NCBI RefSeq assembly: GCF_030028105.1
Contig: NC_092389.1
Span: forward strand, 13,999,180 to 14,063,179
Direction: 5' to 3'
DNA: 64,000 nucleotides
Source: Mobula birostris
Taxonomy: Eukaryota
Part shown: positions 1-64,000 of the stretch, piece after piece
How positions within the stretch are numbered: the first letter of the stretch is position 1
Layout: each line of letters begins with the position of its first letter
Notes under the pieces: model-generated
The model's database searches: none
The model's input: the letters and a program-made list of their open reading frames with translations, nothing else
Told to the model about the DNA's origin: nothing
Translations under genes and position numbers: made by a program

Positions 1-599
1 TAGATGTTCATTGCAGAGGGAGGATGTGAGTCACACAATAGTTTTCATTCAATCTATTATTACCTATCTGTTAAGTTTTGCTGGGTATCTGTTCCACAAG
101 CCCTGATGAGTTTACCCCTTTTATCATTTATTCTCATTCTTGTTTGTTTTTAAACTTGCTGAGGAACCTTCACTTTAATATTACAGCACAGTGGTTATGT
201 TCCTGGTAAAACCAATCTACAAAACCATGACGATTATTCTGAAATAATGAATTCAGCTCCTCGTGAAAAACACTTACATTAGAGTAGATAAATAATACAT
301 CTGGAATTCAAGATATCACTCTTGTTATAGCAAATTGACTGTGTTATTATAGAAGTCCATAATGTCCTTAAGGGAAGGAAATCTGTGTCCATAGTTGAGA
401 CTTCACTGGCATCTTAAACTGGTCAATTAACAAATAGAGCTGGACAATAATGTTGGTGGGGATCAGATTCTATAAAATAATTGTAAAGAACCTCTCGGAC
501 TGTTGCAGTGCTCCAGTCCTAAGGCATGCCTGGCCAGCTCCTTGCTCAATAGACGTTGCTGATCTATTCTTAGTACCCATTAAAACCCCAAATGCTCAC

Positions 600-1205
600 T
601 TGAGTTGCTGTCCGATTTCTGAGCTCTGGATCAGCTCGACACTATCCTGGGCTTCCTCAGTCATTTGGCTGATGTAATTCCAGAAGGCATCTCGAACCTG
701 ATCTCCATTGCTCTCAGCCCGACAGCCTATGGGAAGGAAAATTTGAGGTGATCAGGGTAGGAACACAGCAGGAACATTCCACAACATCTACTGTTCATTC
801 AACCAAATGATGCGTAACAAGACTTCACTCTGTATCTTGCTGATCACTCCTCTTTGGGGGTATACTGTAGCTGAATGAGTCATTGAGTAAAATCCCAGGT
901 CTTTGATTATTTGTAACGGGGACTTACAACAAACCCAGTAAGGGGAGGAACAAGTTGCACCCAGGAGCCGATGTGTGGAGGAATGGACAATGCAAGGGGC
1001 TCCAGAATTCAGATCAGAGCTAAAATCAGGTGCACATCAGTGAAGTGAAGCTAGTGCGTCCAAGGTCAATCAAGAACCAGCTTTGAAGACTGGAAATGGC
1101 AATAAAACCCAGTCATCGTCCCAGAATAAGAGAACAGGAATATTTGAATCTCATACCTGTGAGAAAGGCAGCAGCCAGAAGCAGGAGGATTGCTTTGGGA
1201 AACAT
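600..1205 (-). CDS. APOA4: Apolipoprotein A-IV-like gene copy A, partial (coding exons 1205-1157 and 726-600; last exon lies left of the window)
   Basis: Kozak CACCACCATG. The 49-nt signal exon reads MFPKAILLLLAAAFLTG|GTATGA. The 127-nt exon (AG|...AA|GTGAG) reads CRAESNGDQVRDAFWNYISQMTEEAQDSVELIQSSEIGQQLN, resembling APOA4 EVSADQVATVMWDYFSQL...QKSELTQQLN. Near-identical to copies B and C. A4 versus A5 orthology is not resolved. Confidence 0.85.
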
Positions 1206-2016
1206 GGTGGTGTTCTCAAATGATATTGAGTATGGCAGATTATTTCTGTATCCCTTTGCAGTCAATCTGTGAAAAGAAATAACGATCAGAGTTATTCCAG
1301 GGTTTAAACCCACATGGAAAATCTACCCGAGTATTACTGCCCCCTTCTGAACTCTATTTGTTATACATGGAGTCAGCATCCAGCCCTTTGAACCTGTTCA
1401 GTTATTGAGATCAAAGCTGATCTTTGAGCTCACCACCATTTTCCTGCACTGTATCAATATCACTAGGTGCCCAAGGCAACCAGAAATATATCCATATCTG
1501 CTTTGAATGAGCTCAGGGGCTGAGCCCTCCAGATTTCCAAAAACTGACTGACCTCTAATTTACAATATTCCTTCTTTTTGAAATCCTCAATGGCACACCC
1601 CTTACTCTGAAAATCTGACCCCACCCCAGGATCCTAAACTCTTCAGCTAGAGAAAGTATCCTCCATAAATCTAGCCTGTGACATGTCAATTATAAAACCA
1701 TAAATCACAGGAGCAGAATTGAGCCTTTTGGCCCATCGAATTTGCTCGTCCATTCAGTCAAAACTGATTTATTTTCTCTCTCAGCCCCATTCTCTTACAT
1801 TCTCCCCATAAACTTTGATGCCCTTACTAATGAAGAACCTATCAAATGCCCAGTGAATTATACCCTGTAACATTACAGAAACATAGAAAGCTGTTCTTCA
1901 GTTTCTATGCCTTGACCAATTGCCTGATCAGTGAAGCTGTCCATAGAGAGTAGTTAAAAGGATAAGCAGGCAAGCTCGCTGGGGTGGAGGAAAGTGAGCG
2001 TCAGGGCTCCTCTCAC

Positions 2017-2310
2017 CTGTTTCTGCTGTGTTCTTCCAGGAGATCTGTATGGCAGCCCACAGATGCTCTCTCTATATAAGGGCACCTTATCAGTGGCTGA
2101 TAACAAAGTTCACTCTATATAAGGGCACCTTATCAGCAGCTGATAACAAAGTTGGTACATTTGTGTTCTCGTGGACTTTCCCTGAAAACCAGGAGAATGT
2201 GGAGCTTCCAACAAGAATGTTACTCTGAACTGCTGCCTTCACCATGACTCCAACTCAACCTGAGAGGGCAAATTCCATTCAAGATTAATTTTTCATTCCA
2301 AAGGCCATGG
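2017..2310 (-). promoter_or_regulatory. Promoter and non-coding exon 1 of apo copy A (duplicated TATA/GATA module plus HNF4-type DR1 sites)
   Basis: Donor CAG|GTGAGA at 2017/2016. TTATATAG twice (43-bp tandem 2068-2110/2111-2153). Inverted GATA pair TTATCA..TGATAA. DR1-like TGGACTTTCCCT 2172-2183, AGGGCAAATTCCA 2265-2277 and TTCCAAAGGCCA 2296-2307. Confidence 0.7.
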
Positions 2311-2744
2311 TTTACTACCTCTGTAACATTAGATCACTCTATGGACTTGGGGTGAGGTATTTTTAATGACAGGGAGAGTCTGTCATCATTGGCAGCTGAT
2401 TAGGTAACCTGAGGACTTTGATTCGAGATCATCAGCAAAGGAAGCAGATGGGAGATGTAGGAATAATGAGTTGCTGGCGTCTGGAATGAATATTTGTGGA
2501 GTGGATGGAAAGAGTCTCCCCTTGCCTCCGCAGATAGATCGACAGGAAGCAAATTGTATGGCCGCTGGGAAAGTGTGATGATTGGAATTAATTCCTTAGA
2601 CAGAAATGCTGGGCCTAACAAGGTCCTGTCTGAGATAAAAGAATCTATGATTTTGTATCGTTTTACCTGCTAAGGCCTTAAAAGTTCTCCATGTGAACAT
2701 ATTCACACAAGACAATCACTGTTGCTTAAGCCTGCGACCTCATG

Positions 2745-3015
2745 GTCACAGAGTCACACAGCACAGAAACAGGCCTTTGGCCAATGGAGTCCTTGACAAA
2801 CAACAGTCTACATTAACACTATATTAACTGCATTTTTAAATTCTTCCCACGTTCCATTCAAATCTCCCCATATTCTAACCATCTATCGGCAATTTACAAT
2901 GTCCAATAACCTACCAACCTGTCTGACTTTGAGGTGTGTGAGGAAAAGGAGCATTTGAAGAAAACCCACTTTGCTTCATGTACAACGTGCAAACTGCACA
3001 CAGAGCCCTGAGTCC
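2745..3015 (-). mobile_element. V-SINE/HE1-like tRNA-derived SINE remnant (copies at ~10470-10740 and ~18150-18420)
   Basis: Reverse complement contains GTTTGCACGTT..GTGGGTTTTC..TGCTCC..TTCCTC.CACA..TCAAAG..GGTAGGTTA.TTGG.CATTGTAAATT, the V-domain-like core also seen at 29020 and 29965. Confidence 0.6.
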
Positions 3016-3224
3016 ACTGCGAATCCAATGGGGAAAACAAAGCCCAGTGTCTGTGAATCTACAAGTTCACTGGACGCTGGAGGCCCAGAGGCCTGTCCTG
3101 GGGTTGGGCAACGGTTTGTTTGTGTGTGTGGGAGGGAGGAACAGGGATTGTTTTGCTGTAGTTGTTTAGTTGCTTGTGTGTTTTGTCTTGCTCTGCCGAG
3201 CGTTGTGGGCATGTTAGGTTGGTG

Positions 3225-4282
3225 ACTGCAGTCTGTGCGGATTGGTAAAAACATATCCTCCTCGCTGACGATCAACACTGGCGCACCTCGGGTGTGTGCT
3301 TAGCCCACTGCTCTATCTTTGTATACACATGACTGTGTGGCTAGGTATTAGCTCAAATACCATCTATAAATTTGCTGACGGTACAACCATTGTTGGTGGA
3401 ATCTCAGGTGGCGACGAGAAGGCGTACAGGAGTGAGATATGCCAACCAGTGGAGTGGTGTCACAGCAACAGCCTGGCACTCAACGTCAGTAAGACGAAAG
3501 AGCTGATTGTGGACTTCAGGAAGGGTAAGACGAAGGGACACATACCAATCCTCATTGAGGGATCAGAAGTGGAGAGAGTGAGCAGCTTCAAGTTCCTGGG
3601 TGTCATGATCTCTGAGAATCTAGCCTGATCCTTACATATTGATGTCATCATAAAGAAGGCAAGACAGTGGCTATACTTCATTAGGAGTTTGAAGAGATTT
3701 GGCATGTCAACAAATGCACTCAAAAACTTCTATCGTTGTACCATGGACACCATTCTGACAGGCTGCATCACTGTCTGGTATGGAGGGGCTACCGCACAGG
3801 ACCGATAGAAGCTGCAGAGGGTTGTAGATCTAGTCAGCTCCATCATTGGTACTAGCCTACAAAGTACCCAGGACATCTTCAGGGAGCGGTGTCTCAGAAA
3901 GGCAGCGTCCATTATTAAAGACCTCCTGCACCCAGGGCATGCCCTTTTCTGACCGATACCATCAGGTAGGAGGTACAGAAGCCTGAAGGCACACACTCAG
4001 GATTCAGGAACAGCTTCTTCCCCTCTGCCATCCTATTCTCAACTGAACTTTGAAGCTTTGGACACTACCTCACTTTTTTAATATACAGTATTTCTCTTTT
4101 TGCACATTTTTTAATAATCTATTCAATATACATAATTGTTTTACTTGTTTATTTATTATCATGTTTTTATTTAATTTATTTTTTCCTCTCTCCCTGTGGA
4201 TTATGCATTGCATTGAACTGCTGCTGCTAAGTTAACAAATTTCATGTCACATGCCAGTGATAATAAACCTGATTCTGATTCC
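3225..4282 (+). mobile_element. 5'-truncated Rex1/Babar-type LINE (degenerate RT C-terminus)
   Basis: [58 protein letters not shown]. 3' end AATAAACCTGATTCTGATTC. GGTG at both flanks. The empty site is visible at ~18625. Confidence 0.85.
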
Positions 4283-4767
4283 GGTGTTGGAATGCATGGC
4301 ACCATTTGCGGGCTGCTGTAGATTGTGTTGGCTGTTAATGCAAACATTTGTTTTGAAGTACAAGTGATACATAGATGGATCTGAATCTCACGGTGTCTAA
4401 GTTCAGGGTTGAACCCAGTTGGTGACACTGAGATGGATAGAAAAGGGGTTTGTTTTGTTGCTATTGTCTCTTCTAATTTGCTGTCGTTGCTCCTTGTGTT
4501 ATTTATTGGAACATATTGGGCCAGTGATGTTGGTGATGGAATGCGTGGAAACAATTGCAGGCTGCCTCAGCACACCCTTGGGTTGTGTTGGGTGTTAACG
4601 CAAATAATGGAGGATGACCATGTGATAAATAAATCTGCATCTGTCTCTCTCGAAATGCCTTCTTTTCTGCTACACTGGATTATATGCATCCAGAAACTCT
4701 GTTTGCACCTGCTCCAATTCCATTCACTCTCACTCTCTGACCTTTTAATTGCACCTAGAGACTTGAT

Positions 4768-4905
4768 TGTTTTGTATTTAATATTTCAATTATACTTGAG
4801 TAATCTTGTGTGTGTGTGTATATATACATACAAAAATATATATATAGTTTGATTTAAGTATTTTGTTCGTTTAAATAATTGTGTTGTTATATATGTGTGT
4901 ATGTA

Positions 4906-4951
<46 letters not shown>

Positions 4952-6015
4952 TATAAAATGATATATACAGTTTGATGAAGTAATCCTGTTCGTTTAAATA
5001 ATTAATTACGGTTTCATGTAAAAATGCATTAATTGTAACTGTCATCACGCTATCACGTGATACAAGAGCGCCTCGCTTAAAGGCAAAGCGAGACCTATAT
5101 TTCGGACTCTGTATCTTCCTTTGAATTACTTCAAGTTTTGAAGTTAGAAAACATAACGGTGCTGATTAGGTATTTTAAAACGAACCCGAGACCTCTACCA
5201 ACCTGTTAAGCGTAGCGGGCCGTTCAAAATAAAGTAAACACAGCAGGTGCACCGTCGAGTGAAAACCCACCCCAACGTGAGGAGAGACGGCCGAATTTAA
5301 AGCGAATGCAGCCAGCACGTGCTTTTCGGAAGGGAACACACGATCGAGGTTTTTTTAAAATGGAGTAAACGGAAGAACTTGGGGATCATAAACTGTGAGT
5401 AGCGAGTGATACTACGCATTAAAAAATCAGAAATGGCTGGTTGCTTCGGAAAGATTGACGAGTTTGATTGCTCAAATGGCTCATGTACTGAACTATTGGG
5501 ACAGTATTTTGATGCAAATGAAATAGCCAATGAGAAGCGAGTGCCAGTTTTGCTAAATGTATTGAGTTTAAAGGCATACAGTTTTCTTCGACGTTTGACT
5601 GCTCCGACCAAACTATCAAGTCTGAGTTTTGCCGCTATTGTAAAAGTGATGCAGGAACACTGAGAACCCAGGCCATTGTTTATTGCAGAACACTTTAGGT
5701 TTCATAAGCAGAATCAAAAAGAAGGGGAGCCCATTTTGGCATGGGTGGCTGAATTGAAGAGACTGCCTTCCATAATGGGCTTAATGATGCACTGAGAGAT
5801 TGCTTAGTTTGTGAAATCTAAAAGAAAGTATTCATCAGCAGCTCCTAACTGAGGCGCAGCTTACGTTCCAATGAGCAGTGGAAATCACTGTTTCATTGGA
5901 AACCGCAGAAAAACAATTGAGTTGCAATCAGGAATGAAAGTGAGCATGAAGAATACTGAGATGCTGCAGTTGAAAACAGCCTGGCTGACCAAATTATGTT
6001 ATTGTGGCAGTGGAA
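4768..6015 (+). mobile_element. Ty3/Gypsy LTR retrotransposon remnant (LTR-like ~4768-5157 plus disrupted gag)
   Basis: MAGCFGKIDEFD..YFDANEIANEKRVPVLL..AYSFLRRLTAPTK..QEH*EPRPLFIAEHFRFHKQNQKEGEPI..VAELKRL is a typical Gypsy gag N-terminus, here with a stop and frameshifts. Contains a (TG)n(TA)n microsatellite. Confidence 0.75.
4890..4968. repeat. Compound (TG)n/(TA)n microsatellite (2 bp shorter in the copy at ~12615-12691)
   Basis: Directly visible. Explains the 7725 versus 7723 unit length. Confidence 0.9.
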
Positions 6016-6669
6016 TAGTTGAGAAGGAAAATAAATCAGCCATGATTGAATGCTGAAGCAGATTTGATGTGTCAAATGGCCTAATTCTGTTCCTATGTCT
6101 TACGGATCTTGCACTCCAGACATTGAAGTTAGCAGGTTCAGTGGCCTGCTGAAATGACCTGTTCAATAATACATACAGGATTGAAGTTATGTTAGAATCT
6201 TTGAAACACTGATTGAATTACTGATGTTAAGTATGGTCGAAAGACTTTATGAAGGCTGTCCAAGCTGCAGAAGGAGCAGATTTCCATCAAAGATATGGCA
6301 GAATAGGGCAGGTGTGATTTCAATAAGTATCTCCAAAAATTGCGTTGCACCAATGCTTGTCAGAGATATTTGCAGTAATTGGGGAAACGTGTGGGAAAAT
6401 GGGATGTAGTGGGTTGGATGAATTGCTTTGTTTTGTGCAGTATGATTTACATAGTTCTAGTGATAACTATTTTTGACCATGTAAAACTTCTCAGATATTA
6501 AAGTTTTATTGCAGGTATTTTATAGTTCACACTCCAAAATTTCAGTATTTGATTTTAATACTTTTCAGTCGAAAAACAATAAATAATTTTGACATATTAC
6601 CATTTGAGACAGCAAGAGGACCCCTGAGTCTTGACACACAGTTTGATAGAGCCACATTCTACATCTCAA

Positions 6670-8930
6670 TTAGTTCTGCAGATGCTGCCAGAAGTTGCCC
6701 CATAAAGTGGTGAGCTGGGTCTGAAGATCCTGCTGAACATTGCCTCCATTCAGGACAAGTCTCTCCTGCATCTCCTTCACATTCTGACTGATGATTTGTT
6801 TCAGCTGCTCAGTGTAGGGAGCCAGGTTCTGATGGAACTCCTCGATTCCCTGGTTAACATTGGTGTTGAAATTTTCAATGAATGGGCCCAGGTTCTGGTC
6901 CATGTTCTCGTTAAGTTTAGCCTTCAGTTCGACGATGTAAGGGTTCAGCCTTTGGTTCAGAACATCCACATGCTCATTGACTTTTGCCTGGAGCTTCTCG
7001 GCATATGGTTCAACTATCTGGGACATTTCTCCAATTTGTTGGTTCATCTTGATCTGGAGATCCTTGGCATAGGGGGCCAAGCTATTGCGAAGCTCCTGGA
7101 CATTCTCATTAAACCTGGAGCGGAATTCAGCAGCTTTGGCAGCCACATCCTGCCTGAGGGTGTCCATGTTTTCATCAATCTTCATCTGGAGCTCCTCAGC
7201 ATAGGGAGTCAGGACTTCCCTCAGGTTCTCTGTGCTCACTTCCAATCTGGCCTGTAGCTCTTCAGTAAAGGGAGTCAACTTCTGCCGAAGTTCCTCTGCA
7301 TTCTTATGCAGCTGTTGGCCCAGGTCTTCAGCAAAAGGGGTCAACTTCTGATGAAATTCTTCAATGTTCCTGCTGATCTTCCGATGAACTCCATCAGCAA
7401 AGGGAGCAAGTTTCTCCCTCAGGTCTTCCAGCTGTTCTCTTATCTGCTGGCGAAGGCTCTCAATGTCGACTGTCATCTTCTCATGAAGACCATCGGTGTA
7501 AGGAGCCAACTTCTGTCGGAGATCCTCAGCATAGTCATTGACAGTCTGCAGATTATCCTGAATAAGGCGACTGGAAAAGAAGAGACAGTTGTTTCTTATT
7601 CTCGTTACAGGAAAGAGATACATTTAGACAGAGCTACGTACAAGGCTGGTTCTGAAACAAATGTACACTGGAAAGGAGAGCTTCTAAAGGACATTTTGGA
7701 TCACAAAATCTTCTAAGGATAACTGTAGATGTTCATTGCAGAGGGAGGATGTGAGTCACACAATAGTTTTCATTCAATCTATTATTACCTATCTGTTAAG
7801 TTTTGCTGGGTATCTGTTCCACAAGCCCTGATGAGTTTACCCCTTTTATCATTTATTCTCATTCTTGTTTGTTTTTAAACTTGCTGAGGAACATTCACTT
7901 TAATATTACAGCACAGTGGTTATGTTCCTGGTAAAACCAATCTACAAAACCATGACGATTAATCTGAAATAATGAATTCAGCTCCTCGTGAAAAACACTT
8001 ACATTAGAGTAGATAAATAATACATCTGGAATTCAAGATATCACTTTTGTTATAGCAGATTGACTGTGTTATTATAGAAGTCCATAATGTCCTTAAGGGA
8101 AGGAAATCTGTGTCCATAGTTGAGACTTCACTGGCATCTTAAACTGGTCAATTAACAAATAGAGCTGGACAATAATGGTGGTGAGGATCAGATTCTATAA
8201 AATAATTGTAAAGAACCTCTCGGACTGTTGCAGTGCTCCAGTCCTAAGGCATGCCTGGCCAGCTCCTTGCTCAATAGACGTTGCTGATCTATTCTTAGTA
8301 CCCATTAAAACCCCAAATGCTCACTTGAGTTGCTGTCCGATTTCTGTGCTCTGGATCAGCTCGACACTATCCTGGGCTTCCTCAGTCATTTGGCTGATGT
8401 AATTCCAGAAGGCATCTCGAACCTGATCTCCATTGCTCTCAGCCCGACAGCCTATGGGAAGGAAAATTTGAGGTGATCAGGGTAGGAACACAGCAGAAAC
8501 ATTCCGCAACATCTACTGTTCATTCAACCAAATGATGCGTAACAAGACTTCACTCTGTATCTTGCTGATCACTCCTCTTTGGGGGTATACTGTAGCTGAA
8601 TGAGTCATTGAGTAAAATCCCAGGTCTTTGATTATTTGTAACGGGGACTTACAACAAACCCAGTAAGGGGAGGAACAAGTTGCACCCAGGAGCCGATGTG
8701 TGGAGGAATGGACAATGCAAGGGGCTCCAGAATTCAGATCAGAGCTAAAATCAGGTGCACATCAGTGAAGTGAAGCTAGTGCGTCCAAGGTCAATCAAGA
8801 ACCAGCTTTGAAGACTGGAAATGGCAATAAAACCCAGTCATCGTCCCAGAATAAGAGAACAGGAATATTTGAATCTCATACCTGTGAGAAAGGCAGCAGC
8901 CAGAAGCAGGAGGATTGCTTTGGGAAACAT
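6670..8930 (-). CDS. APOA4: Apolipoprotein A-IV-like gene copy B, complete: join(8930-8882, 8451-8325, 7570-6670), 358 aa
   Basis: 49+127+901 nt in frame with GT-AG introns of phase 1 and 2. The last exon is a run of Pro-punctuated 22-aa amphipathic repeats (PYTDGL.., PFADGV.., PFAEDL.., PFTEEL.., PYAEEL..). AATAAA at 6510-6505. Non-coding exon 1 donor at ~9742. Confidence 0.9.
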
Positions 8931-9741
8931 GGTGGTGTTCTCAAATGATATTGAGTATGGCAGATTATTTCTGTATCCCTTTGCAGTCAATCTGTGAAAA
9001 GAAATAACGATCAGAGTTATTCCAGGGTTTAAACCCACATGGAAAATCTACCCGAGTATTACTGCCCCCTTCTGAACTCTATTTGTTATACATGGAGTCA
9101 GCATCCAGCCCTTTGAACCTGTTCAGTTATTGAGATCAAAGCTGATCTTTGAGCTCACCACCATTTTCCTGCACTGTATCAATATCACTAGGTGCCCAAG
9201 GCAACCAGAAATATATCCATATCTGCTTTGAATGAGCTCAGGGGCTGAGCCCTCCAGATTTCCAAAAACTGACTGACCTCTAATTTACAATATTCCTTCT
9301 TTTTGAAATCCTCAATGGCACACCCCTTACTCTGAAAATCTGACCCCACCCCAGGATCCTAAACTCTTCAGCTAGAGAAAGTATCCTCCATAAATCTAGC
9401 CTGTGACATGTCAATTATAAAACCATAAATCACAGGAGCAGAATTGAGCCTTTTGGCCCATCGAATTTGCTCGTCCATTCAGTCAAAACTGATTTATTTT
9501 CTCTCTCAGCCCCATTCTCTTACATTCTCCCCATAAACTTTGATGCCCTTACTAATGAAGAACCTATCAAATGCCCAGTGAATTATACCCTGTAACATTA
9601 CAGAAACATAGAAAGCTGTTCTTCAGTTTCTATGCCTTGACCAATTGCCTGATCAGTGAAGCTGTCCATAGAGAGTAGTTAAAAGGATAAGCAGGCAAGC
9701 TCGCTGGGGTGGAGGAAAGTGAGCGTCAGGGCTCCTCTCAC

Positions 9742-10035
9742 CTGTTTCTGCTGTGTTCTTCCAGGAGATCTGTATGGCAGCCCACAGATGCTCTCTCTAT
9801 ATAAGGGCACCTTATCAGTGGCTGATAACAAAGTTCACTCTATATAAGGGCACCTTATCAGCAGCTGATAACAAAGTTGGTACATTTGTGTTCTCGTGGA
9901 CTTTCCCTGAAAACCAGGAGAATGTGGAGCTTCCAACAAGAATGTTACTCTGAACTGCTGCCTTCACCATGACTCCAACTCAACCTGAGAGGGCAAATTC
10001 CATTCAAGATTAATTTTTCATTCCAAAGGCCATGG
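9742..10035 (-). promoter_or_regulatory. Promoter and non-coding exon 1 of apo copy B (same as copy A)
   Basis: Copy of 2017-2310 at +7725, including the 43-bp duplication at 9793-9878. Confidence 0.7.
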
Positions 10036-10949
10036 TTTACTACCTCTGTAACATTAGATCACTCTATGGACTTGGGGTGAGGTATTTTTAATGACAGGGA
10101 GAGTCTGTCATCATTGGCAGCTGATTAGGTAACCTGAGGACTTTGATTCGAGATCATCAGCAAAGGAAGCAGATGGGAGATGTAGGAATAATGAGTTGCT
10201 GGCGTCTGGAATGAATATTTGTGGAGTGGATGGAAAGAGTCTCCCCTTGCCTCCGCAGATAGATCGACAGGAAGCAAATTGTATGGCCGCTGGGAAAGTG
10301 TGATGATTGGAATTAATTCCTTAGACAGAAATGCTGGGCCTAACAAGGTCCTGTCTGAGATAAAAGAATCTATGATTTTGTATCGTTTTACCTGCTAAGG
10401 CCTTAAAAGTTCTCCATGTGAACATATTCACACAAGACAATCACTGTTGCTTAAGCCTGCGACCTCATGGTCACAGAGTCACACAGCACAGAAACAGGCC
10501 TTTGGCCAATGGAGTCCTTGACAAACAACAGTCTACATTAACACTATATTAACTGCATTTTTAAATTCTTCCCACGTTCCATTCAAATCTCCCCATATTC
10601 TAACCATCTATCGGCAATTTACAATGTCCAATAACCTACCAACCTGTCTGACTTTGAGGTGTGTGAGGAAAAGGAGCATTTGAAGAAAACCCACTTTGCT
10701 TCATGTACAACGTGCAAACTGCACACAGAGCCCTGAGTCCACTGCGAATCCAATGGGGAAAACAAAGCCCAGTGTCTGTGAATCTACAAGTTCACTGGAC
10801 GCTGGAGGCCCAGAGGCCTGTCCTGGGGTTGGGCAACGGTTTGTTTGTGTGTGTGGGAGGGAGGAACAGGGATTGTTTTGCTGTAGTTGTTTAGTTGCTT
10901 GTGTGTTTTGTCTTGCTCTGCCGAGCGTTGTGGGCATGTTAGGTTGGTG

Positions 10950-12007
10950 ACTGCAGTCTGTGCGGATTGGTAAAAACATATCCTCCTCGCTGACGATCAA
11001 CACTGGCGCACCTCGGGTGTGTGCTTAGCCCACTGCTCTATCTTTGTATACACATGACTGTGTGGCTAGGTATTAGCTCAAATACCATCTATAAATTTGC
11101 TGACGGTACAACCATTGTTGGTGGAATCTCAGGTGGCGACGAGAAGGCATACAGGAGTGAGATATGCCAACCAGTGGAGTGGTGTCACAGCAACAGCCTG
11201 GCACTCAACGTCAGTAAGACGAAAGAGCTGATTGTGGACTTCAGGAAGGGTAAGACGAAGGGACACATACCAATCCTCATTGAGGGATCAGAAGTGGAGA
11301 GAGTGAGCAGCTTCAAGTTCCTGGGTGTCATGATCTCTGAGAATCTAGCCTGATCCTTACATATTGATGTCATCATAAAGAAGGCAAGACAGTGGCTATA
11401 CTTCATTAGGAGTTTGAAGAGATTTGGCATGTCAACAAATGCACTCAAAAACTTCTATCGTTGTACCATGGACACCATTCTGACAGGCTGCATCACTGTC
11501 TGGTATGGAGGGGCTACCGCACAGGACCGATAGAAGCTGCAGAGGGTTGTAGATCTAGTCAGCTCCATCATTGGTACTAGCCTACAAAGTACCCAGGACA
11601 TCTTCAGGGAGCGGTGTCTCAGAAAGGCAGCGTCCATTATTAAAGACCTCCTGCACCCAGGGCATGCCCTTTTCTGACCGATACCATCAGGTAGGAGGTA
11701 CAGAAGCCTGAAGGCACACACTCAGGATTCAGGAACAGCTTCTTCCCCTCTGCCATCCTATTCTCAACTGAACTTTGAAGCTTTGGACACTACCTCACTT
11801 TTTTAATATACAGTATTTCTCTTTTTGCACATTTTTTAATAATCTATTCAATATACATAATTGTTTTACTTGTTTATTTATTATCATGTTTTTATTTAAT
11901 TTATTTTTTCCTCTCTCCCTGTGGATTATGCATTGCATTGAACTGCTGCTGCTAAGTTAACAAATTTCATGTCACATGCCAGTGATAATAAACCTGATTC
12001 TGATTCC
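10950..12007 (+). mobile_element. Rex1/Babar-type LINE, duplicate of 3225-4282
   Basis: Copy within the second tandem unit. Confidence 0.85.
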
Positions 12008-12492
12008 GGTGTTGGAATGCATGGCACCATTTGCGGGCTGCTGTAGATTGTGTTGGCTGTTAATGCAAACATTTGTTTTGAAGTACAAGTGATACATAGA
12101 TGGATCTGAATCTCACGGTGTCTAAGTTCAGGGTTGAACCCAGTTGGTGACACTGAGATGGATAGAAAAGGGGTTTGTTTTGTTGCTATTGTCTCTTCTA
12201 ATTTGCTGTCGTTGCTCCTTGTGTTATTTATTGGAACATATTGGGCCAGTGATGTTGGTGATGGAATGCGTGGAAACAATTGCAGGCTGCCTCAGCACAC
12301 CCTTGGGTTGTGTTGGGTGTTAACGCAAATAATGGAGGATGACCATGTGATAAATAAATCTGCATCTGTCTCTCTCGAAATGCCTTCTTTTCTGCTACAC
12401 TGGATTATATGCATCCAGAAACTCTGTTTGCACTTGCTCCAATTCCATTCACTCTCACTCTCTGACCTTTTAATTGCACCTAGAGACTTGAT

Positions 12493-12630
12493 TGTTTTGT
12501 ATTTAATATTTCAATTATACTTGAGTAATCTTGTGTGTGTGTGTATATATACATACAAAAATATATATATAGTTTGATTTAAGTATTTTGTTCGTTTAAA
12601 TAATTGTGTTGTTATATATGTGTGTATGTA

Positions 12631-12674
<44 letters not shown>

Positions 12675-13738
12675 TATAAAATGATATATACAGTTTGATG
12701 AAGTAATCCTGTTCGTTTAAATAATTAATTACGGTTTCATGTAAAAATGCATTAATTGTAACTGTCATCACGCTATCACGTGATACAAGAGCGCCTCGCT
12801 TAAAGGCAAAGCGAGACCTATATTTCGGACTCTGTATCTTCCTTTGAATTACTTCAAGTTTTGAAGTTAGAAAACATAACGGTGCTGATTAGGTATTTTA
12901 AAACGAACCCGAGACCTCTACCAACCTGTTAAGCGTAGCGGGCCGTTCAAAATAAAGTAAACACAGCAGGTGCACCGTCGAGTGAAAACCCACCCCAACG
13001 TGAGGAGAGACGGCCGAATTTAAAGCGAATGCAGCCAGCACGTGCTTTTCGGAAGGGAACACACGATCGAGGTTTTTTTAAAATGGAGTAAACGGAAGAA
13101 CTTGGGGATCATAAACTGTGAGTAGCGAGTGATACTACGCATTAAAAAATCAGAAATGGCTGGTTGCTTCGGAAAGATTGACGAGTTTGATTGCTCAAAT
13201 GGCTCATGTACTGAACTATTGGGACAGTATTTTGATGCAAATGAAATAGCCAATGAGAAGCGAGTGCCAGTTTTGCTAAATGTATTGAGTTTAAAGGCAT
13301 ACAGTTTTCTTCGACGTTTGACTGCTCCGACCAAACTATCAAGTCTGAGTTTTGCCGCTATTGTAAAAGTGATGCAGGAACACTGAGAACCCAGGCCATT
13401 GTTTATTGCAGAACACTTTAGGTTTCATAAGCAGAATCAAAAAGAAGGGGAGCCCATTTTGGCATGGGTGGCTGAATTGAAGAGACTGCCTTCCATAATG
13501 GGCTTAATGATGCACTGAGAGATTGCTTAGTTTGTGAAATCTAAAAGAAAGTATTCATCAGCAGCTCCTAACTGAGGCGCAGCTTACGTTCCAATGAGCA
13601 GTGGAAATCACTGTTTCATTGGAAACCGCAGAAAAACAATTGAGTTGCAATCAGGAATGAAAGTGAGCATGAAGAATACTGAGATGCTGCAGTTGAAAAC
13701 AGCCTGGCTGACCAAATTATGTTATTGTGGCAGTGGAA
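12493..13738 (+). mobile_element. Ty3/Gypsy remnant, duplicate of 4768-6015
   Basis: Copy within the second tandem unit. Confidence 0.75.
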
Positions 13739-14392
13739 TAGTTGAGAAGGAAAATAAATCAGCCATGATTGAATGCTGAAGCAGATTTGATGTGTCAAAT
13801 GGCCTAATTCTGTTCCTATGTCTTACGGATCTTGCACTCCAGACATTGAAGTTAGCAGGTTCAGTGGCCTGCTGAAATGACCTGTTCAATAATACATACA
13901 GGATTGAAGTTATGTTAGAATCTTTGAAACACTGATTGAATTACTGATGTTAAGTATGGTCGAAAGACTTTATGAAGGCTGTCCAAGCTGCAGAAGGAGC
14001 AGATTTCCATCAAAGATATGGCAGAATAGGGCAGGTGTGATTTCAATAAGTATCTCCAAAAATTGCGTTGCACCAATGCTTGTCAGAGATATTTGCAGTA
14101 ATTGGGGAAACGTGTGGGAAAATGGGATGTAGTGGGTTGGATGAATTGCTTTGTTTTGTGCAGTATGATTTACATAGTTCTAGTGATAACTATTTTTGAC
14201 CATGTAAAACTTCTCAGATATTAAAGTTTTATTGCAGGTATTTTATAGTTCACACTCCAAAATTTCAGTATTTGATTTTAATACTTTTCAGTCGAAAAAC
14301 AATAAATAATTTTGACATATTACCATTTGAGACAGCAAGAGGACCCCTGAGTCTTGACACACAGTTTGATAGAGCCACATTCTACATCTCAA

Positions 14393-16653
14393 TTAGTTCT
14401 GCAGATGCTGCCAGAAGTTGCCCCATAAAGTGGTGAGCTGGGTCTGAAGATCCTGCTGAACATTGCCTCCATTCAGGACAAGTCTCTCCTGCATCTCCTT
14501 CACATTCTGACTGATGATTTGTTTCAGCTGCTCAGTGTAGGGAGCCAGGTTCTGATGGAACTCCTCGATTCCCTGGTTAACGTTGGTGTTGAAATTTTCA
14601 ATGAATGGGCCCAGGTTCTGGTCCATGTTCTCGTTAAGTTTAGCCTTCAGTTCGACGATGTAAGGGTTCAGCCTTTGGTTCAGAACATCCACATGCTCAT
14701 TGACTTTTGCCTGGAGCTTCTCGGCATATGGTTCAACTATCTGGGACATTTCTCCAATTTGTTGGTTCATCTTGATCTGGAGATCCTTGGCATAGGGGGC
14801 CAAGCTATTGCGAAGCTCCTGGACATTCTCATTAAACCTGGAGCGGAATTCAGCAGCTTTGGCAGCCACATCCTGCCTGAGGGTGTCCATGTTTTCATCA
14901 ATCTTCATCTGGAGCTCCTCAGCATAGGGAGTCAGGACTTCCCTCAGGTTCTCTGTGCTCACTTCCAATCTGGCCTGTAGCTCTTCAGTAAAGGGAGTCA
15001 ACTTCTGCCGAAGTTCCTCTGCATTCTTATGCAGCTGTTGGCCCAGGTCTTCAGCAAAAGGGGTCAACTTCTGATGAAATTCTTCAATGTTCCTGCTGAT
15101 CTTCCGATGAACTCCATCAGCAAAGGGAGCAAGTTTCTCCCTCAGGTCTTCCAGCTGTTCTCTTATCTGCTGGCGAAGGCTCTCAATGTCGACTGTCATC
15201 TTCTCATGAAGACCATCGGTGTAAGGAGCCAACTTCTGTCGGAGATCCTCAGCATAGTCATTGACAGTCTGCAGATTATCCTGAATAAGGCGACTGGAAA
15301 AGAAGAGACAGTTGTTTCTTATTCTCGTTACAGGAAAGAGATACATTTAGACAGAGCTACGTACAAGGCTGGTTCTGAAACAAATGTACACTGGAAAGGA
15401 GAGCTTCTAAAGGACATTTTGGATCACAAAATCTTCTAAGGATAACTGTAGATGTTCATTGCAGAGGGAGGATGTGAGTCACACAATAGTTTTCATTCAA
15501 TCTATTATTACCTATCTGTTAAGTTTTGCTGGGTATCTGTTCCACAAGCCCTGATGAGTTTACCCCTTTTATCATTTATTCTCATTCTTGTTTGTTTTTA
15601 AACTTGCTGAGGAACCTTCACTTTAATATTACAGCACAGTGGTTATGTTCCTGGTAAAACCAATCTACAAAACCATGACGATTAATCTGAAATAATGAAT
15701 TCAGCTCCTCGTGAAAAACACTTACATTAGAGTAGATAAATAATACATCTGGAATTCAAGATATCACTCTTGTTATAGCAGATTGACTGTGTTATTATAG
15801 AAGTCCATAATGTCCTTAAGGGAAGGAAATCTGTGTCCATAGTTGAGACTTCACTGGCATCTTAAACTGGTCAATTAACAAATAGAGCTGGACAATAATG
15901 TTGGTGGGGATCAGATTCTATAAAATAATTGTAAAGAACCTCTCGGACTGTTGCAGTGCTCCAGTCCTAAGGCATGCCTGGCCAGCTCCTTGCTCAATAG
16001 ACGTTGCTGATCTATTCTTAGTACCCATTAAAACCCCAAATGCTCACTTGAGTTGCTGTCCGATTTCTGAGCTCTGGATCAGCTCGACACTATCCTGGGC
16101 TTCCTCAGTCATTTGGCTGATGTAATTCCAGAAGGCATCTCGAACCTGATCTCCATTGCTCTCAGCCCGACAGCCTATGGGAAGGAAAATTTGAGGTGAT
16201 CAGGGTAGGAACACAGCAGAAACATTCCGCAACATCTACTGTTCATTCAACCAAATGATGCGTAACAAGACTTCACTCTGTATCTTGCTGATCACTCCTC
16301 TTTGGGGGTATACTGTAGCTGAATGAGTCATTGAGTAAAATCCCAGGTCTTTGATTATTTGTAACGGGGACTTACAACAAACCCAGTAAGGGGAGGAACA
16401 AGTTGCACCCAGGAGCCGATGTGTGGAGGAATGGACAATGCAAGGGGCTCCAGAATTCAGATCAGAGCTAAAATCAGGTGCACATCAGTGAAGTGAAGCT
16501 AGTGCGTCCAAGGTCAATCAAGAACCAGCTTTGAAGACTGGAAATGGCAATAAAACCCAGTCATCGTCTCAGAATAAGAGAACAGGAATATTTGAATCTC
16601 ATACCTGTGAGAAAGGCAGCAGCCAGAAGCAGGAGGATTGCTTTGGGAAACAT
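14393..16653 (-). CDS. APOA4: Apolipoprotein A-IV-like gene copy C, complete: join(16653-16605, 16174-16048, 15293-14393), 358 aa
   Basis: Same exon structure and splice sites as copy B. The protein differs from B by one S/T in exon 3. AATAAA at 14233-14228. Confidence 0.9.
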
Positions 16654-17466
16654 GGTGGTGTTCTCAAATGATATTGAGTATGGCAGATTATTTCTATGTC
16701 CCTTTGCAGTCAATCTATGGAAAAAAAAATAACGATCAAAGTTATTCCAGAGTTTAAACCCAGATGGAAAATCTACCCGAGTATTATTGCCCCCTTCTGA
16801 ACTCTATTTGTTATACATGAAGTCAGCATCCAGCCCTTTGAACCTGTTCAGTTATTGAGATCAAAGCTGATCATTGAGCTCACCACCATTTTCCTGCACT
16901 GTATCAATATCACTAGGTTCCCATGGCAACCAGAAATATATCCGTATCTGCTTTGAATGAGCTCAGGGGCTGAGCCCTCCAGACTTCCAAAGTCCTGCTG
17001 ACCTCTAATTTACAATATTCCTTCTTTTTGATGTCCTTAATGGCACACCCCTTGATCTGAAACTCTGACCCCACCCCGGGATCCTAAACTCTTCAGCCAG
17101 AGAAAGTATCCTCTATACATCTAGCCTGTGACGTGTCAGTAATAAAACCATAAATCACAGGAGCAGAATTGAGCCTTTTGTCCCATCGAATTTGCTCGTC
17201 CATTCAGTCAAAACTGATTTATTTTCTCTCTCAGCCCCGTTCTCTTACATTCTCCCCATAAACTTTGATCCCATACTAATGAAGAACCTATCAAACTCCC
17301 AGTTAATTATACCCTGTAACATTACAGAAACATAGAAAGCTGTTCTTTAGTTTCTATGCATTGACCAATTGCCTGATCAGTGAAGCTGTCCATAGACAGT
17401 AGTTAAAAGGATAAGCAGGCAAGCTCGCTGCGGTGGAGGAAAGTGAGCATCAGGGCTCCTCTCACC

Positions 17467-17720
17467 TGTTTCTGCTGTGTTCTTCCAGGAGATCTGTGTG
17501 CAGCCCACAGATGCTCACTCTATATAAGGGCACCTTATCAGCAGCTGATAACAAAGTTGGTACATTTGTGTTCGACTCGTGGACTTTCCCTGAAAACCAG
17601 GAGAATGTGGAGCTTCCAACAAGAATGTTACTCTGAACTGCTGCCTTCACCATGACTCCAACTCAACCTGAGAGGGCAAATTCCATTCAAGATTAATTTT
17701 TCATTCCAAAGGCCATGGTT
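17467..17720 (-). promoter_or_regulatory. Promoter and non-coding exon 1 of apo copy C (single TATA/GATA module)
   Basis: One copy of CACTCTATATAAGGGCACCTTATCAGCAGCTGATAACAAAGTT followed by the same DR1-like sites. Confidence 0.7.
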
Positions 17721-20129
17721 TGTTACCTCTGTAACATTAGATCACTCTATGGACTTGGGGTGAGGTATTTTTAATGACAGGGAGAGTCTGTCATCATTGG
17801 CAGCAGGTTAGGTAACCTGAGACATTGATTCGAGGTCATCAGCAAAGGAAACAGATGGGAGATGTAGGAATAATGAGTTGCTGGCATCTGGAATGAATCT
17901 TGTGGAGTGGATGGAAAGAGTCTCCCCTTGCCTCCGCAGATAGATCGAGAGGAAGCAAGTTGTAAGCCATGTGGAAAGTGTGATAATTTGAATTAATTCC
18001 TTAGACAGAAATGCTGGGCCTAACAAGGTCCTGTCTGAGATAAAAGAATCTATGATTTTGTTACGTTTTACCTGCTAAGGCCTTAAAATTTCCCCATGTG
18101 AACATATTCACACAAGACGATCACTGTTGCTTAAGCCTGCGACCTCATGGTCACAGAGTCACACAGCACAGAAACAGGCCTTTGGCCAATGGAGTCCTTG
18201 ACAAACAACAGTCTACATTAACACTATATTAACTGCATTTTTAAATTCTTCCCACATTCCATTCAAATCTCCCCATATTCTAACCATCTATCGGCAATTT
18301 ACAATGTCCAATAACCTACCAACCTGTCTGACTTTGAGGTGTGTGAGGAAAAGGAGCATTTGAAGAAAACCCACTTTGCTTCATGTACAACGTGCAAACT
18401 GCACACAGAGCCCTGAGTCCACTGCGAATCCAATGGGGAAAACAAAGCCCAGTGTCTGTGAATCTACAAGTTCACTGGACGCTGGAGGCCCAGAGGCCTG
18501 TCCTGGGGTTGGGCAACGGTTTGTTTGTGTGTGTGGGAGGGAGGAACAGGGATTGTTTTGCTGTAGTTGTTTAGTTGCTTGTGTGTTTTGTCTTGCTCTG
18601 CCGAGCGTTGTGGGCATGTTGTGTTGGTGTTGGAATGCATAGCGACACTTGCAGGCTGCCGTAGATTGTGTTGGCTGTTAACAGAAATGTCTGTTTTGAT
18701 CTACACATGATATATAGATGGATCTGAAGCTGACAGTGCCCAAGGTCAGGGTTGAACCCAGATGGGGACACTGTGGGACAGTAGCTCCACTCAATGCAGA
18801 GTTGACCTGTTAATACTGTGTCAAGTGGCTGATGCCTTTTGTGAGTCATTGGCAAGGCTGCAAAAAGTATGGGACGTGACGCTAAATGAGTTTGGGGAAA
18901 CTGAAAGTGTGGCACTGCGTCCAGACATCAAATTACATGAACAGGTTGTTCAGGTAAATGATACTTGAGGAAAATGGTAGACTGGAGTATGGCTGGATAT
19001 ATTGGAAGGTTAAATTGTGACAAGACGCAGGATTGTTTAATGCATACTTGAAGCAAATGGAGATTTTTTCCCCCTGCGGTAATGATATTATAGTGCAGCG
19101 GAAAGAGGAGAAAATGAGCAGAACAGGGCGATTTACTCAAGAAAGAAAACTAGTATGTAGAAATTAATTTGAACAGTGGTATTTCATTTATTGGTAGGTA
19201 TTTGATCTACTCACTGAGGCAGTTACGATATTAGGCACTCACTTTAATCCAGTGCCTTCAGAAACTGTCTAAAGCTATAAATCTGGTAACTAAAACTAAG
19301 AGCCAATCGAAGGAAGGAATTGGAGAAATCATCACTGAATGGAATAACCTGCAAATTGCTAATTGTGGAATCCTCTGAGATTTAGCAGTTATCTGTACAC
19401 TTACACTTGATCTCACTGAGGCTCACACTGAATATCATGTGTAAAATTAGCATTTCTGTGAAAAAACTATCAAAAACCACGAGGGAATTTTGTTCTTTGC
19501 TAGATGCAGATATGAATGTATGTACTGCATGTAAACAAACTGACTGGGCAAAGTAAGTATCTTTTTCAGTGGGACTTGGTCATGTGAAAGTCAGGAAGCC
19601 ACAGTACTGTTGTCAAGGCAACCATTCAGATCAAATACACATTCAAGTCAGCTTATTGCTTGAACTGAACAAAGTGGGACAAATGGTACAAGTCTGCAAG
19701 TTGATAAACTGATAAAGTGCCACATCAAATATTACTGTGAAAATAAAATTTACTGGCAGAAGAGGTAATGTTTCATATAGAAAACAGGATAGTTAACAGA
19801 AAAAGCCAAGAGTTCGCATAAATGGTACTTTTCTGGTCAGAAGGATGAAATGGCTTGTGTGTCTCAGTGTGTCTTAAAACGAGTACAACTGGCCTGGATA
19901 AAGTTACGGTGTTAAATTTGTCAGTGACACAACTGGTGTGAAAGCAAGTTGTGAAGAGGATGTAAGAGGTGACAAAATGTATGGTGGAAATTGTGGTATC
20001 GTCCTTTTTAGTAGGAAAAATAAAAGCTATGCAGTACACGATGTACTTGGTGGGTTTTGGTGATACAGAAGGATCTTGGTGTCCTAGAGCATGGATCAGA
20101 AAAGATGAAAATAAAGCTACAGCCAATAA

Positions 20130-20480
20130 ATAAGAACATAGAAATCTACAGCACATTACAGGCCCTTCAGCCCATAATGTTGTGCCGACCACGTAACCTA
20201 CTCTAGAAACTGCCTAGGATTACCATAGCCCGCTATTTCTCTCAGCTCCATGTACCTAAGAGTGTCTTGAAACACCCTATTGTATCCGCCTCCACCACCG
20301 TCGCTGACAGAGTGCATTCCACACACCTACCACTCTGTGTGGAAAAACTTGCCCCTGACATTCCCTCTGTACCTACTTCCAAGCACCTTAAAACTATGCC
20401 CCTCGTGCTAGTCATTTCAGCCCTGAGGAAAATCCTCTGGCTATCCACACGATCAATGCCTCTTATCATCTTATACACCT
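20130..20480 (-). mobile_element. CR1 LINE 3' fragment
   Basis: YKMIRGIDRVDSQRIF..TRG; 3' tail TTTCTATGTTCT. Same family as 36190-36825. Confidence 0.8.
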
Positions 20481-20864
20481 GAGAAAGCTCATAAAATGGA
20501 GCATTATTTATTGTCAGAGGGGTTACATTCCCTAGTGGGCAGATTATTCTTCAGTTACATGGGGTATGAGTGAGACCACATCTGGAATGGTGTGCATAGT
20601 TCAATTAAACAAGGACAGGAGCTGCTCAGTGGAGACAATATCTGAAATGGGTGGGTTGTTTCATGAGGAAAGACTGAACCGGTTATCTTTTGTGTGTGCA
20701 CTTTAGAAAACTGAGAGGTGGCCTGATTGAAACATATAAGGGATCTTGACAGGATAAATGGGAGAGGATATTTTTGCCTTATGGGATATCTGGAACTGGA
20801 ATTAGTGTTAGAATAAGGGTTTTGTCTTAGCGGATTTTGAATCTTTAGAGTTCTCTTCTTCAAA

Positions 20865-22855
20865 TAGTGGTTGCTGCCACTTGCCCCTGGTTTGCTGTGG
20901 GCCACTGTGGGTTGTGCTGCACTAACGCGGGCCGCTGTGAGATCGATGGTGGCTGTTGCTGCCCCCAACGCGTCTGCATCCTGGAGCTTCCCTGGCGGAG
21001 ACTGTGGTTTCTGCACGGAGGTAGAGAGTTGCCCCTGGCACATCCACACATGCCCTCCCCCCCCAGTGGGACAGCAGGTCCAGCCAATTATGCAGGACTC
21101 CTAGAAGTCAGCTGGCCACACCTCATGCTTCACTGTGTTTTTCCCCACTGCGATGCGCAGCCACCTCTTTCTTCACATCGCCGCACAGTCACCTGTGACC
21201 GTAGCCAGCTGGACCGCCATCATTGTACACGCAGGCAGGATTGGCTGGTCCCTGCTGGGGAGGACTCCGGGGCAGATGATGGTGCTGGTCGACTCCGTGC
21301 CTACTGATGCACGGCATCTGATGCCCTCCACCATGCAGTCTACGTACAAGCCATGCTCTTCACCCAAATGGCCCACCCGGAGAGGCAACAATGGAAGGAT
21401 TCTGCTGGAAGTCTCAAGTATTGCCACCCACTTGGCATTTCCCATTGGCTGCACTGGGCTGCGGTATGGCGCTGGTGCTGGGCAATTCCTGGCCACGTGG
21501 CCTGCCTTGCCACATTGGTAGCAGAGATCGTTCCGTGGCCTATGGCAGGGTCTGCACAGCGCTGGTTATACCTGTCTCACTGGCTCCTGCTTGCCTGTTT
21601 CCTCCTCTGCCTTGGTGACAGAAGCCTGGGCTCGTGGTGTGCGGGGTGATGCTGGAACACTTTGGGGGCTAAAATTGGTTTAGCCCTCTCTGCCTTTGCT
21701 GGTGCTTTGCTTCTGAATGCACTTGGGTATCAGCACCTTTAGAAAGGTGTGAAGGGCAAACTCTTTCTGGGTTGCAGGAGGGAACTGGGGGTAGCCATGC
21801 CAAGCACAGTGGTGGAGATCTGCTGCAAGTGCCCCCAGGCTTTCTCTCACATGGTTCTGCCTGCTGCCCAGTTCTTCCCTCAATGCTTCCTCCAATGGCC
21901 TCAGCTCGAAACACCATCTCAGCACCATGATAAGGGCCCTGTAGTTACGCTGCTCAGCCGATATTAGGTCGAGGAGGGCCCGCAGGGCATCCCCTCCAGC
22001 GCCAGGGCAAGGTGTACTGTCGTCTTGGTGGGGCTCCATCTGCTGTGCCATGTCGTAAGTTTCACTTGTGCCATGTAAGGCTCCAAGTGGCTGGTACCAT
22101 TGTATCTGGGAGCTTCATGATGGACCTTGTGGTGTGAACTCCTGAGGCCATGTGGTTGTCCTCTTGTTCCAGGGGCATCAGTGGTGCCTGCCATATTGCC
22201 CGTCCTTCCATGGCTGTAACGTCTTGGGTTCTGCATGGGCTGAGAGTGAGGCAGGTGATATGCTCCACTGTGTGCCCCAGAGTTTGGAGCCTGGGTACGC
22301 TCGCCCCATCGGGGATCCTTGGAAAAGCACCATGCTCGGTTCCCAAGTCCTCCCTCCGGATCTGCGTCCCGTCTTCGAGAGCCTGGCCTGAGGGTGCGGG
22401 GGAGGCATACTACTCGGTCCTTCGACTTATTCCCCAGATTTTAAGGCGTTCTATTTGACGTTGTAGTTCTTCAATCTCGCCGTCAATTTCTAATCCCACT
22501 CCTGACACCAGCGAGGTGAGCGTTCGGTCCATGATGACAGATGAGAAATGCTCAACTGCCAGTTTTATTGCGACAAGCAGAAAAACTGACCAGGCACTAT
22601 GGCCCGGGGAGAGAAGCCACTCAATCACACACAGACAGGGGAGGTGATTATTACAAACCCTGGTTACTGTCAGGGTGACTCACAAACGCACATTAGAATA
22701 ACCCGAGCTGAAAGGTAACAATAAATTAACTTGAACATCCCACTATAATCCCACGAAAGCATTTTAAACAAGTACAATAAATAGTGCTGGCTGCTAGGAG
22801 TTCTGGCCAGGACCACATGCCCCCCCGCCCCACCCACCACGACCAGAGCGCGACA
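20865..22855 (-). mobile_element. Ty3/Gypsy LTR element remnant: 5' LTR (~22855-22511), tRNA-Leu PBS, degenerate gag and protease
   Basis: GC-rich island. PBS TGGTGTCAGGAGTGGGATT at 22510-22492. Gag-like PRYNGTSHLEPYMAQVKL..W...VHLALALEG / ALRALLDL..EQRNYRAL. Protease-like LYVDCMVEGIRCRASVGTESTSTII (decayed ALVDTGS). Confidence 0.75.
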
Positions 22856-24624
22856 ATATATTTAACAGAACACTATGAGTACTAATGATAACACTCCACC
22901 ACCGTCCCACAGAAAGGACGTAAACATATGAAGCAATCACAGAGGTGTAGTCTGCTCAATACTGAAATGAGTGACTAAGAAATAGTAACCTTCCCAAATC
23001 TAAGAAACTTTGGAAAATTAAAACGATTGTATCAATTCTCACTTGCCACTTCTTTCAAGACTCTTGACAGAACCAGATCATTTCAGCTTTGAGGAGAGAA
23101 GCTTGGGTTGTTTTCTTTGGGAATTGACTGAGGGGTGTAAAATTATGAGGATCTACAGTAAAGAGGTAGGACCGATTTTTTTTTTTTCTTTTTTTTTCTT
23201 CAAAGAGCAACAAAAGCCAAGTGGCATAGAGGGGAGATGAGAAATGGTTTTCACCTCGAAGGTGTTAAGTGTCTCGAACTCGCTGTCCAAAAGGGTAACA
23301 GAAGGAGAAACCCTCTTTATATTGAAAAACTACTTGATTTACACTGGCGAGTGTTATGGACCTTCTCTCTTGGATTAGGCTGCTTCACAATGGTTTGGCT
23401 ACAACAGAACGGCCTGGGGGAATTAACAGGATACTATTGCCTGATTCTGTCCTTAGCTTTGGCACAAGTGAGTTGAGACGTCAAACTGTGATCACATTTA
23501 TGACTGCAGAAATCCCAATCTGACCTTCTAAGTCTTAAATTAACCGTCACTATGGGCTTGTGCCCTTTCTACCTTCAACTCATGTGGCTGAGTCATTACT
23601 AGTGTCATGGACTTGGCTCTGGGTAACTTGCCTGAAGAATTATTCTGTTCTCTGGTGCTCAAAGCTGAACATCACTTAAAATCGATGATGTATTTAGGGC
23701 GGGAACCCATGACTCTGATATAGCAGTAGATATGGAAAATTCCACTGACGTGGAAGTAGAAGCTCCAGGGTCAAACCCGGCAAAGTACCGAGGGAAAAAC
23801 CAAAGTTATAAGCCTGAAGGTAGAAGTAGGGGCTCAAAATAGTCATGGGAGTCCGTAGGAATCATGAAGACATGGGTCACCAGGGTGAGAAATCTGTGCA
23901 AGTCTGTAAGTTGAGATTTGAAGGTCAAACCCATGATCAGTGTCCTGTGAAGTCTGAAGTTGGAGGCCCGATGCCTGTGAGTCTGAGAATCCAGAGACAA
24001 GGCCTGGTGGCCCAAGGGTGAACTACTCTGGGTTTGGAGGCCTGTCAGGGTGTGTGAATGGGTGAGATGGATAGAAAAGGGGTTTGTTTTGTTGCTATTG
24101 TCTCTTCTAATTTGCTGTCGTTGCTCCTTGTGTTATTTATTGGAACGTTGTGTGCCACTGGTGTTAGTGATGAATTGTGTGGAAACACTTGGTGGGCTGC
24201 CCCAGCACACCCTTGGGTTGTGTTCGTTGTTAACACAAATGTGATAAATAAATCTGAATCTGTATCTGTCTCTCTTGAAATGACTTCTTTTCTGCTCCAC
24301 TGGATTATCTGCATCCTTAAACTCTCTGTTTGTACTTGCTCCAATTCCATCGATTCTCACTCTCTGATCTTTTAATTGCACCTAGACACCTTATTCCTTG
24401 CGCTGAGCATAAACTCGTTCCCACTGTCCAGTCCCTGATCGTAGTTATCTTCAGGCTTTCAACAAGCTTGTAATAAGCAGCTGGCATGAATGGGTAAGTG
24501 TTAATCAGAGATCCACAGTCACCTGCACAGAACATATGGTCATAATATCAGGTACCCAAACATGGTTCTGGTGTGGTGTGGGACAGTGTGTATACAGATA
24601 TGGTGTGTATGTATGGGTTTGGGC

Positions 24625-25148
24625 CCTGTATTTAGAAAAGGATGTGCTGGCAGTTGGAGAGGGTCCTGAGGAGGTTCACAAGAATGATCCTGGGAATGAA
24701 AGTGCTAACTTATGAGGAGCGTTTGATGGCTTTGGACCTGTACTCACTGGAGTTCAGAAGATTGCGGGGGAATCTGATTGAAATCTAACAAATATTGCAA
24801 GACTTAAAGGGAGTGCTTCTGAAGTGGATGTTTCCAATTGTCGAAGACTCTAGAACCAAAGGGCACAGACTCAGAATAGAAGGACATCCCTTTAGAACAG
24901 AGATGAGGAGGAATATCTTCAGCCATAGGGTGGTTAATCTGTGGAATTCATTACCACATGCAGGTATGGAGGCCAAGTAATTGGGAATATTTAAAGTGGA
25001 GGTAGGTCAATTCTTTATTAGTAGCTGTGTCAAAGGTTTCAGGGAGAAGGCAGGAGAATCAGGTGAGAAGGAAAATAAATCGGCCATGATTGAATGCTGA
25101 AGCAGATTTGATGTGCCAAATGGCCTAATTCTGTTCCTATGTCTTACG
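24625..25148 (+). mobile_element. CR1 LINE 3' fragment
   Basis: [43 protein letters not shown], followed by a CR1 3' UTR. Confidence 0.85.
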
Positions 25149-25733
25149 GATCTTGCACTCCAGACATTGAAGTTAGCAGGTTCAGTGGCCTGCTGAAATG
25201 ACCTGTTCAATAATACATACAGGATTGAAGTTATGTTAGAATCTTTGAAACACTGATTGAATTACTGATGTTAAGTATGGTCGAAAGACTTTATGAAGGC
25301 TGTCCAAGCTGCAGAAGGAGCAGATTTCCATCAAAGATATGGCAGAATAGGGCAGGTGTGATTTCAATAAGTATCCCCAAAAATTGCATTGTACCAATGC
25401 TTGTCAGAAATACTTGCAGTAATTGGGGAAACGTGTGGGAAAATGGGATGTAGTGGGTTGGATGAATTAGATGAATTGCTTTGTTTTGTGCAGTATGATT
25501 TACATAGTTCTAGTGATAACTATTTTCGACCATTAGTAAAGCAAGGAAAACTTCTCAGATATTAAAGCTTTATTGCAGGTATTTTATAGTTCACGCTCCA
25601 AAATTTCAGTAATTGATTTTAATACTTTTCAGTCGAAAAACAATAAATACTTTCAGCATATTACCATTTGAGACAGCAAGAGGACCCCTGAGTCTTGACA
25701 CACAGTTTGACAGAGCCACATTCTACATCTCAA

Positions 25734-27888
25734 TTAGTTCTGCAGATGCTGCCAGAAGTTGCCCCATAAGGTGGTGAGCTGTGTCTGAAGATCCTGCTGA
25801 ACATTACCTCCATTCAGGACAAGTCTGTCCTGCATCTCCTTCACATTCTGACTGATGATTTCTTTCAGCTGCTCAGTGTAGGGAGCCAGGTTCTGATGGA
25901 ACTCCTCGATTCCCTGGTTAACGTTGGTGTTGAAATTTTCAATGAATGGGCCCAGGTTCTGGTCCATGTTCTCGTCAAGTTTAGCCTTCAGTTCGACGAT
26001 GTAAGGGTTCAGCCTTTGGTTCAGAACATCCACATGCTCATTGACTTTTGCCTGGAGCTTCTCGGCATATGGTTCAACCATCTGGGACATTTCTCCAATT
26101 TGTTGGTTCATCTTGATCTGGACATCCCTGGCATAGGGGGCCAAGCTATTACGAAGCTCCTGGACATTCTCATTAAACCTGGATCGGAATTCTTCAGCTT
26201 TGGCAGCCACATTCTGCCTGAGGGTGTCTATGTTTTCATCAATCTTCATCTGGAGCTCCTCAGCATAGGGAGTCAGGACTTCCCTCAGGTTCTCTGTGCT
26301 CACTTCCAATCTGGCCTGTAGCTCTTCAGTAAAGGGAGTCAACTTCTGCCGAAGGTCCGCTGCATTCTTACGCAGCTGTTGGCCCAGGTCTTCAGCAAAA
26401 GGGGTCAACTTCTGATGAAATTCTTCAATGTTCCTGCTGATCTTCCGATGAACTCCATCAGCAAAGGGAGCAAGTTTCTTCCTCAGGTCTTCCAGCTGTT
26501 CTCTTATCTGCTGGCGAAGGCTCTCAATGTCTACTGTCATCTTCTCATGAAGACCATCGGTGTAAGGAGCCAACTTCTGTCGGAGATCCTCAGCATAGTC
26601 ATTGACGGCCTGCAGATTATCCTGAATAAGGTGACTGGAAAAGAAGAGATAGTTGTTTCTTATTCTCGTTACAGGAAAGAGATACATTTAGACAGAGCAC
26701 CTTGCAAGTCCAATTGTCAAACATACTATGCAGAAGATTGGATGGTTTACAATAAGAAAGACATTGGGATCAGAATACCTTTTGGAATTAATTGCACATG
26801 TTCTTTAGTAACACAGGACAGGATGCAACTACTGCCATGTACAGACATGGGAAACGTTGGCCTAAATAGATCTGTGTTGAGGAAGTGGCAGATATCAGAT
26901 ACAGCATTGGTATGGTTGAAGGCTTGTATCTGATATCTGCTACTTCCTGCATGCAGATCTATTTAGATCTACATTTTCCATGGCTGTATTTAACTGTAGC
27001 TGCATCTGGCTTCACATAAAGCTGTTCCTATGCCTGAAGGTATACCTGCTTATACACATAGCTATATGCATTGATCTGATTTCATTACACGAATAAACAT
27101 TACTTTGCTGAGATACTTTCAGCATGTGCCAGAAGCAACATCTGTTATTTCAAACACCAGCCTCATTGCTGTTTGATCTCAAACTGGCAGAGAAAGCCCT
27201 ATTTTAGCCTTTCGGTCAATATTTTCATGTACTGCTATGTCCAGGTGTGTCCCAGCTAGCACAACTTCTGTAACTATTCCTAATATTGCTGACACTCACT
27301 TGACTTGTTGGCTGATTTCTGAGCCTTCATTTAGGTCATTGTTGGTCAATTGGCTGATGTAATCCCAGAATGCATCTCGAATCTGCTCTCTATTGAGTTC
27401 AGCTTGGGAACCTGTATGAAAGAAAAGGAAAGCAGCATTTCACAGTGGCAACACAGGAACAAGTTCAATATACCTAGTATTCATTTAGCAGGCAATCAGT
27501 TTGTAAGGCGCATGCAACTTCACCATAACACACTCCGTATTGAAGGGATAATCAGGTACTCCTCTCAGGAGATGAGGTTAGATGATTTTAGAGTAAAATA
27601 ATTTGTCTTTTGGGGCATGGTTTAAAATCTTTCCAGACTGAGTGTCGAATCAAGTCTTTCCCCAAAGAGGAACCAAATTGTAGAACCAATGGTTGCTAAG
27701 CTCAGACCTTGACCTTAAAACTGGGCTCAACAGTTGTGTGCACATCTGGTGTCCAAGGTGCACAAGCTCAAGAGAAACACTAAATACCTAACAGTATAAA
27801 AAATATTTAAAACAAAGGATGAAATATAGAATCTCATACCTGTCATGAAAATAGCAGCAGCTAATACAAGGATCGTCCCTTGATTCAT
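25734..27888 (-). CDS. APOA4: Apolipoprotein A-IV/A-V-like gene D, complete: join(27888-27840, 27411-27300, 26634-25734), 353 aa
   Basis: Signal exon MNQGTILVLAAAIFMTG|GTATGA. 112-nt exon SQAELNREQIRDAFWDYISQLTNNDLNEGSEISQQVN. 901-nt last exon ~97% identical to B/C. Exon-2 acceptor at 27936, exon-1 donor at 28265, AATAAA at 25574-25569. The symbol is tentative and could be APOA5-related. Confidence 0.85.
26822..27006. repeat. Long imperfect inverted repeat (82-bp arms, 21-nt loop) in intron 3 of gene D
   Basis: 26822-26903 versus the reverse complement of 26925-27006: 65/82 matches by hand count, no indels. Confidence 0.85.
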
Positions 27889-28264
27889 GATGGATTTCAC
27901 ATACTAAGTAGAATTCCTGCTCTCTTTTCAAAAAATCTGTGAAAAAAAATGAAAAGATTTAGATCAATATTCAACACCTATTCCTTCATCAAGTTATTCA
28001 TTTTTAAGTGGAACATTTTCTCACTGATAAATGAGAACCCTGACTTGTATAAATGGCATTCCGTGTATTCTTATCTCCCATTGCATACTGTAGCAGACAA
28101 TTGTACCCTGCCACACAATTGAAAACAGAAAGCTGAATTCTTGACACAGTACATTTGACTTTATGCAAAGACATTTGCTGTACAGATGCACAGCTAAGTG
28201 TGCATACACTGTGCCCCTTAATTAGACCCCATCACACAGATGGTGTATCCAGGGCTTCTCTCAC

Positions 28265-28510
28265 CTTCCTCTTCTCTTGAAGCTGTGTCTCAGACCACAG
28301 ACCTGCCTGTTTTTAAAGGTACTTTATCAGCAGTTGATGACCAGTTAGTCTGCTTCAGTTGGTGGACTTTCCCTGCCACCCAAAACAAAGTGGAGCTTCC
28401 AACCACACTGTCACTCTGAACTGTGATGTGTTTCCTTCAATATGTCTCCATCTCAACTGACAGGGGCAAACTCCAATCAAATGGCATGTCTCCGTACAAA
28501 GGCCGTACTT
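28265..28510 (-). promoter_or_regulatory. Promoter and non-coding exon 1 of apo gene D
   Basis: Donor AAG|GTGAGA at 28265/28264. TATA-like TTTAAAAA at ~28317-28310. TTATCAGCAGTTGATGA, TGGACTTTCCCT 28363-28374 and GGGGCAAACTCCA 28463-28475 occur in the same order as in promoters A-C. Confidence 0.65.
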
Positions 28511-29019
28511 TGATAACATGCAACAGTTGAATATTCTATGTATTTTGATAGAGTAAGTGTGTTTGGTGATAACTAAATAAGAACCAAAGAAAGATGAGGG
28601 GAATTAAGGCAGTGAATATAATGATTGAAAGATTCAGCTACAATCATTCTAACAAGTATGTAATCCCTGTTGCCTAATGTACTTCCAGTAGGATTGTATG
28701 CCTATAATTAATGCTTCTTCTGAATTTTCAGTATTTTGATGCTTACCAGTTCAGTTCAATCCAGATTGTCCCCAGATTAGGGAGGTTTCCAAACAATTTG
28801 CAAGTTTGAAATGCAGTTCCCACTCAGCAGAAGATGGGAAGCTGGAGAGGACCTGTATTCCTCCAGTTAGCAGTTAGTAATGTATACAATTTGACTAGAG
28901 TAAGATTTCCTGTACAATGAACCAGATATGTTCCTTAAGTCATAGGCTCACACAATACAGAAACAGCCCACTCAGACTGACATGTCCATGCCAACATGGT
29001 GCTTATCTAAACAAGTACT

Positions 29020-29325
29020 ATGGGGTGGCATGGTAGTATAATGGTTAGCATAATGCTTTGCAGTACCTGTGACCTGGGTTCAATTCCTGCCACTGCCTGT
29101 ACAGAGTTTGTATGTCCCCTCCTCCTGCATGACCACGTGGATTTGCCCCGTGTGCTCCAGTTTCATTTCATCCCACAGTCCAAAGATGTACCGGTTGGAA
29201 GGTTAGTTGGTCATTGTAAATAGTCCCATAATTAGGCTACAGTTAAATCAGGGAATAGCTGGGAAGTGTACCTTGAAGGGCCAGAAGTGCTGTTCTGAGC
29301 TGTATCTCAATAGATTAAAAAAAAA
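29020..29325 (+). mobile_element. V-SINE/HE1-like tRNA-derived SINE
   Basis: A-box-like TGGTAGTATAATGG, B-box GGTTCAATTCC, V-domain-like core and A-rich tail. Confidence 0.7.
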
Positions 29326-29429
29326 TACCCACATATGGTCCGTAGCCATCTATGCCTTGGTCAAAACAATGTTCCATACACCAATAATACAGTTTTGCTT
29401 TCATTCATCAATACACATTTGAACAAATT

Positions 29430-29931
29430 TTTAAAAATGTTGAATACACTTCTTGCTGCACATGGTGGTGGTAGAATTGGTTGAAACAGGGCCGCGACGT
29501 GAATGCTTCTACCTTGGCCCCATCGAAATTCTAACTGGAGAGCTGAGCAAAGTAGTAGTGACCTCAGTGTACAAGCCCGCCTTGCCTTGTGAAAAGACCG
29601 GCTGGCCAGTCTCAAACAACCCCCAACGATGGAAATTCCACCGGATGAAAGCCTTCCCCCAGGAGCTGATTGCAACTAGGCAACCTGGAAATGCCGTAAC
29701 AGACTTGGGACTGGTGTAGGTCGTTCAAAGGTGTCACTAAGGGGCTATACAACCAGCCTGACAATTTGTGAATGTGGAACTGAGCCACAAACTATGCAAC
29801 ATCTCCTGCAATGCCCATCGCTAGAGAAACCCTGTACTGTTGCAGATCTTGCCGAATTCAACAACAAGGCGCAAAAATGTGTCTAGTTCTGGCTGGGCCA
29901 TGTATAGACAGTCCGTGGACATAAGAAGATG
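29430..29931 (+). mobile_element. 5'-truncated non-LTR element, RTE-X-like C-terminus, with 13-bp target-site duplication
   Basis: Decayed ..WKCRNRLGTGVGRSK..GY...CECGTEPQTMQHLLQCP. (GAA)-like tail. ATTTGAACAAATT at 29417-29429 and 29932-29944. Confidence 0.7.
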
Positions 29932-29963
29932 ATTTGAACAAATTCAGGCTGGTTTAATGTTTA

Positions 29964-30199
29964 GGGGTGGCATGGCAGTGTCATAGTTAGCGTAATGCTA
30001 TTATAGTGTCAGCGACCCAAACTCAATGCCACTGTTGTATGTTCTCAACGTGACGGTGTGGGTTTCCTCCAGTTTCCTCCCACATTCCAAAAACATACAG
30101 GTTTGTAGATTAGTTCGTCACATGGGTGTAATTTGGGTGGCACAGGCTTGTTGGGCCAGAACGGCCTGTTACCGTGCTGTATCTCTAAATAAATAAAAA
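29964..30199 (+). mobile_element. V-SINE/HE1-like SINE
   Basis: GGGGTGGCATGGCAGTG..GTTAGCG..GTGGGTTTCCTCC..TTTCCTCCCACATTCCAAA..CTGTATCTCTAAATAAATAAAA. Confidence 0.7.
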
Positions 30200-31424
30200 T
30201 GTAAATTAGGAACAAGAGCAAGCCACTTGGCTGCTAAAGCCATTTCTGCTATTTAATGAGATCGAGGTTGAAACTTCTCCACCTCAGCTCCACATTCCCA
30301 CTTATACCTAGTTAATTTTGTTCCCTTCGTTTATCAAATATTGATCTACATTTGCGTTACAAATATTCATAGACTCTGTTACCACTGCCCTTTGACAAAA
30401 CTTATAACCCTTTCAGAGAAAAGAACTTCATTGCATTGATGTTTTAAATGCAGAATCCTTTTTTTTTAGCAGTGACTCTGAGTTCCAGATTGTCCCACTA
30501 GAGGTAACCTCTCCATGGCCACTCCCAGAATTTTACAAGTTTAAATCAGGACTCCTCATTCTTCTGATAAGACTTAGCATGTTCCATCTTTCCAGCTAAG
30601 CCAACTTGCCATTCCAGATGATAATTCACTAAACTGCTACAAATGTATTCACATTGTTCCTCAAATAAGAACATTAATAGCACACATAATACTCAACACA
30701 TGGTCTCACCAATACTCCAATGGAAGTATAATTATTCTACTTTTGAATTCTGTTCCTCAAGTGCTCTACTGCACTTGCAACAAAGGCCCAAGGCAATAAC
30801 ATTCTGTTAATGATAACTTTATGTTACCCTTGCGTACGAGTCATTCACTGGGACACCCCGATACCACAACACCTTGAGACTGCAACACCTCAGAGCTTTG
30901 CAATATATCACCACTTTTGTTTCACCCCTTTCTTGTTTCCACCTCTCACCAATCAGCCTTTGTCTCAGCCCTACCTCCCACTTCTCCATACTGGCCATCT
31001 TACCTCTACACTCTCAGTTTTGACCCAAAATGTTGACCACCCCTTTTCCTCCAAGATTATGCTTGATTTGTTGAGTTTCTCAGCAGTCTACTTTTTGCAC
31101 CAGATTCCAGCATCTGCAGTTCTCCCGTGTCTCCCTACAAACACATTACTTGTCACATCTTGCAAATCAGAAAACAATATGGTCAGCAAATACTCTATCT
31201 ATACATCATGGTTACTATTTTCCTTAATAGTCTTCTGGAAACCTTGGTACAAGTTTAGTCTTTTTCTCTTCTTGTCAACAGTCTTTTTTTTCAGCCAAGG
31301 TCAGAATAAAGCAATTTGCTATTTGTGGGAACTTCCTGTGTGAGAGATGGCTGCTGAATTCCTCCAATTTACTTCAGGCCTGAACTTGAAAGGAAATACC
31401 TCAGATGCCAAACTTCTTTTGAAC

Positions 31425-32092
31425 CACCCTAAGGTGATAAGGTGCACCCCTGCTTCAGTTGCTCTTTAAATGCAGGGACTAATTGCATTAAGTAGTTGGC
31501 AGCCGTCAGTCCCAGGAGATGATGGGTTTGTGCCTCTGGTAGACTGTATCCTCTCCAGGGCGCAAGCCTGGGCAGGAAGATTTGAAGAACTGGCTGTTGC
31601 CCATGCAGTGGGTTCCCCCTCTCCACGTCACTGATGTAGTCCAAGGGAAGGGCAAGCACCAATACAGCTTGGCACCAGTGTCGTCACAGGTTGCCAGAGT
31701 GAAGTTGTAAACAACATCAAACTGCCTTAGGGACCCCGGCTCCGGATTTCTTCCTTGGGGTTTACTCCCAAAGCTATTCCCATGGGTGGGTCTGGCCGCA
31801 AGGCAGTGGAAGTTTAAAATCAGAGTTTTCCTTCTCCCAGGTGTGCTGCTGTCCAAGGCTGACGAGCCCCACCTGCCCAAAGCAACTAGTTTTGAGGGGT
31901 CAGTGGTCCACCTTTACCCCTTCTCTTGTCAGTAGAAACAGTTTTGCCGGGCCTAGTAGCTAAGCCACATGTGAAGGCCAAGAGATGGACTTGGTTGTCA
32001 GAGGCTGTTAAGGGTCGCATGCCATTTGGAGCACTTCATAGGTAGTGAGAGCTTATCCTCACTACCATCCCTGGCTATGACAACCTTAGAAA
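31425..32092. mobile_element. Interspersed repeat, probably derived from an RTE-clade 5' region
   Basis: GC-richer island with sharp edges in AT-rich flank. Family assignment is from recollection only. Confidence 0.35.
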
Positions 32093-33241
32093 CCAATTGC
32101 ATGAAAATGTTAATCAAATCAGTGCAGGTGAGCAAGAGGATATTTTTATATTATAAACTCAGAAGAAGTAGACGCAGGACTCACATTGTTCAATAAGGCT
32201 GAGCTAATCTTTTACCTCAGTACTGCTTGTCACCTTTGACCTTATACCCCTTGATGCCCATAATATCCAAAACTGTGTTGACCTGTCTTGAATGTGCTCA
32301 GCAACTGTGCCTTCCAAATGCTCAAAAGGTAGTAAATTCCAGGAGGCACTAGCTTCTAGGTGTAAAAACATCTTAATGATCAATGCCTTATTTTGATATG
32401 ATGACCCCAGTTTCTGGACAGTAGAACCAGGGAAAATATTCGTAATTTTAAAAAAAAAAATTGTAGAGGCTGGAAGTCTGCAATAAAGGCAGAAAGGCCA
32501 CACTGCAGGCTAGGCTTTTGTTGAAAGGCAAAAAAAAAGCTAACATTTCAGGTCAAAGACACTGTTGGGGGGAAAAAGTTAAATTTGTTTGTATTTTCCA
32601 ATTGTGGCCAGAGTATTATCAGTATTTACCTTTTCATTTTATGTTAGAGAAATATCTTCCCTGCATGCATTGTTTCAAGCCATATAATTTTGTAACAACA
32701 CGATCACATTATAAAACAGAGGTCTATTCTGTTTAATCTCTCCTCATATCAAAATCCCATTGTCTTAAAATCAGTCTGGTGTGCCTTCATGTACTCCCCC
32801 TATCCCAAGTACATGAGGGATATCAAAGCTATACATAATATTCTGGTTGAGTTCTCTGGCTCTATATAATTTCAGTGAGATGTCTTTACTCTTGCACTCA
32901 AATACTCTTGCAATGAAGGCCAATAACATTTGCTTTCTGAAATGCTGACCCATAAGCTAACTCTCAATATTCACCAGTCTCTCTGAACTTTAATACCATT
33001 CCATTTAAAAATTACTCTGCATTGCACCTTTGCCCTCAAGGTAGATATTTCTGCATTTATTTCCCCCTCCCCCAATCATGTGCAATATCAAAATATTACT
33101 GCAAGTTTGGAAGAGATTGGTCCTCCAGCAGGGAGGCAGTGACGGGAGTCAGTGCGAGGTGGAGGGGAAACTCTTGCTTGTGCCCTTAGTTCCTTGCTGA
33201 ACTGATTGGCGGAGCTGCTGAACGTGACCGAGGCCGAGGAG

Positions 33242-36200
33242 ATGGCGCTGAGCTGCAGTGAGAACGGCCAAGGAAATGGGCCGGTTTTTCCGGATCTGAG
33301 TGCTGAGGATTCGGAGGATTTCGGCCCGACTCAAATTGAGAGCTTGTGCATGAATTGCTACCAGAATGTGAGTCTGGGCTGGAAAAGGAAGTGACGGTGG
33401 GAGGAGAGTGACACACACACGCACACACACGAAAATGCTGGAGGAACTCAGCAGGCCAGGGAGCATCTATAGAACAGAGTACAGTCGACGTTTCGGCCCG
33501 AAATACCGACTGTGCTCTTCTCCATAAATGCTGCCTTGATGCTGAGTTCTTCCAGCCTTCTGTGTGTGTTGCTTGGATTTCCAGCATCTGCAGATCCTCT
33601 CTTGTTTGTGGAGAGGGTGATAATGGGTTGGGAGAAGGCCGAGGTGGGGGTGGGGGAGGCGTGAGGATTATGGTTCTGAGCTTTGGTGAAGGTACTAGTC
33701 GACGGGTGGGGAAGAAGGCTGGGGGAACTGGGTAGGCGGTTACGGGATAGGGCGTGGGGACCGAGGTCTATGGTGGGGGAAGGGGGTTAGGGATAAGGTA
33801 CAAGGTGGGAGTTGTATGGAAGTGGGTATTGTTGAGGATGCGGCTATTGGGATTATAGAGAATAAGTTTAGGATCTTGGGTATTTTGGGGAATATTGTTG
33901 GGTTGATATTGAAGATGGGCTTTTTGGGAACGTGAAGTGCTGAGGTGTTGTCATTGAGGAGGAAGTTGCAGACTGCAGATGTTGGCCAGGGTGGGTGTGA
34001 AAGAAGAGATGCAGGTGTTCATTTCTGGGTTTCCATGTATCTTCTCACTCCTGCTTAATTCTGTTTGTTGTCTCTGTGGGGAATGTTGTTAAAATGGGGA
34101 ACTATTTAATACTGTACAAGCCAAAAATGTCTCTTCTGTTGGATGAAGCTAAGCCACCTTATAAATACTACTGTGGGCTGTGAATCGTAGCACTATTTAA
34201 AATGTAAATACTTTTTACAGGCTGAAGTATTTCTGTTGACAAGTTATACTTCCTCTTACCTCCTGCTCATTGTTTTTAGATAAATTTTATTTTACAACTG
34301 AGTGCAGCAGGAAGTGCAGTTTGTTGCTTTCTTTTTTTTTGGAAATCATCACATTATTTGTAATTTTATAACTGTATTGGATGATTCATCTTAAGAGTTT
34401 CATGCCATTTATCTTTTTTTTTGTATGCTGTATGGTAGGCATTGATAATTCCCTTCTACTTTTGTTCTCATGTTAAAGGGGATAACCAGGTTGCTGTTGA
34501 CTAAAATTCCATTCTTCAGAGAGATTATTGTTAGTTCATTCGCCTGTGACAACTGTGGTTGGATGAACAATGAGATCCAGTCAGCTGGGAAGATCCAGGA
34601 ACAGGGAGTACGCTACACAGTCCGTGTTTCTTCCAGACGGGTGAGCCTCTCATGAACAATCCTAGACTCTTCCACCAAATCATCAGTGTTTATATTACTT
34701 TAGCTCTGGTGTCAGTTTGATGTCCTTTTCAGAGGTAGTACAGAAAAGGATGCAGTAGGGGAAGTGCAGAAGTGTTGTCACACATTCCGACAACAACAGC
34801 ATACTCATCGCATTTGTAGAATAACAGCAAAATAAGTTTCTTCCCTTTCTCCCACCCATCCACACGGTCCTCCAACCCCCACGCAGACTGTCTCCGGACC
34901 TCTGTCTGTTTGCTGGTTATTTTCTCTCTTTGGTGCTATTTCTCACTCCTTTGTCTGCAATTATCACACTTCTTCCCCCCCCCCCACAAAAACAATCTTG
35001 ATCCCTGTCATGTAAACTGCTGCTCTGTCTTCAAACTTAATATTTCCCTCCATTCCCTGAATGAGTTGTCATTTTTCAGCTAGACCAGGTTTACGTCTTT
35101 CCAAGCACGTTTGCTTTGCCATGATTTTCAAACACAAGCTGTTCAATGTAACTGTGATTAAAGTTAAGCTGGCATCCAAAGGCTGCAGGTTGAGAAGAAT
35201 GTAGTTGATCACAATATCCTCCCCTCCTGACACTCCAGTACCTTTCATTTGGGATGGACTGGAATTTCAGCTGGAGATGTGGATCTGTTTATATGGACAC
35301 TGTTATTTCCCTTCCCCTTTGCTGAAGCTTATTGCCATTGCTAAAACCTACACAGCACCATCTGACTTTACCCCTGACTCCCTCACAAGTTCCGTTGCTG
35401 AAGTTCCTTTTGTTTTTTTTATGTGTCTGACTGAATTTTAGATCACTTGCCCTAATATTTCTTGACCTGGTCTGTTGTCAAGTTTTTTGATTTGATTCAC
35501 CGCACCATTCCTCCAAGAGAGCCACATCCTTTTCATGGTTTGGATGCTTGCATGACTTGATGACCCGGCGAGCTATGTTGTCTGGAGTCAGGACTTTATA
35601 GTTCGGCTCTTGATATAGTCACCCATGCCAAACAGGGCAAAGGGTAGAGGCCAGACTAATACTGGTCCTCCAGGTTCAGGGGTTCAGCTCAGGGCTAACA
35701 ACCCTGACTGGTTTAAAAAGAAAATTGTTACGGAAACAATGAAGAATTCTTTTACATCTGAGTGAGACGGTATTCCTGAGCCTCCACCCAGGATTTGCGT
35801 GACTGTCAGTGGTGAAAACTGAGAGGAAGCTACTGACATGATGAAGGAAGCCCTGAACATCACCAGAGATGGAGGATGTTCATTGCTGTCCTAAATGCCA
35901 GCGACGTAAAGGGCAGAAAATAAGTAAGTCACCACACCACTGGAACATTTTGAGGTGTTTGCTGGATTTCCTGTACAGGATAAATAATTGTTACTGATGA
36001 TGTGGTGAGTCATATTTTGGGTTTGGTTCGTGGTTTTTGTGCTGGGTGGAAGTTGTACGAAATTGGTTTGGGACCAGAGGATAAATATCAGACTGTTCTC
36101 TGATTGCTGAGCAGTGATTTCATTTTTTTTTTTTTTTAATCCCTTAAGCAGTTTCAATGATTATTGAGGAAAGGTGATGTACTTGTAAACATAGAAACCC

Positions 36201-39200
36201 TACAGCACAATACAGGCCCTTCGGCCCACAAAGTTGTGCCGAACATGTCCCTACCTTAGAAATTATTAGGCTTACCTATAGCCCTCTATTTTACTAAGCT
36301 CCATGAACCTATCGAAAAGTCTCTTAAAAGACCCTATCATATCCGCCTCCACCACTGTAGCTGGCAGCCCATTCCATGCACTCATCACTCTCTGAGTAAA
36401 AAAACTTACCCCTGATATCTCCTCTGTACTTACTCCCCAGCACCTTAGACCTGTGCCCTCTTGTGGCAACCATTTCAGTCCTGGGAAAAGGCCTCTGACT
36501 ATCCACACAATCAATGCCTCTCATCATCTTATACACCTCTATCAGGTCAACTCTCATCCTCCGTCGCTCCAAGGAGAAAAGGCCGAGTTTACTCAACCTG
36601 TTCTCATAAGGCATGCTCTCCAATCCAGGCAACATCCTTGTAAATCTCCTCTGCACCCTTTCTACGGCTTCCACATCCTTCCTGTAGTGAGGCGACCAGA
36701 TCTGAGCACAGTACTCCAAGTGGGGTCTGACCAGGGTCCTATATAGCTGCAACATTACCTCTTGGCTCCTAAATTCAATTCCATGATTAATGAAGGCCAA
36801 TACACTATACGCCTTCTTAACCACAGAGGTGTGGTGTCTGAAGTTGAATAACCTACCAATTCTTGTTGTTTAGGCTGAGATCTAATAACGGTGCCATAAG
36901 CAGCCATATGTTCTGGTACTGAGAATCAGATGTTACAGGAAAAAGTTGCCACGTTGATATTTATTAACCCATCTTTTAATTGCATCTTCAAACTTAATCC
37001 GGTGTATCATTAATCTTGTTTGACTCTATGTTCCAAAGGACCTGAATCGCGAGGTTGTGAAAGCGGACAGTGCAATGACCAAAATCCCTGAACTTGACTT
37101 TGAGATTCCACCATTTACGCAGAAAGGAGGTAAGTGTACCATTAGGTTGTGGTGCCTATAACTAGTTCCAAAACTGAAGTGCAAAAGAATTTGACCACTA
37201 TGATGCCTGACCTTAGTTATTTGTTGGAAGTATCAGGAATGATTGCTTTCGAAAAACGTGAGTTGAAAAACAATCTGCTGGAGAAACTCTGGGTTGAGCA
37301 GCATCTGAGAGGGTAGAGGTATTGTTGAAATCCTGCATCACAATTGAGAGGCTTAATGAAGACAAGATTGCAGAGTTTAGAGTGAAAACATTTGGTTTAT
37401 TAGGATGAAAATCCAATTGAAACTGCTGGTGCTGGAAATCTGAAGTAAAAATAGAAAATGCTGGTCATACTTGTTAAGGGTCTTCACTGTGAAATATATT
37501 GGCTCCATTTCTCATTCCACAGATGCTTTTGACCTGCTGAGAGCTTCCAACATTTTTTTGATTTTGGTTGAAAATGGAATGTAAGGACTGGGGGGCAGGA
37601 TGTGCACTCTCCATGTATTGGGATACTCCTTTGACAGAAACATAAGCTCATGACTAATAAAGTGTAGAGGGTTGTAACTATAATTGGAAGGTATGCTGTG
37701 TAGAGAAGCAGTTCCTATACGTTTACCATGTGTACCTCCTCACTTTCCCACTGGCTCCAGGTCTAGGCACTCAACTTCTGCACATCCCACCACTTGCCAG
37801 TCTCTCCAAAGTTACCTTGCCCCGTCATCTCTGATCTCGTATCCCATCCCCAACAACACACCTGACCTTGACACCTCTCTCTGCTTTCTGACCCCACAAT
37901 TCATCTCAGTTCCAACCCCTGTCATTGTCTTCACCATCTCCCATGACCTCTCACTCTTGATGCTGAGCAGTCAGTGCTCAGCAGAGGCCTCACCATTGTA
38001 CCCTTGCACCCACACTTCATTGAGGGCTAGTCCTGATAGGATGTTGAGCTCTTCTTCCACTGATTTTTTTTCCCTCCTTATTCCGCTTGGGGAGCTGACA
38101 GTTCAATGGCATGAATGTTGAATTCTGCAATCCATACACCCACGTGTTCTTTTCTTACTTCCACCAGTTCACCCTAGCTTTCTCCTTTGTTCACCTTTTC
38201 TGTCCCTCCCTCCTCGTCACCTAGACTCATCACCCTTCTCCACCTGGCTCTATTTGCCCATCAAACCTCTCCCTTCTTCACCCCTACCCCTTCATCTTGT
38301 TCCATCCATCACCTACCATTCTCTCACACCTCCCTCTCCTATATATTGCTGATCTTTTTACACCCTTAGTTCTGTTGCAGGGTCTCTGGGATCCTATACT
38401 TCCAGAGATGCTGCTTGATGCACTGATTCCTTTCATCTTTCTTCTGGCAGTTTATTTTTTTGCTGTACTTTTTCCTCAATTGCTGAATCATCATAAATGA
38501 ATACTATTAGAGAATAGACCACTAGAGTTCATATTTTGCACTGCAGTCTGTGAGCATTGTCCACTGGGGTTAAACAAGACTCCAATTAGACTGTTTACTA
38601 GCATGCCAGGTTCCACAGGCAGTCACAGCTGTTTGAAGCAAAGCAAGCAGATGTTAGCAAATGACAATGGTAAAGGTTTGGAGTATTAGGTTTTAATTCC
38701 TTCTAACAGCAATCATGTGAAAATCTGTTATAAATAAATTGAAGTGGAGTTGTTACTCCTTTTCTAAAGTTGTATGCATATTGTTCAATGTTCCCTGTTC
38801 AGAGGTTATGATTTGCAGTTGGCTATACCAGCCTACAAAATTAAGGACTTTCAAGGATCACATTTGTATGTAGGTTGTGATGAATGTGTAATAGTGACTG
38901 TTGTCTTGAACATATTGATTCACTTTCTAACAAACTGAAAAGCTAGTTCTTACACCAAGCTATTCTTGTTGCTGCAGCTCTTTCTACTATTGAGGGTTTG
39001 ATTGACAGAGCGGTTGGGGGTTTAGAGCAAAACCAGCCTGCAAGGAAGGTAACTGCTTTTGTGTTATGGTTTTTTCTTATTCTTCATGCCTTTGGCCTTT
39101 TCAGAACCAGTTTAAAATCTGAATCCAAGAAACTTGAGTAAAATGAATCTCTGCTTCTCATCTGCTTGATCAAAACTTCCATCATTTGGACAACTAGCTG

Positions 39201-42200
39201 AACATTCACTATTGGCAGAAATAATTTTTTAAAAGTAAAAATTTGGGTTATTGTAGAAGCGTGTGATGCTTGGGAAGGAGGAATGCTGTTTTGAAGCTAT
39301 GGAGAAAAGTTAGTATAAGAAAGACTGCCTTGAGCCTTAATTCCAATTTATGTTGATGCTCAATGAATTATTCATAGGATGAGTGCATAGAGTTCAAGAG
39401 GAGCTAGAATATTTAGGGATTTGGTATTTAGAATAATGTGAATAAATTAGAGATATTGAAGCATTCTGGAAAGAGAATGGGGGCTAGGAATGGGGGGGAG
39501 ATTGACTCTCAAGTAAAAAGCTTGTGGAGTCCCAAGAAACTAGTAATCCAGACTTGGGCCAACTGTAAACGTCCCAACATTTAGACTTGACCTATATTAT
39601 GCAATCTCATTCAAGAATGTGACCTCATGAAATATTTTTTTATCCATGTACCTCTATCAATTGCAGGCAACTGATCCTGTTGTGGCTTCTAAGGTTGAGG
39701 AATTTATTGAGAAACTAAAAAAGCTGAAGGAAGTTGAGACTGCATTCACACTGGTAAATAATTTGCTACCTTCTTGTGATGGACTGCTGATATTCTTTCA
39801 CAGGGAGTCTGTTAGATTCCTCATTTTGCTATTGGGAAATAATTTGATTGCTCCTTTTACATGTAATACAAATAAATCATGGAAGATTATTAGTGATAGC
39901 TATGGCACTATCTGCAGGGCACCGTGTTCTTAAGGAGTGAACTTCTCTGATCACTTAGTTGTAGCAATCCTGCTACAGGTTGAAAGCCTGCTGACTACTG
40001 CATGAACTAATGCACAGGTTTGTTTTGACGCTGATGGTATATTATCCAGATGACTGAGAAACCTGGTGAGGGCAAGAGTTAGTGATAATACAGCAGATGA
40101 TGGATGAAGAAAGGATCTGTGGTGTAGTGTATGATTTTCAGGAAGCATCGATGAAGCACCACACATTTGTTAAAGGTAGAATAGGTGTTAAGATTGAATG
40201 ATTTTAAGTGTGTAGGGTATCCTCTGGGAATCTGTTTGCTGTTTACATTCATCATTTAGTTGCAGAGCTGAAGACAGTGGTCTAAATTTGGCATTTTAGT
40301 ATATTACGTAGCTGGGTATCCTGTCTTATATAAAAAATGAGTTCAATCTGGACAGTTACCATGTTATGTTTTCAACTAACAGAAAAATGGGGGGGATTAT
40401 TAAAAAAGTTACAATGCTAATGAGCGGTGTTGATGCTCAATTGGTGTTTTGCTGGAACCACTTGGCTCCAGAGGTGACTACAGTCTTGCTCCAAAAACAA
40501 AAACTCCCGAATTCCAGAAGTGATGAGAAATGGCTCTTGATGTCAACAGTATTTGACCAAGTGTGATACTGAGGAATGCTCATAAAATCGAATCAGTCGA
40601 GCACCAAAATCCTGAGTGTGCCAGGTTAATTGAATTTTACTGTATATTTAAATCCTGCAGATGGAAAAAGTCTTAAAACATTTGGTGCCACTGATTTTTG
40701 TTGGAAATTGGGTTGATTTGGTATATTGATAAGAGGATAGGAGATGGTTTTTAGAAGTAGACACTTCATGTGCTTAAGGACTGTAATCACTAATCTTCCA
40801 TATTTAATTTGGGATATAGCACAGTAATTTATCTTAATGGTGACAGTGGAATGCATTATTAAAGATTGTGATTGAAAGTCGGGCGGTATTACCGTAGCTG
40901 GTTGAAGATCAGAATGAATAAGAAAGATGTAGATTGCAGTGCAACATGTGATAAACACCAACAATAACAGATTTTCTGTTACATTTACTCTATTGTTATG
41001 CTGTACAGGTTATTGACGATCCATCTGGAAACAGCTTCGTTGAAAATCCATATGCCCCTCAGAAAGATGAAGCCTTAATGATTACTCATTACAAGCGAAA
41101 TGCTAAACAGGACAGAATGTTGGGTTTGCAGGTAGGCACATTGCCACAGGTGTGTGAGTTAAATTGTTAGGGTCTGTTTAATCACTATATGGAATAGTCA
41201 TTTTAAATCTTTACTCTGTTTGGGGGACTGGAAGTGGGCAATAATTGGTGACCTTCCAAATGATACCACATCCCAGTAATCCTAGTAAAATTAATTCAAG
41301 AAAACTTGGGCAATTATTTAAAGGAATACTTATAGCAGCAAAAATAACACACAATAGAAGAAAATTTGATTGACCAATCTGACTGAAAAGATTTTTGTGA
41401 CAGTTCTCAAATTTAATTCTCAGATTTCTATTAGAACAGTTAAACTTGGGCTCATTATGGAAGGGTCCTTCAGCTGCACTGGGTTTGGCTGAAAATATTG
41501 AAAAATGTCTGTACATTAATGAAGCTCCAGCCTGAAAGTTCACTGATGGATTTCTGCCTATGTATATCATTCATGATACTTGCCCATCTTTTCCCAATTT
41601 TTAAATGAATAAATAGAAAGCATTGTATCCCAAGTATAATGTATAATGTGTGAGAAATGTAATGCAAGCATCAAATTACAGAAGGAGACAAGGATACACA
41701 CTAATAGATAACTAAAAATCTTAATTACACAGATGACACTCAGATTTGTATGTGTCATCAAGTGACTATGGTCCCACTAATCACTATAAAAAAAACTATT
41801 GAACAAATCACTGATTGGATGAGCCAAAATTTCCTCCAGTTAAACAAAGAAAAAACTGGAATAATTTTTTTTGGTGTCAAAGAAGAACAATTAAGTCAGT
41901 GCTTACTTAGAATCCCTGTCATTATAGACCACAAACTAAGCCAGAAACCTTAGTGTTGGGATGAACTCTGACTTGAATTTTAACTGCTACATTAAGACAA
42001 TTGTAAAGTCAGCCTACTACCATCTTAAAAATATAGCAAGAGTTAAAGGGCTTATGTCTCAGCAAGATCTAGAAAAATACATCCATACATTTATTTTTAG
42101 TAGGCTTGACTACTGTAATGGCATTTTCACGGGTCTCTGTAAAAAGTCCATTAGACAGCTGGAGCTCATTCAGAACGCTGCTGCTAGAGTTCTCATTAAG

Positions 42201-45200
42201 ACCCAAGAAAGTAGAACATATCATTCCAGTTTTCACTTTGCTATACTGGCTTCCTGTCTATCAGGTGATTGACTTTTTAAAATGTTACTACTGGTTTGTA
42301 AAGCACTTAATGGTCTAGGGCCAAAATATATCTCTGATCTCTTGCTGCATTATGAATCTTCCTGAGCTCTCAGGTCATCTAGGGCAGGTCTGCTTACCAT
42401 CCCCAGGGTCAAAACTAAACATGGTGAAGCAGCTTTCAGTACTATGCTCCATATATCTGGAATAATCTTCCAGAGGATCTGAAATCTGCCCCAACTTTAA
42501 GCTCCCTTAAATTGAGGCTTAAAACTTTTCTTTTTGGTGTAGCTTTTAATTAGAATTTCCTGCACTGTAACTTCTATTTATCCTACTTTCTGTGCGATTT
42601 TATTCTCCTATATATTCTGAAATTTGATGCTTGATTTTTATATCTTGTTCTATGTAAAGCACTTTGAACTGCCTTGTGTTTGGAAAGTACTATACAAATA
42701 AGCTCGCCTGCTAAAAATCTCATGAGCAGGAACATAAAAGTAGTAGAGGGATTTACTAGAAAACAGTTACGTCACTAGTATTGCAAAGTTTAGTTAAAAC
42801 ATTCCCATGCTGCATACATTTCATGGTTTTAACAAATGATGGAGTAGCTTCAAATGGCCAGATGGCCTTTTCCTGCTCCTATTTCCATGATTCTGTTGGC
42901 TATTATGTCATCATAATTTTGATTAAAATAAAAACTCTACAGAATTTGATTCATAAATTTCACAGTAATAAGTATAAAACAAGAATGTCAATCAGTCCAT
43001 TGAACCTGTTCCACCATTCAGTGAAAGCACAGATAGTCTGAGAACCAAATACATTCACCTGGCTTTATCCCATTTGCTGATTTCATAGATTAAGTATGAA
43101 GTACTGATTATAGTTAGTTTCAGTCTGTTGGCTTGAACTTGTGGGACTAATGGCAGTGCAATGGCTTTGAAAAAGATGGGTTTTTTTCTGTGGGCCTTGG
43201 GGTCAGAGATGAATTTCCAAAGCTGTTTGTTGAGGGACTTGAACAGAGGCCAGATGAAACTTCCTCTTGTTGGGGAAGTCAACCTGGACTAAATTTTTAA
43301 TTGCTTGGCAGTCAGTTTGAGTGGGACCATTGAGCACCGTAGCTTGGTGATGCAGTTGAACTGGAGCAACTCATGAAAAATAAACACAACAAAAATGAAG
43401 CCTGGTTTTCTAGGATTTTTTAAAATTTGGTTTGATCTCCTTCCAGGAATGGATACAGGAGGAGACTGAAAATATCCAAGAAGATTTGAGGAATGAAGTA
43501 AGTATGTTTGTGAAGACTTCAAAATAAGAACAATCTGACCTGTTAAACTAATAATTTTCTTGTATTGGAAATTTCCCACTATCCCCATGAGACATGAATG
43601 ACTTGGTTTATTACAGATTGGCTCTAAAAATGGGGATTGATATCCAAAAATTTCTTGTTCCTTTCAGCTGATACGTTGGTGTGGTGCTTCTTGTACTCTG
43701 GAGTTCGATCTATCCCCTGTACATATACCTAATTCTTTGTTAATAAGAGTTTAGAAATTAAGTTTCCAGTCCCTGAAACTGTAATTGAACTACCAACAAA
43801 AATACTGCCCAGAGAAGCAGGTTAGTGATTGGGCATTCTTCAGTGAATTTTCGTTCAAATCTGAAGGCACAGACTCAAGAGCATAATGGAATAAATTAGA
43901 ATTACATGTTCTGCAACTAGAAAGTCAAACAAAACAACTTGGATGATTGCTGTTACTATTTACTGCAAAGCTCAGCAAGGCTGCTTTGTCCATCCCTCTG
44001 AAACCAATGTGTTATACAAGTGAAAAACGAGTGCAGAAACCACATTGTGTATCGGTGCCATTGATGACATGCAGTACCTTGACTCGAAAGTATTTTCCGG
44101 CATCAAGGTCAAACATATGAAATTCCTTGAGTCATGGTCCTCAATGTACAAGGGATGTCATGGTAGTGTAGTAGTTAGCGCAGCGATTGGGGTTGAATCC
44201 ATGCTGCTGTCTAAGGAGTTTGTACATTCCCCCTGTGACCATGTAATTTTCCTCCGGGTGCTTTGGCACATTCCAAAGATGCACAGATTAGGGTTAGTAA
44301 GTGTGGGCATGCTGTGTTGGTGCTGGAAGCATGTTAATACTTGCAGTCTTCCCCCAGCACAGTCCTTAGACTGTGTTGGTCATTGATGCCAACGATGCAT
44401 TTCACTGTATTTTTGATGTACATATGAAGCTAATACTTTTATATTTTTTTATTCAAGGGCAGTAACAGTTGTGCGAAGGAAATAAAATCCATTGTGAAAG
44501 ACTGAAAGAATCCAAAATCCTGATGGTCCTGAGACCACAGTATAAGCCACTTGTCAATTTGTAATTGTTGACACACTGCTATAAAAATGTGCTATAAATA
44601 AATGAGGCAAATGTTAGGAGTGAATTGACATTTTTGTTTTAGCTTTGTCTTTGCTAACTAGATGTGGAATGTGTGATCTTCATACTGAAATGGACTGCTC
44701 AACCATCATCAGAAGAAATTATGAAGTAGTCTTTTGGCAGAGGTAAAGAAGGGAAATTACATTGTTAAATTAAGACATTTTTACTTTTTCATATAGGTGC
44801 TGCAATTTCCTACCAACTGCCCAGAATGTAATGCGCCTGCTGAAACAAATATGAAGCTAGTACGTATCCTTTAACAGATAGAGGAAGCCGAGCTTTTTGG
44901 ATTACGTGCTTCATCAAGAATTCCTTTGACATTTTCTGTCATCTACTTATTGCAGTTGATGAGTGGTGTCAGCGCCTTTGTTTCTTGTTTTCTCCCAGAA
45001 CTTTGCTTCAGGACCATTCTTTACACAAACTGAGACTATTTGAAAGTATCGATTTGAGACACATCTTTTCTGCACACTTCCATTGTTTGCTGGCATTTAC
45101 AATATTTGTGAGCACAGGTCTGTGATTAAAATATAGACAGATAGACATGGTAGTGAACACAGGTGTATGTCCACTGAACAGCTATGTTTGTTTTATAGTG

Positions 45201-48200
45201 AGAAATTATTTCTGTTTTTGAAAGGCCTGAAATGCTTCAGGAAATTACTTCTAACAGCCACTTTGAATATCTGCAGTAGCTTCAAATATGGGCAGATATC
45301 CAAGGAGAGTAATCGGCAGACTGTATGTTATGTTGTATTTTTCATTTATTTAATATCATTCCATTCAAAGGCCAAATGGTTGAACTTGTCAAGGTGCTAC
45401 CAGTAACAAACCAAATGCATAGCCTAACCCTGATTGCTGGAAAACTGTAACTAATCCTCAATGGCAATCAGGTGGTGGTGTTGGTATTTGGAATGATGAG
45501 CAAGGCATAACTTTGGCAAAGAAAAATTATTTACCATTGTTTTGGGGGTGTATACCAATTGTACATCATGATTAATGAGACTCAGTAAGTACGGCATAAA
45601 GGAAATTCAGTCTAAGATTCATCTGGTTTCTGTTGTTCATTTACTCATTCCTTATTTGTTAAAGTAAATAACAAAAATGTCCAGAGATAAATTATACATC
45701 GTTGTATAATATGCTTTGACTTAATTTGAAATATCATTGGGAGGGGAGAAATGAGGCCTGTTTAAAGATTGAATCATTTGAATGCATTGGAAATAATGCA
45801 ACAGTCTGGAACCACTTGAAATCGCCTTGGATCACCTGGACAATATTAATACTTGCGTCAGGCTGCTGTTTGTTGACTACAGCTCAAGGTTTAACACAAT
45901 CATTACTACAGTTCTGATCAAAAAGCTCCAAAACCTGGGCCTTTGTACCTCCCTCTGCAACTGGATCCTCAACTTCCTCACTGGAAAACCACAGCCTGTG
46001 TAGATCAGAAATAACATCTCCACATTGCTGATAATGAACACTGGATGTTAGCCCACTGCTGTACTCTCCAGATCCATGACTGTGGCTAGACACAGCTCAA
46101 ATGCTGTCTATAAATTTGCTGATGGCACATCCATTGTTGGCAGAATTTCAGATGGTGATAAGGAGTAGTACAGGAACAAGAGAGTTTAGTTGGTTGTGTG
46201 GTGTCACAGCAGCAACCTTGCACTCAACGTCAGTAAGACCAAAGAATTGATTGTGGACTTCAGAACGGTAAGACGAGGGAACATGCGCCAGTCCTCATAG
46301 AGGGATTGGTAGTGGAGAGAGTGAGCTATTTCAAGTTCCTGGATGTCAGTATATCTGAGGATCTGTCCTGGACCTAACATAATGATGCAGTTACAAAGAA
46401 GGTACAACAGTGGCTATATTTCATTCATAGTTTGAGGAGATCTGATATGTCACCAAAGAAATGTGCAAATATCTACAGATGTACTGTGGAGAGCATTCTG
46501 CATCAACAGCCAGTATGGGGGAGGGGAAGGCACTGCGCAGGGTTGAAAGAAGCTGCAGAAAGTTGTGAACTCAGTCAACTCCATCGTGAGCACTAGCCTT
46601 TCCAACACTCAGGACATTTTCAAGTACCTCAAGAATGTGGCATCCATTACTAAGGACCCCCGTCATGCAGGACGTGCTACCATTATGAACGAGGTGCAGG
46701 AGCCTGAAGGCATACACTCGATGATTCAGGAACAGCTTCTTCCCCTCTGCCATCAGGTTTCTGAATGGACAGTGAACCGATGAACACTACCTCACTACTT
46801 TTTAAAAATTTCTATTTTTGCACTATTTAATTTAACTTTTTTAATATATATTTTAATTTAGTTTTTCATTATGTATTGCAGTTTATTGGTGCTGCATAAC
46901 AAGTTTCACACCAGTGATATTAAACTGGATTCTGAAATCAGTCAGTATGAGAAATAGTAAAGATGGGTTAATCTTTAAAAGGTGAACATTTGAAAGTATG
47001 TTTATCAAAGAAGAATTCAGTTTGTCCCACATTATCAAGAACTGAGAGTTCTCTTTTTAAGGTGCTTGATCTTTGGAAGAAGATGGTTATTGGTCACAGC
47101 ACTTTCACATTTTTGATGTATTTAAGATCAGCTGAAAAGTAATGTCTGCATGCTTGGTTGGATTTGTAATGGCTTAGCTATTCATGCATCAAACCTGTTG
47201 TAGCCTACAGCAAAAGGGAGAGCACCAGTAATCAGCTTTACCTCCCAAATACTTTTGATTTTGTCAGAAACAGATCTTCAAAATTCACCTGTCAGTATTT
47301 CAAATATATACATAGTAGGAATGAATTACTTCAATATTTTGTCACAATCTGTGGAAGGAGTCTTGTAGTACCAGCATGGCACACCCCCTGTTTGTCTTGT
47401 AGTCCCCTAATCTGAGGAAAGACATCCTTGTCGTAGAGGGAGTACAAAGAAGGTTCACCAGATTGAATCCTAGGATGGCAGGACTTTCATATGATGAAAG
47501 ACTGGACTAAGCTTATATTTGTTGGAATTTAGAAGATTGAGGGGGGATCTTATTGAAACATATAAAATCCTAAAGGATTGGACAGGCTAGATGCAGGAAG
47601 ATTGTTCCCGATGTTGGGGAAGTCCAGAACGAGGGGTCACAGTTTGAGGATAAAGGGGAAGCCTTTTAGGACCGAGATTAGGAAAAACTTCTTCACACAG
47701 AGAGTGGTGAATCTGTGGAATTCTCTGCCACAGGAAACAGTTGAGGCCAGTTCATTGGCTATATTTAAGGGGGAGTTAGATATGGCCCTTGTGGCAAAAG
47801 GGATCAGGGGGTATGGAGGGAAGGCAGGTACAGGGTTCTGAGTTGGATGATCAGCCATGATCATACTGAATGGCGGTGCAGGCTCGAAGGGCCGAATGGC
47901 CTACTCCACCTATTTTCTATGTTTCTACGTCACATCGTACTGGGTTTGGAATAAAGTCCTAATCTGGAGTCTGGTCAGTGGCTTCCTTTACCAAAAGCTT
48001 CCAGAGATCCCACACTTCAAGGAAGTGATAATCATGGCAACAAACTGCGAAGCATGTGGACATCGGACCAATGAGGTAATTATGTTGGTTGGAATAATAT
48101 TTTTAAAAAACTTTCAGTTTGGAGAATAGTGTTATAATGACATTAATAAGTGAAGATTTATTTTCCCCAGTCTTGTTTATTGTTTTGTGATGAAATTGGC

Positions 48201-51200
48201 TTCCTTTTTATTTTTCCTCTCCAAAAGCCAATCCACAGTCAAGTGGAGATTAGTGATTTTGCTTATGGCTTCTGATAAAGCAGGTCTGGACTAAATCATT
48301 AAGGATTATTATGGGTGCCTGTTCTTTCACCATCCATACACTTATACTTTTAAATTTGAGGGAGTTACAGTTTTGCATGTTCAATGATGAAACTATAATA
48401 AAAATACACTTCCTTTATCCTGGACCTGTATATGACTCCAATGTTATCCTTGCACAAGTGCAGTTCCAAGAGCAACTATCAAAATGTATCAGACCACAAA
48501 ATGGATATTGAGTAGTATTATAGATTATTAGCATGTGGGCAAAAGCTGTCAAGGACGGCTGATGTTCTGGTCCTATAAGCTAGAATGAGTAAGATTCAGT
48601 TTATCTTGTGGATGCCAGGTGGGTTGATACAAGTGTTTTTTTTTATATATATGTCTTTTGGTTAAAAGGTGAGGAAAAACTGATTACCTTCTGCATATTG
48701 TGACTTGTGTTACAATACTTGCACCCATTATTCATTGTGTTGCTCATTTTAGTAAATAGCCTGAACAACCAAAGTTGTACAGCCTCATTTATTGTAATAT
48801 TTTCTTAATCATAGGTAAAGTCAGGAGGAGCTACTGAGCCTTTGGGTACAAAAATTACTCTCTGGATTACAGACCCCTCTGACATGACCAGGGACCTGCT
48901 CAAGGTACAGCCTCATCTTAGTACTACTGGTTAGAGTAGAGTACTTAGACAATGAGATTTTATGTCGCATAGTCAACATTCCTGCATTTGATTGTAACCT
49001 GGTTTATGGTGTTACACTTGCGGTTGATATGAATGCAGAAACTTTCGTAAATGATATTAGCAAATGACCTGTGCTTTTAGTGGCCATGCTTTTAATTATA
49101 TCGTGGTGTTTTGTTTTTTTTTTTGCAGTCTGAAACCTGCTCTGTTGCTATTCCAGAGCTGGAATTTGAACTTGGAATGGGAATCCTTGGAGGAAAGTTC
49201 ACAACCTTGGAAGGGCTGCTGGCAGATGTAAAAGAATTGGTAAAAAATGTTTTTGTAATCTTACCAACAGTCAGGTGCAAAGTGCTAAGATGTGTAACAA
49301 CACAAGTTATTGTTGGTCCTTGTACTGCATCATTTGAGGAAGGAAAAAAAAATCAATTTTTTTTTGCTTTTGCTCTTCCCCTCATACAGTTCCAAAAGAA
49401 AATTAGGAGTGTAATCAAAAATGGAAAGTAAAAAAATTAATGGGAAGCAACAGCAGGAAAGATGTTTTCACTGAGAAATGTTTGGAATTTATGAAACAAA
49501 GTACTACAGGAACTTATAAAATGTAGAAATTTTCAGAAGCATATAGTAGAAGCAATGTTGGTTCTGATTTTATGGTCTATTTAAAACATCAAATAGCATT
49601 GTATTTCTAGTTTTTTATTATTTTCCAATTGTTGTTTCTGCCGTGTTCCTTTTTAAAATTGTAATAGTGGGTTGATCATTAAGCCAGATAATTTTTTTTC
49701 TTGTGATGTTGGGTTGCCCTTATATTGGTCAACTGATATTTCTCAAATTGATTTCAGTTTTAAGCTTCAGAATGCAAACTCAGAATGTGATAAGATTGTC
49801 TAGTATTTGTATTAGAAGGCTGCAATGTCAAGGTCTTGGCTTTAAAAAAACTGATTACCTCATCTAAATGAAGCAGTAGAACTGTTAAAAATCTTATATT
49901 TGAGTATGCCTTGGGTTTGAATTAGTTATACAAAATGGAAACAGGCCATTTGGTCCAACTTGTCCATTATGACCAATGTGCCTGCCTGAGCTAGTCCCAT
50001 TTGGCTTCATTTCTTTATCATTCCTATCCATTTACCATCCCAGTGCCTTCTAAATGTTGTAAATGTACCTGCCTCTCCCACTTCCTCTGGCAATTTGTTC
50101 TATACTGTATACCTACTTCCCAGTGTGTAGGAGAATCTTGCCCTTCAGCTCCCTTTAAATGTCCCTCTCCCCCTCAACTTAAACTAGTGCCCTTTAGATT
50201 CTGGGGGAAAAAAGACTGACCATTCACCTCATCCACACCCTTTATTTACTGTAAGTTCATGTTCAGTTATCAGAAGCAGTATTATGAATACTTAAATGAT
50301 AGCAGAAAAGCAGTCTGTTCACAGACGTCTGTTGGAGGTGTTTTAACACTTTTGACACGCAATGCAATCTTTTGGTGGGAGAGGAAACTAGAACATTAGG
50401 ATTCTAGCACTCTTGCATGATTGGTAATGAAGCACTGACCGATTAAGGCATTGATCAGCAAGAACATGGGAGCAAATGGAAAAGCTGTAAGTTAATGTGT
50501 GAATTATTTTCTGTTTTATTAGCAACTAATATAATTTTTGATCGCTGAAACGCTGAATAAAGACTTTTCTCCTTTGTTAGATTGTGACAAAGAACCCATT
50601 TTTTATTGGAGACAGCAATGATCCTGAAAGATCTGCAAAACTTAAAGAATTTGCATCCAAGTTGGATGAGGTAAAAAAGTTCTTGATTACTAAATTTTGT
50701 ATTTTCAAACAAAGATCATTTTTCAAGTAAACTAATGGTGTAGGTATCCAATTTTGTGTAATTGGAATAGGCTTCATAACAGAATTTCACTATAAAATTG
50801 CATTTTATTTGATGTTAGTAATGCTTCACTGCATCTTGATGTGAGCGGTATTTTGGGTACACTGACTACACTGAAAACTGTTATCACACTGAAGTCCAAT
50901 GATTGCTTTGCCTAAAAATAATGTTTTATAATGTGGAGTAACTGTGGTGACCTAAAAGTTTGCACTTTTCCTCATGGTTGGACTTGATGTAAACTATGTT
51001 CCTAATACTAGCAATATAATGTGTACAAGACTTGCTGTTCTTGGACAATGGATAGCCAAGCAAAGCACATCTTGAAGTGAGAGAATCTGGTAGCTGTAGC
51101 TGCGTACAAAGAAACCCTCTGTAGGCTAAATACATTTTTTTGGACCATTTTGATAAATGTGCTTTCATTAAACATGCCACAGAATTAAGACTTTAATTTT

Positions 51201-53288
51201 AATTTTCCACTTTCAGATTATGTTGGGTAAAAAAGAAGCCCATCTTATCCTTAACGACCCGGCTGGGAACAGTTATCTCCAGGCAAGTACTAATGCAGTA
51301 GCTTCAATGATACACCATCATTAATTGTGCTTAGCACTGTATACTGTTTACTTTGAGCTTCATGTGAGCAGAAATTAATTGCAGTCTGATGTATATGACA
51401 GTAAACTAATCTTGAGAGTGAAAAAACAGATGGTAACTTCCCTCTAATTAAGCTCATGGAAAAATTACAGCACTGAAGGAGGCCATTTTGGCCTATGTCC
51501 ATGACAGAAATGGATTTTTGTTGTTAAGATTCAGCAAAAGCTGAATTTGCTCTAGACCAAGTCTCCCCAATAGGGTGTTAAGTTTTTCTTTTGCTAGTGT
51601 GAATAAACCAGAATACTTAACTGTCACTATTTACAGACTAACCAGTGTCATAATGTGCATACCTTTTTCATTTATTCTCTACCTGGACGTGGCATAAAAT
51701 ACTGGTATTGCTATTAATATCCTTTAATTGCTCCTGAATTGCGTATCAACCATCTTACTGGGTCTGGAGTCATACACAGGCTAGACAAGGTAAGATACAG
51801 GGTTCCTTCCCTCAAGGGGCATTAATGAACCAGATAGTGTTTCTTAATGGCAACTCAGTCAATTCATACTTACTATTTCTGAGACAGTACCAAATTTTAA
51901 CTTCATTCAATTACCTAAATTTAATTTCCCTAAAATATCCAAAGATTCAAAGTACATTTATTATCAAACTATGTATGAGTATACAATCCTGAGATTCATC
52001 TTCCCACAGACAGCCACAAAACATAGAAATCCATGGAACCCACTCAAAGAAATAAATCAACCCCCCCAGCGCAAAAACAAACAAATCGCGCAAATGGCAA
52101 CAAAAACATCACCCTCCCCATGTGCAAAAAAACCCAAATCTCACAAATGGTAACATGGACATGATGCCCCCACGTGCAGAAAAACAAATCACTGAAATGG
52201 CAACAAGAACATCACCCTCTCACGTGTAGGGAAAAAAAAAACGCGCAAATGGCAACAAGGACATCCCCCCCATGTGCAAAAAAAACGAATTGCGCAAACA
52301 GCAACAAGAATGAATGAGTGAAAACACAGAAAATAAAACAAAATCGAAAGAGTCCATATTCAGTTCAGCTCAGTGTTCATTAGTCCAATCCACAAACCAC
52401 AGACCCAGAACTTCGGTAGCATCCTCCGACGGCATCAAGAGAGAGAGAGTGAGCGAGCGACCACTTAAACGCAGGGTCTTCCCTTGGGAGCAGTGAACGA
52501 GTGGGAGAGCAAGACTGTCATGCAGACACCTTCCTCCGGCAGCAACAAACGAGAGGCTGGTAGATGGTGCTGAACTCTCACTCGCATTTCGCACTTGCCT
52601 CTATGTTTTCAATCTTCATGAATGCTTAGATCGGTGAGAAATGGAGTTGATCATCGGCTCTCTAAGCTGCTTGCCTCCCAGAACTTTCTCGGAGATAGTA
52701 AAGTGCCAGATCACTCAATTGGCCCGAAAACACACCATTAAAGTGTAGGTCACAGGCTTCACCAATACCAGAACCACATTTGAAAGAAAGAAGACGTAAA
52801 AGAAGTGAAAGAAACAGTTTCATAGACCATCTGGAGAATGTTGCCGGTGGTAGCATTGTTCGCTGGTGCTATCTTCCGGATGGTAGAAGAATTATGGTAG
52901 GGTTGAAACTTTTGTATCTGGACCAGTAGGCTAGATCTCTGACTGAACCTCGTGCTACTATACTCAATATCGTCCTTTCAATGAATAAGCAAGGTGCCAA
53001 ATCTAGACAGTGGATCTTTTGCAGTAACAACTTGAGGTACTTGATTTAAGAGACTGATGGCAGAAGAGAGAATGCATGGCGGAGAATCCTAGAGACTTGG
53101 AAAATTTTAATTTTTTTTTTGTCATTTCTAATGTTTGCTTGTTTTTCTTTCACTAGAATTTGTATGCCCCTGATCCTGATCCACAAATGACGATAGAGAA
53201 ATATGAGCGCACGTTTGAACAAAATGAGGAACTAGGTTTGAATGATATGAAAACTGAAAACTATCAGCCACAGAAAATGGATAAATAG
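33242..53288 (+). CDS. ZPR1: Zinc finger protein ZPR1, 14 coding exons, 445 aa: join(33242-33367, 34479-34640, 37039-37129, 38978-39048, 39667-39753, 41009-41131, 43447-43497, 44797-44863, 48005-48075, 48815-48904, 49129-49239, 50581-50670, 51217-51282, 53157-53288)
   Basis: Exons sum to 1338 nt in one frame. Motifs: [123 protein letters not shown]. Two C4 zinc fingers. Synteny with APOA genes and BUD13. Confidence 0.96.
33420..33610. mobile_element. Palindromic Penelope-terminus-derived short element in ZPR1 intron 1
   Basis: Arms ATGCTGGAGGAACTCAGCAGG.. / ..TGCTGAGTTCTTCCAGC around a centre ACAGTCGACGTTTCGGCCCGAAATACCGACTGT. Related pieces at ~57710-57835 and ~59340-59450. Confidence 0.65.
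35525..35928 (+). mobile_element. Short element derived from an RTE-clade 5' UTR
   Basis: Contains TGGTCCTCCAGGTT..GGGGTT..GGGCTAACAACCC..AAAA..TTGTTACGGAAAC, a motif I recognise from RTE 5' regions. Confidence 0.5.
36188..36826 (-). mobile_element. CR1 LINE 3' fragment (RT C-terminus)
   Basis: [70 protein letters not shown]. Confidence 0.9.
37715..38460 (+). mobile_element. Old Penelope-like element fragment
   Basis: TTCCGCTTGGGGAGCTGACAGTTCAATGGCATGAATGTTGAATTCT (decayed FRLG.LQP.GMNVEF end of the GIY-YIG ORF), followed by the pyrimidine-rich tail also seen at 59235-59450. Confidence 0.5.
41745..42710 (+). mobile_element. L2 LINE 3' fragment
   Basis: [14 protein letters not shown]..; [51 protein letters not shown]; EHIIPV..LYWLPV. 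3' end TGTAAAGCACTTTGAACTGCCTTGTG..TATACAAATAA. Confidence 0.85.
44152..44435 (+). mobile_element. V-SINE-like SINE
   Basis: tRNA-like head (TGGTAGTGTAGTAGTTAGC, GGTTGAATCC) plus GAGTTTGTACATTC..TTTCCTCCGGGTGCT..CACATTCCAAAGA core. Confidence 0.6.
45885..46935 (+). mobile_element. Rex1/Babar-type LINE fragment
   Basis: Similar to 3225-4282 (TATAAATTTGCTGA, CACTCAACGTCAGTAAGAC.AAAGA..TGATTGTGGACTTCAG, 3' CCAGTGATATTAAACTGGATTCTG). Confidence 0.8.
47398..47930 (+). mobile_element. CR1 LINE 3' fragment inside the U12 intron of ZPR1
   Basis: [51 protein letters not shown]; tail TTTCTATGTTTCTA. Confidence 0.9.
52060..52312. repeat. Degenerate ~50-bp minisatellite (about 5 units) within an interspersed element in ZPR1 intron 13
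   Basis: Recurring AAATC.CGCAAATGGCAACAA.AACATC.CCC.CCA.GTGCAAAAAAA at ~52083, 52136, 52186, 52240 and 52288. Confidence 0.75.
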
Positions 53289-54377
53289 TGCAATAACAGT
53301 CAATTGAGAACAGGTTGAAGAGAAAGCTAATGTGATTGTCACGTGAAAATAGTTCATTCTCAAAAGAAACATTATAAAGGACAAGGCATTGAAGTATTTA
53401 TAGAAGAATTTGACATGGGGCTGGGCCATTTCAAACAAGAAGCAATCAAAATGTCTTGAACATTGGCATGGTGTTTGATTGAATAATAGTTCCTCTTCGG
53501 GGAATGTGTCCAGTATTAGTTTCTGCTCTATCCTTGAAGCTCTGTGTATGCTTCAGCAGCAGTTTCCTGATCAAGATGAAAAGAGTGGAATTTACAGGGA
53601 AGAACCTACTTGCTACCATCTGAAAGGCAGCCACCTTGTATTCTTTGTGCACTTTGAATTCCTAGTACTATTTCTCAGTCCTAATTTTGGATAACCTTAT
53701 CCAAACTCTTTCAAGCCCTTAAATGTAAAGGGTTTCCTGGATATCCCACAGATAAGACTGAAATTGTTATCCAGATTATTAGTCAATTGCCTCTGTAGAC
53801 TATTAGTAGTCACACAAAATTCAGCCATAAAGTATTTAATAAATATCAGAAATATCCCTTTCATTTCTCTTGACCAGCTGGCAAAACTAAATCTGAATAA
53901 AGCGCTTCAGTGATCAAAATTGCCAATGGCAGATGTTTGAAAGAAGCTGATGTGAATTTCATCCTACATGAAAGGGTGACTTCTGTCTGGTCCATGAGCT
54001 GAAAGGGATCAATGCTGTTATCTTGTCTGTATTTTATGTCATTGATGAGAAAAAGGGATGGTTAGCATTGGAAAGGCTTTTGCCCTTCGGAATCTTGTTA
54101 TGATGACTGAAACTGTGTAATTTGTTTCATGCTGCTGTTTGAGGCTCTCTCTCTACAGTTCTGTATACTCATCATTGGGATAATATGAACATTTTGGATG
54201 GTTATATTTTAGTGGAAGAAAAAAATAATAAATCAAATGTTAAGAACTCAAGAATCTTGGAAGTGTTGACCTCTGTTTACTCTTTGAATTGAATATCTGA
54301 AATTTGAATGAAGATGCCTTCATTGTTATTTTCATCTGTAAAGTTGGACCTGAGGGCCTGTGCTGTTCCATAACACA

Positions 54378-57290
54378 CTGTAGGAGCGCAATTAGGCCAA
54401 TTGCCCCATCTTGTCTGCTTTGCCACTCCATCATGGCTGATTTATTATCCCTCTTAACTCCATTCTCATGCCTTCATAACCTTGATGTCATTGCTAATCA
54501 AGTGCCTATCAACCTCTGCTGGGGAACCACTGTAGTGTAACAATTAGCCAGATGCTATTATAGCTTGGGATGTTGCCATCTGTAAGAAGTTTGTATGTCC
54601 TTCCATGAGCGTGTGGGTTTCCTCCATGTGCTCCAGTTCCCACATTCCAAATAGGTCCCAGTTAATAAAGAAATTCCTTCTCATCGGTTCTAAAGGGATA
54701 TCCTCCTGAAGCTGTGCCTGCTGGTCCTAGACTTCCCCACTATATGAAACATCCTCTCAATGTCCACTCTGCCAGTCTTTCAGTATTCGATAGGTTTTGA
54801 GATTCCACCCCTCCACCTCCAGTCATTCTTCTAAACTTAAGTACTAGCCCAGAGCTATCAAACACTCCTGATACATCGACCCTTTCATTCCTGGGATAAT
54901 TCTTGTGAACCTTCTTTGGACTCTCCTACGCCACACATCTTTTCTTAGATAAGGGGGCCCAAAACTCTTCACAATACTCTCAATTACGGTCTGACCCATG
55001 TCTTATAAAGCCTCAGCATTACATCCTTGCTTTTATATTGCATTTGCCTTCCTTAATACCGACTCAACCTGCAAATTAACCTTTAGGGAATCTTGTATGA
55101 GGACTTCCAAGTTCCTTTGCACTTCTGATTTCTGAATTTTCTCCCCATTTAGAAAAATAGTCTACACCTTTATTCTTTCTACCAAACTGCATGACCATAC
55201 ACTTCCCAATACTGAATTCCATCTGCCACTTCTTTGCCCATTCTCCTAATCTGGCTATGTCCCTTTGTAGATTCCCAGCTTCAAAACTACCTGCCCCTCC
55301 ACCTATTTTTGTATCATCCACAAACTTGGCTACAAAACCATCAATTCCATCATCCAAATCAATGACAGAGGGATAAGGTCAGCAATTTTAAATTCCTTGA
55401 TGTTATCATTTCAGAGGACCTGTATTGGGCCAGTACACAAGTGCAATTACAAAGCAAGCACGGCAACATCACTATTTGAGAGTTTGCAAAGATTCGGTGT
55501 GACATCTAAAACTTCGACAAGCTTCTATGGATGTGTGACGGAGAGCATATAGGAGAGAGACTGAAAATCTGGCTGAGTGGTGCCACAATAACAACCTCTT
55601 ACTCAATGTCAGCAAGACCAAGAAGCTGATTATTGACTTCAGGAGGAGGAAACAAGAAGTCCATGAGCCAGTCCTTATCAGAGGTGGAGAGGGTCAGTAA
55701 CTTTAAATTCCTCATTAGCTTGGATGACCTGTCCTGGGCCTAGCACATAACTGCATTTACGAAGCAGCAGCACCTCTATTTCCTTAGGAGTTTGTGAAGG
55801 TTCAGCATGACATCTAAAACTGTGACAAACTTCTATAGATGTGTAGTGGAGAGTATATTGACTGGCTGCATCACAGCCTAGTATGGAAACACCAATGCTC
55901 TTGAATGGAAAATCCTATAAAAAGTAATGGATATGTCCCAGTCCATCACGGTAAAGTCCCCCCCGTCATTGAGCACATCTACACAGAGTGCTGTTGCAGG
56001 AAAGTAGCATCCATCATTAGGGACCCCAACACCTAGCTCATGCTATCTTCTCACTGCTGCTGTCAGGAACATGGTACAGGAGCTTCAGGACTTGTACCAC
56101 TAGGTTCAGAAAGTTATTGCCACTGAACTATTTTGCTTCTGAACCAAAGAGAATAACTTCACTTATCCCATCACTGAAATGTTCTAACAATCTATAGACT
56201 CACTTTCAAGCACTCCACCTCAAGTTCTTGATATTTGTTTATTATTTCTTTCTTTTTATATTTGCACAGTTGGTTGTCTTTTGCACACTGGTTATACACC
56301 CACTTGGTGCAGTGTTTCATTGATTCTATTATGGTTAATGGATTTATTGAGTATGCCCACAAGAAAATGAATCTCATGGTTGTATATAGTGACATGTGTA
56401 CTTTGAACATGTAAACAGACGCTCCCGACACCAGCTCCTGCAGGTCACTGGCAGCCAACCAGAAAAGGCCTTGTTTATTCTCAATTTTTGCCTCTGTCAA
56501 TCAGCCAATCTTCTATCTGTGTTAGTACCTTTCCTGTAATACCATGGGCTCCTGTCAAACAGCCTCATGTGTGGCACCTTTTTAAAGGGCTTCTGATAAT
56601 CCAAGTAAACAACATCCACTGATTCCTTAGTCTATCCCGCCTGTTATTTCCTCAAAGAATTCCAACAGATTTGTCAGGCAAGATTTCCCCAAAAGGAAAC
56701 CACGCTGACTTTGCCCATTTTCATCATGCACCTCCAAGTATCCCAAAACCTCATTCTTAATGGACTTAACATCTTCCCAGCCATTGAAGTCCAGCTAACT
56801 GGCCTATAATTTCCTTCGTTTTGCCTCCCTCCCTTAAACAGTGGGGTGGCATTTACAATTTTCCTGTCGTCCAGAACCATTCTAGAATCTAGTGATTCTT
56901 GAAAGATTAATTACTAGTGCCTCCACAATCTCTTTAGCTATCTCTTTCAGAACCCTGGGGTGTAGTCCATCTGGCCCAGGTAACTTATCTACCTTCAGAC
57001 CTTTCAGCTTCCCAAGCACCTTCTCCTTAAGAGATGTTCTTCCCTGACAGTCTTGAATTTCTGGCATACTGCTGATATCTTTCACAATGAAGGCTGACAC
57101 AAAATACTTATTAAACTTGTTTGCCATTTCTTTGTCCTCCATTACTACCTCTCCAGCATCATTTTCCATGATCTGATATACACAGTATAAAGAGGTGAGA
57201 GTGGATATCTGAAAAAACTTTTGGTGTCCTCTTTTATATTATTGCTTAGTTTGCTTTGATATTTCATTTTTTCTCTCATTGTTCATTGAA
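54378..57290 (-). mobile_element. CR1 LINE (RT region) interrupted by a V-SINE (~54521-54668) and a Rex1/Babar LINE (~55367-56410)
   Basis: KGLKVDKLPGPDGLHPRVLKE, TPLFKGG..GNYRPVS, DDGIDGFVAKFVDDTKIGG and W..KWQMEF occur in the expected order on the minus strand. Confidence 0.85.
55367..56410 (+). mobile_element. Rex1/Babar-type LINE nested in CR1
   Basis: GAGTGGTGCCACAATAACAACCTCTTACTCAATGTCAGCAAGACCAAGAAGCTGATTATTGACTTCAGG (WC.NNNL.LNVSKTK.LI.DFR); 3' end ACTTTGAAC. Confidence 0.8.
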
Positions 57291-58244
57291 ACCAGCTTTA
57301 TTCTAGTATGTAGTCTCTACCATCTCCCATTCTTCATAACCATCTGATCTACAGGAGGAGGCAAGAGATCAAACCGGGTACAAAAGTTTTTCATTTCATG
57401 ATAACTTACAGAATTTAGAATTTATTTAAATTCTAAAGATTATTTAAATCTTACATTCATCCCACAATGTGAGGGAGTAAAATCTTTGCATTATAACTCC
57501 ATTGCAATGTACAGATATGTGCCACATGTCTCAATAAACCCTCCTGTAGCAAAATACTAACTGCTGGGAATGCGCAGCAGGCCAGGCAGCATCTATGGAA
57601 ATAGACAAGTGAGACGGGAAGAGTGGAAATCAGGACAGACTGGAAGGTGAATTGGTTGAGCACTTTTTTGCTATGTCTTATAACAAGCAACAATTAACTC
57701 TGACAACAGGAATTCTGCAGATGCTGGAAATTCAAGCAACACACATAAAAGTGCTGGTGAACGCAGCAGGCCAGGCAGCATCTCTAGGAAGAGGTACAGT
57801 CGATGTTTCAGGCCGAGACCCTACGTCAGGACTCTGCATGGATCAATCATAAGTGCTTATATTTTACTTGCTGCAAGGGAAAACTAGGACTGTACAAGAG
57901 CTAGTGATGGCTTCGAAAAACAGACAGAATACACAAATCCTTTATAAAATAGTCCTTTATACACAAATGTTCATGGTCAGAGTGTATTCTGTTTGCATGT
58001 TCAAGCAGTGTACTTGGCATTCTCTTCCAGTAATGCATCTGTTTATCTTTCTGTAGTTTGTCGTATACTCAAGGTCCATCGACATAATGTTACACAAACA
58101 CTATTAGCAAACTACTCTGGTACAACATAGGTTCCATTTTGCCATTTTGTTAACACAAGTACATTTCCACACGTGGAACCAAATGAAGGAGGTGTGGTGG
58201 GCAGATGCAAACGGAAGGGGACAGAGAAATGGTGCTGCACTTTC

Positions 58245-58556
58245 TTAAGAACACAAGAAATAGGAGCAGGAGTAGGCCATCCGGCCCATCGAGCCTGCCT
58301 TGCCATTCAATAAGATCATGGCTGATCTGTCTGTAACTCAGCTCCATCTACCTGCCTTTACTCCATAACCCTTAATTCCCTTACTATGTAAAAACCTATC
58401 TAACTGTATCTTAAATATATTTAGTGAAGAAGCCTCAACTGCTTCCCTGGGCAGAGAATTCCACAGATTCACTACTCTCTGGGAAAAGCAGTTTCTCCTC
58501 ATCTCCATCCTAAATCTTCTCCTCCGAATCTTGAGGCAATGTCCCCTAGTTCTATT
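58245..58556 (-). mobile_element. CR1 LINE 3' fragment
   Basis: [41 protein letters not shown] plus CR1 3' UTR. Confidence 0.85.
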
Positions 58557-58829
58557 CTTTCCTATAATATGTGGCCTGTTGTTGGCTCCAGTTATCATCT
58601 TGACAGCTTTTGCTTTACCCCTTCTCACCTCTTTTATACTGGCTATTTCCCCTGATGTTTCAGTCCATATGAAGGGCCTCAACCTGAAATGCAGTTGGTG
58701 CATTTCCCTCCACAGATGCTGCCTGACAGCTGAGCTTCTCCAGCAATATTTTGCTCTAGATCCCAACATCTACAGTTTTTGTGTCACTTTTCTCTGTAGA
58801 AGGTTTCACTTCTTTCAAACCTGAGTAAG

Positions 58830-59455
58830 AAACTGAGAAGGGATAGGTGGAAGAGGTAAAGAACTGAAGGAGGAGGAATCTAATAGGAGAGGACAGTGGA
58901 CTATGGAAGAATGGAAAGGAGGAGAACTGGAGGGAGGTGATGGTCCGGTAAGGAGAAGGGGTGAGATTGTAACCAGAATGGGGAATGGAAAAAGAGAGGA
59001 GGAGGAGAGAAAGTGGTGTTCATGCCGTCGGGTTGGAGGTTACCCCGCCGACTGTGAGTTGTTGCTCCTCCAACCTGAGTTTGGCCTCATCATGGCAGTA
59101 GAGGAGGCCATGGACTGACATATCAGAGTAGGAATTCGAATTGAAATGGGTGGCCACCGGTAGATCCACCTTACTTTCGCGTCGGACAGAGCGAAGATGC
59201 TCGACAAAGCGGTCCCCAAATATGCGTCGGGTCATACCTTTTCACTCACCTGATCCCAGCTATCACCTGCCACTGCCAGCTTGTACTCTTTCTCCTCTCC
59301 CCACCACCTCATTCTGGTTTCCGCTCCTTCCTTTCCAGTCCTGATGAAGGGTCTCAGCTCGAAACTCGACTGTTTATTCACTTCCATAGTTACTGTCTCG
59401 CCTGCTGAGTTCATTCAGCATGTTGTGTGTGCTGCTTTGGATTTCCAGCATCTTT
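58830..59455 (-). mobile_element. Penelope-like element remnant: GIY-YIG endonuclease fragment (59235-59020) with an inverted terminal repeat
   Basis: TRR.FGDRFVEHLRSVR..DLPVATHFNS..SDMSVHGLLYCHDEAKLRLEEQQL..(GNLQPDGMN) is a PLE endonuclease C-terminus. Flanked by a purine-rich (58830-59010) and a pyrimidine-rich (59235-59340) copy of the tail in opposite orientations. Confidence 0.8.
59336..59372 (+). ncRNA. Minimal type I hammerhead ribozyme motif (Penelope-associated; probably degenerate)
   Basis: CAGTC-CTGATGA-AGGG-TCTCAG-CTC-GAAA-CTC-GACTG. Stem I is CAGTC/GACTG, the core boxes CUGAUGA and GAAA are present, and stem II is short. Lacks one G of the usual GAAACGUC. Confidence 0.55.
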
Positions 59456-59479
59456 TATGATTTGCCGCTCAGTTTGACG

Positions 59480-59562
59480 ACTGTCGCGCGCTTGAATGGA
59501 GCGGCGTTACGTCATGACGCCCCTGTTGCTTGGTGACAGGCGCGGTGTTGGTAGGGATTGCG
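59480..59562 (+). promoter_or_regulatory. BUD13 CpG-rich proximal promoter with CRE/ATF-like and RFX X-box-like motifs
   Basis: Local CpG enrichment. TTACGTCATGACG at 59507-59519 and GTTGCTTGGTGAC at 59525-59537, just upstream of the ATG. Confidence 0.5.
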
Positions 59563-62500
59563 ATGGCGGGCCTCAGCAAAGAGGAATACTTGAAGCGGTA
59601 CCTTAGTAGCTCAGACTCCGGGAAGCGCCGAGACCGGGACCTTCCAGCCGGGCGGAAAAAGCGAAAAGTGAAGATCAAAGGCGGAGGGTAAGAAGTCATG
59701 AAGCTTACCGGTGTCCGCTCGCCTGGGTGCCAGGAGTGGCCTATGGTCGGGCCCGGCGAAGGCACAGCATCGCCAGCTCTTCACAACTTAGTCGGTCAGT
59801 CAGCATCTATGCAGAGAAACTGACAGTTCACCTTTCGTTATAGACCCTTCAATCCACTCCCTATTCCTCTTACAGATGCTGTTCGACTCTTAGTTCCTCC
59901 AGATTTTTTATTTGCTCTGAGTTTCTCAGCATTTTTCGTGTTGAAAAACGGAGAAGATTCCAGCATCTGCAGTCTCTTGCGTTTCAGCTTTTAACTCTTC
60001 ACTATCTCTAACCTCTATGCCATCAGTCTATTGGTATACACCTCCACTCTTAAAAAGAGGACCCAATTCATCCCAGAATTTGCCCCCGTGTACCGTTTTA
60101 GTTTATTTTTAGAAATAAACTATTTTTCTCAAAGTATATACAGGAAATACCGTACAATCAATATGTCTTTTTAAAATTAATTGTGCTGTCAAACCAATTT
60201 ATTCTGTTTAGAAAGAACCAATGGCAGGTGCGTGGCCTCTTTGAACAATATGCCTATCAAGTATTTGAGAAGCAAATAGATAGTACTCAGCCCCTCAGTA
60301 TCCAGTGGTGTCAGGAAGGACTTTAGTGCTTTCCCACAAAGCCTTCGCATTGGTTGTGTCGAGCTTCTGTGTTCCTCAGCATGCATTCCTGCAACCTGGA
60401 TTGTGCCACCAGCAGCTCTTGCTTGCTGACATCTTGTACAAGAAGAATAATGAGATTTGGGCTGACCAAAGTACACCTTTCACACAGTTGATTATCTTTC
60501 AGTACTAGTTGACGTTTTCTTGGTATGCATCCCTTAGTTCTCTGTCACACAGTTACTGGTGAGAAACCTTGATAAGAACCCTTGTATCCTTTTCCAGAAT
60601 TTCTTGGCAAGCACACAGCCCACAAAGAAGTAGATGATCATTTCATTCAGATTTCAACGATTTCATTTACATTTGCTCTTTGTTAACCATCTAGATTTGC
60701 TTTGATCACCACCTTTTGTAATGTAAAAAAAATCTCCTATCACAATTGGTCTACACATGTTGCTCCCTTTATTGTATGCTGTACATCCAGTTTATTCTTT
60801 ATAAGGCCATGCACTCTAACCCATTGCATAAGTAGCCCTATGTTATTATTTTGTACTGAAGAGTTGCATTTTTACAGTGAAGAGCTCTGGGTTTATCAAC
60901 GCCTTGAAAAATTGTACTCTACTAAAACTTCAGTTAAATTGTGGAGAAAACAAAGAACACAAGTCATGTTCTTGAACAAACTTTGTGAAAAGAAAGAAAT
61001 TTTCCTCTTATATTTTTATTATTAAAATTGCTTAAAATAAAGTCCTGTTACCTCTCATACTATATTGGGGGTGAAATTTTGGTCAATTTTGCACACTATT
61101 GACAAGTTAAATATATATCTTCCAGAAGATATTTTCTTCTATTTTCAGGCAGGAATAAATAATGCTTGAGTATTTATTCAAATCCAAAATCCTAATTGAA
61201 TTATAAACATGAGATTCGGCAGATGCCAGAAATCCAGAGCACATAATGCACATAGAATTTAAGAACATAAGAAATAGGAGCAGGAGTAGGCCATCTAGCC
61301 TGTTGACCCTGCTCCCCCATTCAATAAGATCATGGCTGATCTGGCCATGGACTCATCACCTATCTGCCTTTTTCCCATAATCCTTAATTCCCCCACTATG
61401 CAAAAATATATCTAATCTTGTCTTAAATCTATTTACTGAGGTAGCCTCCACTGCTTCATTGGGCAGAGGATTCAACAGATTCACCATCCTCTGGTAAAAG
61501 CAGTCTCTGTCCTAAATCTATTCCCCCTGAATCCTGAGGCTATGTCCTCTAGTTCTAGTCTCCTATCAGTAGAAACAACTTTCCTGCCTCTGTCTTATCT
61601 ATCCCTGTCATAATTTTATATGTTTCTATAAGATCTCCTCTCATTCTTCTGAATTCCAGCGAGTACAGTCCCAGGTGACTCAATCTCTCCTCAGTCTAAT
61701 CCCCTTATCTCTGGAATCAACCTGGTGAACCTCTTCTGCACCGCCTCCAAAGCCAGTATATCCTTCCTCAAGTAAGGAGACCAGAACTGCACACAGTACT
61801 CCAGATGCGACATCACCAGTACCCTGTACAGTTGCAGCGTAACCTCCCTGCTGTTAAATTCAATCCCTCCAGCAATGAAGGCCAACATTCCATTTGCCTT
61901 CTTGATAGCCTGCTGTACCTGTAAACCAACCCTCTGCGATTCATACACAAACACTCCCAAGTCCCTCTGTACAGCAGCACGCTGCAATCTTTTACTATTT
62001 AAATAATAACCTGCTCTTTCATTTTTCCTTCCAAAAGGCTGAGACCCTTTTCTTGACCTGAAAATTCTGTTCTTTATTCCTCTCCATAGATGCTACTTCC
62101 AGTATTTTGTGGTGTTACTTTGTAATTGAATCTGTGTCCCCAGGTCTTTCAGGAAATTTTATTTGACATGATATATAGCCTTTCTGAATAAACATATTTA
62201 ACTTCCCATCTTTACCTAGTTACTAATTCTGTCTCTTTTGTTGATTGTTTTTTTTTCTGAAACTGGAAGCAGTAACTAAGAAGTTATTAAAATCCTTTGT
62301 GACTTTAAATACCACAAATCTATCTTAAGGCAGCCTTGGCCCCTTGAGTCTCTCACCTAACTGAAGAGCTTAGTCTTTGATACTGTACAGTCTCCACTTT
62401 GCCTTTTGCAAGTTCATTGCATCCTCACTAAAGTATAGTGTCTAGTGTTAAAGCCCACTAGAACAGTGCTTTACTTAGGTTTAGTGTGATTTTTTTGCTT

Positions 62501-63576
62501 TGTACTCTATGGTTGCTTTGTTGCTATGGTGATGGCAGTTTTTTATTTTTATTTTGCCATTTAAACATTGAGTTTGCTGAACACTTGTACTATTTGAGTC
62601 TGATGTTAGCTGACAATAAGTTGAAAATCTTTACTTGGTGTTATGATACAGAATGCGGATTGTGGATGATGATGTGACTTGGAAGAGCCTTGCAAAGGAG
62701 AAGGCATTGGAGGTGGAGTCTGGCGAGGAAGATGAAGCTCCTGTGGTATGTAATAGGCAGTTAACCTTAGTCCTAAATTCACTTTCTGCAGTGAGGCTTA
62801 CTTGATGCTTTATAGCATGGTAGCTGTATGACTCACTGTTATAGACTGCTGCTAAAATCTGTTCAATATTTTTAATTAGTACAAGATGGCAATTGACTGA
62901 ATGGTGCCGGAACTATTGGATTGAAAAATGTATTGCATCCATTTGACCAATCCTAAAATATATCCTTCTAACAACCACTCTTCCAAACGTATGTCCAACG
63001 CCAGACCTTTTAGTGGTGTTGCGGTGAGGTGTTTTGAATTGAATTGACTCTATTACTTACATCCTTTATATACATGAGGAGTAAAAATCTTTAGGTTACC
63101 CCTCCATCTAAATGCAATGTGCAATTTATAGTAATTTATAATAGATAGTATGTACAACAGGCTGGTCAATATAACATAGAAATACAGTTGTGTCAGCATG
63201 AATTAATCAGTCTGGTGGATGAAGCTGTCCCGGAGCCTGTTGGTCCTGGCTTTTATACTGTGTTACTGTTTCCCGGATGGTAACAGCTGGAGCAGTCTGT
63301 GGTTGGGGTGATTTGGGTCCCCAACGATCCTTCGGGTCCTTTTTACACACCTGTCTTTGTAAAAGTCCTGAATAGTGGGAAGTTCACTCCTACAGATGCA
63401 CTGGGCTGTCCGCACCACTCTCTGGACACTGTATGAATGACAGCTTATGTTATTATTGTACTTCATGTTCATCTGAAACCTGCTTTTTCAGGTTGCAGAA
63501 ATCATTGATGAGAGACCGGTAGTCATTCAACGAATGGAAGAATTTCGTTCAAGCAATAAATGGAAAATTTTAGGAG
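59563..63576 (+). CDS. BUD13: BUD13 homolog (RES splicing complex), 5' partial: join(59563-59687, 62652-62745, 63492-63576, continues beyond window)
   Basis: MAGLSKEEYLKRYLS...RKKRK..GGG|MRIVDDDVTWKSL...EDEAPV|VAEIIDERP...MEEFRSSNKWKILG matches the BUD13 N-terminus (LSKAEYLKRYLS, GMRIVDDDVSW, VAEFVDERP). GT-AG introns in phase. Lies downstream of ZPR1 as in mammals. Confidence 0.94.
61260..62036 (-). mobile_element. CR1 LINE 3' fragment in BUD13 intron 1
   Basis: [74 protein letters not shown]. Confidence 0.9.
63035..63430 (-). mobile_element. Rex1/Babar-type LINE 3' fragment in BUD13 intron 2
   Basis: QRVVRTAQCICRSELPTIQDFYKDRC.KR.RRIVGDPNHPNHRLLQLLPSGK; (CAATT)n tail. Confidence 0.75.
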
Positions 63577-64000
63577 GTATGTGGTAAAATCATGATGTAA
63601 GCTTTTCAAAATGATTGTGTATCAGTTTCATGGTAGATTTTGAAGTCCTGTTGAAAGCAGTAGTGACGTTTTTAAATTCTTTGTTGAAATGTAGATGTCA
63701 CCGTCGTGGCCAGCATCTGTTGCCCAGTCCTGGTTACCTAGCCTTGAAATGAATAGCTTTCTGAGCAATTTCAAAGAATCATTGAGAGCCAATGAGAAGT
63801 TTGGATAAGTACATGGATTTACATAAGTACATGATCCAGGTGCAGGTCATTGGGACTAGGTAGAATTATATTTCAGCATGGACTAGATGGCCGCAAGGCC
63901 TGTTTCTGTGCTATAGTGCTCTATGACTTAATCATGATATTGTGGGACCAAGATTAGAAACAGACCTGGTTTGATGGCAACTGCTGTGTCATGAAAGACA

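What the first reader, a model, noticed from the sequence alone, without database searches (positions are those of the whole stretch)
1..28510. Exon-shuffled apolipoprotein array: tandem genes look like chimeras of two old paralogs
Seen: gene D and genes B/C share a ~97%-identical last exon, 3' UTR and 3' flank (25064-26698 vs 6020-7634, plus 24063-24395 vs 4429-4768). Similarity stops abruptly 64 nt into intron 3 (..GACAGAGC at 26698/7634/15357). Their signal exons, exon 3 (112 vs 127 nt), introns and promoters are deeply diverged. Each tandem unit reads as D's last exon, then a modified D-to-C spacer, then C-type 5' exons. Inference: an unequal crossover between intron 3 of two ancient paralogs fused one paralog's promoter, signal peptide and N-terminus to D's lipid-binding repeat exon, and that unit was then amplified. 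The result would be one amphipathic body expressed with two different N-termini from two promoter types.
Basis: partly seen in the sequence, partly recalled or inferred. Interest (0 to 1): 0.85.

Follow-up and report, generated by a model that had tools for sequence, protein, structure and literature searches.

The report
Ray apolipoprotein genes sharing one body
In a ray genome, neighbouring apolipoprotein A-IV-like genes carry two old, different front halves joined to one nearly identical lipid-binding last exon, an old recombination product kept alike by gene conversion: a clear but ordinary case of how tandem gene families evolve.

Summary
Four minus-strand, four-exon apoA-I/A-IV/E-family genes (A, B, C, D) lie in a 7.7-kb tandem array. 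D and B/C share a 1.65-kb block: the last 64 nt of intron 3, exon 4, the 3' UTR and about 0.5 kb of flank. It differs by 2.85%, while promoter, exon 2 and exon 3 are only 58-69% alike.

- The right edge lies at equivalent positions of two anciently homologous introns, so it marks a homologous exchange.
- The left edge is a non-homologous break inside a LINE. That LINE is continuous on the D side and truncated on the B/C side, which mildly favours D's context as the source.
- Contigs of four other organisms (about 1-7% diverged) cross the C-type junction, so the fusion is old. The ~97% identity therefore reflects later gene conversion, not the age of the event.
- Conversion also shows as a 0.5% / 5% / 8% / 16% mosaic among the units.
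- RNA contigs of a sister species splice both exon-3 types onto exon 4.

Which gene is the chimera is not settled. The sequence left of the window, and D's junction in outgroups, could not be examined. This is a new member of a known kind (Lepore/anti-Lepore-like hybrids with concerted evolution) and of modest interest. Other notes of this scan had already flagged this array (s1-896700, s1-896323).

The parts
25734..26634 (-). Gene D exon 4 coding part (299 full codons, one split codon, stop TAA); apolipoprotein A1/A4/E repeats
   Evidence: Open frame; Pfam PF01442 E 2.7e-71; prolines spaced 33, 22, 22, 22, 44, 22, 22, 19, 22; AG acceptor
27300..27411 (-). Gene D exon 3, 112 nt: the short variant, 5 residues fewer than the family norm
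   Evidence: Its 3' end plus the D-type first exon-4 letters appear as a loose end on exon 4 in RNA contigs of run X9 (checked)
27840..27936 (-). Gene D exon 2, 97 nt: 5' UTR plus a 49-nt coding start (signal peptide)
28265..28430 (-). Gene D exon 1. The 3' end is exact; the 5' end is approximate, placed by homology to gene C exon 1
   Evidence: GT donor at 28263-28264; 28545-28250 aligns to 17756-17451 at 69%; not tested by RNA
25049..26698 (-). Shared block, D copy: last 64 nt of intron 3, exon 4, 3' UTR (AATAAA at 25574), 3' flank and LINE tail
13729..15357 (-). Shared block, gene C copy
   Evidence: The junction 15357|15358 is bridged by contigs in X9, X12, X13 and X14
6006..7634 (-). Shared block, gene B copy
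   Evidence: one substitution against the C copy
16048..16174 (-). Gene C exon 3, 127 nt: the canonical family length
   Evidence: RNA joint 15290 to 16048 with three letters between (table 5c)
16605..16714 (-). Gene C exon 2, 110 nt
   Evidence: RNA joint 16714 to 17466; loose end at 16183 equals exon 2 letters
17466..17638 (-). Gene C exon 1, extent taken from an RNA contig of a sister species
   Evidence: X9 record 31 and an adapter-like loose end at 17638
8325..8451 (-). Gene B exon 3 (one residue differs from A and C). Gene B exon 2 is 8882-8991 and its exon 1 3' end is 9742
600..726 (-). Gene A exon 3 (identical to C). Gene A exon 2 is 1157-1266 and its exon 1 3' end is 2017. Its exon 4 lies left of the window
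26699..26820 (-). D intron 3 just beyond the junction: weak in-register homology to C-type intron 3 (15358-15475)
   Evidence: z 5.8, 0 of 500 shuffles reach the score
24598..25150 (.). LINE 3' fragment, continuous across the left edge of the block in the D unit
   Evidence: aligns to 61806-61268, 47436-47903, 58554-58255 and 17314-17148 across 25049
13729..13829 (.). Last ~100 nt of the same LINE insertion in the B/C units (also 6006-6106), cut at 13728|13729
   Evidence: very high word depth at 13628-13818 in DNA runs
10950..12007 (.). 1058-bp LINE fragment inserted in units 1 and 2 only (also 3225-4282), with GGTG on both sides
   Evidence: matches 45992-46935; RT hit below the Pfam cut-off, E 5e-4
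12008..12493 (.). Spacer element orthologous to 18626-18773 plus 24063-24395 at only 83-85% (also 4283-4768): the old layer of unit divergence
18774..24062 (.). 5289-bp insertion private to unit 3, with a gag-like zinc-knuckle frame at 21176-21565 (minus) and no LTRs found
12494..13728 (.). Segment X of units 1 and 2 (also 4769-6005), not homologous to segment Y of unit 3 (24396-25048)
   Evidence: X-type flank is also present in X9 and X12 contigs

Best explanation
A, B, C and D are colinear four-exon apoA-IV-like paralogs in one tandem array next to ZPR1. Two old gene types exist, the C-type (A, B, C) and D. They differ by 31-42% in promoter, signal-peptide exon and exon 3. Long ago, before this ray split from at least four related organisms, a homologous exchange with one end in intron 3 put the same exon-4 block behind both kinds of 5' half. 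The block comprises 64 nt of intron, the whole repeat body, the 3' UTR and about 0.5 kb of flank. Its source was most likely D's context, because only there is the downstream LINE undisturbed. Since then the block has been a 1.65-kb island of homology between D and the C-type genes. Gene conversion has repeatedly re-homogenised it up to its edges, as it has the C-type 5' regions among themselves. Units 1 and 2 are a very recent further duplication. Both gene types are transcribed and spliced as predicted. They give secreted proteins with one lipid-binding body (15 of 299 residues differ) and two different N-terminal segments of 36 and 41 residues. Shown: the anatomy, the age of the C-type junction, the mosaic and the splicing. 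Inferred: the direction, the conversion mechanism and any functional difference.
For: Anatomy and identities. The right edge is in register in homologous introns. The left edge is non-homologous, with the LINE continuous only in D. The C-type junction is bridged in 4 of 4 runs laid: X9 record 28 with 9 other letters in 813, X12 record 7 with 113 in 1941, X13 record 11 with 13 in 231, and X14 record 23 with 234 in 3267. D and C differ by only 2.85%, which is less than the A-to-organism-E orthologous difference (about 7%) across the same gene. The X-type flank is already present in organisms B and C. The units are a mosaic: 6 differences in 1200 nt, 42 in 800, 4 in 350, 16 in 200, 8 in 630, then 83-85% identity. 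A copy at 44302-44352 spans 18629, so unit 3 is the undisturbed state. X12 has an exon-4 contig (14694-15266) at depth 20.3 against 11.5-12.8 on either side, which hints at a separate identical tract in organism C. RNA evidence: the intron-1 joint, the C-type exon 3 to exon 4 joint, a D-type exon 3 loose end on exon 4, and D-specific letters at 4 of 4 sites checked.
Against: The direction rests on one structural argument. LINE continuity is also compatible with unit 3 being an old array unit and D the chimera. The protein outgroups are at most 41% identical, and the body tree gives no fine orthology. D-to-C differences are almost evenly spread, and their level (2.85%) is close to the mean for the C-type 5' block (76 of 3176). 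A single event at that date would also give this pattern if the outgroup bridging had another cause. Contig depths are weak copy-number evidence, and the tool warns that a hole proves nothing. The RNA evidence comes from a sister species and from assembled contigs, so it cannot link one exon-4 variant to one 5' half.
Confidence: 0.55

Rival explanations
1. Lepore-type deletion: the C-type genes natively own this exon 4. An in-register unequal crossover between intron 3 of the last C-type unit and intron 3 of an ancient paralog deleted that unit's 5' exons and the paralog's own exon 4. D is then the hybrid.
For: The in-register edge fits equally well. C-type 5' exons already join this exon-4 lineage in all four other organisms. 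X14 shows one contig at even depth over the whole C-type gene and no second exon-4 copy at 85% likeness or more. C-type exon 3 has the canonical family length, while D's is the odd one. The D-to-C difference (2.85%) is close to the mean for the C-type 5' block, which would date one event without extra conversion.
Against: It needs a pre-existing array, a deletion and a separate replacement of Y by X. The X-type flank is older than the split from organism C while the block is only 2.85% diverged, so conversion is needed anyway. D-type exon 3 is already spliced to a D-variant exon 4 in organism B.
Confidence: 0.27
2. One reading: one fairly recent unequal crossover in intron 3 created the hybrid unit. 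Its ~97% identity dates the event, and the unit was then simply amplified.
For: Unit anatomy and colinearity; evenly spread differences in the block; the recent unit 1 / unit 2 duplication.
Against: The junction is shared with organisms 6-7% diverged. There is a 0.5-16% mosaic among units. There is a second, non-homologous breakpoint at the block's left edge.
Confidence: 0.06
3. Assembly artefact: the shared block or the tandem units were produced by mis-joining near-identical repeats.
For: Units 1 and 2 are 99.82% alike, a pattern that assemblers can create.
Against: Independent contigs of four other organisms cross the C-type junction. RNA contigs show both splice forms and both exon-4 variants. 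D and B/C copies differ at 47 defined sites.
Confidence: 0.03

Closest known systems
Haemoglobin Lepore / anti-Lepore and similar hybrid genes made by unequal crossover between tandem paralogs, such as red-green opsin hybrids (recalled textbook knowledge, not from a call)
   Same: Tandem paralogs in the same orientation. The switch lies at an equivalent position of both genes. The products carry one gene's 5' half and the other's 3' half, and copy number changes.
   Different: Here the switch lies in an intron between paralogs only about 60% alike there, and the arrangement is old and fixed across species. The block has a second, non-homologous edge, and its identity is maintained by later conversion. 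Neither parental configuration could be shown.
Concerted evolution by interlocus gene conversion limited to part of a gene (recalled general knowledge)
   Same: Paralogs within a genome are more alike (2.85%) than orthologs across species (3.3-7%). The tract ends where homology ends. Tandem units show mosaic divergence.
   Different: Only one tract edge lies in homologous sequence. The island of homology itself had to be created first by a rearrangement.
Vertebrate APOA1/C3/A4/A5 cluster and teleost apoA-IV tandem paralogs (PMC6854765 and PMC4348566, passages read)
   Same: Exchangeable apolipoprotein fold with 22-residue proline-punctuated repeats in the last exon, tandem family members, and ZPR1 next door (the human neighbourhood is recalled).
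   Different: The ray genes keep the four-exon structure with an intron in the 5' UTR, whereas human APOA4 is described with three exons. The ray body is sister to all other shark and sawfish bodies sampled. The passages I read describe no hybrid or partly converted members.

Membership tests
Exchangeable apolipoprotein A1/A4/E family (Pfam PF01442) | Domain match above the curated cut-off | tested here: met
   239.7 and 242.4 bits against a cut-off of 90
Exchangeable apolipoprotein A1/A4/E family (Pfam PF01442) | Proline-punctuated repeats of 22 (or 11) residues in the last exon | tested here: met
   Proline spacings 33, 22, 22, 22, 44, 22, 22, 19, 22 in both D and C
Exchangeable apolipoprotein A1/A4/E family (Pfam PF01442) | Gene plan: signal-peptide exon, short exon, then a long last exon, in conserved intron phase | tested here: met
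   RNA joints
Strict APOA4 orthologue | Groups with tetrapod APOA4 to the exclusion of APOA5 and other members | tested here: not met
   The ray body sits in a chondrichthyan clade (97*) outside the group that holds tetrapod A4, A5 and sturgeon A4-like. 'apoA-IV-like' is the safe name
   In-register residual homology beyond the junction, 0 of 500 shuffles
   Colinear from the C-type upstream region to 24395, and again in the block. Between them X (1235-1237 bp) and Y (653 bp) are not homologous
Only a note title is available (s1-896323)
Interlocus gene conversion / concerted evolution | Paralogs more alike than orthologs although the arrangement predates the species split | tested here: met
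   D to C 2.85% against 3.3-7% to organisms C and E, which share the junction
Interlocus gene conversion / concerted evolution | Mosaic of tracts with different divergence among copies | tested here: met
   0.5%, 5%, 1%, 8%, 1% and 16% along unit 3 against unit 2
Interlocus gene conversion / concerted evolution | Both tract ends lie within older homologous sequence | tested here: not met
   Right end yes; left end no

The most novel reading that the evidence does not exclude
The partial homogenisation is not a by-product but is maintained. Conversion bounded by intron 3 lets the lipid-binding body co-evolve across the array, while two N-terminal and promoter modules stay distinct. The ray would then deploy one body in two regulatory or lipid-affinity contexts, and different ray lineages would re-homogenise the block independently. 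The identical tract hinted in organism C, and the lack of a close second copy in organism E, would be snapshots of that cycle.
Probability: 0.15. Interest if true: 0.55.

Novelty: new member of a known kind. Interest (0 to 1): 0.35.

Why it matters
It gives a well-resolved natural example of intron-bounded partial concerted evolution in the oldest vertebrate apolipoprotein cluster. Both edges are mapped to the base, one of them to an internal clock in the form of a cut LINE, and the arrangement has a minimum age from related species. For apolipoprotein biology it suggests a natural experiment: the same 22-mer repeat body with two N-terminal segments, a region thought to tune lipid binding in apoA-IV (recalled, not tested here). 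It does not open a new kind of mechanism.

Tried and rejected
Protein outgroups. The word-indexed search found one hit at E <= 1e-10 among 873 candidates. The exhaustive search found 275 proteins at E <= 0.001, the best only 36-41% identical. Named hits are sharks, a sawfish, a numbfish and tetrapods. A 47-row body tree (quick method, SH-aLRT only) places D and C together as sister to all other chondrichthyan bodies, so it cannot say which 5' half owns exon 4. For that tree I used 47 rows: the two window exons plus hits taken from P0001-P0045, P0061, P0077 and P0151. Those hits had to be 200-700 residues long with at least 150 aligned residues. All other hits were left out.

Exon-3 peptides against the 154 stored proteins. 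The C-type is canonical, with its best match a sawshark protein at 60% over 38 residues. The D-type needs a gap. I judged these peptides too short for a tree and built none.

APOA5 orthology of D's 5' half was considered and dropped. D exon 3 scores higher with A4 proteins (30.4 bits) than with A5 proteins (23.5 bits).

LTRs or inverted repeats for the 5.3-kb insertion: none found.

The idea that the 477-bp element represents two independent TE insertions, which would make the array a plain whole-gene duplication ending at 18629, was rejected. A third family copy spans 18629, and the 1058-bp piece is one LINE copy.

Uneven spread of differences in the block: only one 259-nt identical run (P 0.013). 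That is not enough to claim several tracts.

Literature. Five searches found no paper on hybrid or converting apolipoprotein genes in rays. I read passages of PMC6854765 and PMC4348566 only. All other papers were seen as search listings. Supplementary files were not requested.

Earlier notes gave titles only.

Full report
WHAT IS THERE. The window has no N. Its first 28.7 kb holds a tandem array with a 7.72-kb unit: 1-7725, 7726-15448, and a third, interrupted unit from 15449 to 26698. Four genes lie on the minus strand. Each has four exons with GT..AG introns.
- Gene D: exon 1 3' end at 28265, exon 2 27840-27936, exon 3 27300-27411, exon 4 from 26634.
- Gene C: exon 1 17466-17638, exon 2 16605-16714, exon 3 16048-16174, exon 4 from 15293.
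- Gene B: exon 3 8325-8451, exon 2 8882-8991, exon 4 from 7570.
- Gene A: exon 3 600-726, exon 2 1157-1266, with its exon 4 left of the window.

Exon 4 is an apolipoprotein A1/A4/E domain (PF01442, E 2.7e-71). Its prolines are spaced mostly 22 residues apart. ZPR1 exons lie at 47.9-49.4 kb on the plus strand. From recall, ZPR1 is the neighbour of the APOA5/A4/C3/A1 cluster in human. Earlier notes of this scan call the genome a ray; I did not determine the species.

D and B/C share 25049-26698 against 6006-7634 and 13729-15357 at 96.1% including gaps. That is 47 events in 1650 columns, or 2.85%: 1 in the 64 intron letters, 23 in 898 coding letters, and 23 in the 688 columns downstream of the stop codon (3' UTR, 3' flank and LINE tail). 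For exon 4, dN is 0.022 and dS 0.042, and 285 of 300 residues are identical. Both copies end with the same eight letters at 26698 and 15357 and then differ. The 5' halves are homologous but old: exon 1 plus proximal promoter 69% over 314 nt, exon 2 58%, exon 3 67% (112 against 127 nt). Both exon-2 types have 49 coding nt, so both join exon 4 in the same phase.

THE TWO EDGES DIFFER.

Right edge. The first 120 nt beyond the junction still align in register, offsets 6-108 against 6-103. The score is 41 against 19.9 +/- 3.7 for dinucleotide shuffles, and 0 of 500 shuffles reach it. A control against unrelated sequence gave z 0.9. C-type and D are therefore colinear ancient paralogs, and the junction is a switch from about 98% to about 60% identity at equivalent positions. 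That is the mark of a homologous exchange.

Left edge. In the D unit the edge lies inside one continuous LINE 3' fragment (24598-25150), which other copies in the window align across. B and C keep only the last ~100 nt of the same insertion, joined to unrelated sequence. No residual homology follows (z at most 2). The D-side flank is thus the undisturbed state, and the B/C side carries a second, non-homologous breakpoint.

THE SPACER. Units 1 and 2 equal unit 3 plus a clean 1058-bp LINE insertion at 3224|3225. Unit 3 has its own clean 5289-bp insertion at 18773|18774. A third family copy at 44302-44352 spans 18629, which shows that unit 3 is undisturbed there. With these insertions removed, the units are colinear up to 4768/12493 against 24395. 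Then come X (4769-6005) and Y (24396-25048), which are not homologous, and then the block.

A MOSAIC, NOT ONE COPYING EVENT. Unit 3 against unit 2 shows the following:
- 15449-16648 (intron 3, exon 3, intron 2): 6 differences in 1200 nt.
- The next stretch (intron 1): 42 in 800.
- Exon 1 and promoter: 4 in 350, plus a 43-nt segment present only in units 1 and 2.
- The next stretch: 16 in 200.
- Up to the LINE insertion: 8 in 630.

Directly beyond that insertion the orthologous 477-bp element is only 83-85% alike, with scattered substitutions. Units 1 and 2 differ by 12 mismatches and one gap in 7725 nt. Such patchwork is what repeated conversion among old units produces.

AGE, FROM OTHER ORGANISMS. 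I laid contigs of four coded runs on 12100-17800. The runs were X9 (RNA by guess, organism B), X12 (organism C), X13 (organism D) and X14 (organism E). In 4 of 4 runs a record bridges 15357|15358 with at least 31 letters on each side:
- X9 record 28: 15265-16077, 9 other letters.
- X12 record 7: 15237-17189, 113 other letters in 1941.
- X13 record 11: 15314-15544, 13 other letters.
- X14 record 23: 13988-17269, one 3267-nt contig covering the whole C-type gene, 234 other letters.

C-type 5' exons were therefore already joined to this exon-4 lineage before these organisms split, at about 6-7% divergence for C and E. The X-type flank is also present in X9 (record 25) and X12 (records 1-4). Yet D and C in this genome differ by only 2.85%. 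Later homogenisation of the block is therefore needed in every scenario.

Two weaker hints point the same way. In X12 the exon-4 contig 14694-15266 has depth 20.3 against 11.5-12.8 for its neighbours. It also breaks where D and C differ at codon 9, as if two copies were identical there. In X14 the summed depth over exon 4 equals that of the single contig, so no second copy at 85% likeness or more was laid. The tool warns that contig depth and holes are weak evidence.

EXPRESSION. X9 carries spliced forms, so it does contain RNA.
- A joint 16714 to 17466 (intron 1; CT..AC on the plus strand, depth 3198).
- A joint 15290 to 16048 with three letters between (table 5c). This is C-type exon 3 joined to exon 4.
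- A loose end at 16183 that equals exon 2.
- A loose end at 15290, from two contigs. After the D-type first three exon-4 letters, it equals the plus strand at 27300-27326, the 3' end of D exon 3.

The second letters seen in X9 at 14309, 15018, 15191 and 15291 are the D-specific letters at 4 of 4 sites checked. Both N-terminal types and both exon-4 variants are thus expressed in a sister species. Contigs cannot link a variant to a 5' half, nor rank expression levels.

OUTGROUP PROTEINS DID NOT HELP. The best relatives are 36-41% identical. D and C group together as sister to all other chondrichthyan bodies. C-type exon 3 has the canonical family length, with a best match of 60% to a sawshark apoA-IV-like protein.

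READING. I favour, at 0.55, an old homologous exchange ending in intron 3 that placed a D-context exon-4 block behind C-type 5' exons. Recurrent conversion confined to that island of homology followed, along with a recent duplication of units 1 and 2. The mirror image, a Lepore-type deletion that makes D the hybrid, keeps 0.27. It explains the outgroup data at least as simply but needs more rearrangements. A single recent crossover (0.06) and an assembly artefact (0.03) are poorly supported.

NOVELTY. Hybrid genes by unequal crossover and partial concerted evolution are textbook processes. My five literature searches found no such case described for apolipoproteins of rays. [quoted passage not shown] I rate it a new member of a known kind, interest 0.35.

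Noticed in passing
window 47851-48126 and 49096-49428 (+): Exons of a ZPR1 zinc-finger gene (Pfam Zn_ribbon_ZPR1 E 4e-13; jr-ZPR1 E 5e-11). This suggests conserved linkage of ZPR1 with the apolipoprotein cluster. The gene appears to face D head to head, an orientation that (from recall) differs from human.
   Followed up: partly
window 2067-2109 and 9792-9834: A 43-nt segment in the exon 1 / proximal promoter region is present in genes A and B but absent from gene C (17514|17515). It overlaps a TATA-like motif that lies inside the exon 1 defined by the RNA contig.
   Followed up: no
window 17466-17638: Exon 1 of the C-type gene, as seen in a sister species' RNA contig, is 173 nt long and ends at an adapter-like loose end. 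The transcription start therefore lies about 110 nt upstream of the TATA-like motif I first took for the promoter.
   Followed up: partly
window 18774-24062: A 5.3-kb GC-rich insertion private to unit 3 has a gag-like CCHC zinc-knuckle frame (21176-21565, minus) but no LTRs or inverted repeats. It is probably a degraded or nested retroelement.
   Followed up: partly
window 13628-13818 (also 5905-6095): The LINE tail and neighbouring repeat reach word depths up to about 256,000 in the DNA runs of three related organisms. It is among the most abundant repeats of these genomes.
   Followed up: no
window 1-15448: Units 1 and 2 are 99.82% identical, whereas the C-type gene lies at single-contig depth in organisms C and E. 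The latest amplification may be private to this lineage or polymorphic.
   Followed up: partly
window 8325-8451: Gene B exon 3 differs from A and C by one residue (S to T), although unit 2 is otherwise closest to unit 1. In 15449-16248 (units 1 and 2: 1-800 and 7726-8525) the three copies are about equally distant from one another, a sign of very recent exchange involving gene C.
   Followed up: no
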